From Candidatus Poribacteria bacterium (GTDB taxonomy: Bacteria; Poribacteria; WGA-4E; WGA-3G): a stretch of DNA of 64,000 nt. Numbering within the stretch: position 1 is the stretch's first letter; every line of letters starts with the position of its first letter. Of this stretch, positions 1 to 64,000 are shown in pieces. The notes beneath the pieces are model-generated. The model saw nothing but the letters and a program-made list of their open reading frames with translations, was not told the origin of the DNA and made no database searches. The stretch is from the NCBI GenBank assembly GCA_965242965.1, contig OZ251518.1:224001-288000 (forward strand), in the 5' to 3' direction. The position numbers and the translations under genes are program-made.

Positions 1-2456
1 GTTAGCACGCGCCCCTGCATCGAAGGAATAGCCACAACACTTGCCTTCGCCAACGTTTCCGCTTCCCCATACGCCGCCGACGCATAGCCGTGCTGCTTAA
101 ACCATGTCAAACAGAAACGCGTCCGCGGATCGAACTCTCCCTCCTGCTGCTCATGATAATTGTCGATCTCGCGGTTAATCGCCATCAGTGCCTCGCGCAC
201 CGTAACCTCCACTAACTCCTCATCGCGCATCGTTTTGACGCTACTATAACGAGAGTAGACCTCCATCCCGGGCCCGATGGCGGCTTGCGCCAAATCTACA
301 GGCGCGATATGCGCCTCGCGCGTCAGCCTATCCAATGCCGCGGGCATCTCATTCCTGAGGGCAGTGAGGAACCCGCCGTAACTGATGTTCGATGCCGATT
401 CAGGACGCGGCCGACAAACGAGGACGATAGATGATGCGAGCACGTTCTTCCCTTTCTTAATCCCGGTAGGCAGTTCAGTCCGCATTGGCCATGTGCCAAC
501 GATTTGGAAACCGGCGGAGATAAGCGCAGTAAGCATTGTCTCCCATCCGGTGGAAGTTCTGCCATCTCGTTCCTTTTCCTCTTGTTTATAGGCATAGAAG
601 ATAGACGAAGGAAATTGGTTTGAACACCTTTCCCGGATCCGGCGGAGTGTTTTGTGCAACAGTTCCTCAAAGCGCCCTCGCGAGTTCGCAAACCGCTGCT
701 GATTCGCAATCATTTCTTCCGTTTTAGGGGTTGACATACCCGCAAATAATTCCGGATAAATACCACGAAGTGGATTCCTCAACCAGACATAGAAGAAATC
801 AGAAAAATCGGCATACCCTATATTGTCATAATAGGGCGGATCGGTGACGATGACAGGCCCGCCTGCCACGTGCGGTGTCTCGGCGGCATCCGCTTGAAAT
901 ACTTCTCCAGCATTTGCTGAAGCAGGCAGTCGCTGCACCACATTCGCTATCGATTCCACTTGTTTTATCCAGTTTTGAGTTGAAGAAGAAAACGGATTCG
1001 TCTCGGCAAAATCCCACCTCATTCCAATTGCCTGAACTCCGAAAACCCCGGTTATCTTGTCTCCCGTATTCTGCCATCCGGTGCAACGGGAACCACCATT
1101 AGCAGATTTCCCAATAGCAAGAGTTAGATAGCTGCATACTGCATCAGCGTAATCCACTGTTGCTCCACACTGTAAGATTTGGCTTCGGACCTCGTTCTGC
1201 AAGTCACTGAAGGAAGTTAGTGCCCTCAATTGTCGACCTCTGAACAGTTGATGCCAATGCGTGACTCCGTAATTCTGCACACGTAAATTTGGGGATTCCT
1301 TTGGCAATCTTGTGCTAGGTCGCCAATTAGGTTTGGCGGCAAGAGCAACTTCAATGTGTTCCTCAGTAGGCGGCAAAAATAAACGTTGTCGATCTCCTTC
1401 AGCAACTATCGCAGTCATTGTTTCGCCCATTTTGCCAGCTCTCGCTTGTTCACGAACATAGGGCAGTTTTACCGGTGTTCTACAAGCAAGACAGATGGCA
1501 CCGTTACGGTTTACCGTCCCCTTATCAGGCACGCCAGCATCATGGTTTTGCACGACAAAGGAAACCGTATTTGACTCGCGATCCACAACGGGCCGAATCC
1601 AATGCTCATTTCCCTTTTTCTTCGACAACTGAAATGTCTTAAGCAGCGGCATCGCTATACGACATGCGGGATTAGCGCAAGGCACCGTGCGTGCCCACAG
1701 CCATGCGATGACAGTCGCCTCTGTCCCATCAGCCGTTTTCACCTTCGGATAAAATTCGCCGATGCGTTTATATGCCTCTTCGCGCATCCAATTTCCGTAG
1801 TAACGGATGTCGTTTGCTAACCCGGCGGTGCCGGTCCACGCAACCTGTTCTCGCCTTCTACCGGTGCCGACGAACATGCCCAACGGATCTGCCTCCGGAT
1901 TCACCGGCGGCTGATTACGGAACGGATGTGGCAACTCTATCATCGCTTTGTTGAGTAACACCGCGACTGGGTTAAGATCGGAGGCCACGGCACGAAGACC
2001 GAGTTGTTGTGCTGCAAGCGGAATAGAACCGCCGCCGCAAAAGGGATCGTGAATAGGAAGGGCTCTCTCACGTAAGTAAGAAAGAACTTCACCAGATTCT
2101 GTAGGGGCAGTTTCGCCGTGAGAACGCGCCACAGAACGTGCAATCTCATAGCGTGCTGCCGCCAGAAGTGACTCGTCGCTGCTATTTTCCCATATCACGA
2201 GTTGCCTGATAATCGCGTGGAGCCGCTCACGCTCCCTCTCCTGATCGGTTTCAGTAGGAAATTCCCCCAGGCATTCAGAGGGATCGTCTACCATACTTGC
2301 GAAAATAACTGCCCGACAAGCAGCAAGAGGACGACGAGCCCACCATAAGTGCAGCGTGGAGGGATGGCCATGCCGTATTGACTTCTCGCGCGCAGATTCA
2401 CGATTGATGTCGTCTAACGGCAAATCGACTTCAATCAGTTTCTTTCGGTAGTTCAT
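1..2456 (-). CDS. DUF1156-domain adenine-specific DNA methyltransferase (3' end runs off window)
   Basis: Not in ORF track because it is open at the window edge. Manual translation from ATG 2456 gives MNYRKKLIEVDLPLDDINRESAREKSIRHGHPSTLHLWWARRPLAACRA (DUF1156 signature), DPFCGGGSIP (SAM motif I, ~2050) and IVTDPPYYDNI (~840), all in one frame. Confidence 0.9.
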   Translation of the reverse strand, partial: MNYRKKLIEVDLPLDDINRESAREKSIRHGHPSTLHLWWARRPLAACRAVIFASMVDDPSECLGEFPTETDQERERERLHAIIRQLVIWENSSDESLLAAARYEIARSVARSHGETAPTESGEVLSYLRERALPIHDPFCGGGSIPLAAQQLGLRAVASDLNPVAVLLNKAMIELPHPFRNQPPVNPEADPLGMFVGTGRRREQVAWTGTAGLANDIRYYGNWMREEAYKRIGEFYPKVKTADGTEATVIAWLWARTVPCANPACRIAMPLLKTFQLSKKKGNEHWIRPVVDRESNTVSFVVQNHDAGVPDKGTVNRNGAICLACRTPVKLPYVREQARAGKMGETMTAIVAEGDRQRLFLPPTEEHIEVALAAKPNWRPSTRLPKESPNLRVQNYGVTHWHQLFRGRQLRALTSFSDLQNEVRSQILQCGATVDYADAVCSYLTLAIGKSANGGSRCTGWQNTGDKITGVFGVQAIGMRWDFAETNPFSSSTQNWIKQVESIANVVQRLPASANAGEVFQADAAETPHVAGGPVIVTDPPYYDNIGYADFSDFFYVWLRNPLRGIYPELFAGMSTPKTEEMIANQQRFANSRGRFEELLHKTLRRIRERCSNQFPSSIFYAYKQEEKERDGRTSTGWETMLTALISAGFQIVGTWPMRTELPTGIKKGKNVLASSIVLVCRPRPESASNISYGGFLTALRNEMPAALDRLTREAHIAPVDLAQAAIGPGMEVYSRYSSVKTMRDEELVEVTVREALMAINREIDNYHEQQEGEFDPRTRFCLTWFKQHGYASAAYGEAETLAKASVVAIPSMQGRVL

Positions 2457-2473
2457 TCAGGTTGTTTACCTCG

Positions 2474-5400
2474 CTATTCATAAACGTTCACGTCAACGTC
2501 CAACTCAACGCTATTTTCCCTGACAGAACGTTCAATGTTTTGGGAGAAACCGTCTGCCTTATAGGCGGTGATGGTAATCTCCACGGTGACTTCGCCGCCA
2601 TCGGTGCCAAGGGGGCCAATGATTTCTTGGCGCAGGTCATCGATGTCGTCAAGGGAGAGTTCACCTCGGACGGTTTTTCGAGCGACGATGCGCTTGGAAC
2701 CAAGTTCTTTCTGGCTCTTCTCGACAGATGCCTTTTCGGGGGAAACCAGCACACCGTCCATTGCGACTATGCCGGATGCCAAGTTCTCGCGGAAATGCAG
2801 GTTTTCGTAAGCGAATGCGGAGGTCGCGTTGGCATAGCCGGTTGCGTATCCGAATTTTCCCTGCGGCACGCCTTGCTCGATGCACCTGATGAGGGTTTCG
2901 GTTTCCAATTGGTTTGCATCGACATGTTCTGGCAGCATGCCCCACAGCGTATCAATGCCGACGTAGTCGCGGGCATCCCAAACGTTTTCCTGCAATATCG
3001 GCGTGAGGGAGTCCAGAGAAAGGCGTGGCTTCAAACCGGCAATGTCCGGCTTGACGATTAAGCCGTTCGGATTGACGGTGGAGACCGGTTGACTAAAACA
3101 GAGTCCCTGATATGCTTCCTGTTCTGCGTCGTAATTGTCGGCATATCCGAACGTGCCGTTGAGGACACCTTCCTTGATAGCATTCGTCAGCACTTCTCGG
3201 TTTCGGAGTCTCGGCATGTAGACATGCTGCGTCATCATTTTCCACAGCGCATCAATGCCGATGCTGTCGCCGTTATCCCAGACATATTGGGTTAACAGCG
3301 CGTTCAGCGATTCGGGGGTTTCATATTCGATGAGTGCCTCTGTTGCCTTGAAGGTATCAAACGCGCTTTCAACGATGTCGCCGTTCTCCAAAATGCGGGT
3401 TTGTTCCGGAAACATCTGGAATTTGGTAACCTGCGGGTCCAACTGCGCGGGTGCGATTGCCCATCGGTATGCCTTCGGTATCGTGCTACGGATGAGTTCT
3501 TCCGCTCTTCGCAGGCTTGCTTGTGCCTGTTGAAGCCGTTCCCCCGCGAGGTTTTGGACGCGGCGTTCGCCGGCGAGGATAGATTTCCACGCCAGATATT
3601 CGCGCGCGTGGATTTTCAAGGTGCGGATGTCGTCATTCTTCGCTGTCAGAAAGAGGAGCGTGTTCCGATGCGTCCGTTCGGCGTTTGCGCACTGCCTGAG
3701 AATGTGCAGCGCGGTTGGCGTTGCATCATCACTTTCGGCGGTGCGGCTCGGTAGCAATTTATCTGGCGGCAGGATGACGAGACGGAGCTCATCTGAGTCC
3801 GGAATCGCGTCCACATTCTCTGGACAGACGATAATTCCCGTTCTTCGCCGGCCGACAGCCTCGCCGAGTTCAGTAACGATATGTTCGTTCAGTTCATCGT
3901 TATTGAGTGCCGCAGCCCGATCGATCGCCACCTTATTAAGATTTTCCTCGGCGTGGAAGAAATAGCGGTTGTCGTCAATGTAGAGATAGTAGAGACTGCC
4001 GGTCATCTCCCGGATAGCCTCGGTGTAAGTGGAGATGCGCTGGCTGGGTTGCACGACCCCGAGGTGGATGCGATTGGCATCGATCCCTTTAATAGCCCCA
4101 CTCGGACAACTGCCGAGGAAGACGGTGCGCGCAATGCGCCGGGCGGCACCACCGAGTGCTGCGAACCGCTGCGTTTCATCAATCACATCCACGCGCGAAC
4201 CGTCGCTGTCTACCTCTGCCAGCACAGCCTCCCACTGTCCCGATAGCAGCTTCTCGAATTCCGCGGCGAGATTCGGATCATTCAACGGCAGATTCCCCGG
4301 CATGATGAGCGGCGATGTGTCTGTCCGATAGAGCCGGCTGATGCAGTTCGCCAGGAGCCGAAGCACGCCGCGTGTGCGCTGAAATGCGTGAATCGATGAC
4401 CAGTCCGAATGGAGCCGGTCAAATATCTCTGGATGAATCGGGTAGCACGCCTTCATCCGCTCAAGGTAACGTTGCTCATGAACGCCGGGTGGAAACTCCT
4501 TTTTTGCTCTGTTATAGATAGCGAGAAAGGCGTTGCAAGTCCGGTCGCGTTCCGCTGTGTCAATTTCGTTGCCGAACAATCTCCGGCGCACGACTTCAAA
4601 CGCCTCGTTCGTCTCCAACGGTTTCCAGATGGATTCAACGCGTCCGATGCGGGCTTCAAGCGTGGCAAGAATCTCTGCGCCTTTCACACCGCCTGCTTCA
4701 AGTTCGCTTTGAGGAAGCGTTACCACAAGCACAACGTTGTCGCTCCGACGCACCACTTCGCTGAGGATCTGGACAAAGGTGTAGTTCACCTCTAAATTCT
4801 CACCGGTGTTGAGCATATAGGCTACCAGTTCGTCAATCAGGATGACACACGGGCCGATGTGTTGGAAGAGTTTGTCGAGCTGTTCTCCGCCGGGAGAGAC
4901 ATCTTGCCGCCTTGCCGCCTCGCGGATAGTTTTGTATGCCTGCTGTCCACCGAGTTGGTATGCCATTACCCCCCACAGCGTATTCAGCGGTTCTCCATCT
5001 TCTGTCACGTTCGTATCCGTGGGTGACAGCCAAGTGCCGGAAAGGACGGCCACCTTCGGCTGGACGCTTCCGTCCCATTCTGCTTCCTGCAAGATACTAT
5101 GAATTTCGGTGCGGGTCTGCACAGATTCGCTATCCGCTGGCATGTTGGCGAGAGCCTCAACGCTATTGACGAGGTGATAGAGCGCGATGAGACTGTGGGT
5201 TTTGCCGCCGCCAAACCCGGTTTTCATCTGGATAATCCGATGTCCGTCCTTACCGCCGAGGCGTTTCAAGGCGTTTACCAACAGCGTGCGGATGCCGCCT
5301 GTCAGGTAGGTCTGGTTGAAGAAACTGACCGGATTGCCGTAGCTAGTTGCGCTGGCTGAGCCATCGTAAACTTGCTGCAGGTCTGCCGCCAACTCCGCCT

Positions 5401-6004
5401 CCTCAAACGTGCCTTGCGTCAGCTCCAGATTCGGCGGGATGACTTCGCGCCACGGCTTAAGTCCGCTGGCATCCGGTGCTGATGTCACCTGCGGTTTCTC
5501 GCGGGTTTGCGGTGGTTCTGCTATCGGTTCAGTTGCGAAGAGCGCGTCGCGGATTTCTTCCACCGCCTGCTTCTCGTCCGGGCAACCGATTTTGCCGAGC
5601 ACCTCGGCGATATGAAACAGACTGGTTCGCGTGTATTCCGCTTCCAGGTCATCCCTGTCGGGATGCGCGGCGTGATTCCGCGCCATCCCGATGAGACGAA
5701 GCCTGTCTTGCACCGTCATATCCGAGGTAAATTGCGGCCCGAAGACCTCGCGTTTCCAATTTCTACTGACGAGATAGGGAAAGTGCCCGATGTCAATGAG
5801 TGCTTCCACGTCAGCACCGCTTGTTGCCAGCCGGTCATCAAATTCGTCTGCTTGTCTCGGCGGCAATGAGTCGTAAACGGCATCCTCAAGACGCTTTCCT
5901 TGCACCCGTTTTAGCGAACGGACGAGGAATGGGCGCATGGCATCACGATAGATGTCAAGTGCCTTGTTGAGTGCATCGCGTTTGGGACGTTCAGTGGTGT
6001 TCAT
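2474..6004 (-). CDS. DUF499 family AAA+ ATPase with N-terminal Swt1-like HEPN domain
   Basis: 1176 aa. Walker A TGFGGGKTH, Walker B ILIDE, LKPWREV and FQRTRGVLRLL motifs typical of DUF499. N-terminal RNHAAH matches the HEPN RxxxxH motif. Lies 17 bp upstream of the DUF1156 gene. Confidence 0.88.
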   Translation of the reverse strand: MNTTERPKRDALNKALDIYRDAMRPFLVRSLKRVQGKRLEDAVYDSLPPRQADEFDDRLATSGADVEALIDIGHFPYLVSRNWKREVFGPQFTSDMTVQDRLRLIGMARNHAAHPDRDDLEAEYTRTSLFHIAEVLGKIGCPDEKQAVEEIRDALFATEPIAEPPQTREKPQVTSAPDASGLKPWREVIPPNLELTQGTFEEAELAADLQQVYDGSASATSYGNPVSFFNQTYLTGGIRTLLVNALKRLGGKDGHRIIQMKTGFGGGKTHSLIALYHLVNSVEALANMPADSESVQTRTEIHSILQEAEWDGSVQPKVAVLSGTWLSPTDTNVTEDGEPLNTLWGVMAYQLGGQQAYKTIREAARRQDVSPGGEQLDKLFQHIGPCVILIDELVAYMLNTGENLEVNYTFVQILSEVVRRSDNVVLVVTLPQSELEAGGVKGAEILATLEARIGRVESIWKPLETNEAFEVVRRRLFGNEIDTAERDRTCNAFLAIYNRAKKEFPPGVHEQRYLERMKACYPIHPEIFDRLHSDWSSIHAFQRTRGVLRLLANCISRLYRTDTSPLIMPGNLPLNDPNLAAEFEKLLSGQWEAVLAEVDSDGSRVDVIDETQRFAALGGAARRIARTVFLGSCPSGAIKGIDANRIHLGVVQPSQRISTYTEAIREMTGSLYYLYIDDNRYFFHAEENLNKVAIDRAAALNNDELNEHIVTELGEAVGRRRTGIIVCPENVDAIPDSDELRLVILPPDKLLPSRTAESDDATPTALHILRQCANAERTHRNTLLFLTAKNDDIRTLKIHAREYLAWKSILAGERRVQNLAGERLQQAQASLRRAEELIRSTIPKAYRWAIAPAQLDPQVTKFQMFPEQTRILENGDIVESAFDTFKATEALIEYETPESLNALLTQYVWDNGDSIGIDALWKMMTQHVYMPRLRNREVLTNAIKEGVLNGTFGYADNYDAEQEAYQGLCFSQPVSTVNPNGLIVKPDIAGLKPRLSLDSLTPILQENVWDARDYVGIDTLWGMLPEHVDANQLETETLIRCIEQGVPQGKFGYATGYANATSAFAYENLHFRENLASGIVAMDGVLVSPEKASVEKSQKELGSKRIVARKTVRGELSLDDIDDLRQEIIGPLGTDGGEVTVEITITAYKADGFSQNIERSVRENSVELDVDVNVYE

Positions 6005-6027
6005 GGTTTAAAAGGGGAGCGCGCCTC

Positions 6028-6180
6028 CTGTCGCGCGGGAAGAACGGTAGGAGAGACCTGGCCCGTAGCGCGGGGGCCTGTCCCCCGCGATCGCGTCGCG
6101 GGGGAAGAACAGTAGGAGAGACCTCCTGGTCTCGATGCAATACCGTATGGAGCACCTCTTGTCGCGCGGGAAGAACAGAG
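6028..6180. repeat. Tandem REP-containing repeats upstream of DUF499 operon
   Basis: Three copies of GTCGCG(CG)GGAAGAAC(G/A)G with GTAGGAGAGACC and GTAGCGCGGGGGCCTGTCCCCCGCG hairpins. Confidence 0.75.
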
Positions 6181-6570
6181 ATAGCCCCTTGGTAGGAAAT
6201 CCAAGGAGCTCCGGTAGCGTTTGCCAACTCCGCGCGGCGCGCAGGAAGGCGTTGCCGTGCGGTTTAGAATGCGAAAATGGAACTTACAATTTGTGAAGGG
6301 GGGGGGGTCTTAAGCCCTAAAAAGTAGGGCATCGAGACCGGGAGCCTACCTGAAAAGGCGAACAGAGCAGGGCGCGAGAGGACAAGCACACGGCCCAGGC
6401 AGAGAGCATTTGGGGGATGCGCGTTCGGCATTTGTGGATTTCGGCTGCAAGGCCAGCGTGCTCGGTGTGCGTCGGTTTCAGCCATAGGTTCACCGTAGGC
6501 GCGCGTCGGCACAGCCCTTATTTTTTCCTGCATCGTCTTATATCCTAATGTTTGCGTTCGTTCGCTTAAT

Positions 6571-7110
6571 TGAGGGTGTTTCATAACTCCGTTATGGATA
6601 CCTCTTTAGGTCCTTTAGCACCTACATGTCTATAGAAAAACAGACATGCCACTGTTTTCAAGGTCCTTTAGGTCCTTAATCCAGCGGCAGCGAGGTGAGC
6701 CGCGGCACATTAAGGTCCTACAGACCTTAGGATGCGCTGCGATGCAAAATGCTATAGACATTAAGGTCTTACAGACCTTAGGCATGGCGAGGGAAACCCG
6801 CTCGGATGCGCGTGTGGCATGCGAGGGCCCAAGCCCTACGGTGAAAGGCGGCGGCCTTGCATATCGTAGCGCGGGGGCCTGTCCCCCGCTTTGGCCAGCG
6901 TCACGATGTCTGTTTCCCCCACTGTAGTTTGTGATCGCCTGATCACAACGGGGTCAGGAGCAGGTGCTCCTGACCTACAAGGGTGATGCGGTTTGTCAGC
7001 CAAACGCGTGGCGAGGGACAGGCCCTCGCCCTACGGTGAGGGGAACCGTTTTTTTTCATCGTATCGCGGGGCGTGTCACCGCGATCGTTGGGCGATTTAT
7101 GAAACCCTCA
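6571..7110. mobile_element. TIR-bounded mosaic REP cassette (MITE-like)
   Basis: Left TGAGGGTGTTTCATAA at 6571, right TTATGAAACCCTCA ending 7110. Interior holds GGTCCTTTAGGTCC/CTATAGACAT-type and GTAG-hairpin modules. Confidence 0.75.
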
Positions 7111-7164
7111 TTATATCCCATATTATACCAAAAAGCGCGTAAAATGTCAAAAGAAAAAAATCAG

Positions 7165-7193
7165 TTGCATTTCCAGAAAAATTGTGTTATATT
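7165..7193 (+). promoter_or_regulatory. Sigma70-type promoter, likely leaderless transcript
   Basis: TTGCAT-17 bp-TATATT, ATG only 6 nt downstream (7200), no SD sequence. Confidence 0.5.
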
Positions 7194-7199
7194 TTAAAC

Positions 7200-7943
7200 A
7201 TGCTCATATTTTATTTAGCCATTGCGGTTTTGACGGTGCCTTTCGGCGCGGGCATCGCCTTCATCTCGCGCACGCAGCAACGCCATTTCGGGATTATCTT
7301 CGGGTTTACGGCAGGTGCAGTCCTCGGCATCGTCTTAATGCTCATGATGCACCTTTACACGGAACAAGGCGGTGCCACCATTTTCGTGATGTGGGGAGGG
7401 TTTCTGCTTATCACGGTGTTGGAATACTTCACGCGGCGGAGGGGAAACGCTCCCCGCACCCACACAAAAAACCTCAGCCTTGACTTAACGCTCCTCGGCC
7501 TGTCCATTCACTCTCTCGCCGATGGGTTCAACCTCGTCATCGCCGAGAGAGAGGCAGCCCTCGGCGGCATGCTAGTTTTGGCAACTCTACTGCACCGACT
7601 CCCCATCGCCACGGTGATGGCGGCCGCACTCTATAAACAGGATAGTGACAAACCGGCAGGGAACACTTTCATTCGGATAATCGGAAAATTGACACCGCTG
7701 ATGTTGGGACCGCTAGTCGGCGCGCTTGCCGGTGAACGACTGCTCCAAGGGACTTTCAAAGAATTCACCGAATATCTGACAGCCTTCGCCGCCGGCACCT
7801 TGTTGCACGTTGTGATGGACGAATTTCGCGCGAGCGAACCAAGCACCGGCCGCATCTCTAAAGTCGTGTTTATCATCGGATTTATCCTCACGTTCTGTCT
7901 GATTTACTTCTTCCAGGGGTTTGACCTTGAGCATCATCACTGA
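7200..7943 (+). CDS. ZIP family metal transporter / permease
   Basis: Multi-TM protein with GLSIHSLADG, LLHRLP and AFAAGTLLHVV ZIP-like motifs and a His tail. Confidence 0.75.
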   Translation: MLIFYLAIAVLTVPFGAGIAFISRTQQRHFGIIFGFTAGAVLGIVLMLMMHLYTEQGGATIFVMWGGFLLITVLEYFTRRRGNAPRTHTKNLSLDLTLLGLSIHSLADGFNLVIAEREAALGGMLVLATLLHRLPIATVMAAALYKQDSDKPAGNTFIRIIGKLTPLMLGPLVGALAGERLLQGTFKEFTEYLTAFAAGTLLHVVMDEFRASEPSTGRISKVVFIIGFILTFCLIYFFQGFDLEHHH

Positions 7944-10452
7944 CATCAAGAAAACCGGCGTTATCTTCATCACCTTCGTCACCTTCGTTATCTTATTGTG
8001 CTTGTTAATCTTCACTACATCGGTGAAAGGTGCTGACGTGCCGCTCGTTGCATCAGGAGAACCGCGCGCCACGCTACAAATCGGATCTGGTGCTTCGGAA
8101 CAGGAACAGTTCGCCGCAACCGAAATACAGCACTTCATCCAGCAATTCACCGGCGCGACGCTGGACATTCTGACGAATCGCGAACGGACGACAACACCGG
8201 CGGTAATCGTGTTAGGCACGCCTGAATCAAACCCCACAATCGCCGGGTTACAGGCGAATGCAAACTTGACATTGGCTGAAACCCTCGGCGACGAGGGATA
8301 TCGACTGAAGACAATTGAATTCGGCACAGAAATTCTTTTCGTTATCACGGCGCACACGCCGCGCGGCGTGCTTTACGGTGCATACAGTTTCATTGAAGCG
8401 TGCATCACCGCACTCACAGGATTATCGCCTGTGCATCCGGAGGTATCCGTCAAGCGTTCGCCCGCGCTACTCGTGCCGTTTCTGGATGAGACATCACAAC
8501 CTTTCTATCCCGTGCGCGCCGTGTTGGAGATAGTCGAACCTGACTGGCTCGCGCGCCACCGGGTAAATATGAGCGGTGCCGAAGGTGGCTTGATCGGCAC
8601 AGGCATCGAAGATGGATTCGGCGCGGCGTTTAAATATATTGATACCCCCGCGTTTGAAGCACTGCAAGATGAACCGCGCGCGCAAAGATTAGAACGGATT
8701 GAAACGCTACAAAATAGGTTCAACGCCCTCAAACAGCGCGGGATTGATGCCTATCTCTTTATGTATGTCACCGGTGAGCCGACAGAGGCACTGATTCGGG
8801 AAATGCCAGAGGTGCTAGGACCGGCGGTGCTTTACGGTGCCTCGCGGAACGAGGTTTCGTATCGGCCCTTCTGCTGGACTAGACCCGAATTCCATGTCCT
8901 CGCGCGGCAGTTAACTCAAGAAATTGTGAGAACCTATCCGGCACTGGCAGGGTTCCACCTTCGTTCGTGGGGACGTGAGACGCGCGGCTGCGATTGTCCG
9001 GAGTGCGGTGACAGGACAACAGAACAGGGACAGGCGCAATTGTGGCAGGTCTACTTTACAATCATCAGTGCTGCACGGGAGGTGAAGCCGGATTTCAAGT
9101 TCTACATTTCGGGATACGATAGTAGTTGGTTGAAGGATGCCGCGGGAGTCTACGCGCAGCAACTACCGAAAGGCACGATTTTCTCCCGAAAATGGGGCGC
9201 GGATGGCGCACCTGTCGCCGATGCTGGCGTGGCGATTCCACAGATGAACGCCCTCGTTGAAATGGGGCACCGCTTCATCGTTTTATCTCACGATGTCGAA
9301 GAAGTGATGCCGTTCTGGATGCTGGAGAGTGATTTGTTTGTGCAAGGCGTGCGACAACTCGCGAACAACCCGAACGCCACCGGTTTAAGCGGGTTCACCG
9401 TGCAAGGCGCGACGCAGGGACTCGGCTACCTTGATAGACTCGTCAGCGCGCGCCTGAATTGGGATATTGAACTTGACGCTTTTCAACTCATGCACAACGA
9501 ATTAGTGGGAAGATACGGTTCCGAAGCGGCACCCCTCATTCTCAATGCCTTGCGCGTCAACGGTTGGAATCTGGCGAGTTACTTTACAGACTACGCCTCC
9601 TCACTCACCGTGGGAGGCACTTATGGCAGTGGTTCCGCCGCGTTCGCAACGCGGTTTTGGGAACTCATCGGCCCGCGCGCTGTCAAGGATACTCTCGCGA
9701 TACCGGACTTGGAAACGGCGAGAACTTCGGTGAACCGGTTCACGTCACTCTTGGCACCGCAGCAGCAATCGGCAAACGAAATGCGCGATGCAAGTGAAGT
9801 GGCAAACTCGTTCGATGGGGAAGCGGCGGAAGATTTACAAGACGCTGTCCACTTGATGGAATTGTGGGTGCAATTCTTCGCGAGCCGCGCGAAACTCGTT
9901 GAAGCAATAGTTCTCGGCTATGAACCCGGTACCGAAAGTGCTATCCGTGCCAAACTGACAAGCGCGATAGAATTTTCAAAATCGATGCAGCCGCATGTCA
10001 GGGGCATTCAGGAGTTCGTCCCGGTCTTCGGTTACTCGCATCGGACGATTGAGGCGGAGCTGCTGAGCCCCTTAAACGGCGAAGCCGCATGGCTCACCAG
10101 TTTTGACCACCAAGTCTTGCGGAAATACGAGGATAGTTTTTCACCGGAGGGAACGCCGCTCCGCATCTCGGCAGTCCATAACTATCCAAACCCGCTGAAG
10201 CGGAAAACCACGTTCACCTATCAGTTGTCGGTGGATGCCGATGAAGTTTCCATCGCCATTTATTCGACATCGGGCCGCAGGGTCGCCGTTTTGACTGAAC
10301 TGCCGGTGAACGAAGGTTACAACGAATTTTTATGGAATGCGCAAGATGCGGATGGCATGCCGCTCGCCAACGGTGTCTATTTCTATCGAATCCGCGCTAG
10401 CGTTGAGGATGAGCGAGTGGAGGCACTTGGCAGACTAGCGGTGTTGAGATAA
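7921..10452 (+). CDS. Secreted glycoside-hydrolase-like protein with C-terminal FlgD-Ig/secretion-tail domain
   Basis: Signal peptide. N-terminal GH20/GH67-like domain (LGDEGYRL...TPRGVLYGAY). C-terminal HNYPNP...WNAQDADGMPLANGVYFYRI. Start codon uncertain. Confidence 0.6.
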   Translation: MTLSIITDIKKTGVIFITFVTFVILLCLLIFTTSVKGADVPLVASGEPRATLQIGSGASEQEQFAATEIQHFIQQFTGATLDILTNRERTTTPAVIVLGTPESNPTIAGLQANANLTLAETLGDEGYRLKTIEFGTEILFVITAHTPRGVLYGAYSFIEACITALTGLSPVHPEVSVKRSPALLVPFLDETSQPFYPVRAVLEIVEPDWLARHRVNMSGAEGGLIGTGIEDGFGAAFKYIDTPAFEALQDEPRAQRLERIETLQNRFNALKQRGIDAYLFMYVTGEPTEALIREMPEVLGPAVLYGASRNEVSYRPFCWTRPEFHVLARQLTQEIVRTYPALAGFHLRSWGRETRGCDCPECGDRTTEQGQAQLWQVYFTIISAAREVKPDFKFYISGYDSSWLKDAAGVYAQQLPKGTIFSRKWGADGAPVADAGVAIPQMNALVEMGHRFIVLSHDVEEVMPFWMLESDLFVQGVRQLANNPNATGLSGFTVQGATQGLGYLDRLVSARLNWDIELDAFQLMHNELVGRYGSEAAPLILNALRVNGWNLASYFTDYASSLTVGGTYGSGSAAFATRFWELIGPRAVKDTLAIPDLETARTSVNRFTSLLAPQQQSANEMRDASEVANSFDGEAAEDLQDAVHLMELWVQFFASRAKLVEAIVLGYEPGTESAIRAKLTSAIEFSKSMQPHVRGIQEFVPVFGYSHRTIEAELLSPLNGEAAWLTSFDHQVLRKYEDSFSPEGTPLRISAVHNYPNPLKRKTTFTYQLSVDADEVSIAIYSTSGRRVAVLTELPVNEGYNEFLWNAQDADGMPLANGVYFYRIRASVEDERVEALGRLAVLR

Positions 10453-10453
10453 C

Positions 10454-10658
10454 TGAGGGTGTTTCATATTTCGATGCGTTCGGTAGGAGAGCCCTCGGGT
10501 CTTGATGTTCCCGTAGCGCGGGGGCCTGTCCCCCGCCATGCGTTTGGCTGGCAGACCTCCTTACCCCTGTAGGTCAGGAGCGCCTGATCCTGACCCGTTC
10601 GGGAGCAGGCGCTCCCGAACTACAGAAGTGGGCCCGATGCCTTTATGAAACACCCTCA
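10454..10658. mobile_element. TIR-bounded mosaic REP cassette with ATAA flanking direct repeat
   Basis: ATAA|CTGAGGGTGTTTCATA ... TATGAAACACCCTCAG|ATAA, with several GTAG-hairpin families inside. Confidence 0.8.
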
Positions 10659-10748
10659 GATAATACCAAACGACGTTGATTCATCCACTGACTCTTCAGG
10701 CGATTCGCACCTACAGAACGCATATTTTTAGATGCAAGGAGGCTAACA

Positions 10749-11852
10749 ATGCACCGCGCATATTTACTACTAACGCTATCACTTTTCCTCATCGGTTGTC
10801 AATCACAAACATTACAGGAACACCTGTTGGAAGCACCGCCGCCACTCATCAACTTCGCCTTGAGCCGCAACGGCGCGACCGCGGTTGCCTCACAATCTGT
10901 TCCTAACCACCGCCCGGAGGAAGTCATCGATGGCGACACCAATTCCGAGACGTGGGACGAAGGCAGCGGATGGGGATGCAGTTTGGAGCATCTGCGCACC
11001 TCAGATTTGAACAAGCGTCCCTATGTGTTAGTTGAACTCGCCAGACCGGTTGACATCCGCCGCATCGTCGTCTGGACGATTGACGCAGCGCAATACCCGG
11101 CTACGCAATTCGGTTTGAAAGACTATCGCATCGAGTATTGGCACGGCACAGGTTGGGGTTTAATTCCGTCCGGTGATACGAAAGATAAGCAGTATACGGC
11201 ACGGAGCAACACCAAAGGCACGCGCGTTCATGAGATTCAGCAACGCCTTATTGCCCAGAAAGTGCGGCTTGTCCCGGTATCCTCAAACGATACCGTGCGC
11301 AATTACCAGCACATGGCGGGCAAACGTCCCGTTTACGCGGTGGAGGGCATCGCGCGGGTGATGGAGTTGGAGATCTGGGGGTATGCCGCGCCGATAGTTC
11401 ATACTCTCAAGCAGCTCGCGCAAGGCATCCCCCCGGAGGCGATGAGTCAGTCTGTCCCGATGGAGGAAGCGCGCGCTGGACAACAAATCGGTGAACCGAC
11501 GAACGAAGAGGCAATCCGCAGCGTCTTAAACCGATATGAATTAGGGTATGATACCGCTGACCTGGGGCAGGTGATGTCTTGTTTTTCGGATTCGTATCTG
11601 TCCAATGGGCGCACGTATCAGGACGTTCAAAGCAAGGCGGCGCGCTTTTTCGAGGCGCATCACCAGATCGACATGACGTTGTCAAACATCGACATCCATC
11701 CCAACATCGCCGATGACACGGCGATTGTGACTGGCATTTATACCTTGCAGCGCACCCCGAAAGCGAATGGGCAAGTGGAGCAAACGTCGGGGAAATTGAC
11801 GTTGGTCTTGGCGAATGAAGATGAAACTTGGCGGATTATTCGTGCGGAGTAA
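10749..11852 (+). CDS. Lipoprotein with discoidin (F5/8 type C)-like domain and C-terminal NTF2/SnoaL-like domain
   Basis: Lipobox LIGC, NFAL..GATAVAS..VIDGD discoidin start, C-terminal AIRSVL..YE..YD..DL...W.II pattern. RBS AAGGAGG. Confidence 0.65.
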   Translation: MHRAYLLLTLSLFLIGCQSQTLQEHLLEAPPPLINFALSRNGATAVASQSVPNHRPEEVIDGDTNSETWDEGSGWGCSLEHLRTSDLNKRPYVLVELARPVDIRRIVVWTIDAAQYPATQFGLKDYRIEYWHGTGWGLIPSGDTKDKQYTARSNTKGTRVHEIQQRLIAQKVRLVPVSSNDTVRNYQHMAGKRPVYAVEGIARVMELEIWGYAAPIVHTLKQLAQGIPPEAMSQSVPMEEARAGQQIGEPTNEEAIRSVLNRYELGYDTADLGQVMSCFSDSYLSNGRTYQDVQSKAARFFEAHHQIDMTLSNIDIHPNIADDTAIVTGIYTLQRTPKANGQVEQTSGKLTLVLANEDETWRIIRAE

Positions 11853-11872
11853 GGGCAAAGTCCTAATAGCAT

Positions 11873-12567
11873 CGTAGCGCGGGGGCCTGTCCCCCGCGAT
11901 CGCTCAGGCAAACCGAAATAGCCTCGTAGCGCGGGGGCCTGTCCCCCGCGATCGTTCGGTCAAACCGAATAGCCTCGTAGCGCGGGGGCCTGTCCCCCGC
12001 GAATGCTCAGTCAAACCGAATAGCTCGTAGATCGTTCAGTCAAACCGAAACCGCCCGCAGCGGCCTTGATACAACCGATGCATGGCGAGGGACAGGCCCT
12101 CGCCCTACGACGCGCGGAAGTTATTTGGAAATGGAAATAGCGGGGTCCACATTAAGGTCCTACAGACCTTAGACATTGCCGTTCCGGGCGTGCTATAGAC
12201 ATTAAGGTCCTACGGACCTAAAGAGTAGGGGAGACCTTTAGCCTCGTAGCGCGGGGGCCTGTCCCCCGCGATCCCTCAGTCAAACCGAATAGCCTCGTAG
12301 CGCGGGGGCCTGTCCCCCGCGATCGTTCGGTCAAACCGAAACCGTCCGTTGCGGCATTGATACAACCGATGCATGGCGAGGGACAGGCCCTCGCCCTACG
12401 ATACGCGGAGAGTGCGGCGCGGCATGGCGAGGGACAGGCCCTCGCCCTACGGTGTGCGGAAGCTATTTTGGAAACAGCGAGGGACAGGCCCTCGCCCTAC
12501 GGCTGAGTAGGAGAGACCTCCTGGTCTCGATGCAATACGCTGGCGAGGGACAGGCCCCCGCCCTACG
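11873..12567. repeat. BIME-like array of REP hairpins with higher-order duplication
   Basis: About 52-bp tandem units GTAGCGCGGGGGCCTGTCCCCCGCGATCG..TCAAACCGAATAGCCTC, five inverted GGCGAGGGACAGGCCCTCGCCCTAC-type copies, and block ~11920-12118 repeated at ~12240-12410. Confidence 0.85.
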
Positions 12568-12588
12568 ATGACCGGAAACTATGACTTC

Positions 12589-13809
12589 ATGAAAACCTTC
12601 ACGATGATTTTTCTCGGCTGTGTTGTGCTGCTACTCGTCGGTTGTGGGATATCTACCACAACACCGAACGTAATAACGCATCCGCACGCAGAACTGCAGA
12701 CAGAGATCGACAGCGTTTTGCAAGATGCACTCTTCACCTCGGCGCACATCGGGATAAAGGTTGTCGCTGTTAAGACAGGAGAGGTGCTTTATGCGAAAAA
12801 TGTCCACAAGCTGCACCACCCCGCCTCGACGATGAAGCTCATCACAGCGGCGGCGGCTTTGGCAAAATTGGGTCCTGACTTCCGGTTCAAGACGACGCTT
12901 TATGCCGATGCTATTGTCGATGGGCACGTGACAGGGAATGTCTACCTCAAAGGCAAGGCTGACCCGATTCTCCAAGAAGGCGCGTTGAGGGAAATGGTTA
13001 ATGCTTTACGCGAGGCTGGTGTTCACTCAGTCTCCGGCGGTATCGTCGTTGATGAAACATATTTGGATTCCGTGCGGGAAGGCCCCGGATGGATGTGGGA
13101 CGATAAGCCGTTAGGGTTGAGCGCGCTAGCCATCCGAGGCGGCGCAGTTGAGGATAGAGCCCTCGCCTGTGGCACTGTGCTGAAGGAGATGCTGCAGCGA
13201 GAAGGCATCGTTGTCAATGGAGAAGTATCTGACGGCACGGTGCCGCTGGATGCTGTCGTCATTGCCAAGCATCTGTCGCCGCCGTTGGCGGATATCCTTA
13301 AGTTGATGAACAAGCCGAGTGATAACGCTATCGCTGAGTTGATTTTCAAAACCCTTGGCGCGGAAGTGAAGGGTGAACCGGGAACGTGGCAAAAGGGGAG
13401 GCAGGTGATTGGCGAATTTTTGGAGGAAATAGATGCGGCGTTTCGGGTTGTGGACGGCTCAGGGCTCTCTCGTTACAACCTTGTCACGGCGGAACTGCTA
13501 GTGGACTTACTCGTTTTCGTTTACAATGATTTTGAACTGATGCCGGACTATGTGGCATCGCTGCCGATTGCTGGTGTTGATGGGACGTTGAAAAATCGGA
13601 TGAAAGGTGTCCGGGCAGAAAGAGTGCTCCGCGCGAAAACAGGCACCTTAAGCGGAGTCTCCGCGTTGGCAGGCTATACCGTCACTGCAAATGGCGAGGT
13701 GTTGGCGTTCAGCATCCTTATTAGTCACTACGCCGGTCCGGCGGCACCTGCGCGGCGTATCCAAGATACAATCGGGAATTGTTTGACACGGTGGAGCCGG
13801 GACTGGTAA
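12589..13809 (+). CDS. dacB: D-alanyl-D-alanine carboxypeptidase/endopeptidase (PBP4, peptidase S13)
   Basis: PASTMK (SxxK), KPSDN (SxN), DGSGLSRYN and AKTGTL motifs, plus a lipoprotein signal. Confidence 0.92.
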   Translation: MKTFTMIFLGCVVLLLVGCGISTTTPNVITHPHAELQTEIDSVLQDALFTSAHIGIKVVAVKTGEVLYAKNVHKLHHPASTMKLITAAAALAKLGPDFRFKTTLYADAIVDGHVTGNVYLKGKADPILQEGALREMVNALREAGVHSVSGGIVVDETYLDSVREGPGWMWDDKPLGLSALAIRGGAVEDRALACGTVLKEMLQREGIVVNGEVSDGTVPLDAVVIAKHLSPPLADILKLMNKPSDNAIAELIFKTLGAEVKGEPGTWQKGRQVIGEFLEEIDAAFRVVDGSGLSRYNLVTAELLVDLLVFVYNDFELMPDYVASLPIAGVDGTLKNRMKGVRAERVLRAKTGTLSGVSALAGYTVTANGEVLAFSILISHYAGPAAPARRIQDTIGNCLTRWSRDW

Positions 13810-13920
13810 GCGCGATTACAGGGGTTGGCATACATCGTAGATTCAAAGGAAAAGTAGGAGAGACCTCCTGGTCTCGATGCTATAGGACTGTTGACATACG
13901 TCGTAGATTTAGAGGAAAAT

Positions 13921-15081
13921 ATGAAAGATGTCGTTATCGTATCCGCAGTGCGCACCGCTGTCGGCAAAGCGGGAAGAGGGACACTGCGAGACACGCGTCC
14001 TGATGAACTCGCCGCGGTCGCCCTGCGCGCCGCTGTTGAAAAACTATCAAACCTTGAGCCAGCGGCGATTGACGATGTCATCATCGGGTGTGCCTCGCCG
14101 GAGGAAGAGCAGGGTTACAACGTCGCGCGGGTTGCGAGTTTACGCGCAGGGTTACCCGTTTCTGTGTCTGCGATGACGCTCAATCGGTTCTGTGCATCCG
14201 GGTTGGAATCCATCGCCGTGGGTGCGGAGAGAATTTTGGCTGGGCGCGCGGAGGTAGTCCTCGCGGGCGGTGTAGAGAGCATGAGTCGCGTGCCGTTCGC
14301 CGAGAATCTCTCACCGAATCCGTATTTGATGGAACACGCCCCAGAGGCATATCTCAGCATGGGTTTGACAGCGGAGAACCTCGCGCAGAAATATGGCATC
14401 TCGCGCGAGGCACAAGACGCGTTCGCTTTGGAGAGTCATCGCAAGGCGATTCGGGCAATAGATAAAGGCAAATTCTACGCCGAAATCGTGCCTGTCCCGG
14501 TTGGCAAAATCGCCGAACGGAAACCTCTCTATCCGTTCTTCACCAGAGATGAAGGCGTGCGGCGAGATACGTCACTGGAAACGTTGGCATCCCTCAAACC
14601 TGTTTTCCGTGAGGACGGAACGGTGACAGCGGGCAATGCCTCACAGATGAGCGATGGCGCGGCGGCTGTCGTCCTGATGTCTGCCGAACGTGCAGAGAGC
14701 GAGGGATATCCCCCGTTGGCGCGGTTTGTCAGTTACGCAACAGCGGGCGTTCCGCCAGAGATTATGGGAATCGGGCCCGTGCCTGCAATTCCAAAAGCAC
14801 TCCACTCCGCAGGGTTAACGCTGGAGGATTTGGACGTAATTGAACTGAACGAGGCATTTGCCGTGCAAGCACTCGCTGTGATTCAAGAGGCGGAATTGGC
14901 AGAAAAAAAAGTGAATCCGAATGGCGGCGCGATTGCGTTGGGACATCCCCTCGGCTGCACCGGGACAAAACTAACGGTGACGCTCATCAACGAGATGCAT
15001 CGGCAAAACTACCGATACGGCATGGTGACGATGTGTGTCGGCGGAGGGATGGGGGCCGCCGGGATTTTTGAACGTTTGTAG
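13921..15081 (+). CDS. fadA: Acetyl-CoA C-acyltransferase (thiolase)
   Basis: NRFCASG, NEAF, GHPLG and CVGGGMG thiolase motifs. Confidence 0.92.
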   Translation: MKDVVIVSAVRTAVGKAGRGTLRDTRPDELAAVALRAAVEKLSNLEPAAIDDVIIGCASPEEEQGYNVARVASLRAGLPVSVSAMTLNRFCASGLESIAVGAERILAGRAEVVLAGGVESMSRVPFAENLSPNPYLMEHAPEAYLSMGLTAENLAQKYGISREAQDAFALESHRKAIRAIDKGKFYAEIVPVPVGKIAERKPLYPFFTRDEGVRRDTSLETLASLKPVFREDGTVTAGNASQMSDGAAAVVLMSAERAESEGYPPLARFVSYATAGVPPEIMGIGPVPAIPKALHSAGLTLEDLDVIELNEAFAVQALAVIQEAELAEKKVNPNGGAIALGHPLGCTGTKLTVTLINEMHRQNYRYGMVTMCVGGGMGAAGIFERL

Positions 15082-15191
15082 TTCCGGTGCCTGAAGCGCG
15101 GGGGTTGTCCTCCGCAAGCCGCTTTGGCGGCATCAACACGGCGAGGGATATGCCCTCGCCCAACAATGTTAAAGTCTGTAAAGGAGAAAAT

Positions 15192-16196
15192 ATGCAAACT
15201 CACGTTTATCTCTCCATTGCCGGAGAAAATAGAATTGCGATTTACACGCTGGATGCTGGCACCGGCGCGATTGAATTTCAGGAAGACATCTCGGTGAGCG
15301 GCTCGCCGGGGCCGTTGGCACTCGCGCCGTGCGGTGAGTATCTCTACGCCGGACTTCGTTCCAGCCGGGAAATCGCCAGTTTCCGCATTGACGCGACTAG
15401 CAAGCAGCTCATCCTTTTGCGCACGGTTCAATTGGACGCGGACACTTGCTACATCGCGCCCGACAAAACGGGACGCTTTTTGCTCTCCGCCTATTACGGT
15501 GCAGGCAAGGTGACCGTGCATGCAATCGGCGAGGATAAGACGGTGAAAGGCGAACCTATCCAGACGGTGGAAACCGCGCCGCATGCACACTGCATCGAGA
15601 CAGACGCGTCTAACCGATTCGTCTACGTGCCGCACACCGTGCCACGAAACGCCATCTATCAGTTTCACTTTAACGAAGAGACTGGCATGCTGTCCGAAAA
15701 TAGCAACGGGCACTTGCATCCGGCTGAACCGATTGGCCCGCGCCACTACTGCTTGAATCCACACAAACCGATCCTTTATTCTTCCGATGAACAAGGCTCA
15801 AGTGCGAGCGTTTACGCAGTTGATGAAACGGATGGGAGTCTATCGCATCTGCAGACGCTCTCCACGCTGCCTGCAGATTTTGAGGGTGATAACACCTGCG
15901 CGCAGATTCACATCACGCCGAACGCGAACTTTCTCTACGTTTCTAACCGCGGGCACGACAGCATCGCCGTGTTCGCCATTGACGAGGAAAGCGGACAATT
16001 AACCGCGATTGGCCACCAATTAACCGAGCCCACGCCGCGCGTCTTCAATATTGACGAGACAGGGAATTTCCTATTCGCCGGTGGACTAGGTTCGGGCAAA
16101 CTGGCTACTTATCGCATTGATGGGGAGAGCGGGGGACTCTCGCCGCTTGCAACCTATGCCATCGGCGAAAATCCGATGTGGGTGCTTTTTTTATGA
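15192..16196 (+). CDS. pgl: Lactonase family protein (6-phosphogluconolactonase-like beta-propeller)
   Basis: HAHCI, GPRH, LYVSNRGHDSIA and TPRVF motifs. RBS AAGGAG before ATG 15192. Confidence 0.8.
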   Translation: MQTHVYLSIAGENRIAIYTLDAGTGAIEFQEDISVSGSPGPLALAPCGEYLYAGLRSSREIASFRIDATSKQLILLRTVQLDADTCYIAPDKTGRFLLSAYYGAGKVTVHAIGEDKTVKGEPIQTVETAPHAHCIETDASNRFVYVPHTVPRNAIYQFHFNEETGMLSENSNGHLHPAEPIGPRHYCLNPHKPILYSSDEQGSSASVYAVDETDGSLSHLQTLSTLPADFEGDNTCAQIHITPNANFLYVSNRGHDSIAVFAIDEESGQLTAIGHQLTEPTPRVFNIDETGNFLFAGGLGSGKLATYRIDGESGGLSPLATYAIGENPMWVLFL

Positions 16197-16475
16197 GGGG
16201 GTTTCCTAACTCCGTTTCGGTATTTATCCCGCCTTGGAGAGCGGGCGAATACCGTAAGGCATCGGGCCCACCTCTTCGGTAGTTATCCCGCCTTGGCGAG
16301 AGGGCGAATACCTGCAGGCATCGGGCCCACCTCTGTAGTTCGGGAGCGCCTGCTCCCGAACGGGTCAGGATCTGGCGATCTTGACCTACAGAGGTGGGCT
16401 GTCGGCGAAAATCCGATGTGGGTGCTTTTTTTGTGAGGGTTGGAGCGCAGGCGCGGTTTCAAACCGCGCCTACCG
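16162..16475. repeat. REP cassette flanked by a 38-bp duplication of the pgl 3' end
   Basis: TCGGCGAAAATCCGATGTGGGTGCTTTTTTT(A/G)TGAGGG at 16162-16199 and 16402-16439. A degenerate left TIR overlaps the stop codon. Confidence 0.8.
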
Positions 16476-17469
16476 GAACATCTTTGACCCACTCGCGATT
16501 TTCCTGATACCATCGGACAAGTTCCGTTATCCCCTGGCGAAACGTGACTTGCGGCCGCCATCCCAAAAGCCGTTCTGCTTTCTGGATGTCTGCCCAAGTC
16601 GCGCGGACATCCGCAGGGTGAAACGGATGATGCTCAAGATTCGCCTTTTTGCCGACGAGTTCCTCTATCAGGCGAATTGTGTCGATGAGGACAATTGGGC
16701 TATCCGAACCGAGGTTGATAATCTCGTAACCGAGGGGTTTCAAGCCTGCGATGACACCGCGGGCAATATCATCAACATACGTATAATCGCGCGAGGACTG
16801 CTTCCCATCGCCGTAAACGGTAACCGGTTCTCCTTCGCTAATCCACTTCACAAATCGGAACGCGCTCATATCTGGCCGCCCCGCCGGTCCGTAGACGGTA
16901 AAGAAGCGGAAAATCGTCGTGTCAATGTCATAGAGGTGGTGATGACTGTGGCAGAGTGCCTCCGCGCCTTTTTTGGAGGCGGCGTAAGGTGAAAGCGGTC
17001 CGTCCGTGTTTGCATCTTCACCGAACGGCAGCGGGTTGTTTTCGCCGTAGAGGCTGGAAGTGGAAGCCAAGACAAATTTTTTGATACCAAACTCACGGCA
17101 GAGTTCCAGCAGATTCAATGTGCCGGTTACGTTGGTATCAACGTAGACCCAGGGGTTCTGCACGGATTGCCGCACCCCTGCGCGCGCCGCGAGGTTGATT
17201 ACCGCGTCAAAATCCACTTGTTTAAATACGTCGTTCAGCGCGTTTCTATCGCAGATATCCAAACGATGGAATTGGAAGATGCCCCGTTCCTGTAGTGCGC
17301 GCTCGCCTGAGCCCGCGGTCTGCAGTTGATTGAGTCTCCACGTTTTGACTGCCGTGTCGTAAGCATCGTTGAGATTATCCACGCCGATGACGGTGTGCCC
17401 ATCCGCGAGCAAGAACTCAGTTACTTTCCAACCGATGAAACCGGCGCAGCCAGTGACAAGATATTTCAT
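16459..17469 (-). CDS. NAD-dependent epimerase (UDP-glucuronate 4-epimerase-like)
   Basis: TGCAGFIG, NLAARAGVR, YAASKK and FFTVYGP.GRPDM motifs. Confidence 0.9.
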   Translation of the reverse strand: MKYLVTGCAGFIGWKVTEFLLADGHTVIGVDNLNDAYDTAVKTWRLNQLQTAGSGERALQERGIFQFHRLDICDRNALNDVFKQVDFDAVINLAARAGVRQSVQNPWVYVDTNVTGTLNLLELCREFGIKKFVLASTSSLYGENNPLPFGEDANTDGPLSPYAASKKGAEALCHSHHHLYDIDTTIFRFFTVYGPAGRPDMSAFRFVKWISEGEPVTVYGDGKQSSRDYTYVDDIARGVIAGLKPLGYEIINLGSDSPIVLIDTIRLIEELVGKKANLEHHPFHPADVRATWADIQKAERLLGWRPQVTFRQGITELVRWYQENREWVKDVPVGAV

Positions 17470-17502
17470 TAATTAGTGTTCTCCTTCAGCAGGCATATAC
17501 AT

Positions 17503-17685
17503 TGAGGGTGTTTCATAACTCCGTTTCGGTATTTATTCCGCCTTGGAGGGCGGGCGAAATACCGGCAGGCATTGGCCCCACCGCTGTAGTTCGGGAGCAC
17601 CCGCTCCCGAACAGGTCAAGATCAGGCGATCTTGACCTACAGAGGTGATGTAGTCTGAAAACGCGCTTGAAAACCGCGCCTACCG
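17503..17685. repeat. REP cassette starting with left TIR
   Basis: TGAGGGTGTTTCATAACTCCGTTTCGGTATTTA..., near-identical to the cassette start at 16194. Contains GTAGTTCGGGAG and GTCAAGATC..GACCTAC hairpins. Confidence 0.75.
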
Positions 17686-17695
17686 GAGAGAAAAA

Positions 17696-18250
17696 TTAGT
17701 CTTTACCCTGAGTGTCTCCGTTTAGGGTTGCCAAAAGCGTGTCAATTTCCGTTTTGAGTTCGGCGTAAACTTTCGGTTTAAAATCCGATTTTCGGTGGAA
17801 GACAAGGATGCCTTTCGGTGAGATGAGATAGAGATTCGGCTTCTCCTTCTCCGTTTGATACTTTTCATGGACGCGCCCTTTCCAATCCATCAGAAACGTG
17901 ACAGGCGGCGGATTTTTCTTCAGTTGATTCCGAATGAACCACTTCGGGACAAACCCTGGCACACTCCGCAAATCGCCGACGATATAGGCGACTGTCCGTT
18001 TATCTTCGGCGTAATCCTTCTGAAACGCCGCCGCCCATTTATCGTCTTCTTTGCGGATTTTCCGGTTGCCCATGATGAGAAAGACCACTTTGCCGCGAAG
18101 TTTTTCGAGGCTATGCGATTTTTCTTCGGCATCTTCAAGCGTAAACAGTGGTGCTTCGTCGTTGATTTTTAGCGGTTTCGTCTCCGTTTTTTCCTCAGCA
18201 AAAGCGAACATCGCGATGCAGATGAAGGCGAAGAGCCAGAGTTGTTTCAT
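17696..18250 (-). CDS. Secreted redoxin/thioredoxin-fold protein
   Basis: Signal peptide, APLFTLED...SLEKLRGKVVFL and P.LYLISPKG patterns; no CxxC. The ORF-track extension to 18382 is repeat-derived. Confidence 0.65.
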   Translation of the reverse strand: MKQLWLFAFICIAMFAFAEEKTETKPLKINDEAPLFTLEDAEEKSHSLEKLRGKVVFLIMGNRKIRKEDDKWAAAFQKDYAEDKRTVAYIVGDLRSVPGFVPKWFIRNQLKKNPPPVTFLMDWKGRVHEKYQTEKEKPNLYLISPKGILVFHRKSDFKPKVYAELKTEIDTLLATLNGDTQGKD

Positions 18251-18324
18251 GAGGAGGTTCTCCCTTGCGAGTTGTTTTTTGTTGTGACATTTTAGCATAA
18301 TGGGTGGGTTTCTGTCAAGTTTTG

Positions 18325-19380
18325 GGGCAGGATTTCCAAGATTTTCAAGATTTGCAGGATGAGAGGGCTCTTGGCGATGCAAATCATCTATCTACCGTAG
18401 CGCGGGGGCCTGTCCCCCGCGATCGCCCGCGTGCCCCAGTGACTGTAGTTCGGGATCGCCTGATCCCGAACATGTCAAGATCGGGCAATCTTGACCTACA
18501 GAGAATAGGCTTTACCGTAGCGCGGGGGCCTGTCCCCCGCGATCTACCGATCGAAACGAAAAACGCCCGCAGCAAAGGCCCCGGACGTTTGCTGTCACGA
18601 CCGGGGCACGGCGAGGGACAGGCCCTCGCCCTACGGTGGGAGGAGGGGTGTTTTAGGTGACGTAGCGCGGGGGCCTGTCCCCCGCGCTGCCAATTGTCTG
18701 AAGCAGGATTTCCACGATTTCCACGATTTCCAAGATTATCTCTCGCAACGAGTTTTTTGCAATGGACACCTCTTCAGGTCCTTTAGGACCTGCATGTCTA
18801 TAGAAAAACAGATCTGCGACTGTTTTCAAGGTCCGTTAGGACCTTAATCCAGCGGCAGCGAGGTGAGCAGTGGCACATTAAGGGCTTACAGACCTAAAGA
18901 GACTTTCGGCGCGATACCCACCTAATCCTGAAAATCTTGAAAATCCTGCTCCAGACCTAGGCATGGCGAGGGACAGGCCCTCGTCCTACGGTTCGTGGGC
19001 ACGGTTTGGATAGCGAAAAAAAAGCATATTAAGGTCCTACAGACCTTGGCAATCTTCGCGTCGCATTGTTCTATAGACATTAAGGTCTTACAGACCTAAA
19101 GAGACGTTTCGTCGGAATAAAAACCGCCTAATCCTGAAAATCTTGAAAATCTTGGAAATCCTGCTCCTATCTTGCAAATCCTGCTCCAGGCGAATGGGAT
19201 CGCGGGGGCCTGTCCCCCGCGCTACGGTGAGCCGCAGCTGTCCTCTGACATCGCGGGGGACAGGCCCCCGCGCTACGGTGGACAGCAGCCGGCCCCTGAC
19301 ATCGCGGGGGACAGGCCCCCGCGCTACGGTGGACAGCAGCCCTCCTCTTCACCGTAGGGCGAGGGCCTGTCCCTCGCCAC
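18325..19380. repeat. About 1-kb mosaic repeat block (GTAG hairpins, CTATAGACAT modules, 9-bp AATCTTGAA/AATCCTG tandem microrepeats)
   Basis: Many REP copies, GATTTCCAC/GATTTTCAA 9-mers at ~18330 and ~18707, AATCCTGAAAATCTTGAAAATC at ~18925 and ~19130, and ~58-bp tandem units at 19200-19340. Confidence 0.85.
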
Positions 19381-19425
19381 GCCTCGGTCTGAATAGAAGA
19401 CATCGCGGACGTTTCTTCTGCGCCG

Positions 19426-20937
19426 CTATCCCCCAAAAAGCGGTAAGATATACGGCACTATCACCTTCTGGATGACCGTCAACGTCCCGAAGATGGAATA
19501 AAATCCGGCGCACAAAACTAAACCGATTTGTTTCCAGACAGGCGGTTGGATCTCCGGCGGTAAGAATTTCCGATTGACGTAGAGGGTGTGAAGCGAGGTA
19601 ATCACGAGTAGGTAACCGCCGACCGTCGCTGATACTAAAATCATGAAAAACGGTTTGGCGAGATACATCGCGATGACTCCCCAAAGGATATAGACGACGA
19701 GAATCGGGTAGTAAATCCACTTCGCGCCGTGTTCTCCCAGTTTACGCGTGCCTTTAAACCCGGTCCAGATAATATCGGTATACCGACGCGGGACTCCGTC
19801 TACGCCGCCGAGTTGCGTTGAAAACAGCACCCAAAATCCACAAAGTAAGGTGAGATACCAGAGGTGCCTGCCGCCTTTTGCAGCGAGGCCTTCTGCTTGG
19901 AATGCTGCGGCAGACCACTGGTCGACCGCTTGGCCAGAAGGGACGAACGCTAGTGTTAGCATTGCCGGCAGCGCAAGCCCGATGAAACAGCCGATTAGCC
20001 AGATGTAATACTGCTCAAAGCGGACATATTTCCACCACTCTCGGAAGCGCGCGAGGTTTTCGGGGGTGATGCGGAATACCTTGCCCCAGTGCGATAACGT
20101 CACGTTTTGTCCGCCGATGATAGAGGGAATCGCGCCGACGAGACTGCTCATGCCCCAGCCTTTATCACGGACATAATTGGTAATGGTGACGTTGCCTAAG
20201 CCGCCACTCCCGGCGTAAGCGGCGAACGCGCCGAGCAACACCCAGTCTACCTGTCCGCCATCGGCTGACTGCGGCAACGCGCCGAAACTGAAGAAGCCTT
20301 TGACGACACTCCACCACACACTGGGCGGCACGAGAAACAGGTCGATGATGACGAGGTAGCCGATAATCCAGACTACCATGAAAAGTTGCACTTTCTCCAG
20401 CGCGTTGTAAATCTTGCCACCGAATAGGACGATACCCAAACAGATGAAAAAGATGGCGAAGGCAAAGAGACGCACCGTGCCGCCATCGGCATCTTGTGGC
20501 ATATAGCCTAACCATGCGGCGGCGAGCGCGGTTGCGGCTGTCATTGCCCAACCGGGCCAGATGCCGAAGAAGTCAACGGCGGAATAGAAAATCGCCCAGA
20601 ACCGCGCGCCCGGTTTGCATCGCATATAGCCGCTCAGCATCGGTTCGCCGCTATAGAGGGTATAGCGGATCGCTTCGGTGTTGAGGATCGCCTGTAGTAA
20701 AATCGCGAAGGTGGCAATCCAGAGTAGACGGCCTCCGTATTGTGCGGTAATCGCCGGACCGAGCAGCCATTCGCCACTGCCGATGGAACCGCCTAAGGCG
20801 ATGATGCCGGGGCCCAGGATGCTCCGAAACGCTTTTCCGAATTGATAACGGGGCGGCGCGGGGAGTTCCGCGACTTCCCAATCCGGGAGCGCGCCGCCGT
20901 GAACCCGTTCGTGGGTCTGTCCGTATGTCTGTGCCAT
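19426..20937 (-). CDS. Nramp-like/APC-superfamily membrane transporter
   Basis: LGPGII..GGSIGSGEW.LGP and RYTL.SGE motifs, about 11 TM segments. Follows the Ldh_2 gene with a 1-bp gap. Confidence 0.75.
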   Translation of the reverse strand: MAQTYGQTHERVHGGALPDWEVAELPAPPRYQFGKAFRSILGPGIIALGGSIGSGEWLLGPAITAQYGGRLLWIATFAILLQAILNTEAIRYTLYSGEPMLSGYMRCKPGARFWAIFYSAVDFFGIWPGWAMTAATALAAAWLGYMPQDADGGTVRLFAFAIFFICLGIVLFGGKIYNALEKVQLFMVVWIIGYLVIIDLFLVPPSVWWSVVKGFFSFGALPQSADGGQVDWVLLGAFAAYAGSGGLGNVTITNYVRDKGWGMSSLVGAIPSIIGGQNVTLSHWGKVFRITPENLARFREWWKYVRFEQYYIWLIGCFIGLALPAMLTLAFVPSGQAVDQWSAAAFQAEGLAAKGGRHLWYLTLLCGFWVLFSTQLGGVDGVPRRYTDIIWTGFKGTRKLGEHGAKWIYYPILVVYILWGVIAMYLAKPFFMILVSATVGGYLLVITSLHTLYVNRKFLPPEIQPPVWKQIGLVLCAGFYSIFGTLTVIQKVIVPYILPLFGG

Positions 20938-20938
20938 A

Positions 20939-21967
20939 TTACCACTCCCAGAAAATCGCAACGCCCAACCTATCGGCGATGTCCGCGAGGCTTTGCAAGT
21001 GGTTGCGGTGGATAGGGATGCCGCTTTCTCGCCACTTGTCGTAGTTATTCCACTCGATCTCGCCGGGGAGGAACGCCTGTTCTACGCCTTCCGCCGTTTT
21101 CGAGGCGTGAATTTTGTCAATCGCCTGCTGAAGTTCGGCGGCGTATGCATCGTAATCCGTGAAACTCGCGACGTTTATCGCCATGAAGAAGTGCTCGGAA
21201 GGGTCATCGGCTTTGTTGGATGCCATCAAGCCGCCGCAGAGCGGTCCCGCCAAAATGCCCATGACGAGTGCGAGTCCGTAGCCTCTCGGACCGGCGGCGG
21301 GTGCGAGTAAACGGCTATTACCCGGGTCATCGGTAGGTTGGCCTCTGTCGTCCAAAAGCCATCCGTGCGGAATGGGTTTGCCATACATCCGCAGCGTGCC
21401 GATTTTCCCCCAAGCGGATGCGCCGCACGCCATGTCCAACACGATCGGATGTCCATCGCCGGTGGGGAGCGCGTAACTCATCGCGTTGTTTGCGACGACA
21501 GCCTCCGCGCCACCGGGTGCGGCTACGGACACCCGTCCTGTGTTCGTCGTTGAAAAACCGATGAGTTGTTCGGATGCCGCCATGATGGAATAGCATCCCG
21601 CTGCGCCGAAGTGCCCGGCGTTACGGACACCCGCTGCGGCCACCCCGGTCGTTTTCGCTTTCGCAATCGCTGTCTGCATCGCGAAGGTGCTAGCGAGGTG
21701 CCCCATCCCGTTATCGCCATCAATTACGGCGAAACTCGGTCCATCCGTAACGATGCGCAAGTCGGGTTTTGGATTCATCTTGTCCGCAAGCACTAGGTTT
21801 AGATATCCGGGCAAGGCGCGTGTGCCGTGTGAATGCACGCCGCGCAGATCGGTTTGCACCTGCAATTTCGCCATTTGTTCTGCGTCTTCGGGAGGGAGTC
21901 CAGCTTTTTCACAAAGCGTCTGGGCGAAATCGTGCAATTTCGTTGCGTCTACCACAATCTCCTGCAT
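20939..21967 (-). CDS. Ldh_2 family oxidoreductase (malate/L-lactate/ureidoglycolate dehydrogenase-like)
   Basis: DLRGVHSHG, IDGDNGMGH, HFGA, LDMA and LPGE motifs. Confidence 0.9.
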   Translation of the reverse strand: MQEIVVDATKLHDFAQTLCEKAGLPPEDAEQMAKLQVQTDLRGVHSHGTRALPGYLNLVLADKMNPKPDLRIVTDGPSFAVIDGDNGMGHLASTFAMQTAIAKAKTTGVAAAGVRNAGHFGAAGCYSIMAASEQLIGFSTTNTGRVSVAAPGGAEAVVANNAMSYALPTGDGHPIVLDMACGASAWGKIGTLRMYGKPIPHGWLLDDRGQPTDDPGNSRLLAPAAGPRGYGLALVMGILAGPLCGGLMASNKADDPSEHFFMAINVASFTDYDAYAAELQQAIDKIHASKTAEGVEQAFLPGEIEWNNYDKWRESGIPIHRNHLQSLADIADRLGVAIFWEW

Positions 21968-22064
21968 AAGGTTCTCCTGAATAGAGTGTTGTTTTCAGTT
22001 TAGCAGACATCGTTTTATGCGTCAAGGAGAAAATGGGAGGTGCGAGAGAAAAGGGTTCGCGGCG

Positions 22065-22475
22065 CGTAGTGCGAGGGCCTGTTCCTCGCGAAAATAACCG
22101 CTCGCGGCGGGAGCGATTGCATCGAGACCGGGAGGTCTCTCCTACCGGAACGCATCGGGCCCACCTGTGTAGTTTGTGATCGCCTGATCACAAACAGGTC
22201 AAGTCAAGCCCACTTCTGTAGTTTGTGCTCGCCTGATCACAAACGGGTCAAGTCGGGCCCACCTCTGTAGTTTGTGCTCGCCTGATCACAAACGGGTCAG
22301 GATCAGGCGATCCTGACCTACAGAGGGGATGAGGTTTGACAGTCAAACGCATGGCGAGGGACAAGCCCTCGCCCTACGAAAAAAAATGAAGATGAGGCAT
22401 GGCGAGGGACAGGCCCTCGCCCTACGAAAAAAATGAAGATGAGGCATGGCGAGGGACAAGCTCTCGCCTTACGAA
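22065..22475. repeat. Tandem REP arrays
   Basis: Three ~50-bp GTAGTTTGTG(A/C)TCGCCTGATCACAAAC units, then three GCATGGCGAGGGACA(G/A)GCCCTCGCCCTACGAAAAAAATGAA units. Confidence 0.85.
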
Positions 22476-22484
22476 AAAATGAAC

Positions 22485-23090
22485 CTACTGCGCGCCTTTC
22501 AACGCGCCCCAGGTTGTCGTCACTTTCCCTGTCGGTTCAACGGGAGTTGTGGGCAATGCGCCGACGGTTTTGCGGAAATACACGTCATCTTCGACATCGT
22601 TTGGGCCTGCCCAGACCCAGAATGCTGTAGAATCCGGGTCTTTCAGGATTTCGCGCATCGTATCTGCACCGAATCCCCAGATGCCCTCGCCAAACGGGTC
22701 CAGTTGCGTGGCGTTATCCCAGCCGCTGTCGTCAAAATCGGGTTGTTCCCATCCATCGGTGCGTTCCTCAATAGGAACACCCGCGTTTGCCTTCCAAGTC
22801 TCGTCTGATGGGATATACGTGCCATCGTCAAGGATGACATCAAACAAGGCACCGCCGCGCCCGGCATCACCGGGTTCGGCATCGTGCACGTAGACAGCGA
22901 TGACAGCATACCCATCGGGCATGTCAAACTCGGTGACGCTGGCTTCCTGCCAGTTATTGCCTTCCGCGACTTGCTCGCCGTTGACGAAGCCTACCCAGGA
23001 ATTATCGCCGTTGATGCGCAGTGTCGCCGCCCACAGGCTAGCCGTGGCCATCGCGAGAATCAGAAGTGTTGCAACAAAAAGTCTTTTCAT
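22485..23090 (-). CDS. Secreted beta-sandwich (lectin-like) protein with Poribacteria-type C-terminal tail
   Basis: Signal peptide, GW..PDFDDS.W motif, tail PVEPTGKVTTTWGALK. Paralog of 23281-23916. Confidence 0.65.
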   Translation of the reverse strand: MKRLFVATLLILAMATASLWAATLRINGDNSWVGFVNGEQVAEGNNWQEASVTEFDMPDGYAVIAVYVHDAEPGDAGRGGALFDVILDDGTYIPSDETWKANAGVPIEERTDGWEQPDFDDSGWDNATQLDPFGEGIWGFGADTMREILKDPDSTAFWVWAGPNDVEDDVYFRKTVGALPTTPVEPTGKVTTTWGALKGAQ

Positions 23091-23142
23091 TGATGAATCT
23101 CCTTTTCAGTTTTATGCAGTAAGGCGAGTTCAGGCGAACTCG

Positions 23143-23265
23143 CTCATTCGTAGGGCGGGGGCCTGTCCCCCGCCATGTATTGTTACTCATTCGTAGGGCG
23201 GGGGCCTGTCCCCCGCCATGTATTGTTACTCACTCGTAGGGCGGGGGCCTGTCCCCCGCCATGTA
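23143..23265. repeat. Three tandem ~43-bp REP units
   Basis: CTCA(T/C)TCGTAGGGCGGGGGCCTGTCCCCCGCCATGTA(TTGTTA) repeated three times. Confidence 0.9.
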
Positions 23266-23280
23266 GAGAGAATGAGATGG

Positions 23281-23916
23281 CTACCTTGCCATCCGCTTAA
23301 CTCGCGCCCATGTCGTCGCGAGTTTATCTTGGGGTTCAACTGGGAGTGTGCCGATGGCGTAACGGAAATAGATGTCGTCTTCCGCGTCATTCGGTCCGCA
23401 CCATGCCCAGAATGCTTCACAATCCGGGTCCTTCAGGATTTGGCGCATTTGCGCGGCCCCGAATCCCCAGATGCCGCCCCCGAATTGTTCGTAAATTTCG
23501 AGTTCGTCTTCCCATTTGCTGTCGTCAAAATCGATTTCTTCCCAGCCGTCCTTCCGGTCTTCGATGGGTTTGCCGGTATCACACCGCCAGCCTTCTTCGC
23601 CGGTGCCGATGTATTCCGGTGCATCGTCGAGAATGATGTCGGCGAGAAACCCGCCTCTGCCAGCGGCACCCGGTTCCGCGTCGTGGACGTAGATGGCAAT
23701 GAGCGCAAACCCTTTGTCGAGTTTAAACTCGGTGACGGTGGGCTGCTGCCAATTGTTGTTCGCGGCGACTTCTTCGCCGTTGACAAACGCGACCCAACTG
23801 TTATCGCCGCTGATACGCAGAACGCCGTTTTTAGGCTCGGCGTTTACAGCGGGAGTGAGAAGCATTCCGATGAGCAAGAATGCAAGTATTAAACGTCCCA
23901 TAGATTGGGTATTCAT
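23281..23916 (-). CDS. Secreted beta-sandwich (lectin-like) protein, tandem paralog
   Basis: Highly similar to 22485-23090. Tail PVEPQDKLATTWARVK. Confidence 0.65.
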   Translation of the reverse strand: MNTQSMGRLILAFLLIGMLLTPAVNAEPKNGVLRISGDNSWVAFVNGEEVAANNNWQQPTVTEFKLDKGFALIAIYVHDAEPGAAGRGGFLADIILDDAPEYIGTGEEGWRCDTGKPIEDRKDGWEEIDFDDSKWEDELEIYEQFGGGIWGFGAAQMRQILKDPDCEAFWAWCGPNDAEDDIYFRYAIGTLPVEPQDKLATTWARVKRMAR

Positions 23917-23992
23917 AAAACCTCCGTTTTTTGTTAATTTTGGTAGGCGCAGTTTGAAACCGCGCCATTCATCAGGACAGACGCAAATGCTA

Positions 23993-25291
23993 TTATTCTG
24001 CGCCGGTCCTCTTCATTTCAAATTCGCGATAGAGCGAAAGCACCCCATCGGCGGTGTTGTCGTTGAAGAGACTCCGCGCGTAGGGTTCATAAGGCGCATA
24101 CTGCGTTTTAAAATAAGAGACGACAGATGCCTGTTTGGGTTCAATCCGATTTTCCTCAATTGCTTCACATAAAGCACGATAGGGCGGCCAGCGGCGCAAC
24201 TGTTCGTGGAAAATGAGTTCTGCATCCGCGCCCGCATCGGCGTAAATCTTGCCTAAAGGCGTGAGCGCGTAGGTGACTCGTCTTCCTACCGGCTGTTTCT
24301 CTACCAAGCCGAGGATAGTCAGATTATCCAACGCTTTGCGGACACCGGTATCTCCCGTTTTCCAATCGCGTTCTTCCAACCATCGGCGGAGGATGCGGCG
24401 CGTCCGGTTGGGACAGGCACTGACAGCCGCTGCCGTAATCTTCATTGCCCTGTAAACGCGGGCGGAATAGCCTAACAAGGCATCTTCAATTTCCCACGCC
24501 TCCCACAGGCTGAGTGCCGATTGCCGGTCGGCGATGTAGCGCGCTTCCTGCGTCTCTTGCAAGAAATGGAAGTTCCCCGTGCCGAATTGTGTTTGCGCGA
24601 GGCGGAGGCGCGGCAAACGGCGGAGCCACTTCTCCAATTCATCAGGAAAACAGATAAATTCGGGAAACCCCTCAAGCGTTTTACATTGCGGCTGCGCATC
24701 AAGTTGTAAGCGTGACTGATGCTTCCCGGTGCCGCCGATGATGCAATTCCCTTCCATGCCAAAGGCATCTAACAGCACGGAGGTGTATTTCTCACCGGGC
24801 GCGATGCGCGATAAAACGTGTGGACGTAGCGCGCGCCAATCGATGAGGAGAATCTCCAGTGACGTTTCCTGCCGTTGCCATTCGTGAACGCTTTCGTCAA
24901 ACCCGTTGAGAGAGACGCAGACGATGCCTTTGCACGCCAGATCACGGGCGGCTTGCAGGCGGCGTTCGACATGCAAATCCGAGAGAGTTGCGGCGCGTTT
25001 TTCAAAAAATTTCGCTTCCAATAGATAGCGGTTCGCGCCATCCCACAAAATCCCATCGCACTGATAGAGCGTGCCGGAATCGCCATACAGGCAACTTGAC
25101 CATTCCTGAACCTCTAGACTCCGCACGGAGTTGTAATAACTGAGGATCAGGTGCTCGAAGGCGTTCCCGCGTTTTGAAGGCGAAGATGGCAACGCAATTT
25201 TCGGCGAGGCTTTGCTGCTTAAGACGAAGGGTGCGGCTTCCTCTTTCAAAGCGGTAGTCAAGGTTGTGGGATGTGCGTAGATATATGCCAT
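23993..25291 (-). CDS. Restriction-endonuclease-like protein (Mrr-like PD-(D/E)xK domain plus C-terminal winged-helix region)
   Basis: AFEHLI...QCDGIL...YLLEAK catalytic pattern. C-terminal ALDNLTILGLVEK...YALTPLG is wHTH-like. Confidence 0.6.
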   Translation of the reverse strand: MAYIYAHPTTLTTALKEEAAPFVLSSKASPKIALPSSPSKRGNAFEHLILSYYNSVRSLEVQEWSSCLYGDSGTLYQCDGILWDGANRYLLEAKFFEKRAATLSDLHVERRLQAARDLACKGIVCVSLNGFDESVHEWQRQETSLEILLIDWRALRPHVLSRIAPGEKYTSVLLDAFGMEGNCIIGGTGKHQSRLQLDAQPQCKTLEGFPEFICFPDELEKWLRRLPRLRLAQTQFGTGNFHFLQETQEARYIADRQSALSLWEAWEIEDALLGYSARVYRAMKITAAAVSACPNRTRRILRRWLEERDWKTGDTGVRKALDNLTILGLVEKQPVGRRVTYALTPLGKIYADAGADAELIFHEQLRRWPPYRALCEAIEENRIEPKQASVVSYFKTQYAPYEPYARSLFNDNTADGVLSLYREFEMKRTGAE

Positions 25292-25334
25292 CTTGATTTC
25301 CAAGGTTTCCGTGCTGTCGGCGGGTCCTCCGGGT

Positions 25335-25685
25335 CCTGATTCCGTCCTTCTTGTAGGCGGGACATCCTTGTCCCGATATGATATTGCATCGAGACCAGGA
25401 GGTCTCTCCTACGGGGACAAGGGACATCCTTGTCCTGATTCCGCCGTTTTTGTAGGCGGGACATCCTTGTCCCGATACTCTTCTAGTAGGCGGGACATCC
25501 TTGTCCCGATATGATATTGCATCGAGACCAGGAGGTCTCTCCTACAAGGCCAAGGGACATCCTTGTCCTGATTCCACCGTTTTTGTAGGCGGGACATCCT
25601 TGTCCCGATACTCTTCTAGTAGGCGGGACATCCTTGTCCCGATATGATATTGCATCGAGACCGGGAGGTCTCTCCTACGGGGACA
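25335..25685. repeat. Tandem REP array (GTAGGCGGGACATCCTTGTCCCGATA family plus GAGACC hairpins)
   Basis: Seven GGGACATCCTTGTCC cores in ~132-bp higher-order units. Confidence 0.9.
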
Positions 25686-25707
25686 ATAGCCCTCCGGGTG
25701 CGGTATC

Positions 25708-26604
25708 CTAGAGAGCCAATCGGCCGGCGAGGTCTGCCACGAATTGATAGGCGACGCGTCCGGAACGTCCGCTTGAGGATGCTTCCCACTCCAATGCGGC
25801 GCGCCGTAACTCCACCGGCGGAACGGAAATGCCCCGTTTTTGTGCGTAATGCGAAACGATTTGTAAATAGGTATCCTGCGAAATCCGATAGAAAGCGAGG
25901 CGCAGACCGAACCGGTCGCTCAAGGAGACCTTCTCTTCGGTTGCCTCGCGCGGATATAATTCGTCTTCATCGTTCTGTGGATACTGATTTTCACGCACTT
26001 GTCGAGGCATCAAGTGCCGGCGATTGGAGGTGGCGTAAATCAGCACGTTATTGGGACAAGCGGCGATGCCGCCTTCCAGCATCGCCTTCAGTTCGCGATA
26101 TTCGGGTTCGTCTTCGTTAAACGCCAGGTCATCGCAGAAGAGGATGTATCGTTCCGGACGTTCCCACAGCAATTCGGCGATATCTTGCAGGTGCGCGAGC
26201 CCCTCTTTCCCGATGCCGATGAGACGGAGTCCGTCGTCAGCATAGCGCGCCAACATCGCTTTCACGAGAGAGGATTTGCCGGTGCCTCTGTCTCCCCAGA
26301 GTAGTGCGTGATTTGCGGGGAGTCCGCGTAGAAATTGCCGCGTATTCCGGTCTAACGCCGTGCATTGCGCTTCTATCCCGATGAGGTCTGCACTATCAAC
26401 GAGGTGCGGGTGTTTCACTGGCACGAGGGTTTGTGTCCGCCACCGAAAAGCAATGTAATCGTCAAGGCAGTTGTCTGCAATTGCGGTTTGCGCGTCCAAG
26501 CGGGTTAGCAAATTGTCCACTTTTTCCAGCAGTTGCGTGAAAAGAGGGAGGATGTCCTGCATGTTCGGTGAAGGCGAAACTTCATGGTGTTTCTGTGTAG
26601 ACAT
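25708..26604 (-). CDS. DUF815 family AAA+ ATP-binding protein
   Basis: ALLWGDRGTGKSS, ILFCDDL, YATSNRRHL and SLSDRFG motifs. Confidence 0.9.
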   Translation of the reverse strand: MSTQKHHEVSPSPNMQDILPLFTQLLEKVDNLLTRLDAQTAIADNCLDDYIAFRWRTQTLVPVKHPHLVDSADLIGIEAQCTALDRNTRQFLRGLPANHALLWGDRGTGKSSLVKAMLARYADDGLRLIGIGKEGLAHLQDIAELLWERPERYILFCDDLAFNEDEPEYRELKAMLEGGIAACPNNVLIYATSNRRHLMPRQVRENQYPQNDEDELYPREATEEKVSLSDRFGLRLAFYRISQDTYLQIVSHYAQKRGISVPPVELRRAALEWEASSSGRSGRVAYQFVADLAGRLAL

Positions 26605-26610
26605 CGTTGA

Positions 26611-26811
26611 CTATCGTTCCTCTCGCCTACTGAAAACTTGTTTCAGCCATTCGGTGAGTTCATCATCCCTAGCAATTGCTCTCAACAGCCAAAGCCCGCC
26701 TAGTCTGACTCCCCATGCTATGCTGAGGATAATGAAAATTGTCACCATAACTGAGCTTAAGAATACCTGAAGCAGGAATCTCAATATCATTTCCATGTCA
26801 CAAAACCTCAT
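26611..26811 (-). CDS. Small hypothetical membrane protein
   Basis: 66-aa hydrophobic ORF between a TTGACA-18 bp-TAAAAT promoter (26859-26830) and the DUF815 gene. Confidence 0.4.
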   Translation of the reverse strand: MRFCDMEMILRFLLQVFLSSVMVTIFIILSIAWGVRLGGLWLLRAIARDDELTEWLKQVFSRREER

Positions 26812-26974
26812 AGTTCAGCTATTTAGTGCATTTTACCACATTTTGGGGAAATCTGTCAAACAAATTTTATTTTTCGTTTAAATTGCCCGACATCGTGCAG
26901 TCTCAAACTGAATTTGTCCGTTTCCGTGCAAATATCGCCGCGTTTTGCGGTTATGGGGTTGGCATATAAATTGC

Positions 26975-27165
26975 TGAAAGTGTTTCATAAATCGCTCCAC
27001 GTCGCGGAGACAGGCCCCGCGATACGGTGAAAAAAACACCTCTCCTTCACGTAGGGCAAGGGCCTTTCCCTCGCCATGCTGCGATCGCGGGGGACAGGCC
27101 CCCGCGCTACGGTAAAAAACGGTTTTCTTCACCGTAGGGCGAGGGCCTGTCCCTCGCCATTGTTC
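26975..27165. repeat. Left half of TIR/REP cassette
   Basis: TGAAAGTGTTTCATAA (degenerate left TIR). Block 27023-27142 is repeated at 30091-30210. Confidence 0.75.
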
Positions 27166-27218
27166 CGCGCGCCAGACCGCTTTCAAGAAAACATTTCCGA
27201 AAAGAGAGGAGCTCACTC

Positions 27219-29987
27219 ATGAAAACACCGCAACTTTCCATCTTCACGCTATTAGCAATTCTTACCGTGCTGCTGCCAACTGACGCTGCGGATTATACAC
27301 GTTATACACAGTGGCAATTGCCGGAAAGTGCCACCGCGCGCATCGGTAAAGGCATTATACGGGACATTGCCTACTCTCCCGATGGCACCCGGCTCGCTGT
27401 CGCAACAACTATCGGCGTTTGGCTTCACGATGCACGGACATACCAAGAAGTAGCCCTGATTTCGATACGTTCGCTCACAGCGATGGTATTCTCTCCAGAT
27501 GGGAGGATGCTCGCGACGGCGCATTACGGTAATCCTATCCAGATCTGGTCTGCACGTTCCGGGCAGAGTCTCGCGACGTTCACCGGGTATGTCAGCGATG
27601 TGAACGCGCTCGCCTATTCTCCTGATGGCGAGACGCTGGCTGTCGCAGATGCTTCGGAAATCCTGCTGTGGAATGCCAAAACGGGCAAACAGCGCGCCGT
27701 GCTGCAGGGAGGTGCAAAAGCCATCGCCTTCTCGCCAGATGGAGACACTTTATTCAGCGTCGGTGAGGACAAAACGATTCGACACTGGGATGCAGGCACA
27801 GGCGAAGCCTTGGATGTCACTGAGATAAAGTTAGGCAAGATATCTGATATCGCGTTCTCGCCAGATCGAACCCTCCTTGCCAGTAGCGAGTTTAACGCCA
27901 ACATAATTGAATGGTGGACTGTGCGAACAGGACAGCGTCAAGCAGTTCTCAAAGGACCTGAGCGGCATGTCGATTCCATTCAGTTCTCACCCGATAGCCG
28001 CTTATTCGCCAGCGCAGGAAGTAGATGGGACGATGTTGTGTCTGAAGATGTAGGCGAGATTCGGGTATGGAATGCCTACACGGGTGAACCCCACGTAACG
28101 CTTGGTGGACATCAGCGGTGGGTAAACTCCCTCGCGTTTTCACCGGATAGCAAAACGCTTGTCAGTGCAAGTTCAACCGAGGTGTTGTTATGGGATACAC
28201 AGACGTGGCAATTGCAAGATACGCAAGACCGGTTTCAAGGACATACGCGATGGGTTGAGTCCCTGGCGTTCTCACCAGATAGTGCCATGCTTGCAAGCGG
28301 CATTGGGAACGAAATCTGGCTGTGGAACGCACAAACTGGACGACTACAAAATATCCTCGCTGACCACTGGTTAACCGTTGAGTCGTTAGCGTTCTCACCA
28401 GATGGACAGCTACTTGCCAGTGCGAGTATAGAAGAAATTACATTACAAGACCTCGCGACCGGACGATATGTCCCTTGGATTAGACTGCGCGGTAACTGGA
28501 ATTCCCCTGTCGTATTCTCACCGAATGGACAAACGCTTGCGATGCGGAGATTCCACGGGCCAATCTGGCTGCGGGATGTAAAGACCGGAGAGTTGCAGGT
28601 TATCCTTGAAGAGGATAACTATTCGGTTGATGCCCTAGTCTTTTCGTCCGATGGCAAAACCCTTGCTGGCACAGGCAGAGATGGAAATGTTTGGCTGTGG
28701 GATGCTGAGACCGGTAAACGCCACGATACACTCTATGGACACAGGAAGCCGTGCTATAGTCTAGCCTTCTCGCCGGATGGGAAAACCCTCGCCAGTTGTA
28801 GCGAAGATTGGACGATTCGGTTGTGGAACGTAGCGAATGTAAAAGATGGCCGTTTCAGAAGTTTCCTGCGGGGACATAGCGATGCAGTCCTCTCTGTCGC
28901 CTTTTCGCCGGATGGGCGGTTACTCGCCAGCGGGAGTGTCGATGGAACAGTCAGGTTATGGGATACAGATTCGTTTCGGCACCGTGCTACGCTGAGTGGA
29001 CAGTCAGACAGTGTCACTTCTGTCGCCTTCTCCCCCGATGGCCGCACGCTTGCGAGTGGCAGTGGGGATGGCACGATTCTTTTATGGGAAGTGCCACCGT
29101 CGCCTGCTGCTTTTGTTCGCATTGAACCTTCCCATATAGCGGCACCACCAATTGGCGAGTTCCTCCATGTCAACGTGAACATCTCCGGTGGAAAAAATGT
29201 GCGCGGCTATCAACTCACCGTGCAGTTTGAACCCGCTTTGCTGCGTTACGTTTCTAGCACCAACGGCGACTATTTGCCCGGTGACGCGTTTTTTGTCCCG
29301 CCGATTGTGAAGGGTGAGCAGGTAACCCTTATCTCAACTTCGCCAGCCGGTGTCGGCGACGGTGATGGAACCCTTGCCACGCTCACGTTTGAGGTAATCG
29401 GCAGAAAAATGTCAGCGTTGACGCTTTCAGAAGTTCTCCTCTCTGACAGCGCGGGCAAAACTTCAGAATCCTTTGTCCAAAACGGATGGCTGCTTGAACC
29501 TCCCTGGGATCTGAATTTTGATGGTGTCGTGAACGTTCAGGATTTGGCAATCGTTGCGGCGCATTTCGGGGAGACGAACGCGGGCGCGGCAGATGTCAAT
29601 CAAGATAACATTGTTGACATCCGCGATCTCGTCATCGTTGCCAGTGGGTTAGATATCGCAGTAGGTGCGGCACCTGAGCCGTTTTTACTGCCCACGGCAA
29701 CTGTCCTATTGCCAAACTATCCGAATCCGTTTAATCCGGAAACGTGGATCCCGTATCGGTTAGCAATCGGTGGGGATGTGACGCTGACGATTTATGATGT
29801 CCACGGAAAAACTGTCCGGCAATTTACGCCGGGTTACCAACCTGCCGGTGCTTATCAACGCCGAAGCCGGGCGGCGTATTGGGATGGGAAAAATGAACTC
29901 GGTGAGCCGGTCGCGAGTGGTGTCTATTTTTATACTCTGACGACAGCGGATTTCAGTGCAACGCGAAAGATGTTGATAAGGCGATGA
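27219..29987 (+). CDS. WD40-repeat protein with cohesin, dockerin and FlgD-Ig/secretion-tail domains
   Basis: About 14 AFSPDG..LAS...LWD repeats, cohesin-like GDGTLATLTF, dockerin DLNFDGVVNVQDL/DVNQDNIVDIRDL, tail LLPNYPNPFNPETWIPY...ASGVYFY. Confidence 0.9.
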   Translation: MKTPQLSIFTLLAILTVLLPTDAADYTRYTQWQLPESATARIGKGIIRDIAYSPDGTRLAVATTIGVWLHDARTYQEVALISIRSLTAMVFSPDGRMLATAHYGNPIQIWSARSGQSLATFTGYVSDVNALAYSPDGETLAVADASEILLWNAKTGKQRAVLQGGAKAIAFSPDGDTLFSVGEDKTIRHWDAGTGEALDVTEIKLGKISDIAFSPDRTLLASSEFNANIIEWWTVRTGQRQAVLKGPERHVDSIQFSPDSRLFASAGSRWDDVVSEDVGEIRVWNAYTGEPHVTLGGHQRWVNSLAFSPDSKTLVSASSTEVLLWDTQTWQLQDTQDRFQGHTRWVESLAFSPDSAMLASGIGNEIWLWNAQTGRLQNILADHWLTVESLAFSPDGQLLASASIEEITLQDLATGRYVPWIRLRGNWNSPVVFSPNGQTLAMRRFHGPIWLRDVKTGELQVILEEDNYSVDALVFSSDGKTLAGTGRDGNVWLWDAETGKRHDTLYGHRKPCYSLAFSPDGKTLASCSEDWTIRLWNVANVKDGRFRSFLRGHSDAVLSVAFSPDGRLLASGSVDGTVRLWDTDSFRHRATLSGQSDSVTSVAFSPDGRTLASGSGDGTILLWEVPPSPAAFVRIEPSHIAAPPIGEFLHVNVNISGGKNVRGYQLTVQFEPALLRYVSSTNGDYLPGDAFFVPPIVKGEQVTLISTSPAGVGDGDGTLATLTFEVIGRKMSALTLSEVLLSDSAGKTSESFVQNGWLLEPPWDLNFDGVVNVQDLAIVAAHFGETNAGAADVNQDNIVDIRDLVIVASGLDIAVGAAPEPFLLPTATVLLPNYPNPFNPETWIPYRLAIGGDVTLTIYDVHGKTVRQFTPGYQPAGAYQRRSRAAYWDGKNELGEPVASGVYFYTLTTADFSATRKMLIRR

Positions 29988-29999
29988 ACCTAGATGTTT

Positions 30000-30356
30000 T
30001 TCACGTAGGGCGAGGGCCTGTCCCTCGCCATGCACCGATCGCGGGGGACACCCGCTCGGATGCGCGTATGGCATCCGAGCCCCCCCGCGCTACGGTGAAA
30101 AAAACGCCTCTCCTTCACGTAGGGCGAGGGCCTGTCCCTCGCCATGCAGCGATCGCGGGGGACAGGCCCCCGCGCTACGGTAAAAAACGGTTCTCTTCAC
30201 CGTAGGGCGATGGGAAAACAGGTCCCTCGCCATGCGTTTTGCTGGCAGACCGCATCACCTTTGTAGTTCGGGATCAGGCGCTCCCGAACTACAGAGGCGG
30301 GCATCGCTCGTACTGAGAACGGGACGGCGCGCCAACGGATTTATGAAACACCCTCA
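30000..30356. repeat. Right half of TIR/REP cassette
   Basis: Multiple GTAG hairpins ending in TTATGAAACACCCTCA (30341-30356). Confidence 0.8.
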
Positions 30357-30430
30357 ATTTAGTGACTTTAGGCTCCTCCGTACGAAAAAAGCCACTATTG
30401 GCAAAATGCAACAGTGGCTTAAGAACGAAT

Positions 30431-31057
30431 TTATTGCGATTCAACGATTCCCAATCTCCTGAGTTCCTTGAGAGTCTCAAGAGATTCTTGGTTGGCAGGA
30501 TGGGGAAAGAAGCGCACCATTCCCTCCATGTGAGTTATCTGCTCGTCGATCGTCAGACGCTCATGCCTATTGGCTCTCAAATCCAACTCAATAAAGGAGA
30601 TGACTTTAGGCGTTGCACCATATTCCTCAATTAGTTGAGTATGTATGGCTCCAATCTGCGTCATAAAATCTTTCTGACCATTCTGTTTTTCCGGCGTTGA
30701 CTCGTGCTGTTGCCGCAGGGTGTCCTCATGCACGTGCGTATCGGCCGGGGTGTGAGAATGAACATCATTATCCGCCCAGTCGTAGTTATCCAGCATAGGC
30801 GGCGTATTTTCTACATTCTCTTCAGGAACCTGGTCTTCAAGCGTTTCGGGGACAGGCTCAGGCTGCCCATCAGTGTCCTGAGCGGGTAATCCTGTTTCCT
30901 GCGTCGTGCCTTGCGGCACATTGTTAATAGGTTTCTCTACGGTGCGCGGAACTTGTGGGAGACTCTCGTCAAATGCCCTTTTTTCCCGCTCAAAGTAAAT
31001 CATCCATCCGGCTAACATGAGTAGGCAGGCGATACAGGCTACGATAATATGTCGCAT
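30431..31057 (-). CDS. Hypothetical membrane-anchored protein
   Basis: N-terminal TM helix, P/E/Q-rich linker with His patch, helical C-terminus. Confidence 0.6.
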   Translation of the reverse strand: MRHIIVACIACLLMLAGWMIYFEREKRAFDESLPQVPRTVEKPINNVPQGTTQETGLPAQDTDGQPEPVPETLEDQVPEENVENTPPMLDNYDWADNDVHSHTPADTHVHEDTLRQQHESTPEKQNGQKDFMTQIGAIHTQLIEEYGATPKVISFIELDLRANRHERLTIDEQITHMEGMVRFFPHPANQESLETLKELRRLGIVESQ

Positions 31058-31169
31058 ATCAGAATCCTTTTAGAGGAGGTGTAGGCAATGTAATTGCCTA
31101 CACCTAATCCGGTCTAGATACGGTGGCTTCCCCTACGGGAATGCATCGCGATTCGGAGGGCGCGCCGGC

Positions 31170-31266
31170 CTATTGCATCGAGACCAGGAGGTCTCTCCTA
31201 CCGGAAAGGCATTGAGACCGGGAGGTCTCTCCTACTGGGAAGCCATTGAGTTATGAAACACCCTCA
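31170..31266. repeat. Two GAGACC-family REPs plus right TIR
   Basis: Two GCAT(C/T)GAGACC(A/G)GGAGGTCTCTCCTAC copies and TTATGAAACACCCTCA at 31251-31266. Confidence 0.75.
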
Positions 31267-31268
31267 TA

Positions 31269-32054
31269 TTACTGAGATGCTCCGACGTTGACGTAATCGC
31301 CGCGCAGCTCAAAGAAATGTATGGTTTCTCGACTTGTCCGGTTTGGCAGGTCAAGATTAATCGCTCGCGGTCCTTCTAAGGTATGATAAAGGTTCGCGTC
31401 TTCCATGCTGGCGAATTCAAATTCAACGTATCGGTGCGGCGATTCCCCGTAGTAGTTATCATAGGAGGCTATCCGCTGCACCTGCTCAGGTTCAGAGAGT
31501 TCGGGCGCGATAGTGGCTACCCAATCCAGATAAGCGTCTTTGCCGCCCAGCGGGTAATCGATTAAGTAAACCACCTTAATCGTGCGTTCCGGGCCTAGCC
31601 TCTCTGCGTAATCCGAACGTTGGATGAGCACGTGATTGCTTGATTCACTACTCTGGTCTGGCAGTGCCTCAAAGACCGCGGCGATTTCCGGTCTGTTCAT
31701 ATATGTCATCGCATCGACGAAACTCGCGAATTCAAATTCAACGAGCCGATGTGGATTCACACCGTAATAGTTATCGTAGGATGCGACTCGCTGCAGTTCT
31801 TCGGGTGCAGAGAGTGCCTCGGAAACGGACGCAACCCACTCAAGGTATGCGTCTTTTCCGCCGAGCGGATAATTAATGAGCCACACCAATTTTACTGGCG
31901 TTGCCTCCATCTCCGGCGCAGCGGATTCTTCAACAATCGGATTCGCCGGTGGCATCGTCACGCCTGTGATGACCTGTTGTGCTGAATCACAGCCGACGAA
32001 AGCCACCAAGATAGCGAGAATTAGTAGCGTTCCTAGTTTCAATCTGATTTGCAT
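31269..32054 (-). CDS. Lipoprotein with two tandem ~100-aa alpha/beta-barrel (EthD/DUF1330-like) repeats
   Basis: Lipobox FVGC. YPLGGKDAYL.WVA...ASYDNYYG..PHR.VEFEFAS occurs twice. Confidence 0.6.
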   Translation of the reverse strand: MQIRLKLGTLLILAILVAFVGCDSAQQVITGVTMPPANPIVEESAAPEMEATPVKLVWLINYPLGGKDAYLEWVASVSEALSAPEELQRVASYDNYYGVNPHRLVEFEFASFVDAMTYMNRPEIAAVFEALPDQSSESSNHVLIQRSDYAERLGPERTIKVVYLIDYPLGGKDAYLDWVATIAPELSEPEQVQRIASYDNYYGESPHRYVEFEFASMEDANLYHTLEGPRAINLDLPNRTSRETIHFFELRGDYVNVGASQ

Positions 32055-32136
32055 GATGTTCTCCTTTGCAATTGAAATTAATAGAGTGTAAACGTTTAAA
32101 GTTTACCATATCCCTCGGCAAAATGCAAACGTTTTT

Positions 32137-32679
32137 TTACGAATTCCAGATTTCCTCCGGTGCATCCGAGCGATGATTCACGACGCGGGCCAGCACGAAC
32201 AACAAATCCGAAAGCCGATTGAGGCAACGGATGGCTTCAGGATTAACCGATTCTTCATTCGCCAGGCGGACAACGCAGCGTTCGCTTCGGCGGCACACGG
32301 TGCGCGCGATATGCAAAATCGCGCCGCCAGGGCTCCCACCCGGCAAGATAAAATTTCTTAGCGGCGGAAGTTCTTCTGAAATCTTGTCAATAGCTTCCTC
32401 CATCTCTGTCGTGAAATCCGCGGAGATGCGCAACTCGGCGGACTTGGTATGAGTATCCGGTGTTGCCAAATCCGCGCCTAACGAAAAGAGTTGGTTCTGA
32501 ATTTTCGCGAGAAGCTCGGAAACGTCGGCATCCGCAATCAACGTTTGTGCATAGCCGATGTAGGCGTTGAGTTCATCAACCGCACCGATTGCTTCGATGC
32601 GTAGCGCGTCCTTCCGGGTCTGCGCGCCGCCATAGAGCGCGGTATCGCCAGCATCCCCGAATTTTGTGTAGATTTTCAT
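32137..32679 (-). CDS. Cob(I)alamin adenosyltransferase, PduO type
   Basis: KIYTKFGDAGDT, FILPGG, RTVCRRSER and LNRLSDLLF motifs. Confidence 0.93.
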   Translation of the reverse strand: MKIYTKFGDAGDTALYGGAQTRKDALRIEAIGAVDELNAYIGYAQTLIADADVSELLAKIQNQLFSLGADLATPDTHTKSAELRISADFTTEMEEAIDKISEELPPLRNFILPGGSPGGAILHIARTVCRRSERCVVRLANEESVNPEAIRCLNRLSDLLFVLARVVNHRSDAPEEIWNS

Positions 32680-32723
32680 ATCGGTCTAGTTTATACTATT
32701 TTCAAAAAGGAGTCAAACGAATT

Positions 32724-34052
32724 ATGCAAACCGTGATTGAAAACGTCAACGTCGTCGATTTGCGCGTGCCGACATCGGATACGTTGTTGGGTTCCGATCC
32801 GTTTCACAAAAAACCGAACTATTCCGCTGTGCTTACTACGCTAGAAACGAACACGGGACACACCGGCACCTCTGTCGCCTTCACCGCCGGCGCAGGCAAC
32901 GACTGGATTGCCTACGGTGTCAGCGACCTCGGGCAACTGCTGAGCGGTATGTCTCTTGATAACTTCATGGATGACCCGGGTGCATTCCATCGGCTTCTCA
33001 TCGATCATCATCAGTTACGCTGGCTTGCCGATGGTGTCAACCGGATGGCGGCAGGGAGCATCGTTAATGCAATGTGGGATGTGTGGGCGAAACGCGCAGG
33101 AAAGCCGATGTGGAAACTGCTCGTGGATTTGCCACCGGAAAAGATTGTCCAATGCATCGATTGGCGGTATCTCCGAGATGCCCTCACCCCCGATGAGGCA
33201 CTCCAAATTCTCACTGACACCCAGGCTAACACGCGCCAGCGCGAACAGGCACTCTTTCAACACGGCCCAAAGGCATATTCCACTGCCGGTTGGCTCGGCT
33301 TAACCGATGCACAGATTATTGAGACGGTGAACCAGGTCAAAGCAGTTGGTTTTGACTGCTTCAAAATGAAGGTTGGACAAAATCTCGCTTTTGATAAGCG
33401 GCGGCTTGCCTTTATTCGGGAGGCAATCGGCGAGGACGCGCAGTTAATGCTGGATGCCAACCAGATCTGGGGTGTTGACGAAGCAATCGTCTACATGGAA
33501 GAATTAACGGCGTTCAACCCGACGTGGATTGAGGAGCCTACCGCGCGCGACGATGTCCTCGGCTTTGTGAAGATTTCGCGTGCGTTAGAAAAACACGGCA
33601 TCGGTGTCGCGGCGGGGGAGCAGGTGCCGTCGCCTGTCGTCTTCAAGCAGCTGCTCACCAGTGGCGGCATCCAGTATTGCCAGATCGATGCGACGCGTCT
33701 CGCCGGTGTAAACGATGTGTTGGCAATTATTTTAATCGCCGCGAAGTTCGGCGTGCCAGTCTGTCCGCACGGCGGCGGTATCGGGCTCTGCAACATGATC
33801 CGACATTATGCAATGTGGGATCAGATTTGCGTTTCGGCGCGCTCCGATACGCAGGTTGTAGAATACTTAAACTTCCTACAAGAGGAGGTTTTCCTTGAAC
33901 CCATCCAAGTTCAGCGAGGCGCGTATGTCGCGCCGACTACACCCGGCTGGGGACTTGAGATGCACGAGGATTTCGTCGCGGCGCATACGTATCCGACAGG
34001 TGCCGTTTGGCAGGGGCGCGAGGCTTCCGGCGGTGTGACATTTTTGGCGTAG
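32724..34052 (+). CDS. L-fuconate dehydratase-like enolase-superfamily enzyme
   Basis: DLRVPTS..L.GSD, KMKVG, LDANQ, IEEP, GEQ and CPHGGG motifs. RBS AAGGAG before ATG 32724. Confidence 0.85.
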   Translation: MQTVIENVNVVDLRVPTSDTLLGSDPFHKKPNYSAVLTTLETNTGHTGTSVAFTAGAGNDWIAYGVSDLGQLLSGMSLDNFMDDPGAFHRLLIDHHQLRWLADGVNRMAAGSIVNAMWDVWAKRAGKPMWKLLVDLPPEKIVQCIDWRYLRDALTPDEALQILTDTQANTRQREQALFQHGPKAYSTAGWLGLTDAQIIETVNQVKAVGFDCFKMKVGQNLAFDKRRLAFIREAIGEDAQLMLDANQIWGVDEAIVYMEELTAFNPTWIEEPTARDDVLGFVKISRALEKHGIGVAAGEQVPSPVVFKQLLTSGGIQYCQIDATRLAGVNDVLAIILIAAKFGVPVCPHGGGIGLCNMIRHYAMWDQICVSARSDTQVVEYLNFLQEEVFLEPIQVQRGAYVAPTTPGWGLEMHEDFVAAHTYPTGAVWQGREASGGVTFLA

Positions 34053-34060
34053 TTAAACTG

Positions 34061-34819
34061 TCATCGTTTGGCATTTTCCGCGGCGTGTTTATACGCTGCC
34101 GCGCCGGAGGCTATCCAGTTACTAACGCCTGTCATCAAAAACCGCACGCCGGCCTGCACATATTTTTCGACGGTGGCATTCGTCGTCAATGTCCCTGCGA
34201 CGCGTCCTGCCGCTTGGATACGCGCGAGCGTCTCGTCAAGTGTCCGTTGAACGTCGGGATGTTCGTAGTTGCCGATGTGCCCCATGGAAGTTGCCAAATC
34301 GGAGGGTGCGACGAAGAAAACGTCAATGTGTTCCACGGTGAGGATTTCGTCCAAGTTGTTAACGGCGGCAATATCCTCAACGAGGACGACGAGCAGCGTT
34401 TGCGAATTCGCCTCCGCGAAATAGTTGTCCACGCCGTAGCCTTGCCGACTCGTATACATTCCGCGGTGCCCGATGGGTGCGAACTTCGCGCCATCTACGA
34501 CGTTTTGTGCCTCTGCCTTCGTGTTAACATGCGGCATCGCGATGCCCATCGCGCCGCAATCTAGTGTGCGGTAGATAAGCCCCTGGTCATTCCGATTAAC
34601 GCGCACGAGGGGAGTCATTCCCCACAGATCGCAGGCGCGCGTCAGATCACCGAGTTGCGCGGGACCGACGCGGCCGTGTTCGCCTTCCAGCCACACGCCA
34701 TCAAATCCGAGCGGCCCGAAAGCATCGATGTCGTCGGCGTTCGTTAGGCCGGAGACGACGTATGCGAGTTCGCCATCGGCCAGTTTTTGTTTAATTCGGT
34801 TCGGTCTGAGTGTTGTCAT
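34061..34819 (-). CDS. HpcH/HpaI aldolase family protein
   Basis: GFDGVWLEGEH, LDCGA.GI.MPHV and FVAPSDL motifs. Confidence 0.88.
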   Translation of the reverse strand: MTTLRPNRIKQKLADGELAYVVSGLTNADDIDAFGPLGFDGVWLEGEHGRVGPAQLGDLTRACDLWGMTPLVRVNRNDQGLIYRTLDCGAMGIAMPHVNTKAEAQNVVDGAKFAPIGHRGMYTSRQGYGVDNYFAEANSQTLLVVLVEDIAAVNNLDEILTVEHIDVFFVAPSDLATSMGHIGNYEHPDVQRTLDETLARIQAAGRVAGTLTTNATVEKYVQAGVRFLMTGVSNWIASGAAAYKHAAENAKR

Positions 34820-34938
34820 GAATTCCTCCTGTCAATTGGTTAACTCTTTCCGGTAGGAGAGACCTCCCGGTCTCGATGCAGTTTCTCCTATCAATTGGTT
34901 AACGCGCTGCCTCTATAGGAGCGTGATGAGGGTGCGGG

Positions 34939-35901
34939 TTATTCGTCATCCTCGTCTTCGGATGGCCAATCTTCGGCATTGAGGGCTTTAATGCGTTGCC
35001 GGAATACCCTGTCGAAGAGTTCAAGTTTCTCGGCGAGCCAAGCGTGCTGATTTGGCCAGTCAGCTTCGTCGGTTGGATTGGTATCCTTTTTGTGCAACGA
35101 TACCCGACAGGATTTTTTACCGGGTAATTCGTTCCATTCAAGCGAGGTGTCAAATTCTTGCTCAATTTCCACCGCCTGTTCTTCCAGTAGATGGAAGTGT
35201 GCCGTGGCATTTGGGCCTCGCATTCTGAGGCGGATACTGATTTGTGCCTTTTGCGGACTCAGGGTTGCATATAGCCTGAATTCGGGACGGCCAATGCCAA
35301 AACCTACGAAAGTCTTTTCAGAGGATTTCCGGATTTTGAACTTACTTGTCTGCTCAAGTAAGTGCTCACGGAATCGACTCCAAAATCGCGTACGCCAATC
35401 GCTGTCATCGTCATCTATCACCGGAGATGCCCAGTCCTTTGGACTAGAGACGACATTAAACTCCACTCCATAAGCTGAGTCTTCGATCGTCCAAACCTTA
35501 ACCTCCACGCCGAAGAATTGATAGAGATCGTCCGTAATTTCGTTCAGCCAGTTAAGGGTTTCGCGGTGCTCTTCGGTGAATCCTGCTGCGACCCAGACGA
35601 TGGTAGCCGCATCTAGACCTGTTGCATAAGTCAAGACCTGTCCGAGGTGCTTGTGGTCTGCCCTATTTAACTGATTCTCAACTAGCACCCAAGAGTTGTC
35701 ATCCGTGTTACGACATAGGATGTCAGCACGAAATAAGCCAATGTTTTTTTCCTTTTCCACAAACTGAAGGTCTACGTTCAAGGCATCGGCAAGGATAGAC
35801 AGGTTCTCCTCCTTGGCCATCCACGGTGTGAAACATTTGGATTCCTTAGCCCAAACTTCGCGTGGGTTAACGGGTTGCAGGCGAGTGATTTTCTTAGTCA
35901 T
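34939..35901 (-). CDS. DUF4268-domain protein with N-terminal NucS-like PD-(D/E)xK domain (copy 1)
   Basis: REVW..E...FTPW, ADILC...VENQL...DHKHLGQVLTY motifs. C-terminal FW..F...W...H.WL pattern. Confidence 0.8.
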   Translation of the reverse strand: MTKKITRLQPVNPREVWAKESKCFTPWMAKEENLSILADALNVDLQFVEKEKNIGLFRADILCRNTDDNSWVLVENQLNRADHKHLGQVLTYATGLDAATIVWVAAGFTEEHRETLNWLNEITDDLYQFFGVEVKVWTIEDSAYGVEFNVVSSPKDWASPVIDDDDSDWRTRFWSRFREHLLEQTSKFKIRKSSEKTFVGFGIGRPEFRLYATLSPQKAQISIRLRMRGPNATAHFHLLEEQAVEIEQEFDTSLEWNELPGKKSCRVSLHKKDTNPTDEADWPNQHAWLAEKLELFDRVFRQRIKALNAEDWPSEDEDDE

Positions 35902-36263
35902 CGGGGTTAGTTCCTCCTTTAGAAAATATCGTAAAAGCGATCTGATAACCGCTAACTTTATTATAGCATAAATCGCTTTTTTTTGGATAATTATTTTTTA
36001 GAAAATTGTCCCTTTCACCGTAGGGCGAGGGCCTGTCCCTCGCCATGCCGCGGTGTCGCCAGAAAACGTCCTCTGCCGCTGGACTTGAGCGGTTCTAGTT
36101 CGATCGGGAGATCGCGAGGGACAGGCCCTCGCGCTACGGATAGGGGCGGTTTCTTCTTAAATCCTAACGGACCTTGGAGCGAGTGATACGTATTTTTCTC
36201 TTTCCGGTAGGAGAGACCTCCCGGTCTCGATGCGGGTTATTCGTCGTCCTCGTCTTCGGGTTG

Positions 36264-37229
36264 TCAATCGTCGGCATTGAGGGCTTGAACGCGATGTCGG
36301 AATACCTCGTCGAAGAGTTCAAGTTTCTCGGCGAGCCAAGCGTGCTGATTTGGCCAGTCAGCTTCGTCTGTTGGATTGGTGTTACGCTTGGTTAAGACCA
36401 GGGCGTTAGACTCTTCTCTCCACTCAAGTTGTTCGCCATCACACAGTTCGCCGATTTCGTTCTCAATTTCCTCCTGATCTATTATCAAGAGGTTGAAATG
36501 TGCTTCGGCGTTTGGTCCGAACATGTCAAGGCGGACGACTAACCGATTATTTGACGTGCTCATCAATGCCTTCAACCTAAATCCAGCTGTGCCTATGGCA
36601 AAAAACACGAAGGCTTTTGGAACAGGTCTGGGAGCATTGATCTGGCGGTTTGTCTGGCTCACGTGTTCACCGAATGCAGTCCAGAATCTTTGCCGGAGTA
36701 GTGGTAGTCCAGATAACTCTTCGCTTCCTGCTTGTTGTGCACTCTGACCGACAGAGCGGATCCAATTATTGGGCTTGGAAACGATATTAAATTTCGGGGC
36801 AGCCCGTGAATCTCCGATTTGCCACAATTCAATTTCCACACCGAAGAACTGAAAACGTTCATCCGTAATCGCGTTCAGCCTGTCAAGAGCCGCACGGTGC
36901 TTCTCTTGGAAGGACTTTGCAATCCATACAAATGCAGTTGCCTCCGGGCGTGCTGCTGCGTAGGTGAGAATTTGCCCGAGGTGCGTATGGTTAGTTTTAG
37001 TCAACTGGTTCTCTATCAGTACCAAGGAGTCATCGGTATTTCGGCACAGTAGGTCGACTATGCCTGACTCAACGTTTACCTCGCGTCCCTCAAGTTCCAG
37101 TTCCATGTTCAGTGTTTTCGCAAGGATAGAGAGGTTTTCCTCCTCGGCCAACCACGGTGTGAAGTCAGTAGCCTCGTTGGGCCAGACCTCTCGCAATTCA
37201 ACGCGCTCAAGGCGGCCAAGTTCGTTAGA
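36264..37229 (-). CDS. DUF4268-domain protein (copy 2)
   Basis: Same motifs (VDLLC..IENQL..HLGQILTY). ATG at 37229. A TGG>TGA change removes the acidic tail present in copy 1. Confidence 0.8.
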   Translation of the reverse strand, partial: SNELGRLERVELREVWPNEATDFTPWLAEEENLSILAKTLNMELELEGREVNVESGIVDLLCRNTDDSLVLIENQLTKTNHTHLGQILTYAAARPEATAFVWIAKSFQEKHRAALDRLNAITDERFQFFGVEIELWQIGDSRAAPKFNIVSKPNNWIRSVGQSAQQAGSEELSGLPLLRQRFWTAFGEHVSQTNRQINAPRPVPKAFVFFAIGTAGFRLKALMSTSNNRLVVRLDMFGPNAEAHFNLLIIDQEEIENEIGELCDGEQLEWREESNALVLTKRNTNPTDEADWPNQHAWLAEKLELFDEVFRHRVQALNADD

Positions 37230-37505
37230 CATTAGGTGTCATGTCCTCCTTTAGAAAGTATCGTAAAAGCGATTTGATAACCGCTAACCCTATTATAGCA
37301 TAAATCGCTTTTTTTTCGATAATTATTTTTTAGAAAATTGTCCCTTTCACCGTAGGGCGAGGGACAGGCCCTCGCCATGCTGCGGTGTCGCCAGAAAACG
37401 TCCCTTGCCGCTGGACTCAAGCGGTTCTAGTTCGATCGCGAAATCGCGAGGGACAGGCCCTCGCGCTACGGACAGGAGCAGGATCACGAGGGACAGGCCC
37501 TCGCG

Positions 37506-38465
37506 CTACGAAGATGAGACGGTTTCTTCGCGCAGACGCGGGACGAGGACCGCGGTGAATCGTTCAAGCGTCTCAGCAAGCCAGATATGCTGATGCGGCC
37601 ACTCGTCTTCGTCCGTTGGATCGGTGTCGTCCTTGCGCAAGGTGACGCGACACGGGTTTTGTCCGAACGATTTTGTCCATTCCAATGGCGCGCCGAGTTC
37701 ACGTTCGATCTCCTCTCGCTGTGCTCGGAGTTGAGAGAAGTGTGCAGTGGCATTCGGGCCGGAGATATAGAGCCGCACGCCGATATGTTGCTTTATCACA
37801 TCTCGCATCGCCGATAGTTTGAAACCGGAAATGCCGAGACTGAAGGTGAGATAAGAGCGTGGCGGCATTTTCGTTGGTTTGAGAGGACTGTTTGTCTCGG
37901 TGAGATACGCGCGAAAATCGTGCCAGAATTTTTCACGTTGTTGCTGAGGCGTGGACGGGACGATGAAATGTGCATCGGTTGATGGCGCAGGAGCACTCCA
38001 GTCGTTTGGTGATGAGACGACGGTGAATTTCGGCATCGGCGGCGAATCTTCGCGCTGCCACACGGCGATGACGACACCGAAGAATTGAAAGCGTTCCGGT
38101 GTGTTCGCGTTGAGCCAACTCAGAGCTGCGCGATGTTCGTCCGTGAATTCTGTCGCAATCCAGACGATGGTGGCGGCATCTAATCCAGCGGTGTATGTGA
38201 GGAGTTGGCCGAGGTGTCCGTGGTCTGTCGCTTCCAGTTGATTTTCGATTAGCACTCGTGTGTTGTCGGTGCGGTTTCGGCAGAGGATGTCTGCCCGGAA
38301 TTGCCCGACGTTTTTCTCCTGCGCTTCAAACTTGAGTTCCAAGTTGAGTGCTTCGGCGAGTATGGCGAGGTTTTCCGGTCTGGCGAGCCATGGGGTGAAG
38401 TCTTTTGCTTCGTCGGGCCAGATGTCGCGTGGAACTACGTTTTCAAGATCTCCAAGTTCAGGCAT
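37506..38465 (-). CDS. DUF4268-domain protein (copy 3)
   Basis: ADILC...IENQL..TDHGHLGQLLTY motif. The stop codon lies within a REP. Confidence 0.8.
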   Translation of the reverse strand: MPELGDLENVVPRDIWPDEAKDFTPWLARPENLAILAEALNLELKFEAQEKNVGQFRADILCRNRTDNTRVLIENQLEATDHGHLGQLLTYTAGLDAATIVWIATEFTDEHRAALSWLNANTPERFQFFGVVIAVWQREDSPPMPKFTVVSSPNDWSAPAPSTDAHFIVPSTPQQQREKFWHDFRAYLTETNSPLKPTKMPPRSYLTFSLGISGFKLSAMRDVIKQHIGVRLYISGPNATAHFSQLRAQREEIERELGAPLEWTKSFGQNPCRVTLRKDDTDPTDEDEWPHQHIWLAETLERFTAVLVPRLREETVSSS

Positions 38466-38489
38466 CAGTCATCATCCTCCCTATTTAAT

Positions 38490-39115
38490 TGAGGGTGTTT
38501 CATAATTCGTTTTCCCCGGTAGAAGAGACCTCCTGGTCTCGATTTCTGCCGCCCGGTTTCCCTCGCCAGCGTCCGCGCACTCCAGCGATCGCGGGGGACA
38601 GGCCCCCGCGCTACGGGAAAAAAACGGCATGTCACCGTAGGGCGAGGGCCTGTCCCTCGCCATGCTGCGATCGCGGGGGAAACCCGCTCGGATGCACGTA
38701 TGGAAACCTCCGAGGGGCCCCGCGCTACGGAAAAAAACGCCGCCCCTTCACTCAGGGCGAGGGCCTGTCCCTCGCCATGCCCGGACCCTATAAAAGACCG
38801 TAGTTCGGGATTGCCTTCCACCCCGGTAAAACGGGTCAAGATCAGGTGAGCTTGACTACAGAATGGGGCCCAACGCTCGCGGGGGCCTGTCCCCCGCGAG
38901 CTCCATCGTCACGATGTGTGTTTCCCCTTCTGTAGTTTGTGATCGCCGGATCACAAACGGTTCGGGATCAGGCGATCCCGAACTACAGGGCCTGGCGCGC
39001 GAACGATGGCGAGGGACAGACCCTCGCCCTACGATGAGGGGGCTTTCTGCCGGCGCGGCCCCGGTAGGCGCGCCGCCCTATTGCATCGAGACCGGGAGGT
39101 ATCTCCTACGGGGAT
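38490..39115. repeat. Mosaic REP cassette starting with left TIR
   Basis: TGAGGGTGTTTCATAA at 38490 followed by about 10 GTAG hairpins. Block ~38876-39035 recurs at ~49004 and ~49183. Confidence 0.8.
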
Positions 39116-39205
39116 TTATCCCATCTCCACAATTATAGCATTCGCGTCCATCTTGTATTTAATAGTATATCCGATTTTGCCACGTAGTGCAAGCGAATTT
39201 TGCTT

Positions 39206-40123
39206 CTACCGGCGGAAATCAATAAACGTCTCTATCTCCGACGCAAACCGCGCAAAATCCCCATCGGCGAGAGACTTTAGATGCGCTAACTGCACAACGC
39301 CATCTAACTCCCAAAAATCGATTGCGGGATTAAGGCGCAAGTAATTCTCTTTCAATAGCGCTCTCGTCATCTCTGCCGCTGTCTGAGATTGCACCGTCAG
39401 CAGATATGAAATGATCTTCTGTCCGCCCCAACCTGTCAGGAAACCCCACTTCCGATACTTCTTATACATGTTTTGCGAGTGGCCCGTCCCGATAGAGAAC
39501 ATCCGAATTTCGTCAAGGTTTTTCCCAAAGGCGGAGACTGCATCAGTCAAGGCGACGAGGGAAGGATTGCTTGCCCACAAACTTCCATCGGAGAGTAAGG
39601 CGTTGTCGATGAAACTCGGGTCGAAAAAAGTGGGTGCGGCACAGGAAGCGAGAATCGCCTCGCGCAAAGGCACGTTGCGCACAGACGCGCCATCATTGGG
39701 AAGATGCCTATAGCCGCCTGTTTTGAAGACATACCCGCTGCCGTTGGCTAAATCTGAACAGGTTATCATGAGCGGCGTTTTGATGTCGCCAAGGAGAAGT
39801 TCGGGAAGATGCTTCGCGAGGCTCTTCGCAAGCACCGGTTTTGAATAGCGGCTGAAGAACAACGGATGCCGATACCACTTTTTCCGGAAAATCTGGGGTA
39901 TCTCTTTCTCAAAGAGATAGACGATTTCTTCCATCGGGATGCCGGTGGCGGCAGCCCCCGCGATGATTGCGCCCACGCTCGTTCCGGCGAGGAGAGCGAA
40001 GCAATCCCTGAGCTGCACCTGAAAAGCGCGTTCGATGTTGGCAAGGAGTTGCGCGGTATATATCCCGCGGGTGCCGCCGCCATCAAGCGCGAGGATATGG
40101 AAGGGGGTTTCCGCGTTGCGCAT
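39206..40123 (-). CDS. Patatin-like phospholipase (resembles CBASS CapV-type effectors)
   Basis: ILALDGGGTRG, GTSVG nucleophile, ASCAAPTFF, DGSLWASNP, SIGTG and YLRLN motifs. Confidence 0.85.
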   Translation of the reverse strand: MRNAETPFHILALDGGGTRGIYTAQLLANIERAFQVQLRDCFALLAGTSVGAIIAGAAATGIPMEEIVYLFEKEIPQIFRKKWYRHPLFFSRYSKPVLAKSLAKHLPELLLGDIKTPLMITCSDLANGSGYVFKTGGYRHLPNDGASVRNVPLREAILASCAAPTFFDPSFIDNALLSDGSLWASNPSLVALTDAVSAFGKNLDEIRMFSIGTGHSQNMYKKYRKWGFLTGWGGQKIISYLLTVQSQTAAEMTRALLKENYLRLNPAIDFWELDGVVQLAHLKSLADGDFARFASEIETFIDFRR

Positions 40124-40167
40124 AGATGTCTCCGCAATTCCTTGCTGGTAGGCGCGCTTTATCTGTC

Positions 40168-40623
40168 CTAATCGGTAGCGATGGTGAAGGCTGGCATGTA
40201 AAAGTCTTCGGCAATTTGAAAGACTTTAAGCGCTATGCCAAAAAACCGCAGATTTCTATCTGTCCTTCTGTTAAGCCAATTCAAAGCGTCGAGGTGCTCA
40301 TCCCGAATTTCCGCTGCGATCCAGATGATGGTGCCTGCATCCAGTCCGGCGGCATAAGTGATGGCTTTGCCAAGGTGCGGATGGTTAGAGCTATCTAGTT
40401 GATTTTCGATAACCACGCGTGAGCCGTCTGCTTTGTTACGACAGACGATATCGGCGCGAAACGCTCCAACCCTTTTTTCCGTTGCTTCAAGTTCTAACTC
40501 TATGCCGAGGGGTTCAGCAAGGTAGGACAGATTCTCTGCCAACCACGGGGTAAAATCGCGTGCTTCGTGAGGCCAGGCATCGCGCAGATCTACTTCTTTC
40601 CGGGGAACGAATTGAGGCATCAC
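40168..40623 (-). CDS. Stand-alone NucS-like nuclease domain (N-terminal half of DUF4268-type protein)
   Basis: RDAWPHEARDFTPW, ADIVC..IENQL..HLGKAITY. Ends where the linker to DUF4268 would begin. Start overlaps the TPR gene stop. Confidence 0.7.
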   Translation of the reverse strand: MMPQFVPRKEVDLRDAWPHEARDFTPWLAENLSYLAEPLGIELELEATEKRVGAFRADIVCRNKADGSRVVIENQLDSSNHPHLGKAITYAAGLDAGTIIWIAAEIRDEHLDALNWLNRRTDRNLRFFGIALKVFQIAEDFYMPAFTIATD

Positions 40624-41549
40624 TCTTCCTCCTTATTCTCAAGCATTCGGCAGCGGGATTCAATGAAGGCTTGGTGCTGTGCATCGCCTGCCTCGCGGGC
40701 GAGTTGTATCGCCGTTTCATAGTCCTGCTCCGCTTCTGCATGGCGGCCTTGGCTCGATCTTATCTGACCGCGGTAGGTGTAAGCCCATGCTTCCCTCGGG
40801 TTTAACCGCATGGCCTCCTCATAGTCAGCGACAGCAGCATCATATTGCCGCAGGTCTTCTTTCGCCAGTCCGCGGCTGACATGGGCGACGGCGTTCCCGG
40901 GTGCAAACCGAACCGCCGCGTCATAGTCCGCAAGGATGCTTTCCCGGTCTTTGTTGGGCATCGTAAATTTCGCAAGGGCCCTGTAGTAATAGGCTTCGGA
41001 GAGCGTCTCGTCTAACCGCAGTGCGGCACCGTAGTCTTCAATAGCAGTCTCACTTTGGCCGAGCAAAGTTTTCGCAAGGCCACGCCAGGTATACGCATAG
41101 GCATCCTCTGGATTGAGCCGAATTGCTTCGTCACAGTCGGCAATTGACTCGGTATACTGTCCAAGGAGCCGCTTCACAAGGCCCCGCTGTGTCCATGCCT
41201 CCGCATAAGCAGGAACGAGACAGATGGCTTTGTCGCAAGCGGCGAGTGCCTGGTTCAGTGCGTCGGTGGCAGACTCGGAACGCAAGGGTGCGTCTGCCCA
41301 CACTTCTTCGTTTTCTAACAGCAGTTTGCTGACAGATACCAGCGCGCGGGCGGCTCCCTTGTCGTCACTGCCCTCAACGACATTCGCGAGAGAACGCCAC
41401 TTTTCTATCGCCTCCCCGGTTTTTCCCTCTTCTTGCAACCTGTCAGCGTCGGCTATCACCTTGTCCACAAGCACTACCGCCGGTGGAACGTGGTATGCTT
41501 GCAAAGCTTCCTCAACTTTCGGCGTGTTCTGTTCGTTATTTTTCGTCAC
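40620..41549 (-). CDS. TPR-repeat protein
   Basis: About 6 TPRs (A.AY..RG.AK..LG.Y..AI.DY..A.RL.P). Confidence 0.88.
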   Translation of the reverse strand: MTKNNEQNTPKVEEALQAYHVPPAVVLVDKVIADADRLQEEGKTGEAIEKWRSLANVVEGSDDKGAARALVSVSKLLLENEEVWADAPLRSESATDALNQALAACDKAICLVPAYAEAWTQRGLVKRLLGQYTESIADCDEAIRLNPEDAYAYTWRGLAKTLLGQSETAIEDYGAALRLDETLSEAYYYRALAKFTMPNKDRESILADYDAAVRFAPGNAVAHVSRGLAKEDLRQYDAAVADYEEAMRLNPREAWAYTYRGQIRSSQGRHAEAEQDYETAIQLAREAGDAQHQAFIESRCRMLENKEEE

Positions 41550-41564
41550 GGTTTCCCTCCCAGG

Positions 41565-42167
41565 CTAATCCTGTGTCTCTGCTTCTGCCTCAGCAGCGTT
41601 GACGCGTTCCAGCCACTCTTCCATCTGCGTTTCAAGCCGCGTGTTATTTGCGGCTTTCGCGATGTCCAACGCGGTTTGGAAATTCTCCCGCGCTTTCTCG
41701 GTGAGTCCCATGTGGTAAGCCGTCCCACCACGTTTGATGTAAATATCCACGTTCTCCGGTTGGAGATGGGCTGCTTCATCCAGATCAGCGAGTGCGGCTT
41801 CGCCATCGCCGTTCATGAAATTCGCCATGCCGCGATTGACGTAAAGTGCCGCCATATCCGGACTCAGCCGAAGCCCTTCGTCGTAGTCCTCAATGGCGGA
41901 TTCATATTGCCCCAGTTTCACTTTGGCGTTAGCGCGATTGTTGTATAATTCGGCGAAATCCGGTCCGAACCGAATCGCTTTGTCAAAGTCACCGAGGGCA
42001 CTCTCATGTTTGTTCAGCGCGGTTTTGGCGAGCCCGCGATTGGAGTATGCCTCGGCATCCCCCGGGTCCAGCCGAAGTGCCTTGTCGTAATCAGAAATGG
42101 CGGCGCGATGCCTGCCTGAATCGTATTTCGCGCGTCCGCGCCGCGTGAAGTATTTGGCTTTTAGCAT
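41565..42167 (-). CDS. TPR-repeat protein
   Basis: About 5 TPRs. ATG 42167 follows the RBS GAGGG. Confidence 0.88.
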   Translation of the reverse strand: MLKAKYFTRRGRAKYDSGRHRAAISDYDKALRLDPGDAEAYSNRGLAKTALNKHESALGDFDKAIRFGPDFAELYNNRANAKVKLGQYESAIEDYDEGLRLSPDMAALYVNRGMANFMNGDGEAALADLDEAAHLQPENVDIYIKRGGTAYHMGLTEKARENFQTALDIAKAANNTRLETQMEEWLERVNAAEAEAETQD

Positions 42168-42236
42168 TTTCGTTTCCCTCTTCAGAATGAGCGTTAATAA
42201 TAAGATACCATATTTTCCAATCAAAATCAACTTTAA

Positions 42237-42766
42237 TTAGGGTGTTTCATAAATCCGTGTCGGAGAGCCCTCCTGGTTTCGATGCAAGCGATGTCCCTTT
42301 CATCGTAGGGCGAGGGCCCTCGCATGCCACACGCGCATGCGAGCGGGTTCCCCTCGTCATCGTTCATGTCCGCGCACCCCAACGCTCGCGGGGGACAGGC
42401 CCCCGCGCTACGATAAAAAACGGTTCTTAGGTCCGTAGGACCTTAATGTCTATAGCAGCCGAAACGCAAAAGGCTCTAAGGTCCTTTAGGTCCTTAATAG
42501 GTTTTGCCAGGGCCGCGCGTGGTTTTATTAAGGACCTAAAGGACCTTGAAAACGGTACGACACATGCTGCTATAGACATGTAGGTGCTAAAGCACCTAAA
42601 ACACCACTCTTGACGATGGAGATTGCGGGGGAAACCCGCTCGGATGCGCGTATGGCATCCGAGGGCCCCCGCGCTACGGGAACATCGAGACCAGGAGGTC
42701 TCTCCTACCGGAAATCACGCCCCGAGGTCTCTCCTGCCGAACACATCGAAATATGAAACACCCTCA
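42237..42766. mobile_element. TIR-bounded mosaic REP cassette
   Basis: CTTTAA|TTAGGGTGTTTCATAA ... ATATGAAACACCCTCA|CTTTAA, with GTAG hairpins and CTATAG/GGTCC modules inside. Confidence 0.8.
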
Positions 42767-42824
42767 CTTTAATAGCATTTACGCACTTTTTCCTATAGGC
42801 GTGGTTCATGAGAATAAAAAAAGA

Positions 42825-42853
42825 TTGACGCAAAAACGGCATTTTGGTAAAAT
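42825..42853 (+). promoter_or_regulatory. Sigma70-type promoter of sod operon
   Basis: TTGACG-17 bp-TAAAAT, followed by AAGGAG RBS. Confidence 0.6.
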
Positions 42854-42885
42854 AGGTATCACAACAAAATGACAAGGAGAATCTC

Positions 42886-43605
42886 ATGAATCGGAGAGAT
42901 TTCTTAATGAAAGGTGGCACAGCGGTGGCAGGACTGTTCCTCGCGAGTTCGCCGCTGAGTCTTTACGCGGCGCACCACGAAGTTGCCGAAGCATCCCATA
43001 AGCTGCCGGAACTGCCGTATGCGTATGACGCTTTAGAACCGCACATTGACACCCTCACGATGACAATTCATCACGGCAAGCACCACCAAGGTTACGTTAA
43101 CAAACTCAACGCCGCCCTCAAGGGGCACGATGAGCTTATGAAGATGTCGGTGGAAGCCCTGTTGCGCAACATCGATAAAGTGCCGATGGACATCCGTCAA
43201 GCCGTTATCAACAGTGGCGGTGGACACGCGAACCATACCCTCTTCTGGAACACGATGACTCCGAACGGTAGCAAACCGCTGGGGGAAGTTCTTGAGGCGA
43301 TTGAATCCGCGTTTGGCTCTTATCAGGCTGGTAGCGACATCTTTGACGAAGCCGCGCTGACGCATTTCGGTTCAGGATGGGCATGGCTCGTCGTTGACGA
43401 AGAAAAAAAGTTGCAAACCTACACCACGGTGAATCAGGATAGCCCCCTGATGAAGGGACATACCCCGATTCTCGGGCTTGATGTCTGGGAGCACGCCTAT
43501 TATCTGAAGTATCAGAATCGTCGCAAGGACTACTTGAAGGCGTGGGAAAACGTTATCGACTGGGAACAGGTGAACGCGCTTTATCTCGCGGCGATAAACC
43601 GGTAG
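42886..43605 (+). CDS. sodA: Fe/Mn superoxide dismutase with Tat signal peptide
   Basis: MNRRDFL Tat motif, LPYAYDALEPHI, HHGKHH, GGGHANH and DVWEHAYY. Confidence 0.9.
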   Translation: MNRRDFLMKGGTAVAGLFLASSPLSLYAAHHEVAEASHKLPELPYAYDALEPHIDTLTMTIHHGKHHQGYVNKLNAALKGHDELMKMSVEALLRNIDKVPMDIRQAVINSGGGHANHTLFWNTMTPNGSKPLGEVLEAIESAFGSYQAGSDIFDEAALTHFGSGWAWLVVDEEKKLQTYTTVNQDSPLMKGHTPILGLDVWEHAYYLKYQNRRKDYLKAWENVIDWEQVNALYLAAINR

Positions 43606-43639
43606 ACACGATTGCCGCATCGCGACACGAGGAACGACT

Positions 43640-44776
43640 ATGGAACGCAGAGATTTCCTGAAGCAGAGCGGCTTCACGCTCACCGCGCTGTTGCTGAGCC
43701 CGTGGAGCATCTACGCCTTTCCCAGCAGGGAAGGCGAGGTGCTTGTCCCGTTCGCAGCGCAGTCGCCAGAATCCGACAGCAACCGGGTGCTGCTGGACTG
43801 GAATCGCTTGGATACTTTCATCACGCCGAACGAGAAGTTTTTCAACGTTTCGCATTATGGGAAACCGGAGGTAGCCCTAGGTGCCTGGAGACTTGAGGTA
43901 AGCGGTTTGGTTGACAACCCGCTGATGCTCACGATAGCGGATATCAAAGCACGCCCGCGCCAAGAGGTAACGTTCACTTTGGAATGTTCTGGCAATCATG
44001 GGTTTCCTACGTTTACCGGGGCCATCGGGAATGCGAAGTGGGCTGGCACGCCGCTTGCGCCGATTTTGAAGGAGTCCGGTATCAAACAAAACGGCATTGA
44101 GGTGATTTTCTTCGGGCACGATACCGGTGAAGAGGAGCGGCGCGGTGTCAAGATGCGTCAGAACTTCGCGCGCAGCATGTCCCTCTCGGATGCGATGGCA
44201 GATACCGTTCTCCTCTGCTATGAGATGAACGGTGAGCCGCTGCCGCATGCGAACGGCGCGCCGCTGCGCCTGATTGCACCCGGTTGGTATGGCATCGCGT
44301 GCGTCAAATGGCTCAAACGGATTGAGGTGCGGGATACCCGTTTCATGGGCAGGTTCATGGCGCGCGATTATGTCACGATGCGCGAAGAGAAACGTCCTGA
44401 TGGCGAATCGGTTTGGATGGAAACCTCTGTCGGCCGCACGAAACTGAAATCGTTAGCAGCGAAGGTGACGCGCCTCGGCGATAAATACCGCATTTACGGT
44501 GCGGCTTGGGGCGCGCCGATTGATAGGGTCGAGGTGAGCCTTGACGGCGGCGCGTGGCAAAAGGCGACGCTTGACACGACTGAATCCGCCGAATTCGCGT
44601 GGAAAATCTGGCACCTCAATTGGGATAACCCGACGAAAGGCGAACACATCATCGTTTCAAGGGCAATTGATACAAGGGGCAACATCCAACCCGCTGGCGA
44701 TTCTGCCCATATCACGGGCAAACACACCTATTGGGAGAGCAACGGACAAATCGTCCGCCGGATTCACATTCCGTAG
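43640..44776 (+). CDS. Sulfite-oxidase-family molybdoenzyme with Tat signal
   Basis: MERRDFL, TLECSGN, MNGEPLP..NGAPLRL..PGWYG...VKWL, plus a dimerisation domain. Confidence 0.88.
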   Translation: MERRDFLKQSGFTLTALLLSPWSIYAFPSREGEVLVPFAAQSPESDSNRVLLDWNRLDTFITPNEKFFNVSHYGKPEVALGAWRLEVSGLVDNPLMLTIADIKARPRQEVTFTLECSGNHGFPTFTGAIGNAKWAGTPLAPILKESGIKQNGIEVIFFGHDTGEEERRGVKMRQNFARSMSLSDAMADTVLLCYEMNGEPLPHANGAPLRLIAPGWYGIACVKWLKRIEVRDTRFMGRFMARDYVTMREEKRPDGESVWMETSVGRTKLKSLAAKVTRLGDKYRIYGAAWGAPIDRVEVSLDGGAWQKATLDTTESAEFAWKIWHLNWDNPTKGEHIIVSRAIDTRGNIQPAGDSAHITGKHTYWESNGQIVRRIHIP

Positions 44777-44836
44777 ATGCAATTGTAACGGCGGATGTCG
44801 TTCATGGACACCTGATAAATAGGAGACATTATCCTT

Positions 44837-45616
44837 ATGCACATCACCGATGAACAGAAACAGCAATTCCGAGAGGAAGGCTACTTTATCCTCGAAAACG
44901 TCATCCCGGAGCCGATGTTGGAACTCCTACGCGGCGAATGCGGGACGTTTATTAGTCAGATGGATGCCGAGATGGACAGGATGCAAACGGATGTCCTCGG
45001 CATTAACCATCGCGACAAGCGGTATTTTGTCTCAAATTGCTTCCGCAAGCAGCCGAGACTGCGCGAATTCCTCTTTAGCGAACTGATGGCGGAGCTCTGC
45101 CGTGCCACCCTCGGCGACACGGCGTATCTCTTCTGGGAGCAGTATGTCGTCAAAGGCGCGGAAGCAGGGATGAAGTTCAGCTGGCATCAGGACTCGGGAT
45201 ACGTCGGATACCCAGAACACAAGCCGTATCTCACCTGTTGGTGCGCCCTTGACGATATGTCCGAAGAGAACGGCACCGTCTATGTGATGCCGTTTTCGCA
45301 GATTGGCATCCGTTCGTGGGTGAAGCACATCCGCGAGGAGGGCAGCAACGACATGGTAGGCTATTTCGGACCGGAAAAAGGCGTGCCGGCTATCGTGCCT
45401 GCGGGGAGCATTGCGGTGTTTACCAGCATCAACTTCCACTGCAGCGGCACGAACCGCACTAAGAAGTTGCGCCGTGCGTATCTTGCGCAGTATTCGGCTG
45501 AGCCGCTCCTTTCGCACGATGGGACGCGTCTGTGGGGCAATGCGGAGCCGCTGTTGCGTGACGGAAAGTCGGCAGTGGGGGAACCGCCGCCGGAGATTGC
45601 GTCGCGGTTTGATTGA
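44837..45616 (+). CDS. Phytanoyl-CoA dioxygenase (PhyH) family protein
   Basis: F.EEGY, WHQD, WCALDD..EENG and H.SG.N motifs. Confidence 0.9.
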   Translation: MHITDEQKQQFREEGYFILENVIPEPMLELLRGECGTFISQMDAEMDRMQTDVLGINHRDKRYFVSNCFRKQPRLREFLFSELMAELCRATLGDTAYLFWEQYVVKGAEAGMKFSWHQDSGYVGYPEHKPYLTCWCALDDMSEENGTVYVMPFSQIGIRSWVKHIREEGSNDMVGYFGPEKGVPAIVPAGSIAVFTSINFHCSGTNRTKKLRRAYLAQYSAEPLLSHDGTRLWGNAEPLLRDGKSAVGEPPPEIASRFD

Positions 45617-45705
45617 ATTCCTAGTTCGGCGCAAAGGCTGTCCCTGACATCGCGGAGGTGTAGGGGCACCTTTTGTGTCGTTCAACGCAGCATCGGAGGT
45701 CAAAC

Positions 45706-46410
45706 ATGGACAATTTTGAGAGACTGCTGAGTCTGGCGGAATTCGCTGCGAAAAGGCATGAGGAAAGAAGGCAAGTTGAGTTCAGAATCTTCATCACCTA
45801 CCTAACTTTTCTTGCTGTAATTTTCTATCATTTTACGAAAAAAGAGGGTTTAGTCCGAGACTTGATTACTTGGCTCGGTGTGCCTGTCTCAAGTTCTTCG
45901 GATCCAATCAATCCTTGGGTTCTAATTGTTGCCTTATCGCTTATCCACGTGGTTTACTTTTTCTGGCAGACGACTATTGGGATAGCGAATCAGAATGACA
46001 CACGCCGAAGAGATTTCTTTTTGGAGCGGGCGGAATGTATTTCTCAATATTTTATCAAGAACCCTCATAGTAAGACCTTTAGACCGAATGATCAGAAAAA
46101 GGTTCAAGTTGTGCGTGATGGTAAAATTGTTGAAAAATGTGAAATGGAATTTTTTGCGGAACAGCGTCCGCAGATAATTCTACCCCCGTACACAATAAGG
46201 AAAATGATAGAGTATTCTCACAAATTTTTGGAAGATTGGTTTCGCGGATCCCAATTTGCAATTCCAACTATTATGTTGGGGACACTTTTTTTCCTTAAAT
46301 TAGACTTCTGGTGGCAAGGTTTGCTAACCTTAGTCCTTCTTGCGATTTTATCATTGATTTTACCGTTTGTTTCACTTTGTTGGAGAAAAAGGAAACGCAA
46401 TGACAATTAA
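45706..46410 (+). CDS. Hypothetical multi-pass membrane protein, AT-rich
   Basis: GGAGG RBS, about 4 TM segments, visibly lower GC than neighbours. Confidence 0.6.
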   Translation: MDNFERLLSLAEFAAKRHEERRQVEFRIFITYLTFLAVIFYHFTKKEGLVRDLITWLGVPVSSSSDPINPWVLIVALSLIHVVYFFWQTTIGIANQNDTRRRDFFLERAECISQYFIKNPHSKTFRPNDQKKVQVVRDGKIVEKCEMEFFAEQRPQIILPPYTIRKMIEYSHKFLEDWFRGSQFAIPTIMLGTLFFLKLDFWWQGLLTLVLLAILSLILPFVSLCWRKRKRNDN

Positions 46411-46684
46411 GCAATTCCAAAAGCAGATCGAGGCAATCTATTACGAACGCGACGCTGAACGCGGTGTCCCCCTCACCTTCACGTGGTTCGTCGAAGAAGT
46501 CGGCGAACTCGCGAAGGAAATCCGCAAGCATCCGCACGACATAACACGACTCCGCGAAGAGTTCGCAGACGTGTTTGCATGGCTCGCCACGCTGGCTAGC
46601 CTGCTTGATATAGATTTGGCGGAGGCGGCGCAAATCTACGCAGATGGATGCCCGAAGTGCCAAGATACGCCGTGCTGTTGCTAA
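46400..46684 (+). CDS. MazG-like nucleotide pyrophosphohydrolase
   Basis: EEVGELA...EEFADV motif and C-terminal CPKC..PC.C. Confidence 0.85.
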   Translation: MTIKQFQKQIEAIYYERDAERGVPLTFTWFVEEVGELAKEIRKHPHDITRLREEFADVFAWLATLASLLDIDLAEAAQIYADGCPKCQDTPCCC

Positions 46685-46760
46685 TCCACGACAGTTGTCT
46701 AATTTGTCCAATGCCCGGTAGGCGCGCTTACAAAGCGCGCCTATCCGTTTCGCCTCCCAC

Positions 46761-48601
46761 CTATATCGTTTTGAGATGGCACTGCAACGCGAGGTTCGCC
46801 GCAAGCGTATCAGTCAACGCAATATCACGGCAGATGAAGATGGAATCTTTCGATAGCCGCAGGTGTTCTATGTCTGTCTCCGCGAGCTCTTTGTCTAAAC
46901 AGACATGGAAAGTTTGCGTTCCATCAGGCGCGCTAATTCGGAAGACGGTGTTCGTTTGTAACCCGGCGACTTCTTCCATCGTGCTGTCAAGTGGGTATCC
47001 CTCCTTGAGCGCGATTTCATAAAGGACATCCTCAACTATCCAACCGTTGCGAAGCGTATCAATGGTGTTCTCTAACTGCGCGATATACGTCTGTGCATCC
47101 TCGGCGGTAATCTCGGCTTCCGTGCGGTAGTTCGATTCGGCGAGTTCAAAGACACGGAAGCCTATGTCCCCGTTGAGGTTTTGACAGACGCGCCGAATCC
47201 GTTCCTTCCCAATCTCGGCGATAGTCTGAAAGCCTGCCTTGCGCGCCGCCGATTTCTCAGGTGTCCGTTCCGGCAGTTGCACCATGATAAACTGCCGCGT
47301 GCCCGAATCCTCCTGATTGAGTTCCAACACTGCCTGTGCTGTCGTGCAGGAACCGGCGAAGAAATCCAAAATGATTGAATCGCGGTGAGTGCTAAATTGG
47401 AGAAGGTGCTTGATTAAGCCCACCGGCTTGGGATTGGTAAAGATGCCATCTGCATCGAGAAGCTCCCGCAGCTGGGCCCTGCCGTGACTGTTTTTCTCAA
47501 CATCGGTTAACAGACCGCGCGGGACTCTCCCGCTTGATTCGTTCAGGTAACGCTTGTATTCCACGAGCCACTTCCCTTTTTGCGATTTTCTAAAGACGAT
47601 GCGATTTTCCTTTTTCATTTGCAGAAAACGCGACTCCAGCCGGTTCCACTCGTTGAAGACAAAAGAACCGTCGGGACATTCGATCTTGTATTGCAATCCT
47701 GGGGAGGGATGATCTGGTCTTCCGCGTGTGAAGGCATCGGTTTTATAGGGACCGCGGGTGGCATAATGCTCATCTTTTTGCGTGTAGGCGGCACTCTCCT
47801 TTTCAGTGAGCGGATACCGAAACCTTCCGGTTACAGCGCGGTCTTTTGCGTAAGCGAGGATGTATTCGTGGTTTATCGCGAAGTGTTTGGCATCGTTACT
47901 TCCGCTAGCGTATCGTTGCCACACCAATTGTTGCAGGCAGTTTTCCTCGCCGAAAATCTCGTTCATGAGAAGGCGGAGGTTGTAAACCTCGCGGTCATCG
48001 ATACTGACGAAGATGATGCCGTCATCGGTGAGGAGTTGTCGTGCGAGGAAGAGACGCGGATACATCATCGACAGCCATGCCGAGTGGTATCGGCCGCTCG
48101 TCTCTGGGTTGCTGGTTTGCAGATTGCCCTCGGTATCAAGTTGCCCGGATAGTTGCAGATAAGCCGCCAGCGGTTTCGCGTAGTTATCAGGATAGACGAA
48201 ATCGCTCCCGGTGTTGTAAGGCGGATCGATGTAGACGGCTTTGATCTTGCCGAAATAGGGTTTGTAGAGGAGTTTCAGCACCTCTAGGTTATCGCCTTCA
48301 ATGAAGAGGTTTGGGCTGCTGTCAAAATGCAGGGCAGCATCTCGGTGCGGCTTGAGGGTAGCCTCGGTAGGGACGCTAAGCAGGCGGATGGCATCGCGTT
48401 TGCCTGCCCAATTGAAACTATACCTATCCGATGTCTCTGCTTCAGTCTGTTTACCCCTTTTACCCCCCCTTCACAAATGTATATAATCTGCTGAAGTTTT
48501 TCCGCGTCAATGCTGCCTTCGGTGAGGCATTCAGGGAAGAGTTGCTTAAGTTGGCGGAGTCGTTCCGCGTTGGGGTTAGGGGTTGTTTTCGGGGTTTTCA
48601 T
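46761..48601 (-). pseudogene. Type III R-M Mod-like site-specific DNA methyltransferase, frameshifted at G7 tract (possibly phase-variable)
   Basis: N-terminal LKQLFPE..TEG.ID in one frame; DRYSFNWAGK..NLFIEGDNLEVL..YIDPPYNTG..DFFAGS in another. One extra G at the tract 48463-48469 joins them. Confidence 0.85.
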
Positions 48602-48628
48602 TGGCGTTTTTCCTTGCGCTAGGCACGG

Positions 48629-48922
48629 CTATATCTCCGACAGTTCAGGGACGTGTGCGTCCTCATAATTTTCAATGAGCGTCCCAATGAAGTCCATCAA
48701 CGAGGCTAAGATGTGGTCTTCGTTTTCACCAACGGTATCAATTAAACCGTCGAGGATTGCCACGAGTTGTTGATAGTCATTTTCTGTCAATGAGGCGAAA
48801 AGATGGGGTTCGCTCGTGCCAACGGCATCAATTAGATGTTCTAACGCTGGCACAAGTGGTAGAGAATTCCCAATGGGTTCTGCCTGCAACGGACTAGATA
48901 GCGGGGTGTGTCTGGGCATCAT
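48629..48922 (-). CDS. HigA-like antitoxin N-terminal domain protein (no HTH)
   Basis: ENDYQQLV..LD.LID.VGENEDH.LASL...IG.LIE.YE pattern resembles the HigA N-terminal region. Confidence 0.5.
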   Translation of the reverse strand: MMPRHTPLSSPLQAEPIGNSLPLVPALEHLIDAVGTSEPHLFASLTENDYQQLVAILDGLIDTVGENEDHILASLMDFIGTLIENYEDAHVPELSEI

Positions 48923-48941
48923 ATTACTCCTTCAACTTAAG

Positions 48942-49416
48942 TGAGGGTGTTTCATATTTCAATTTCTTCCCGGTAGGAGAGACCTCCCGGTCTCGATTTT
49001 CCTGTAGCGCGGGGGCCTGTCCCCTGCGAGTTCCATCGTCACGATCCGTGTTTCCCTTCTGTAGTTTGTGATCGCCTGATCACAAACGGTTCAGGATCAG
49101 GCGATCCTGACCTACAGAGCCTGGCGCGCGAGCGATGGCGAGGGACAGGCCCTCGCCCTACGGTGAAGTGCCGTTTTTTCCCGTAGCGCGGGGCCCGTCC
49201 CTTGCGAGCTCCATCGTTCCGATGTGTGTTTCCGCCTCTGTAGTTTGTGATCGCCTGATCACAAACGGTTCAGGATCAGGCGATCCTGACCTACAGAGCC
49301 TGGCGCGCGAGTGATGCAGAAATCAAGACCAGGAGGGCTCTCCTACAGGGACATCGCTTGCATCGAGACCGGGAGGTCTCTCCTACCGGGATGCAGCGAT
49401 TTATGAAACTCCCTCT
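48942..49416. mobile_element. TIR-bounded mosaic REP cassette with TTAA flanking repeat
   Basis: TTAA|GTGAGGGTGTTTCATA ... TATGAAACTCCCTCTC|TTAA, with an internal ~130-bp block duplicated. Confidence 0.8.
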
Positions 49417-49417
49417 C

Positions 49418-50686
49418 TTAATTTGCATCCAAAAACCGCTCAAAATTCCCGCCGAACAGATTGCCGACATCCCGAACGATTTCCGAACGCGTCACACACC
49501 AACCCGCATCCAATAATGTCTGATACTTCTCCGCCAAAACATCGGCGATGATCTGGCGCGAATGTTTCCATTTGTATACCAGCTGATCCAAGATGCGCGC
49601 ATCCGAATGTTGCGGGATAACGCTCAACCCCAGCAACTCAAGCCGCTCACGCGTAATCTCCTCAATAATGCTCGGATTGTTCATGAACCACCAACACCCG
49701 AAAATCATCAGGTTTTTGAACTTCCTGCCGATGACGCATAACTCATGCTGGTTCTCGCGCGACAGAAGCGTTACCAAAAACTTATTGTCGGGATGTTCAC
49801 GGAGCAACGCCTCTAAACTACCCAGGTCTGCCTTCGCGCTGCCATCGCCAGCCATCTGGAGTTGCGGATTCACGGCGCGTTTGACACCAATCATCAGCGC
49901 GAACGGAACGTTGAATTCACGCGAGACCGGCAGGATACAGTTATCGAACACTCTACCGAGGATGCCGTCATCAGGATACCGAAAATCCGGGGGGAGCGAG
50001 ACTGCCATGTATTTTGGTTGCATCCGTTGAATCCACGTCTCCAAGAATCGGCGCACCTCTTTCTGTGCCTTTTCAGATGAGAGCGTTGCATCCACCTCAT
50101 AACCAAGTCCGCGGAGGTGTTCATAAGCGGTTTCTTGGTAAGTGTTGATCAGCACGTCCAGCCGCAGCGCGGCGTGAAACCGCGAATCGCCGGTATTCGC
50201 AGATTCCCACACTGGGGATTCTGCTGCATCAAAAGGGTCATTCGTCATAACGACTTGTGAGACATTGGCGCGGGCAAACACCGTGTCAATGAACGCCTCG
50301 ACGGAGGTATCCGCAAAGTAGTTACGGTAGTCCTGCAGGTTGCGCGCGGTGACATCCAACCCCAATTCGTTTAACGTCGTGACGACACCGCGGCATGCCT
50401 CGCTCAACGGCGAGTTTTCAATGAAGAGTTTCTGCCAGATGAGCTCCGCCTGTTCCGCCTTCGTCATCGCCCAAAACTGCTGATAGGTGACATCCGATTT
50501 GCGGAATACCTCGGCGATGAGGTAGTGATACGTCAGCAATTCGTCAATGCCCCACAGCAACAATTCCCCGAAGGGTGGACTGAACAGATGCGTGTGGATG
50601 TCGGTGACGCTTTGCGCGTGGACCTCTGTCGTAACAGCGGTTTTCAGTTCAGCCGCGTTCGCGATGGGCTGCGTGCCGTTGTTCAT
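49418..50686 (-). CDS. uxaC: Glucuronate isomerase (divergent BH0493-type uronate isomerase)
   Basis: TDIHTHL, LLTYHYL, MTNDPF, GCWWF and HSDAR motifs. Confidence 0.85.
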   Translation of the reverse strand: MNNGTQPIANAAELKTAVTTEVHAQSVTDIHTHLFSPPFGELLLWGIDELLTYHYLIAEVFRKSDVTYQQFWAMTKAEQAELIWQKLFIENSPLSEACRGVVTTLNELGLDVTARNLQDYRNYFADTSVEAFIDTVFARANVSQVVMTNDPFDAAESPVWESANTGDSRFHAALRLDVLINTYQETAYEHLRGLGYEVDATLSSEKAQKEVRRFLETWIQRMQPKYMAVSLPPDFRYPDDGILGRVFDNCILPVSREFNVPFALMIGVKRAVNPQLQMAGDGSAKADLGSLEALLREHPDNKFLVTLLSRENQHELCVIGRKFKNLMIFGCWWFMNNPSIIEEITRERLELLGLSVIPQHSDARILDQLVYKWKHSRQIIADVLAEKYQTLLDAGWCVTRSEIVRDVGNLFGGNFERFLDAN

Positions 50687-50689
50687 TCT

Positions 50690-51094
50690 TCATTCTCCCG
50701 GAGGCGCGCTTTCCAAACGCGCCCGAATAAAATCAACTATCGATTCCGATGGCTGTGTGCCAAATCGGACGTAAACGCCCCGGAAATTCTCCAGCCGCGT
50801 CGGTTTCGCAAAGGGACTGAGCAGTATCCCGTTCGCATCAACATAAGAACTCCGGAACGTAGCCCAGGGCCGTTCCAACCGATAGCAACATGCCGTGACG
50901 ATAAGCCTATCCGTCTCGCACTGGTAGCGGAACGGCAAAAAGTATTTGTAAAGCGAACCGATTAGGAACAGTGCCGATAGCACCACGACCGGGGCAGACC
51001 GGAACCCCCAATAGATGCAGAGGAAAAGGAAACACAGAAAAATCCCCAGTAGCGCGCTCCGTTTCCAATTTTCACGAGCGGATGCACTGTCCAT
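50690..51094 (-). CDS. Hypothetical membrane protein
   Basis: Two TM helices and LSPF...RL..FRG motif, in the secG operon. Confidence 0.6.
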   Translation of the reverse strand: MDSASARENWKRSALLGIFLCFLFLCIYWGFRSAPVVVLSALFLIGSLYKYFLPFRYQCETDRLIVTACCYRLERPWATFRSSYVDANGILLSPFAKPTRLENFRGVYVRFGTQPSESIVDFIRARLESAPPGE

Positions 51095-51138
51095 GAGATT
51101 TGTTCGTCGGTTTGGTGCTGCGTTTCCATTTTTCTCGC

Positions 51139-51558
51139 CTACTCAGTCTCCTCTGGCGTAACTCCATCGACTTCGGTTTTCGAGGATTGTCCTCCTTCGG
51201 CGGGTGTCTCACTTTCGGTGCTGTCCGCCTCGTCTCCGCCGACGGTGTCAACGGGTTCCGGTGTCTCACCCTGTTGCGTCTGTTCTTGCTCAATCGGGGT
51301 GAGGGCACCGCCGCTCTCCTCGCCGTAGAACCGCATTAAGATGAGCGAGATAACCATGAAGCCGACGGCCAACCACGTCGTCATTTTGCCGAGGAAAGTC
51401 GCGGCACCGCGACTGCCCAACATTGACTGCATCTCCGCGCCGCCAAACGCGCTTGATGACAGCCCTTCGCCTTTGCTGTCTTGTAAGAGGATGATCAGCG
51501 TCAAAATGACGCAGACCGGAACGAAAAGCACTACTGCAAATCCAATGATAATTCCCAT
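51139..51558 (-). CDS. secG: Preprotein translocase subunit SecG
   Basis: ILLQ.SKG.GL...FGG...G.RGA..FL.K.T motif, downstream of tpiA. Confidence 0.9.
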   Translation of the reverse strand: MGIIIGFAVVLFVPVCVILTLIILLQDSKGEGLSSSAFGGAEMQSMLGSRGAATFLGKMTTWLAVGFMVISLILMRFYGEESGGALTPIEQEQTQQGETPEPVDTVGGDEADSTESETPAEGGQSSKTEVDGVTPEETE

Positions 51559-51619
51559 GAGATATTCCTTTTAAATCTTAGCCAGTCTGCAGTTTGAGTC
51601 TCCCTGAGCTCAAATTGCC

Positions 51620-52000
51620 CGGGCTCAGGCGAGCCCGAACTACGGAATAGATTGCACTGACTCAGGCGAGCCCGAACTACAGAATAGATTGCACTGGTAG
51701 GCGCGCTTTGCAAGCACGCCTAGGGTTCATGTTGTTCACGTCTAACTTCAGGGTGTTTCATAACTCCGTTAGTGCTTAAAGCCCTGTAGGTCAGGATCGC
51801 CTGATCCTGACCCGTTCGGGAGCGGGCGCTCCCGAACTACAGAGGTGGGCCCGATGCACCTTACGGGCACATCGAGACCAGGAGGTCTCTCCTACGCTCC
51901 CGAACTACAGAGGTGGCCCCGATGCGCTCTCCCCCAAGGAGGATAAATTTATGAAACACCCTCAGTTTATTGCATCGAGACTGGGAGGGCTCTCCTACCG
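51620..52000. mobile_element. REP cluster with TIR-bounded cassette (51748-51964)
   Basis: TCAGGGTGTTTCATAA ... TTATGAAACACCCTCA, flanked by 37-bp tandem CTCAGGCGAGCCCGAACTAC units. Confidence 0.75.
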
Positions 52001-52018
52001 GGAAGAAAAACTCCCTCT

Positions 52019-52786
52019 CTAACTTGCGGCTTTCACGATTGCCGCGAAGGATGCCGCGTCAAGACTCGCGCCGCCGACTAACGCGCCATCTACGTCCTGC
52101 TTCCCGAGCAGTTCCGCTGCATTGTCCGGTTTAACGCTGCCGCCATACTGAATACGTATCTGTTCCGCGACATCGTCCGAGGAGGCTATTGCCACTAAAT
52201 TGCGAATAACGGCGTGGACTTCCTGTGCTTGCGCGGGCGTGGCGGTTTTCCCTGTGCCGATGGCCCACACTGGTTCATAAGCGATGACGCTGGAGAGCAA
52301 ATCGGTTGTTGATAAATCGGCGATGCCGCCCGCGACCTGGGATGCGATAACCCCTTCCGTGCGGCCAGCCTCCCGTTCTTCAAGGAGTTCACCGACGCAG
52401 ATAATGGGTTTTAATCCGCTGGCTAATGCCGCCTTCGCTTTCCGATTGACGCTCTCGTTCGTCTCGCCGAAGTATTGCCGCCGTTCCGAATGCCCGACGA
52501 TGACGTATTCGCAACCGACATCTTTCAACATTGTGGGTGAGACTTCGCCGGTGAACGCGCCACTCTCTTCCCAATAAACATCTTGTGCGGCGAGAGAGAC
52601 GTTGCTGCCGGCTATCGTCGCGCTGACTGCCGAGAGCGCGGTAAATGGCGGTGCTACGACAATTTCAACGTCAATCTCAACGCCGTGCGCTTCGGCAACT
52701 AACGCCTTCAATGCCGTTGCGAGCGTCACCGCCTCCCCAACCGTGTTATTCAGTTTCCAATTTCCTGCAATGATAGGTGTTCGCAT
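52019..52786 (-). CDS. tpiA: Triosephosphate isomerase
   Basis: IAGNWK, GHSERR, AYEPVWAIGTG, YGGSV and LVGGASL motifs. Confidence 0.97.
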   Translation of the reverse strand: MRTPIIAGNWKLNNTVGEAVTLATALKALVAEAHGVEIDVEIVVAPPFTALSAVSATIAGSNVSLAAQDVYWEESGAFTGEVSPTMLKDVGCEYVIVGHSERRQYFGETNESVNRKAKAALASGLKPIICVGELLEEREAGRTEGVIASQVAGGIADLSTTDLLSSVIAYEPVWAIGTGKTATPAQAQEVHAVIRNLVAIASSDDVAEQIRIQYGGSVKPDNAAELLGKQDVDGALVGGASLDAASFAAIVKAAS

Positions 52787-52801
52787 AATCCTCCCGCGCC
52801 G

Positions 52802-53935
<1,134 letters not shown>

Positions 53936-53974
53936 TTAATTATACCACATCACGTGATTAATTGCAAGTTTAAC

Positions 53975-54003
53975 TTGACAATTTACGCGATTTCGGGTAT
54001 CCT
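53975..54003 (+). promoter_or_regulatory. Sigma70 promoter, likely leaderless trmJ transcript
   Basis: TTGACA-17 bp-TATCCT-6 nt-ATG. Confidence 0.6.
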
Positions 54004-54009
54004 ATTTTT

Positions 54010-54831
54010 ATGTCAACAACTACTCACAGCAAACCGATTCAACCGTCGGGGAGTTTCCGTGCGATTCCGGTGGATGTGCCGGGTAACCTCGCCAATATTC
54101 GCATTATCCTCTTTGAACCGCGCGAGCCGGGCAACATCGGCTCCGTCGCCAGAGTCGTCAAAGGGATGGGGCTGTCGCAGCTCTATCTGGTGAACCCCGT
54201 GCCATTCCGCGAGGTGGATGCGGCGTGGTATATGGCGCATGGCGCGCAGGATATCCTCGAAAACTGCCATGTCGTTGAGACGCTGCCCGACGCGCTCATC
54301 GGCATCCAATATCTGGTAGGGACAACGCATCGGCGGCGCGATATGCGGATTCCACCGCCGGTGACAGCGCGCGAAGCCGCGCTTACCATCGCGTCAATTT
54401 CACAGGACAAACCGGTCGCGCTGCTGTTTGGCCGTGAAGACTTCGGTTTATCCACCGACCAGGTGAGTCTCTGTCAATTAACGGCAAGCGTACCGATGGC
54501 GACAAAAAACCCATCGTTGAACCTCGCGCAAGCGGTGCAGGTCTTCGCGTATGAGGTCTTCGTCGCGAGTCTCGGCGAGGTATCGCCAGATCCGATTGAC
54601 TACGCCGATGTAAACGCGCTGGAGGAATTTTATGGGCGTGTTGTCCGGTTGCTGGACAAAGTTGGCATGTCTCCCTATAATAGCGAGTGGGAGACGTATC
54701 TGAAATCGCTGCGGCGTGTTTTCTCTCGTGCGCCGTTAGAAGAGCGGGATATCGCCACGTTAGACATGATTTTCTCGACGACGTATCGCTATATTGAGCG
54801 GTTAGAGAAGAAAATTGTGGATTCTGCTTGA
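54010..54831 (+). CDS. trmJ: TrmJ/YjtD family SPOUT RNA methyltransferase
   Basis: P..PGNIGSVAR, LLFGREDFGL and PSLNLAQAV motifs. Confidence 0.85.
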   Translation: MSTTTHSKPIQPSGSFRAIPVDVPGNLANIRIILFEPREPGNIGSVARVVKGMGLSQLYLVNPVPFREVDAAWYMAHGAQDILENCHVVETLPDALIGIQYLVGTTHRRRDMRIPPPVTAREAALTIASISQDKPVALLFGREDFGLSTDQVSLCQLTASVPMATKNPSLNLAQAVQVFAYEVFVASLGEVSPDPIDYADVNALEEFYGRVVRLLDKVGMSPYNSEWETYLKSLRRVFSRAPLEERDIATLDMIFSTTYRYIERLEKKIVDSA

Positions 54832-54856
54832 CATTTTTGGTGGTTTTGGGTATTAT
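54828..54856 (+). promoter_or_regulatory. Sigma70 promoter for DUF262 gene
   Basis: TTGACA-17 bp-TATTAT overlapping the trmJ stop. AAGGAGG RBS before ATG 54912. Confidence 0.65.
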
Positions 54857-54911
54857 GGGGATGTTAAACAAATTTGGTCCGCGGATGGACCGAAGGAGGT
54901 TTTTTGAATTT

Positions 54912-56915
54912 ATGAGAATCGATGGCAATGTTAGGACAGTCAGAGAATTGCTTGCCAACACCAAGTACACGCTTGATTACTATCAGCGTGAATACAGTTG
55001 GCAAACCCGGCATGTCACTGAGTTCATTGACGATCTTACCGGAAAATTCCTAGAAGACTACAATGAATCTCACGAGCAATCTGAGGTGCCCAGATACGGC
55101 CATTACTATCTCGGTGCAATTATCATCAGCCATACTGATGGACGCAGATCTATAGTTGATGGCCAGCAGCGGCTCACGACGCTGACGCTTTTCCTTATCC
55201 ATCTGAGGCATTTGCTCGGAGATACTAGTTTGAGAAGGCAGATAGACCCGCTGATACACTCGCTGGCTTTCGGAATAGAGGGTTTCAATCTGGATGTTCC
55301 ACAATGGGAACCTGTTCTGGATGCCCTCTATTCAGGAGATTCATTTGATGCGATTGATGAGTCGGAATCTATCCGGAACATCGTAGCGAGCTATAATGAC
55401 ATTGGAAACCATTTTGAACTGCCAGAGCAAGCACTACCGTTTTTCGCTGAGTGGTTGCTTGTGAATGTCTACTTGATAGAAATCGCTGCCTTTGACGACA
55501 GAGATGCCTACGAAATTTTTGAAACGGTGAATGACCGCGGGTTATCACTGACTCCCGCCGATATGCTCAGAGGATATCTACTGTCCCATATTACGGAATC
55601 TTCACATAGAGATGCTGCAAGCGAGGTGTGGAGCAACCGTGGCCGGGATTTACAAGGACTCGGGAAAGAAGAGGTGACGAACGCAATCAAAGCGTGGTTG
55701 CGTAGTCAGTACGCCGAAAGCGTTCGCGATTTCGATCTCATCGGATCTGAGTTCCATCGCTGGGTTCGCGATCGAGAAAATGATCTGGACCTCACTTCAA
55801 GTGAAAGTTTCGTAACTTTCATTGAACGGGAATTTCTATTTTACAGCGGCTGGTATCTCCGTTTAAAGGAAGCAACTAAGTCGTTTAAGCCTGAACTTGA
55901 ATGTGTTTATTACAACGCACAGCACAATTTCACGCTTCAGTTTCCCGTCCTGCTAGCTCCTTTGCGCGTAGAAGATTCTGAGGAGGAAAGCATCCGGAAG
56001 ATACAAGTTGTCTCTAGATACCTTGACATCTTCATCCATCGCCGTGTCTGGAATTTGCTCTCCATTACCCAGAATACCATGGTTGAGACTATGTTCTCAG
56101 TCATGCACGACATCAGGGGCAAAAATGCTAGTGAGTTGAGCGAACTGTTGTCTTCGCGGCTCAACGCAAATGCCTCTGTCGGATTCGCCAGCAGCAATCG
56201 ATTTGGGTTGATAGGTGGAAACCGATCGAGGGTTCTTCTTGTCCTTGCGAGGATGACAGACTATGTGGAAAGTCAGTCTTCAAACCAGCCTTCGCGTTTT
56301 CATGAGTATGTTCGGCGAGGGCGCAACAGTTATGAGATAGAGCATATCTGGGCAAACCATTTTGAGGATCACCTAGAGGAATTCACTCATGAAGTTGAGT
56401 TTGATGACTATCGAAACCGCATCGGCGGATTGTTACTTCTTCGCCGGGGCGACAATGCTGCTTTCGGCGATCTGCCCTTTACCGAGAAACGTGAGTTATA
56501 CCTCAGGGAGAATCTATTGGCCTCAAGTCTCCACGAGCGAACCTATGAACGCAACCCCGGCTTTCAGAGATTCATGGAAAGGAGTGGCTTGCGCTTCCGC
56601 CCACATGACGTATTCATGAAAGCAGATCTGATTGCCCGCCAACGCCTCTACCAGCACCTCGCCGAGCAGGTTTGGAGTCCGGAAAGGTTATTGGGCAAGG
56701 ATCCGCAACCGCTAGAACCTTACGATCTGGACTACCCGGTGTCCAGTCTAGCAGATCCGGAACCAGACGAACGGATTAGAACGGAGATTCGCGAATTCTA
56801 CAATGACATGCGCCATGACAGAGTCGGCCAACTTTGTGAACAAGTTGTGGAACTCCAAAGGCTGATTGAAGAAAAAGGTTGGGAACTCACTCGCAGATTA
56901 CGGCGGAGAATTTGA
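54912..56915 (+). CDS. GmrSD-like DUF262/DUF1524 protein (type IV restriction candidate)
   Basis: YQREYSW, DGQQRLTT and FETVNDRG (DUF262); EIEHI and RNRIGGLLLL..N (HNH-like DUF1524). Confidence 0.88.
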   Translation: MRIDGNVRTVRELLANTKYTLDYYQREYSWQTRHVTEFIDDLTGKFLEDYNESHEQSEVPRYGHYYLGAIIISHTDGRRSIVDGQQRLTTLTLFLIHLRHLLGDTSLRRQIDPLIHSLAFGIEGFNLDVPQWEPVLDALYSGDSFDAIDESESIRNIVASYNDIGNHFELPEQALPFFAEWLLVNVYLIEIAAFDDRDAYEIFETVNDRGLSLTPADMLRGYLLSHITESSHRDAASEVWSNRGRDLQGLGKEEVTNAIKAWLRSQYAESVRDFDLIGSEFHRWVRDRENDLDLTSSESFVTFIEREFLFYSGWYLRLKEATKSFKPELECVYYNAQHNFTLQFPVLLAPLRVEDSEEESIRKIQVVSRYLDIFIHRRVWNLLSITQNTMVETMFSVMHDIRGKNASELSELLSSRLNANASVGFASSNRFGLIGGNRSRVLLVLARMTDYVESQSSNQPSRFHEYVRRGRNSYEIEHIWANHFEDHLEEFTHEVEFDDYRNRIGGLLLLRRGDNAAFGDLPFTEKRELYLRENLLASSLHERTYERNPGFQRFMERSGLRFRPHDVFMKADLIARQRLYQHLAEQVWSPERLLGKDPQPLEPYDLDYPVSSLADPEPDERIRTEIREFYNDMRHDRVGQLCEQVVELQRLIEEKGWELTRRLRRRI

Positions 56916-57136
56916 GTTTCTACATCGAGAATAAGCGGTGTTTTGGGGTTGACTTGCATTCTACGCCTAGATTTGCTGTTTGGCACCTCACCGGGGAAGA
57001 ATTGGAACAGTGGAGAAGCCAGTGTGATTTTACTCATTATCCCCGCAGCAAAAAAACCGTTTATCCAAGGGGCACAACCGTCACTCAACTGCGTCCTATC
57101 TTCGAGTTTGCCTATCGGAAAATTCAGGGTGCATAA
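56879..57136 (+). pseudogene. Probable frameshifted C-terminal continuation of the DUF262 gene
   Basis: Overlapping -1-frame ORF without a good start or RBS that fills the gap to the next gene. Confidence 0.45.
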
Positions 57137-57172
57137 CGGACGGATAGAGACATCCGCTAGAAACCATTAAGC

Positions 57173-60100
57173 ATGCGACACATCAAACCCATCGTTTGGC
57201 TCATCTTTATCCTCTCCGGCGCGAGCGGCCTCATCTATGAAGTGATATGGATGCGGCAACTGACGCTCATCTTCGGAAGCACGGTCTTCGCCACGACTAC
57301 GGTGCTAACTGCTTTTATGGCCGGACTAGCACTGGGCAGTTTCTATTTCGGCCGGCAGATCGACCGGAGTGCGCAGTCGCCGTTGCGAATCTACGCGCTT
57401 TTGGAGGCAGGCATCGGTGTCTTCTGCCTCGTGTGGCCGCTCATTTTAGCAGCACTGGGCGCGCTCTATGTGCTCATCCACCGTAACATCACCTCCGAAT
57501 TCTACACGCTTTCGCTCATCCGATTCGTGTTGACGTTCGGGGTGTTGCTGATTCCGTCAACGTTGATGGGCGGCACGTTGCCGGTGCTGACGCGCTTTTT
57601 TGTGCAACGTTTGGAACAACTCGGTGTCAACGTCGGGATTCTGTACGCGTTGAATACGTTCGGCGCGGTTATCGGGTGTGTCGCTACCGGCTTTTTCCTG
57701 ATTGAGCGGATGGGCATCCAACAGGCACTTTTCGTTGGGGTAGCGATTAACTTCGGCGTGGCAGGCGTAGCGGTGTTGCTAACGCGGGCGAGCGGACAAA
57801 GCGAAACTGAGTCAACGCGCTTGGAAAGCGCGCCTGCCGGTAATCTTAAACGCGGTCGCGAGAACGTAGATATCGGCGGTACGGAGAGAGACATCGTTCA
57901 CTCAGAAACCTTTATCGAACGCCTTGCGAATGACAAAAAATTGGTTTTGTGGGCAATCGGCGTTTCTGGGTTCTGCGCGCTCGCTTATGAAGTCCTCTGG
58001 ACGCGCATCCTTGTCTTCTTCCTCGGTAGCACGACGTATGCGTTTGCGACGATGCTGGCGGCGTTCCTGTTCGGCATTGCCCTGGGGAGTTTGCTGTTTG
58101 CGAGGTGGGTAGACAAACTTTCATCGCGCGCGATGGGTATTTTCGGCATCATCCAACTGGGCATCGGGTTCTTCGCGCTACTTCTGATGCCCGCGTTTGA
58201 GGAACTTTACGGGATGAGCCGCGCGTTCCAGTCCACCTTCGGCGGCGGCAGGTTTTGGGCATTCTTTTCCTGCTTCCTCGTGATGAGCGTGCCGACGTTT
58301 TTGATGGGTGCTAGTTTTCCTCTCGTGACGAAGATTTACACGGGCAACGCGAATCAACTCGGCAGGAGCATCGGGAACGTTTACGCAGTGAACACCGTGG
58401 GGAGCATCCTCGGTTCGTTTTGCGCGGGGTTTATCTTCATTCCGCTTTTGGGAATTCGCCCGAGCATCGTTTTGATGGTGGCATTGAACACCGGCATCGG
58501 ATGTTTGCTTCTCTTCTCAGCAGGCGCGGTTTTTCATCGCGCAACTGGAAAGGCGTTCCTACAAGGTGTCGGCATTGCGATGCCGATTCTGAACGTCGGG
58601 TTGGCGGTTATTCTGCTACTTACGGTAAACCAGCCGCTCTTCCTGAAGAGCGCGATTTTCAAAACGCAACGCCCCGGCGATACCCTCGTTGATTACAACG
58701 AAGAGGTAGACGCAACTGTCACTACACTGAAGGACGACGAAGGTGTCTATCGGCTCTATGTGGATACTAACCAAGCCGCTGATGCGTCGCGATGGGATTC
58801 GCCTTCGCATCGGGTGATTGCGCATTTGCCGTTGCTGTTGCATCCGCGTCCGAAACGCGCGCTCGTCGTTGGGTTTGGGATGGGGCTCACTTCGCATTCC
58901 ATCACGCAGCACGGGGTGCGCGTTGACGCTGTGGAATTGTCTAGCGGCGTAATCGCTGCGGCGCAAAAGCATTTCACGCATGTCAACGGGAATGTGTTTG
59001 ACAATCCGCTGTTCAATTATCGGCTCAACGATGGCAGAAATCACATCCTGATGACAGAGACGAAATATGATATGATTTCTACGGGCATCATTCATCCGCT
59101 TGTTAGCGCGGGGAGCTCTAATATCTACACGGCGGATTTTTATCGCTTGTGTAAACGGATTTTGACGGAGGATGGAATTATGTGTCAGTGGGTGCCGTTG
59201 CATCGGCTGCCGGAGGCGCACTACAAGATGATTGTGCGCACGTTCATTGAGGTGTTTCCGCACACGACGCTGTGGTATAAATACACTCCCGATTTCGTCA
59301 TCCTCATTGGCACGCAGGAGCCGTTGACAATTGACTACAAAAACTTCATTGAACGCGCGCGGATAGCAAGCATCAGCGAAGGGCTCGCCGCCGATGATCT
59401 GGACGGTATGTCGTTATTGGATTCGTTTATGATGGGCCCGGCGGCGGTTCGCGAGTATGCCGGCGAAGGGCCTATCCACACCGACAATCGTCCGCGCTTG
59501 GAATTCTTTAAAGGCGAGGCACTCGTCAATACGACAGCGCAAAACATCACGGGGATGGCGAAGTATCGGGAACGGGTTACGCCGTATCTTGCCAATTACG
59601 GCGCGACGTTGGATTCGCAAAAGCAGACGCGCCAGAAAATTGATACCTACTTTAACGCCACACAGAAGCTCATCCAAGGACAAATCGCCTACGCGAATGC
59701 GCAGTATGATGCCGCAGCGGCACTGATGAGCGAGGCGGTTACCATCAATGCTGTCGATGAGACGATTCGCTACAACTTCGGTGTCGTCTCCGGTCTGATT
59801 CGCGAGGATGAGCAGGAAGAACTCCGTCAAATGGAAGAACAGGTGCAGCGTATCCTTGCACAGAATCCAGACGATGTTCAGGGGCATCTCTATCTCGCCA
59901 CGCTTTATGAAATGCGCGGCGAACTTGCGAAAGCGGCGAGCGAATTGGAGGTAGTGCTCCAACGCGAACCGAATCGGGTTGATGTCTATTTGCTCCTCGG
60001 GCCGCTTTATGAGCGTCAGGAACGCTACGCCGATGCACTCCGCACCTATCAACGTTTAGAACAACAGGAGCCGCAACTGCCTGCACCGATTTTCGCGGCG

Positions 60101-60367
60101 ATGGCACAACTCCAAATGCTCCTCGAAAATCTGGAGGAGGCAGAACGTTACGGACAGAAGGGAATTGCTGTCGATGCAAATTCGTGGCGTTCGCACTACA
60201 TCCTCGCGAATGTGTATGGTAAGATGGCTCAACCGCAAAAGCAGCGACACTATTACGAAAACGCTTTGGCGGCGATTGACGCGGCACTCCGTTTGGAGCC
60301 CGATAACTCCGAGTTATCGCTCGCGAGAGAACATATTGAAAAAGAATTTAATCAGACCGAAAAATAA
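57173..60367 (+). CDS. Fused MFS-like/spermidine synthase protein with C-terminal TPRs
   Basis: SGASGLIYEV.W.R and SGFCALAYEV.W.R repeats, ALVVGFGMG, DGR, QWVP and HTDNRPRLEF motifs, TPR tail. Confidence 0.88.
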   Translation: MRHIKPIVWLIFILSGASGLIYEVIWMRQLTLIFGSTVFATTTVLTAFMAGLALGSFYFGRQIDRSAQSPLRIYALLEAGIGVFCLVWPLILAALGALYVLIHRNITSEFYTLSLIRFVLTFGVLLIPSTLMGGTLPVLTRFFVQRLEQLGVNVGILYALNTFGAVIGCVATGFFLIERMGIQQALFVGVAINFGVAGVAVLLTRASGQSETESTRLESAPAGNLKRGRENVDIGGTERDIVHSETFIERLANDKKLVLWAIGVSGFCALAYEVLWTRILVFFLGSTTYAFATMLAAFLFGIALGSLLFARWVDKLSSRAMGIFGIIQLGIGFFALLLMPAFEELYGMSRAFQSTFGGGRFWAFFSCFLVMSVPTFLMGASFPLVTKIYTGNANQLGRSIGNVYAVNTVGSILGSFCAGFIFIPLLGIRPSIVLMVALNTGIGCLLLFSAGAVFHRATGKAFLQGVGIAMPILNVGLAVILLLTVNQPLFLKSAIFKTQRPGDTLVDYNEEVDATVTTLKDDEGVYRLYVDTNQAADASRWDSPSHRVIAHLPLLLHPRPKRALVVGFGMGLTSHSITQHGVRVDAVELSSGVIAAAQKHFTHVNGNVFDNPLFNYRLNDGRNHILMTETKYDMISTGIIHPLVSAGSSNIYTADFYRLCKRILTEDGIMCQWVPLHRLPEAHYKMIVRTFIEVFPHTTLWYKYTPDFVILIGTQEPLTIDYKNFIERARIASISEGLAADDLDGMSLLDSFMMGPAAVREYAGEGPIHTDNRPRLEFFKGEALVNTTAQNITGMAKYRERVTPYLANYGATLDSQKQTRQKIDTYFNATQKLIQGQIAYANAQYDAAAALMSEAVTINAVDETIRYNFGVVSGLIREDEQEELRQMEEQVQRILAQNPDDVQGHLYLATLYEMRGELAKAASELEVVLQREPNRVDVYLLLGPLYERQERYADALRTYQRLEQQEPQLPAPIFAAMAQLQMLLENLEEAERYGQKGIAVDANSWRSHYILANVYGKMAQPQKQRHYYENALAAIDAALRLEPDNSELSLAREHIEKEFNQTEK

Positions 60368-60531
60368 GCACAATAAGCGCGATTTCCACATCGCAACGTA
60401 TCTCGTAGTATCAGGCGGATGTCAAAATGTCCGCAAAATTTTAACTAATACCTGAGGGTGTTTCCCGACTTGCAAGTTCAGGGAACGCTCTCTTCACAAA
60501 CAGAGTTGAACAACCGCTAGGAATAACAAAA

Positions 60532-62697
60532 ATGTCTCAAGAAGCTTATAGCAAGCTTTCCCCTAATCTTGGAAATCTTGGAAATCCTGCTCTAAAACGC
60601 ACCCACTATTGTGGTGCACTCCGCTTAACCGATGCCGGTGCAAGCGCGCAACTCAACGGCTGGGTGCAACGCCGCCGCGACCACGGTGGTGTCATCTTCG
60701 TTGATTTACGCGACAGAACCGGCATCACCCAAGTCGTCTTCGACCCGCAGATTGACGCGGCGGCGCACGAACGCGCGAGTGCTGTCCGCAGCGAATTTGT
60801 GCTAAACGTCAGCGGCACCGTCCGCGAACGCGAGCCCGGCGAACACCTCTTTCAATTAGAAGAGGCGAGGTATGAGTCAACGAGTCTTCTGACCTGGTCC
60901 GTCCGCTCTTCCGATGGGGAAGTGTTTTTCCACTCGGACACAAGGGAAGCAGAGGATGTGACACTGTCCTCGGCATTCCGTGCCAGATTCGCCGAGGTGG
61001 ACAAGAAATACACCCTCTCCGATGAACTGAAGTTCGCGGTGCGAGAGCCCGGCACGCGGTGGCTGCTCACCGATGTGGAAAATAACCGCACCTATGAAAT
61101 CCATCTCGCAGAAGCGCGGGAGAAAGGACGCGTCTTAAACGTCTACCAAGGCACCGTTAATCCGGAACTTGCCACAGGCGAGATAGAGCTCGCCGTGGAT
61201 TCCCTGAACATTTTGAACACGGCGAAAACGCCGCCGTTCCCCGTGGAAGACGATGTCGAGGTAGCGGAAGACATTCGGATGCAGTATCGGTTCATCGATT
61301 TGCGCCGGCCGACGATGCAGCAGACGCTCGCGATGCGCCACAAAGCCGCACTCGCCGCGCGCAACTATATGAACGAGAACGGCTTCTTGGAAATCGAGAC
61401 ACCCATCTTGATGAACAGCACGCCGGAGGGCGCGCGCGATGTCCTCGTGCCGAGTCGGCACTACCCCGGCAGATTCTACGCGCTCCCGCAGTCACCGCAG
61501 CAGTTCAAACAGATTCTGATGATGTCCGGCGTAGATAGGTATTTTCAAATCGCACGCTGTTTCCGCGATGAAGATACCCGGGCAGACCGGCAGTTGGAAT
61601 TCACGCAGCTTGACATTGAGATGTCCTTCGCCGGTGTCGATGATGTGCTGGAAGTCACAGAAGGGTTGATGAAGCGGATATTTGAGGAGGCAGGTGGCAT
61701 TCCTGTTGAAACGCCGTTTCAGCGGTTGTCTTACCATGAATCGATGGCGCGTTTCGGCAATGACAAGCCGGATACGCGGTTTGGCATGGAGCTGACCGAC
61801 CTCGGGGACATCATGGCTTCCTCCGATTTTCAGGTGTTCACGCGCGCGCTAGAAAGCGGCGGACAGGTGAAAGCCATCGCTGTCCCAGGCGGTGCAGACT
61901 TTTCGCGGAAGGACATCGATGATCTGACGAAGTTTGTCGGTATCTACCGTGCAAAAGGACTCGCATGGGTGAAAATCAATCCTGAAAATTCTGCAGATTC
62001 TGCTCAATTTTCATCTGGCATCGTCAAGTTCTTCAAACCGGGACAGTTGGAGACAGCGCAGGAGCGGACAGGCGCGCAACCGGGTGACATCATGTTCTTC
62101 GTCGCAGACCGGGCGAATGTTGTCGCCGATGCCCTTGGCAACCTTCGAACGCATCTCGCACGCAAGCTGAACCTGATTGACGAGAACCGCCACAACTTCC
62201 TCTGGATTGTTGACTATCCGCTTTTTGAGTGGAACGCCGAACAGCATCGGTATGAGCCGTTCCATCATCTTTTCACCGGCGCGACAGATGAGACAGTCGG
62301 TTTACTTGACACCGACCCGAGGAAAGTGCAGAGTCAACACTATGATCTGGTTTGCAACGGCTATGAAATCTGTAGCGGTAGCGTCAGAATCCACGAGTGG
62401 GATGTCCAACAGAAAGTTTTTGACGTTCTGCAGATTAGTCCGGAGGATGTCAAAAGTCGGTTCGGGTATTTCATCGATGCGTTGGCATACGGCACGCCGC
62501 CGCACGCGGGCATCGCTCCCGGCTTGGACCGGATTGTGATGCTGATGCGCAACGAGGATAACATCCGGGAAGTCATTGCGTTTCCGAAATCACAGCAGGG
62601 GCTTTGCCCTTTGACGCAAGCACCCTCTGTCGTGACAGAGGAACAGTTGGCAGAATTGTCTATCCGTGTGGATGCTCCGTTAGGCGCGGATGCCTAA
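60532..62697 (+). CDS. aspS: Aspartate--tRNA ligase (likely non-discriminating Asp/Asn type) with ~100-aa insertion
   Basis: KRTHYCG, RRDHGG, ALPQSPQ.FKQ, CFRDED.RADRQ.EF, GAD domain and GLDR. Confidence 0.96.
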   Translation: MSQEAYSKLSPNLGNLGNPALKRTHYCGALRLTDAGASAQLNGWVQRRRDHGGVIFVDLRDRTGITQVVFDPQIDAAAHERASAVRSEFVLNVSGTVREREPGEHLFQLEEARYESTSLLTWSVRSSDGEVFFHSDTREAEDVTLSSAFRARFAEVDKKYTLSDELKFAVREPGTRWLLTDVENNRTYEIHLAEAREKGRVLNVYQGTVNPELATGEIELAVDSLNILNTAKTPPFPVEDDVEVAEDIRMQYRFIDLRRPTMQQTLAMRHKAALAARNYMNENGFLEIETPILMNSTPEGARDVLVPSRHYPGRFYALPQSPQQFKQILMMSGVDRYFQIARCFRDEDTRADRQLEFTQLDIEMSFAGVDDVLEVTEGLMKRIFEEAGGIPVETPFQRLSYHESMARFGNDKPDTRFGMELTDLGDIMASSDFQVFTRALESGGQVKAIAVPGGADFSRKDIDDLTKFVGIYRAKGLAWVKINPENSADSAQFSSGIVKFFKPGQLETAQERTGAQPGDIMFFVADRANVVADALGNLRTHLARKLNLIDENRHNFLWIVDYPLFEWNAEQHRYEPFHHLFTGATDETVGLLDTDPRKVQSQHYDLVCNGYEICSGSVRIHEWDVQQKVFDVLQISPEDVKSRFGYFIDALAYGTPPHAGIAPGLDRIVMLMRNEDNIREVIAFPKSQQGLCPLTQAPSVVTEEQLAELSIRVDAPLGADA

Positions 62698-62742
62698 GCG
62701 GAGCGACGAACCCAAACAAGTGAAGAAGAAAAGGAGCAATTC

Positions 62743-64000
62743 ATGAGTGAAAACAAAAACAGCAGTCTCAATCTGCTATTCGGCATTGTCATCGCTATTG
62801 TCGCCGGCGCGCTTATCGGTGGCATTTTTCCCGATTTCGCGGGGCATACCTCTATTCTCGGCGAAATCTTTTTGAATCTGCTGAAGATGATCGTGATTCC
62901 GCTTGTCATGCTCTCCATGATAGTCGGCATCACGAACCTCGGCGATATTCGCCACCTTGGTTCCATTGGCGGCAGGACCGTGCTTTACTACACGGCGACG
63001 ACAGGACTCGCTGTCCTCGTCGGCATCATCCTCGTCAACGTGGTCCTCCCGGGAAAAGGGCTCTCCAAAGGTGAAGAACTCCCTAACTTGCGCTATACCC
63101 TCAGCGGTGAGGAGATGCGGAACGTCGCATTAGATGGGAGATTCGAGAAAACCTATAACGACAAATATGTCATTACCCTGAAGGACCAGAATGTGAAAGG
63201 TGAGGTGGCATCTATCTCGGATACGGCGGTTACGGTAAAATCGTGGACGCTGCTGGACGAAGGCGTTACCTACGTGCCAACTACCACCGAGGAACGCTTG
63301 CTGTTCGTTGATGGCAAACTTGACAAACTGACACTCAACGCCACGGGACAAGGCATCGAAGTCTCTCTCCCGATTGCAGGAACTGTGGCCAAAAAGGACA
63401 AAAGCGTTGGCCAAACGCTCAAGGAGGTTGTCCTCGGCAACCATGAAACCGGCAAGGAGGGTATGATTCCGGAGAACGTCTTCAAGGCGATGGCGAACAT
63501 GGATATCCTGCCGCTCATCTTTTTCTCGCTGCTTATCGGTGCGGCGATATCCGTGCTAGGTGAACGTGGCAAACCCGTTGTCGCCGTGATTTCGGGGCTC
63601 AACGATGCCGTGATGCAACTCGTTCACTGGATTATGTATATCGCGCCGATCGGCATTTTCGGCTTAATTGCTGGCCGCATTGGGGAAGCGAAAGGGTTCG
63701 CCGGTTTCTGGCCCGAGCTCGTCGCGGTAGGCAAATACAGTTTCACGGTGGTATTAGGGCTTGGGGTTCACGGTGCTGTAGTGTTACCGCTCCTGCTCCT
63801 GCTGCTGGGCCGCCGGAACCCGCTGAGCTATGTGAAAGGCATGGCAACCGCCTTGCTCAATGCGTTTTCCACAGCAAGTTCCAGTGCTACCCTGCCGATT
63901 ACGATGGACCAGGTTGAAAAGAATAATGGGATTTCAAGCCGCACCTCTAGTTTTGTCATTCCACTCGGCGCGACGATTAACATGGATGGCACGGCGCTTT
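62743..64000 (+). CDS. Dicarboxylate/amino acid:cation symporter (DAACS family), 3' end beyond window
   Basis: Manual translation gives FLNLLKMIVIPL, APIGIFGLIA, AFSTASSSATLP and LGATINMDGTA. AAGGAG RBS. Confidence 0.92.
   Translation, partial: MSENKNSSLNLLFGIVIAIVAGALIGGIFPDFAGHTSILGEIFLNLLKMIVIPLVMLSMIVGITNLGDIRHLGSIGGRTVLYYTATTGLAVLVGIILVNVVLPGKGLSKGEELPNLRYTLSGEEMRNVALDGRFEKTYNDKYVITLKDQNVKGEVASISDTAVTVKSWTLLDEGVTYVPTTTEERLLFVDGKLDKLTLNATGQGIEVSLPIAGTVAKKDKSVGQTLKEVVLGNHETGKEGMIPENVFKAMANMDILPLIFFSLLIGAAISVLGERGKPVVAVISGLNDAVMQLVHWIMYIAPIGIFGLIAGRIGEAKGFAGFWPELVAVGKYSFTVVLGLGVHGAVVLPLLLLLLGRRNPLSYVKGMATALLNAFSTASSSATLPITMDQVEKNNGISSRTSSFVIPLGATINMDGTAL

Follow-up and report, generated by a model that had tools for sequence, protein, structure and literature searches.

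IS-type ends around REP arrays: a putative MITE/REP merger in a Candidatus Poribacteria genome

Analysis of a 64,000-nucleotide stretch of Candidatus Poribacteria DNA (the window), and of the whole genome from which it was taken (G000), identified a system in which two known types of mobile element, the IS-derived MITE and the REP/BIME, are unusually merged. The reading that we prefer, with a probability of about 0.72 judged from sequence, is that non-coding cassettes with the ends of a DDE-type IS and a cargo of REPs were spread by a transposase as a MITE, and that their insides were reshuffled by recombination between copies. The REP arrays appear to have hitch-hiked in a DDE MITE, whose own target duplication marks and roughly dates each insertion.

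The window contained 17 matches to the 16-mer terminal repeat (up to three mismatches), with 0.44 expected from shuffled sequence. Five cassettes of unequal length and varying module content were present, as had been reported from the letters of the window. Both ends were found at the positions given there in four of the five pairs; in cassette 1 (6572..7109, 538 bp) the left end (6572-6585) is exact, but the right end (7098-7109) lacks 2 bases and is 12 bases long. The cargo of cassette 1 comprises a GTAG 'E' hairpin unit, a loop-extended REP-A, REP-A copies and a REP-B dimer (6924-6978). It has no target duplication, and the orthologous site in the sister genome G001 is 53 bp long, without end sequence. 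Cassette 2 (10455..10657, 203 bp) has exact left and right ends and contains a degraded REP-C, a REP-A (10513-10541) and a REP-B dimer (10569-10623), with a predicted single-stranded DNA fold of z = -8.7. Its left target copy AGATAACT (10447..10454, + strand) and right copy AGATAATA (10658-10665) are identical at 6/8 positions, and the cassette is missing from the ortholog in the sister genome G002, where a different sequence takes its place. Cassette 3 (42238..42765, 528 bp) carries a REP-C at each inner end, a loop-extended REP-A, a REP-A and an 'E' unit, and is flanked by an exact 8-bp duplication (ACTTTAAT/ACTTTAAT, 8/8; left 42230..42237, + strand; right 42766-42773); it is missing at the G001 ortholog, where the site is 524 bp shorter. 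Cassette 4 (48943..49415, 473 bp) contains a REP-C and a REP-A, then two REP-C after an internal direct duplication of ~179 bp, by which the REP-B dimer is present twice; its target copies, ACTTAAGT (48935..48942, + strand) and TCTTAATT (49416-49423), are again identical at 6/8 positions. Cassette 5 (51749..51963, 215 bp) carries a REP-B dimer (51786-51840) and a REP-C, has no target duplication, and its G001 ortholog is without end sequence.

The solo ends proposed at 16194, 17503, 31266 and 38490 proved to be real. Two G hairpins and a REP-B dimer (16335-16389) come after the first (16195..16208, + strand, 2 mismatches), and after the second (17504..17517, + strand) comes the left half of a frequent 266-bp cassette type, with a G hairpin and a REP-B dimer (17586-17640). 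The third (31252..31265, - strand, exact) closes two REP-C copies (31177-31235), and the fourth (38491..38504, + strand, exact) opens a ~620-bp REP-C/A/B array. Two further solo ends had been missed: one at 26976..26989 (+ strand, 2 mismatches; 26975 as the 16-mer), followed by REP-A copies, and one at 30342..30355 (- strand, exact; 30341-30356 as the 16-mer), which closes a REP-A/REP-B array starting at ~30005. No Rfam match was found within the 64-kb window, and among the sequencing-run contig matches listed no clean empty strain allele was found across 41000-52600. Runs X1, X3, X5 and X10 contain strains that diverge by 1.5-4%; no RNA run was among those listed.

The ends were then searched for in the whole of G000 with up to two mismatches, a pair being defined as two inward-facing ends less than 1.6 kb apart. 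The search returned 1,025 ends, which resolved into 301 inward-facing pairs and 423 solos. Pairing was non-random, with inward-facing neighbours within 1 kb in 270/334 cases and outward-facing neighbours in 23/334. The end proper begins at G and reads GAGGGTGTTTCATA followed by A or T, and the target duplication is 8-9 bp long, ANTTAANT-like, and includes the outer T/A. In 14/19 cases with a base other than T beside the left end, that base nonetheless matches the final base of the right-hand target copy (9/10 on the other side), so the outer T/A is not part of the repeat. The 16-bp terminal repeat with 4-bp flanks described in the sequence-only reading therefore required correction: the outer base tracks the target, which rules out a 16-bp end whether the duplication is taken as 4 bp or as 6 bp, and what had been read as ATAA, TTAA and TTTA flanks is the inner part of 8-bp duplications.

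Duplications of 7-17 bp were present at 172/301 pairs, compared with 6 in permuted pairs, and were most often 8 bp (100 pairs) or 9 bp (44 pairs) long. A flank match of 6/8 was as common by chance (17 seen, 19 expected from permuted pairs), and among the window cassettes only the duplication at 42238 is therefore convincing alone. With 129/301 pairs lacking a duplication and 423/1,025 ends solo, a large part of the family departs from a clean MITE. The target sequence is palindromic and AT-rich. Only 7.7% of the ends lie inside long ORFs, which make up 69% of the genome; of about 4,800 intergenic sites that resemble the target, some 700 are occupied. A search for a degenerate opposite end succeeded for 100/423 solos, compared with 47 when the pattern was reversed as a control, and a duplication beside end-like sequence was seen at a loose threshold for 28 solos, so that most solos remain solo. 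It is likely that solos are cassettes that would later have been deleted of one end.

Comparison with the sister genomes indicated that these insertions are specific to the lineage. None of the 65 comparable sites in G001 and G002 bore a cassette: nine were clean single-copy targets without REPs, 18 more fitted an empty site by length, and 36 were too rearranged to be called as empty or as filled and then lost. Row 2879606 was excluded from the clean empty sites (reducing them from ten to nine), as it matched a module inside a G001 cassette and was not orthologous, and the single sister-genome row with an apparent end was a chance match with two mismatches. As 0/65 sister sites were filled and nine were cleanly empty, shell and cargo are lineage-specific insertions, and the empty sites predicted for relatives were thus present. 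As far as the comparisons reached, none of the three outcomes that the sequence-only reading had named as refuting it was seen. In the reciprocal case, one G001 cassette site is empty in G000. For two of the five G001 elements the insertion junction is also found in G000, in one case with a difference of one base, but the insides are wholly different; both elements lie on a single G001 contig. The chance of two of five sites coinciding independently is roughly 0.16, given ~700 occupied sites among the ~4,800, and the two could be independent insertions. Very probably, the transposase would have moved the composites in trans once the lineage had split from G001, reaching some 700 intergenic sites, and would itself have been lost later.

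A full-length IS of 1,107 bp was identified in seven copies in another Poribacteria genome (G022), with ends identical to the cassette ends and an 8-bp duplication. The same ends were present at 22 of 25 close relatives that were long enough for testing. Its transposase, a protein of 332 aa, matches a DDE profile above the cut-off, and acidic residues in the motifs YEDKS, ADNGY and IEPVF were invariant in 12 aligned transposase proteins. Together with the pairing, the target duplications and the empty sites, this bears out the proposal that the shell is a DDE-type non-autonomous element. The suggested parentage in IS5 or IS1182 did not hold, with scores of 21.7 bits for IS1182 (cut-off 270) and of 16.7 and 14.3 bits for IS5 (cut-offs 140 and 110). 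The best NCBIfam match was the IS982 profile NF033520 (55.2 bits, cut-off 130). IS982 family members are ~1 kb long and have a single DDE transposase, ends of the form 5'-AC(N)6T(N)5TT and duplications of 2-10 bp (PMC7335449). The parent IS resembles them, as described there, in its length of ~1 kb (1,107 bp), its one DDE transposase and its 8-9 bp duplications; it differs in its ends, which start GAGGG, in its 332-aa protein and in its score under the cut-off. By these comparisons the parent IS is related to IS982 and not a member of the family.

An intact cognate transposase was not found in G000, where tblastn returned only short fragments at three places, and a profile search gave no match to PF13612 or PF01609. 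The idea of a two-tier system working today accordingly found no intact DDE transposase in G000 to support it, although an intact gene could be unassembled, as the genome is only 94.7% complete. The genome does contain an element in which 137 bp of the left end of the IS are followed by REP modules, the right end and a 9-bp duplication. Left-end remnants of the IS run into REPs, with the 894-bp link at G000:C1:2778973. Probably, REP arrays would have entered a copy of the IS, with deletions fusing the arrays to its ends. The exact end is present in 61/176 genomes of the phylum, with at most 38 copies in any outside G000 and 530 in G000; seven non-g1 places that were inspected are IS deletion remnants without REP cargo. 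A plasmid search for a named IS gave a single weak match, to an unnamed transposase.

The cassettes have a median length of 376 bp (up to 1,381 bp) and comprise 247 distinct module strings among 301. The short, homogeneous interior expected of a MITE family was not seen, as 232/301 cassettes have no full-length sibling at 85% identity; at 95% there was one pair. Whole-cassette families of 25, 13 and 6 copies at different sites were found at >=85% identity, and one cassette is inserted within a module of another. Among 39 cassettes with perfect ends and perfect duplications, none had a sibling at least 95% identical and 28 had no full-length sibling. The alleles were analysed in a single alignment of 43 copies, chosen for >=85% identity, in which singletons made up 125 of 876 non-consensus cells. 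At 29 common sites the second allele occupied 368 cells and the third 34, and 16/29 were transversions. Linkage (r2) fell from 0.10 for sites 1-5 bp apart to 0.044 for those 6-15 bp apart, and at distances beyond 30 bp it was 0.028, matching permuted columns (0.027); clonal simulations gave 0.59. Base-paired positions in the 43 copies were linked with r2 of 0.91-1.0, compensatory changes keeping the pairing. The commonest end type occurred at both ends in 7 pairs, with 33 expected.

As the two-allele polymorphisms are unlinked beyond ~15 bp and 0/39 cassettes have a sibling at least 95% identical, the insides look recombined between copies, and such recombination is likely on the sequence evidence. 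Gene conversion and unequal crossing-over, in register and with left-right polarity kept, would likely have randomised the alleles and altered module number, with hairpin pairing preserved either through selection or through repair on single strands in the folded state. Against this, RecA-type conversion would be expected to break linkage less finely than within 5-15 bp, and G000 has a mutS gene. Loss of linkage within ~15 bp with pairing kept represents a sharp constraint on models of REP/BIME turnover, and about 170 cassettes provide a built-in reference point for measuring internal change, which ordinary BIMEs do not have.

The cargo was counted by requiring an intact GTAG, because the REP-A pattern alone matches both hairpin strands (8,092 matches, an inflated figure). 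On this basis G000 contains 4,521 REP-A, 1,642 REP-B and 1,785 REP-C, and between one third and one half of the REPs are found in DDE-type ends or next to them. RAYT genes are defined by an N-terminal Thr, HUH, a catalytic Tyr and NP(L/V)(R/K)xG (PMC2817692). A single RAYT was found in G000; it is intact, scores 120 bits against NF047646 (above the family cut-off), has the motifs TIVT, HLH and Y..NPVRKG, and is flanked by REP-B. REP-C and REP-A adjoin RAYT or RAYT-like genes only in G002. The anticipated GTAG-footed REPs and RAYT genes were thus both found in the genus. An IS200/IS605 locus with TnpB was rejected as a mobiliser of the REPs, its TnpA having two stops.

These genes raise an unlikely alternative, in which the DDE transposase spreads the shell and RAYT nicks single-stranded REPs at CT, priming strand exchange or copying between cassettes. 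The presence of an intact RAYT with REP-B flanks, the RAYT-type neighbours of REP-C and REP-A in G002, and the full linkage of hairpin pairs beside unlinked neighbouring sites all fit it. Further, the two positions before GTAG in REP-B inside cassettes are C in 96% and T in 95% of copies, CT being described as a RAYT cleavage site (PMC8266576), and Nunvar et al. doubted that homologous recombination or slippage alone is the source of BIME variation (PMC2817692). However, the one RAYT of G000 is tied to REP-B, yet REP-A, REP-C, the spacers and an end-adjacent non-GTAG hairpin are also shuffled, and the commonest internal indels, of 29 bp and 24 bp, are insertions into hairpin loops and not GTAG-bounded units. 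Of 294 internal indels collected and scored for microhomology, 163 scored low homology, many of them out of register, so that their junctions could not be placed. RAYT as the agent of the reshuffling is not supported; on balance, homology-driven host recombination may suffice, with RAYT nicking between CT and GTAG at most a stimulus. A combined reading, similarly doubtful, has the DDE transposase spreading REP arrays as MITE cargo to some 700 sites and displacing the earlier REP type of the lineage, with RAYT nicks at the GTAG hairpins still driving fine-scale exchange among cassettes that no longer move, which replaces whole insides between fixed ends; the system would then be a two-enzyme element whose copies form a freely recombining population within a single genome. 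The spread of REPs is still called poorly understood (PMC8266576), and DDE dispersal with ongoing RAYT exchange, if true, would add a second route by which REPs spread, one that does not depend on RAYT, and would provide a natural record of RAYT rearrangement.

The sequence-only reading had left it open whether the shell served the REPs as a landing pad or as a vehicle. As a landing pad, short empty MITE shells would have come first and REPs would have inserted later into each copy independently, which we consider very improbable. The 232 cassettes without a full-length sibling accord with such a history, as do the 3,008 of 4,521 REP-A that lie outside cassettes, the 156/629 in-cassette spacers without a partner elsewhere, and a 69-bp element without a REP match. 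That element, however, itself consists of two cassette-type ends; REPs are present in 299/301 cassettes, and there is no empty-shell family. Moreover, only 3-4% of REP 5' flanks are unique inside cassettes, compared with 23-49% outside, and 88-94% of the flanks inside have at least five partners, a shared vocabulary. The vehicle is favoured because of these stereotyped flanks, because nearly every cassette holds a REP, and because multi-copy cassettes own separate duplications, the families of 25 and 13 copies keeping identical module order at unrelated sites.

Slightly less probable again is capture in place, by which ends would have inserted on either side of local REP arrays, each cassette being a small composite transposon with a mosaicism inherited from BIME diversity. 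The 129 pairs without a duplication could be read in this way; at some of them, such as G000:C1:5227908 (102 bp), the sister genome has additional DNA between two target-like sites, and 192/892 free REP clusters share a spacer with at least three cassettes. Two separate insertions would not yield the single duplicated target seen at 172 pairs, though, nor do the nine clean empty sites hold any REP, and sister-site arrays consist mostly of REP-D, a type with 0/209 copies in cassettes. Least credible is a mosaic produced by repeat mis-assembly, or by mutation recurring at a small number of unconstrained positions without any exchange between copies. The assembly is of metagenome type, judged from the records of relatives, and 72 of 264 alignment columns are invariant while 26 have at least 10 variants, which fits strong rate differences. 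On the other side, the chromosome forms a single contig of 5.66 Mb, contigs from runs X1 and X3 (two studies) span the left end of cassette 3, the modules and spacer variants of G000 recur in the cassettes of G001, and the common sites are almost strictly two-allele, more than half of them transversions, with no three- or four-allele spectra of the saturation type. The host belongs to an uncultured lineage of sponge symbionts.

No description of REP arrays inside MITE ends, or of these repeats in Poribacteria, was found in the main texts of the non-subscription literature searched. Interest in the system is limited because the host is uncultured, the transposase is missing in G000 and any cassette function is putative. 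Like the IS-derived MITEs Correia/NEMIS, RUP, Nezha and ERIC, as described, the cassettes have short TIRs in common with an IS, a target duplication, a non-coding and intergenic nature, hundreds of copies and a stable fold (PMC3733652, PMC3184786). Described MITEs measure 70-300 bp (PMC3733652, PMC3184786), whereas the cassettes have a greater median length, no conserved core, another mobile family inside and unlinked alleles. With REP/BIME/REPIN systems and their RAYTs they share GTAG-footed hairpins, dimers, modular and hybrid arrays, compensatory changes and a REP-flanked RAYT (PMC2817692, PMC3733652, PMC8266576). They differ from the published accounts of such systems in the large share of REPs in or beside DDE-type ends, in sites with 8-9 bp DDE target duplications, and in spacers common to distant loci, inter-REP segments in Stenotrophomonas being described as unrelated.

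The NIMEs (dRS3-RS-dRS3) are comparable, by their published description, in their constant short terminal repeat, variable cores from many families, strain-variable syntenic arrays and proposed recombination (PMC1797815). The dRS3 repeat is a 20-bp palindrome for which a role as recombinase site has been proposed, and NIMEs mostly keep their positions from genome to genome (PMC1797815). The same description sets the cassettes apart, with their IS ends and target duplications, lineage-specific sites, GTAG REP cores, and ends that are not dRS3-like by the published consensus (PMC1797815). Physical nesting of IS-type and REP-type DNA is also seen with the REP-targeting elements IS1397, IS621 and IS1594; those IS are reported to insert into REPs, whereas here it is the IS ends that enclose REPs, and insertion is into an AT-rich palindrome (PMC3184786). 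TIRtrons show similar nesting of IS-type and REP-type DNA, but their repeats are described as flanking tyrosine transposases, while the cassette ends flank a DDE gene (PMC3733652).

The repeats constitute a real, lineage-specific MITE family derived from an IS982-related element, with a body that appears to be a recombining pool of REP modules; the family is probably immobile at present. The 16-base end is matched 17 times in the window (0.44 expected by chance). The five cassettes (inward-facing pairs of ends around REP modules) and four solo ends (without a partner) of the sequence-only reading were all found, together with two solo ends absent from it, and the right end at 7098-7109 carries a 2-base deletion. 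The window is C1:224001-288000 of the genome under study (G000; 5.70 Mb, including one 5.66-Mb contig). Across this genome, the 14-base core GAGGGTGTTTCATA occurs in 1,025 copies with at most two mismatches, the reversed control giving 11 matches. There are 301 inward pairs less than 1.6 kb apart (median length 376 bp, range 69-1,381) and 423 solo ends. Pairing is non-random genome-wide, with 270 of 334 inward neighbours less than 1 kb apart and 23 of 334 outward. The shared core of the proposed 16-bp terminal repeat is real, but the outer T/A belongs to the target, which it tracks rather than the end in 14 of 19 and 9 of 10 informative cases. Target duplications of 7-17 bp were present at 172 of the 301 pairs, compared with six when permuted (8 bp in 100 pairs, 9 bp in 44), and missing at 129. 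The target consensus is the palindrome ANTTAANT, and the outer consensus is the same for solo and paired ends. Only 7.7% of the ends lie within long ORFs, which make up 69% of the genome; the paired cassettes span 124.8 kb in total.

The insertion sequence with the same ends was found in a Poribacteria genome of the same family (G022), which has seven exact-end pairs spaced 1,107 bp. In one copy, the ends enclose a gene for a 332-aa protein and are themselves flanked by a perfect 8-bp duplication. The protein matches DDE_Tnp_1_3 above the cut-off, and its best NCBIfam match is IS982 (55 bits, cut-off 130). The IS5 and IS1182 families, suggested earlier as the parent, were ruled out, as both NCBIfam profiles score far below those 55 bits. 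Matches to this element fall in Candidatus Poribacteria records at 75 of 79 loci; the ends are identical in 22 of 25 close relatives of testable length, and GAG ends and 8-bp targets resembling these also occur in subfamilies further removed. Because the definition of IS982 in an extract of PMC7335449 specifies ends of the form AC(N)6T(N)5TT, the parent is, judged by sequence, related to IS982 and not a member of it. A search of G000 for an intact transposase gene returned fragments only, and no matches to the PF13612 or PF01609 profiles. Part of the left end of the element is retained at eight places in G000 (~130-137 bp at seven), and seven of these remnants, in the sequences as printed, run on into REP modules. 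One remnant forms a complete element of 894 bp, which also has a right end, is bordered by a 9-bp duplication and directly links the insertion sequence to the cassettes. The exact end is present in 61 of 176 genomes of the phylum, all of one family, with 530 copies in G000 versus at most 38 in any other. Other Poribacteria, and also Chloroflexota, harbour related subfamilies of 39-48% identity (loci L044-L069), apparently an unclassified group close to IS982; their ends read GAGGGGTGTGCATAA or GAGGGGTGTTCATAA, and their AT-rich 8-bp targets are similar.

A REP match was present in 299 of the 301 cassettes, in 247 distinct module strings. Matches with intact GTAG to REP-A, REP-B, REP-C and REP-D numbered 4,521, 1,642, 1,785 and 209 in G000; 595, 424, 299 and 0 lie inside paired cassettes, and 918, 492, 480 and 6 in the 900 bp inward from a solo end. 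The search for RAYT genes identified an intact one (NF047646, 120 bits) among REP-B copies at G000:C1:3147526-3147930, the sole RAYT found in G000 and tied to REP-B, with the motifs defined in an extract of PMC2817692. The sister genome G002 has a RAYT with REP-C flanks and a weaker RAYT-like gene with REP-A flanks. No Rfam family was matched in the window. The loops of REP-A and REP-B carry recurrent 29-bp and 24-bp hairpin inserts (for example at 6791-6809 and 42335-42353) that segregate among cassettes as presence/absence alleles. An IS200/IS605 element at G000:C1:3123891-3127127 has an intact 408-aa TnpB and a TnpA broken by two TGA stops.

Whether the shell served as landing pad or vehicle had been left undecided. 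The flanks of all 301 cassettes were compared with 1.45 Mb of sister DNA (about one third of G001 and a few G002 loci), and both flanks mapped together for 65. No cassette was present at these 65 sites: nine were clean single-copy targets without REPs, the empty sites sought in relatives, 18 fit in length, rearrangement prevented a call at 36, and two were excluded. Conversely, G000 has a clean empty site at the position of one G001 cassette. Whole-cassette families with 25, 13 and 6 members (at least 85% identity) occupy unrelated sites, and a 251-bp cassette with its own duplication (G000:C1:2879606-2879856) is nested inside an 'E' module, a further GTAG hairpin unit, of a larger cassette. 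Unique bases 5' of REPs amount to 3-4% inside cassettes and 23-49% outside. Because of the empty sites, the families, the nested cassette and these shared 5' flanks, the vehicle is favoured over the landing pad. A simple vehicle is opposed by the 232 of 301 cassettes with no sibling at 85% identity or above, and by the 192 of 892 free REP clusters that share spacer with cassettes.

To analyse the insides, 43 copies of the 266/296-bp type were aligned, drawn from the three largest families minus one member. Pairwise identity averaged 87% (maximum 94%), and singletons made up only 125 of 876 non-consensus cells. The variation does not look like saturation, since the 29 common sites are nearly strictly two-allele (368 cells with the second allele, 34 with a third) and 16 are transversions. 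With hairpin partners excluded, r2 was 0.10 at 1-5 bp, 0.044 at 6-15 bp and 0.028 beyond 30 bp (permuted columns 0.027, clonal simulations 0.59); all four gametes were seen in 97-100% of distant site pairs, and linkage was kept at base-paired sites (r2 0.91-1.0). Among the 39 cassettes in which both the ends and the duplication are perfect, not one has a sibling that reaches 95% identity. The commonest end type stands at both ends in seven pairs versus 33 expected, so left-right polarity is kept. At two of the five elements of G001 the insertion junction is shared with G000, yet the insides differ right up to the ends. The shared junctions might instead reflect independent insertion at a favoured target, for which the estimated chance is roughly one in six. 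Taken with the two-allele sites, lost linkage, absent close siblings and kept polarity, the differing insides suggest that repeated in-register exchange between copies has reshuffled the cassettes. That the RAYT drives such exchange and that the system is a second route of REP spread seems unlikely. G000 has mutS. A single 34-kb contig (G001:C102) holds three of the five G001 elements, and its G000 ortholog (C1:3.00-3.03 Mb) carries ten ends; the region was possibly transferred or favoured.

For 27 solo ends with the outer flank mapped to G001, homology stops no more than 15 bases short of the end and restarts 200-1,400 bp inside; the end sequence is missing from G001 in 26, and many have a REP-D array at the counterpart. 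The simplest reading is that solos are cassettes that would have lost one end by later deletion. Around the solo at 16195, a 38-bp direct duplication with one mismatch (16162-16199 and 16402-16439) takes in its first bases, as if the missing end had been lost by copying from an empty allele; there are similar cases at G000:C1:919866 and 1591107. One mismatch was present in 36 of the 100 8-bp duplications, or ~2% change per copy, compared with flank divergence of some 10% between G000 and G001, which roughly suggests an insertion burst after their split. The left end of the 42238 cassette is crossed by contigs from sequencing runs X1 and X3, and run X5 has a different junction on its right side. 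Matches to REP-D (GTAGGCGCGGTTT type) number 675 in the 1.42 Mb covered of G001 (stretches L098-L197) versus 319 in 5.66 Mb of G000; REP-B and REP-C are reversed (83 and 39 versus 1,791 and 1,867), an apparent succession of REP families between the sister genomes.

The cassettes show five of six testable features of an IS-derived MITE, lacking only internal homogeneity, and their cargo fits the REP/BIME definition. The IS-REP links described in an extract of PMC3184786 are insertions into REPs; here the direction is opposite, with REPs within IS ends. The nearest architectural parallel found is the neisserial NIME, which, in the portion of PMC1797815 consulted, likewise has constant ends, variable cores and proposed recombination; it differs in having conserved sites and ends that are not those of an IS. 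Portions of PMC3733652, PMC8266576, PMC8049555 and PMC11602168 were also consulted, and the literature searched yielded no account of REP arrays lying within MITE ends.

Elsewhere in the window, three 133-bp tandem units at 25347-25745 each contain a REP-C-like hairpin, and the third unit overlaps the DUF815 gene at its end. A 245-bp REP-containing intergenic repeat (35903-36147 and 37235-37479; 91% identity, 1,332 bp apart) lies downstream of a 319-322 aa ORF in both copies, one with DUF4268, and is probably a tandem gene duplication. In G002, a superoxide dismutase region is present in two tandem copies (G002:C1:1603816-1608808). On the minus strand of the window, a 1,176-aa ORF (2474-6004) contains DUF499 and weakly matches Swt1-like HEPN; it is possibly a defence-type gene.
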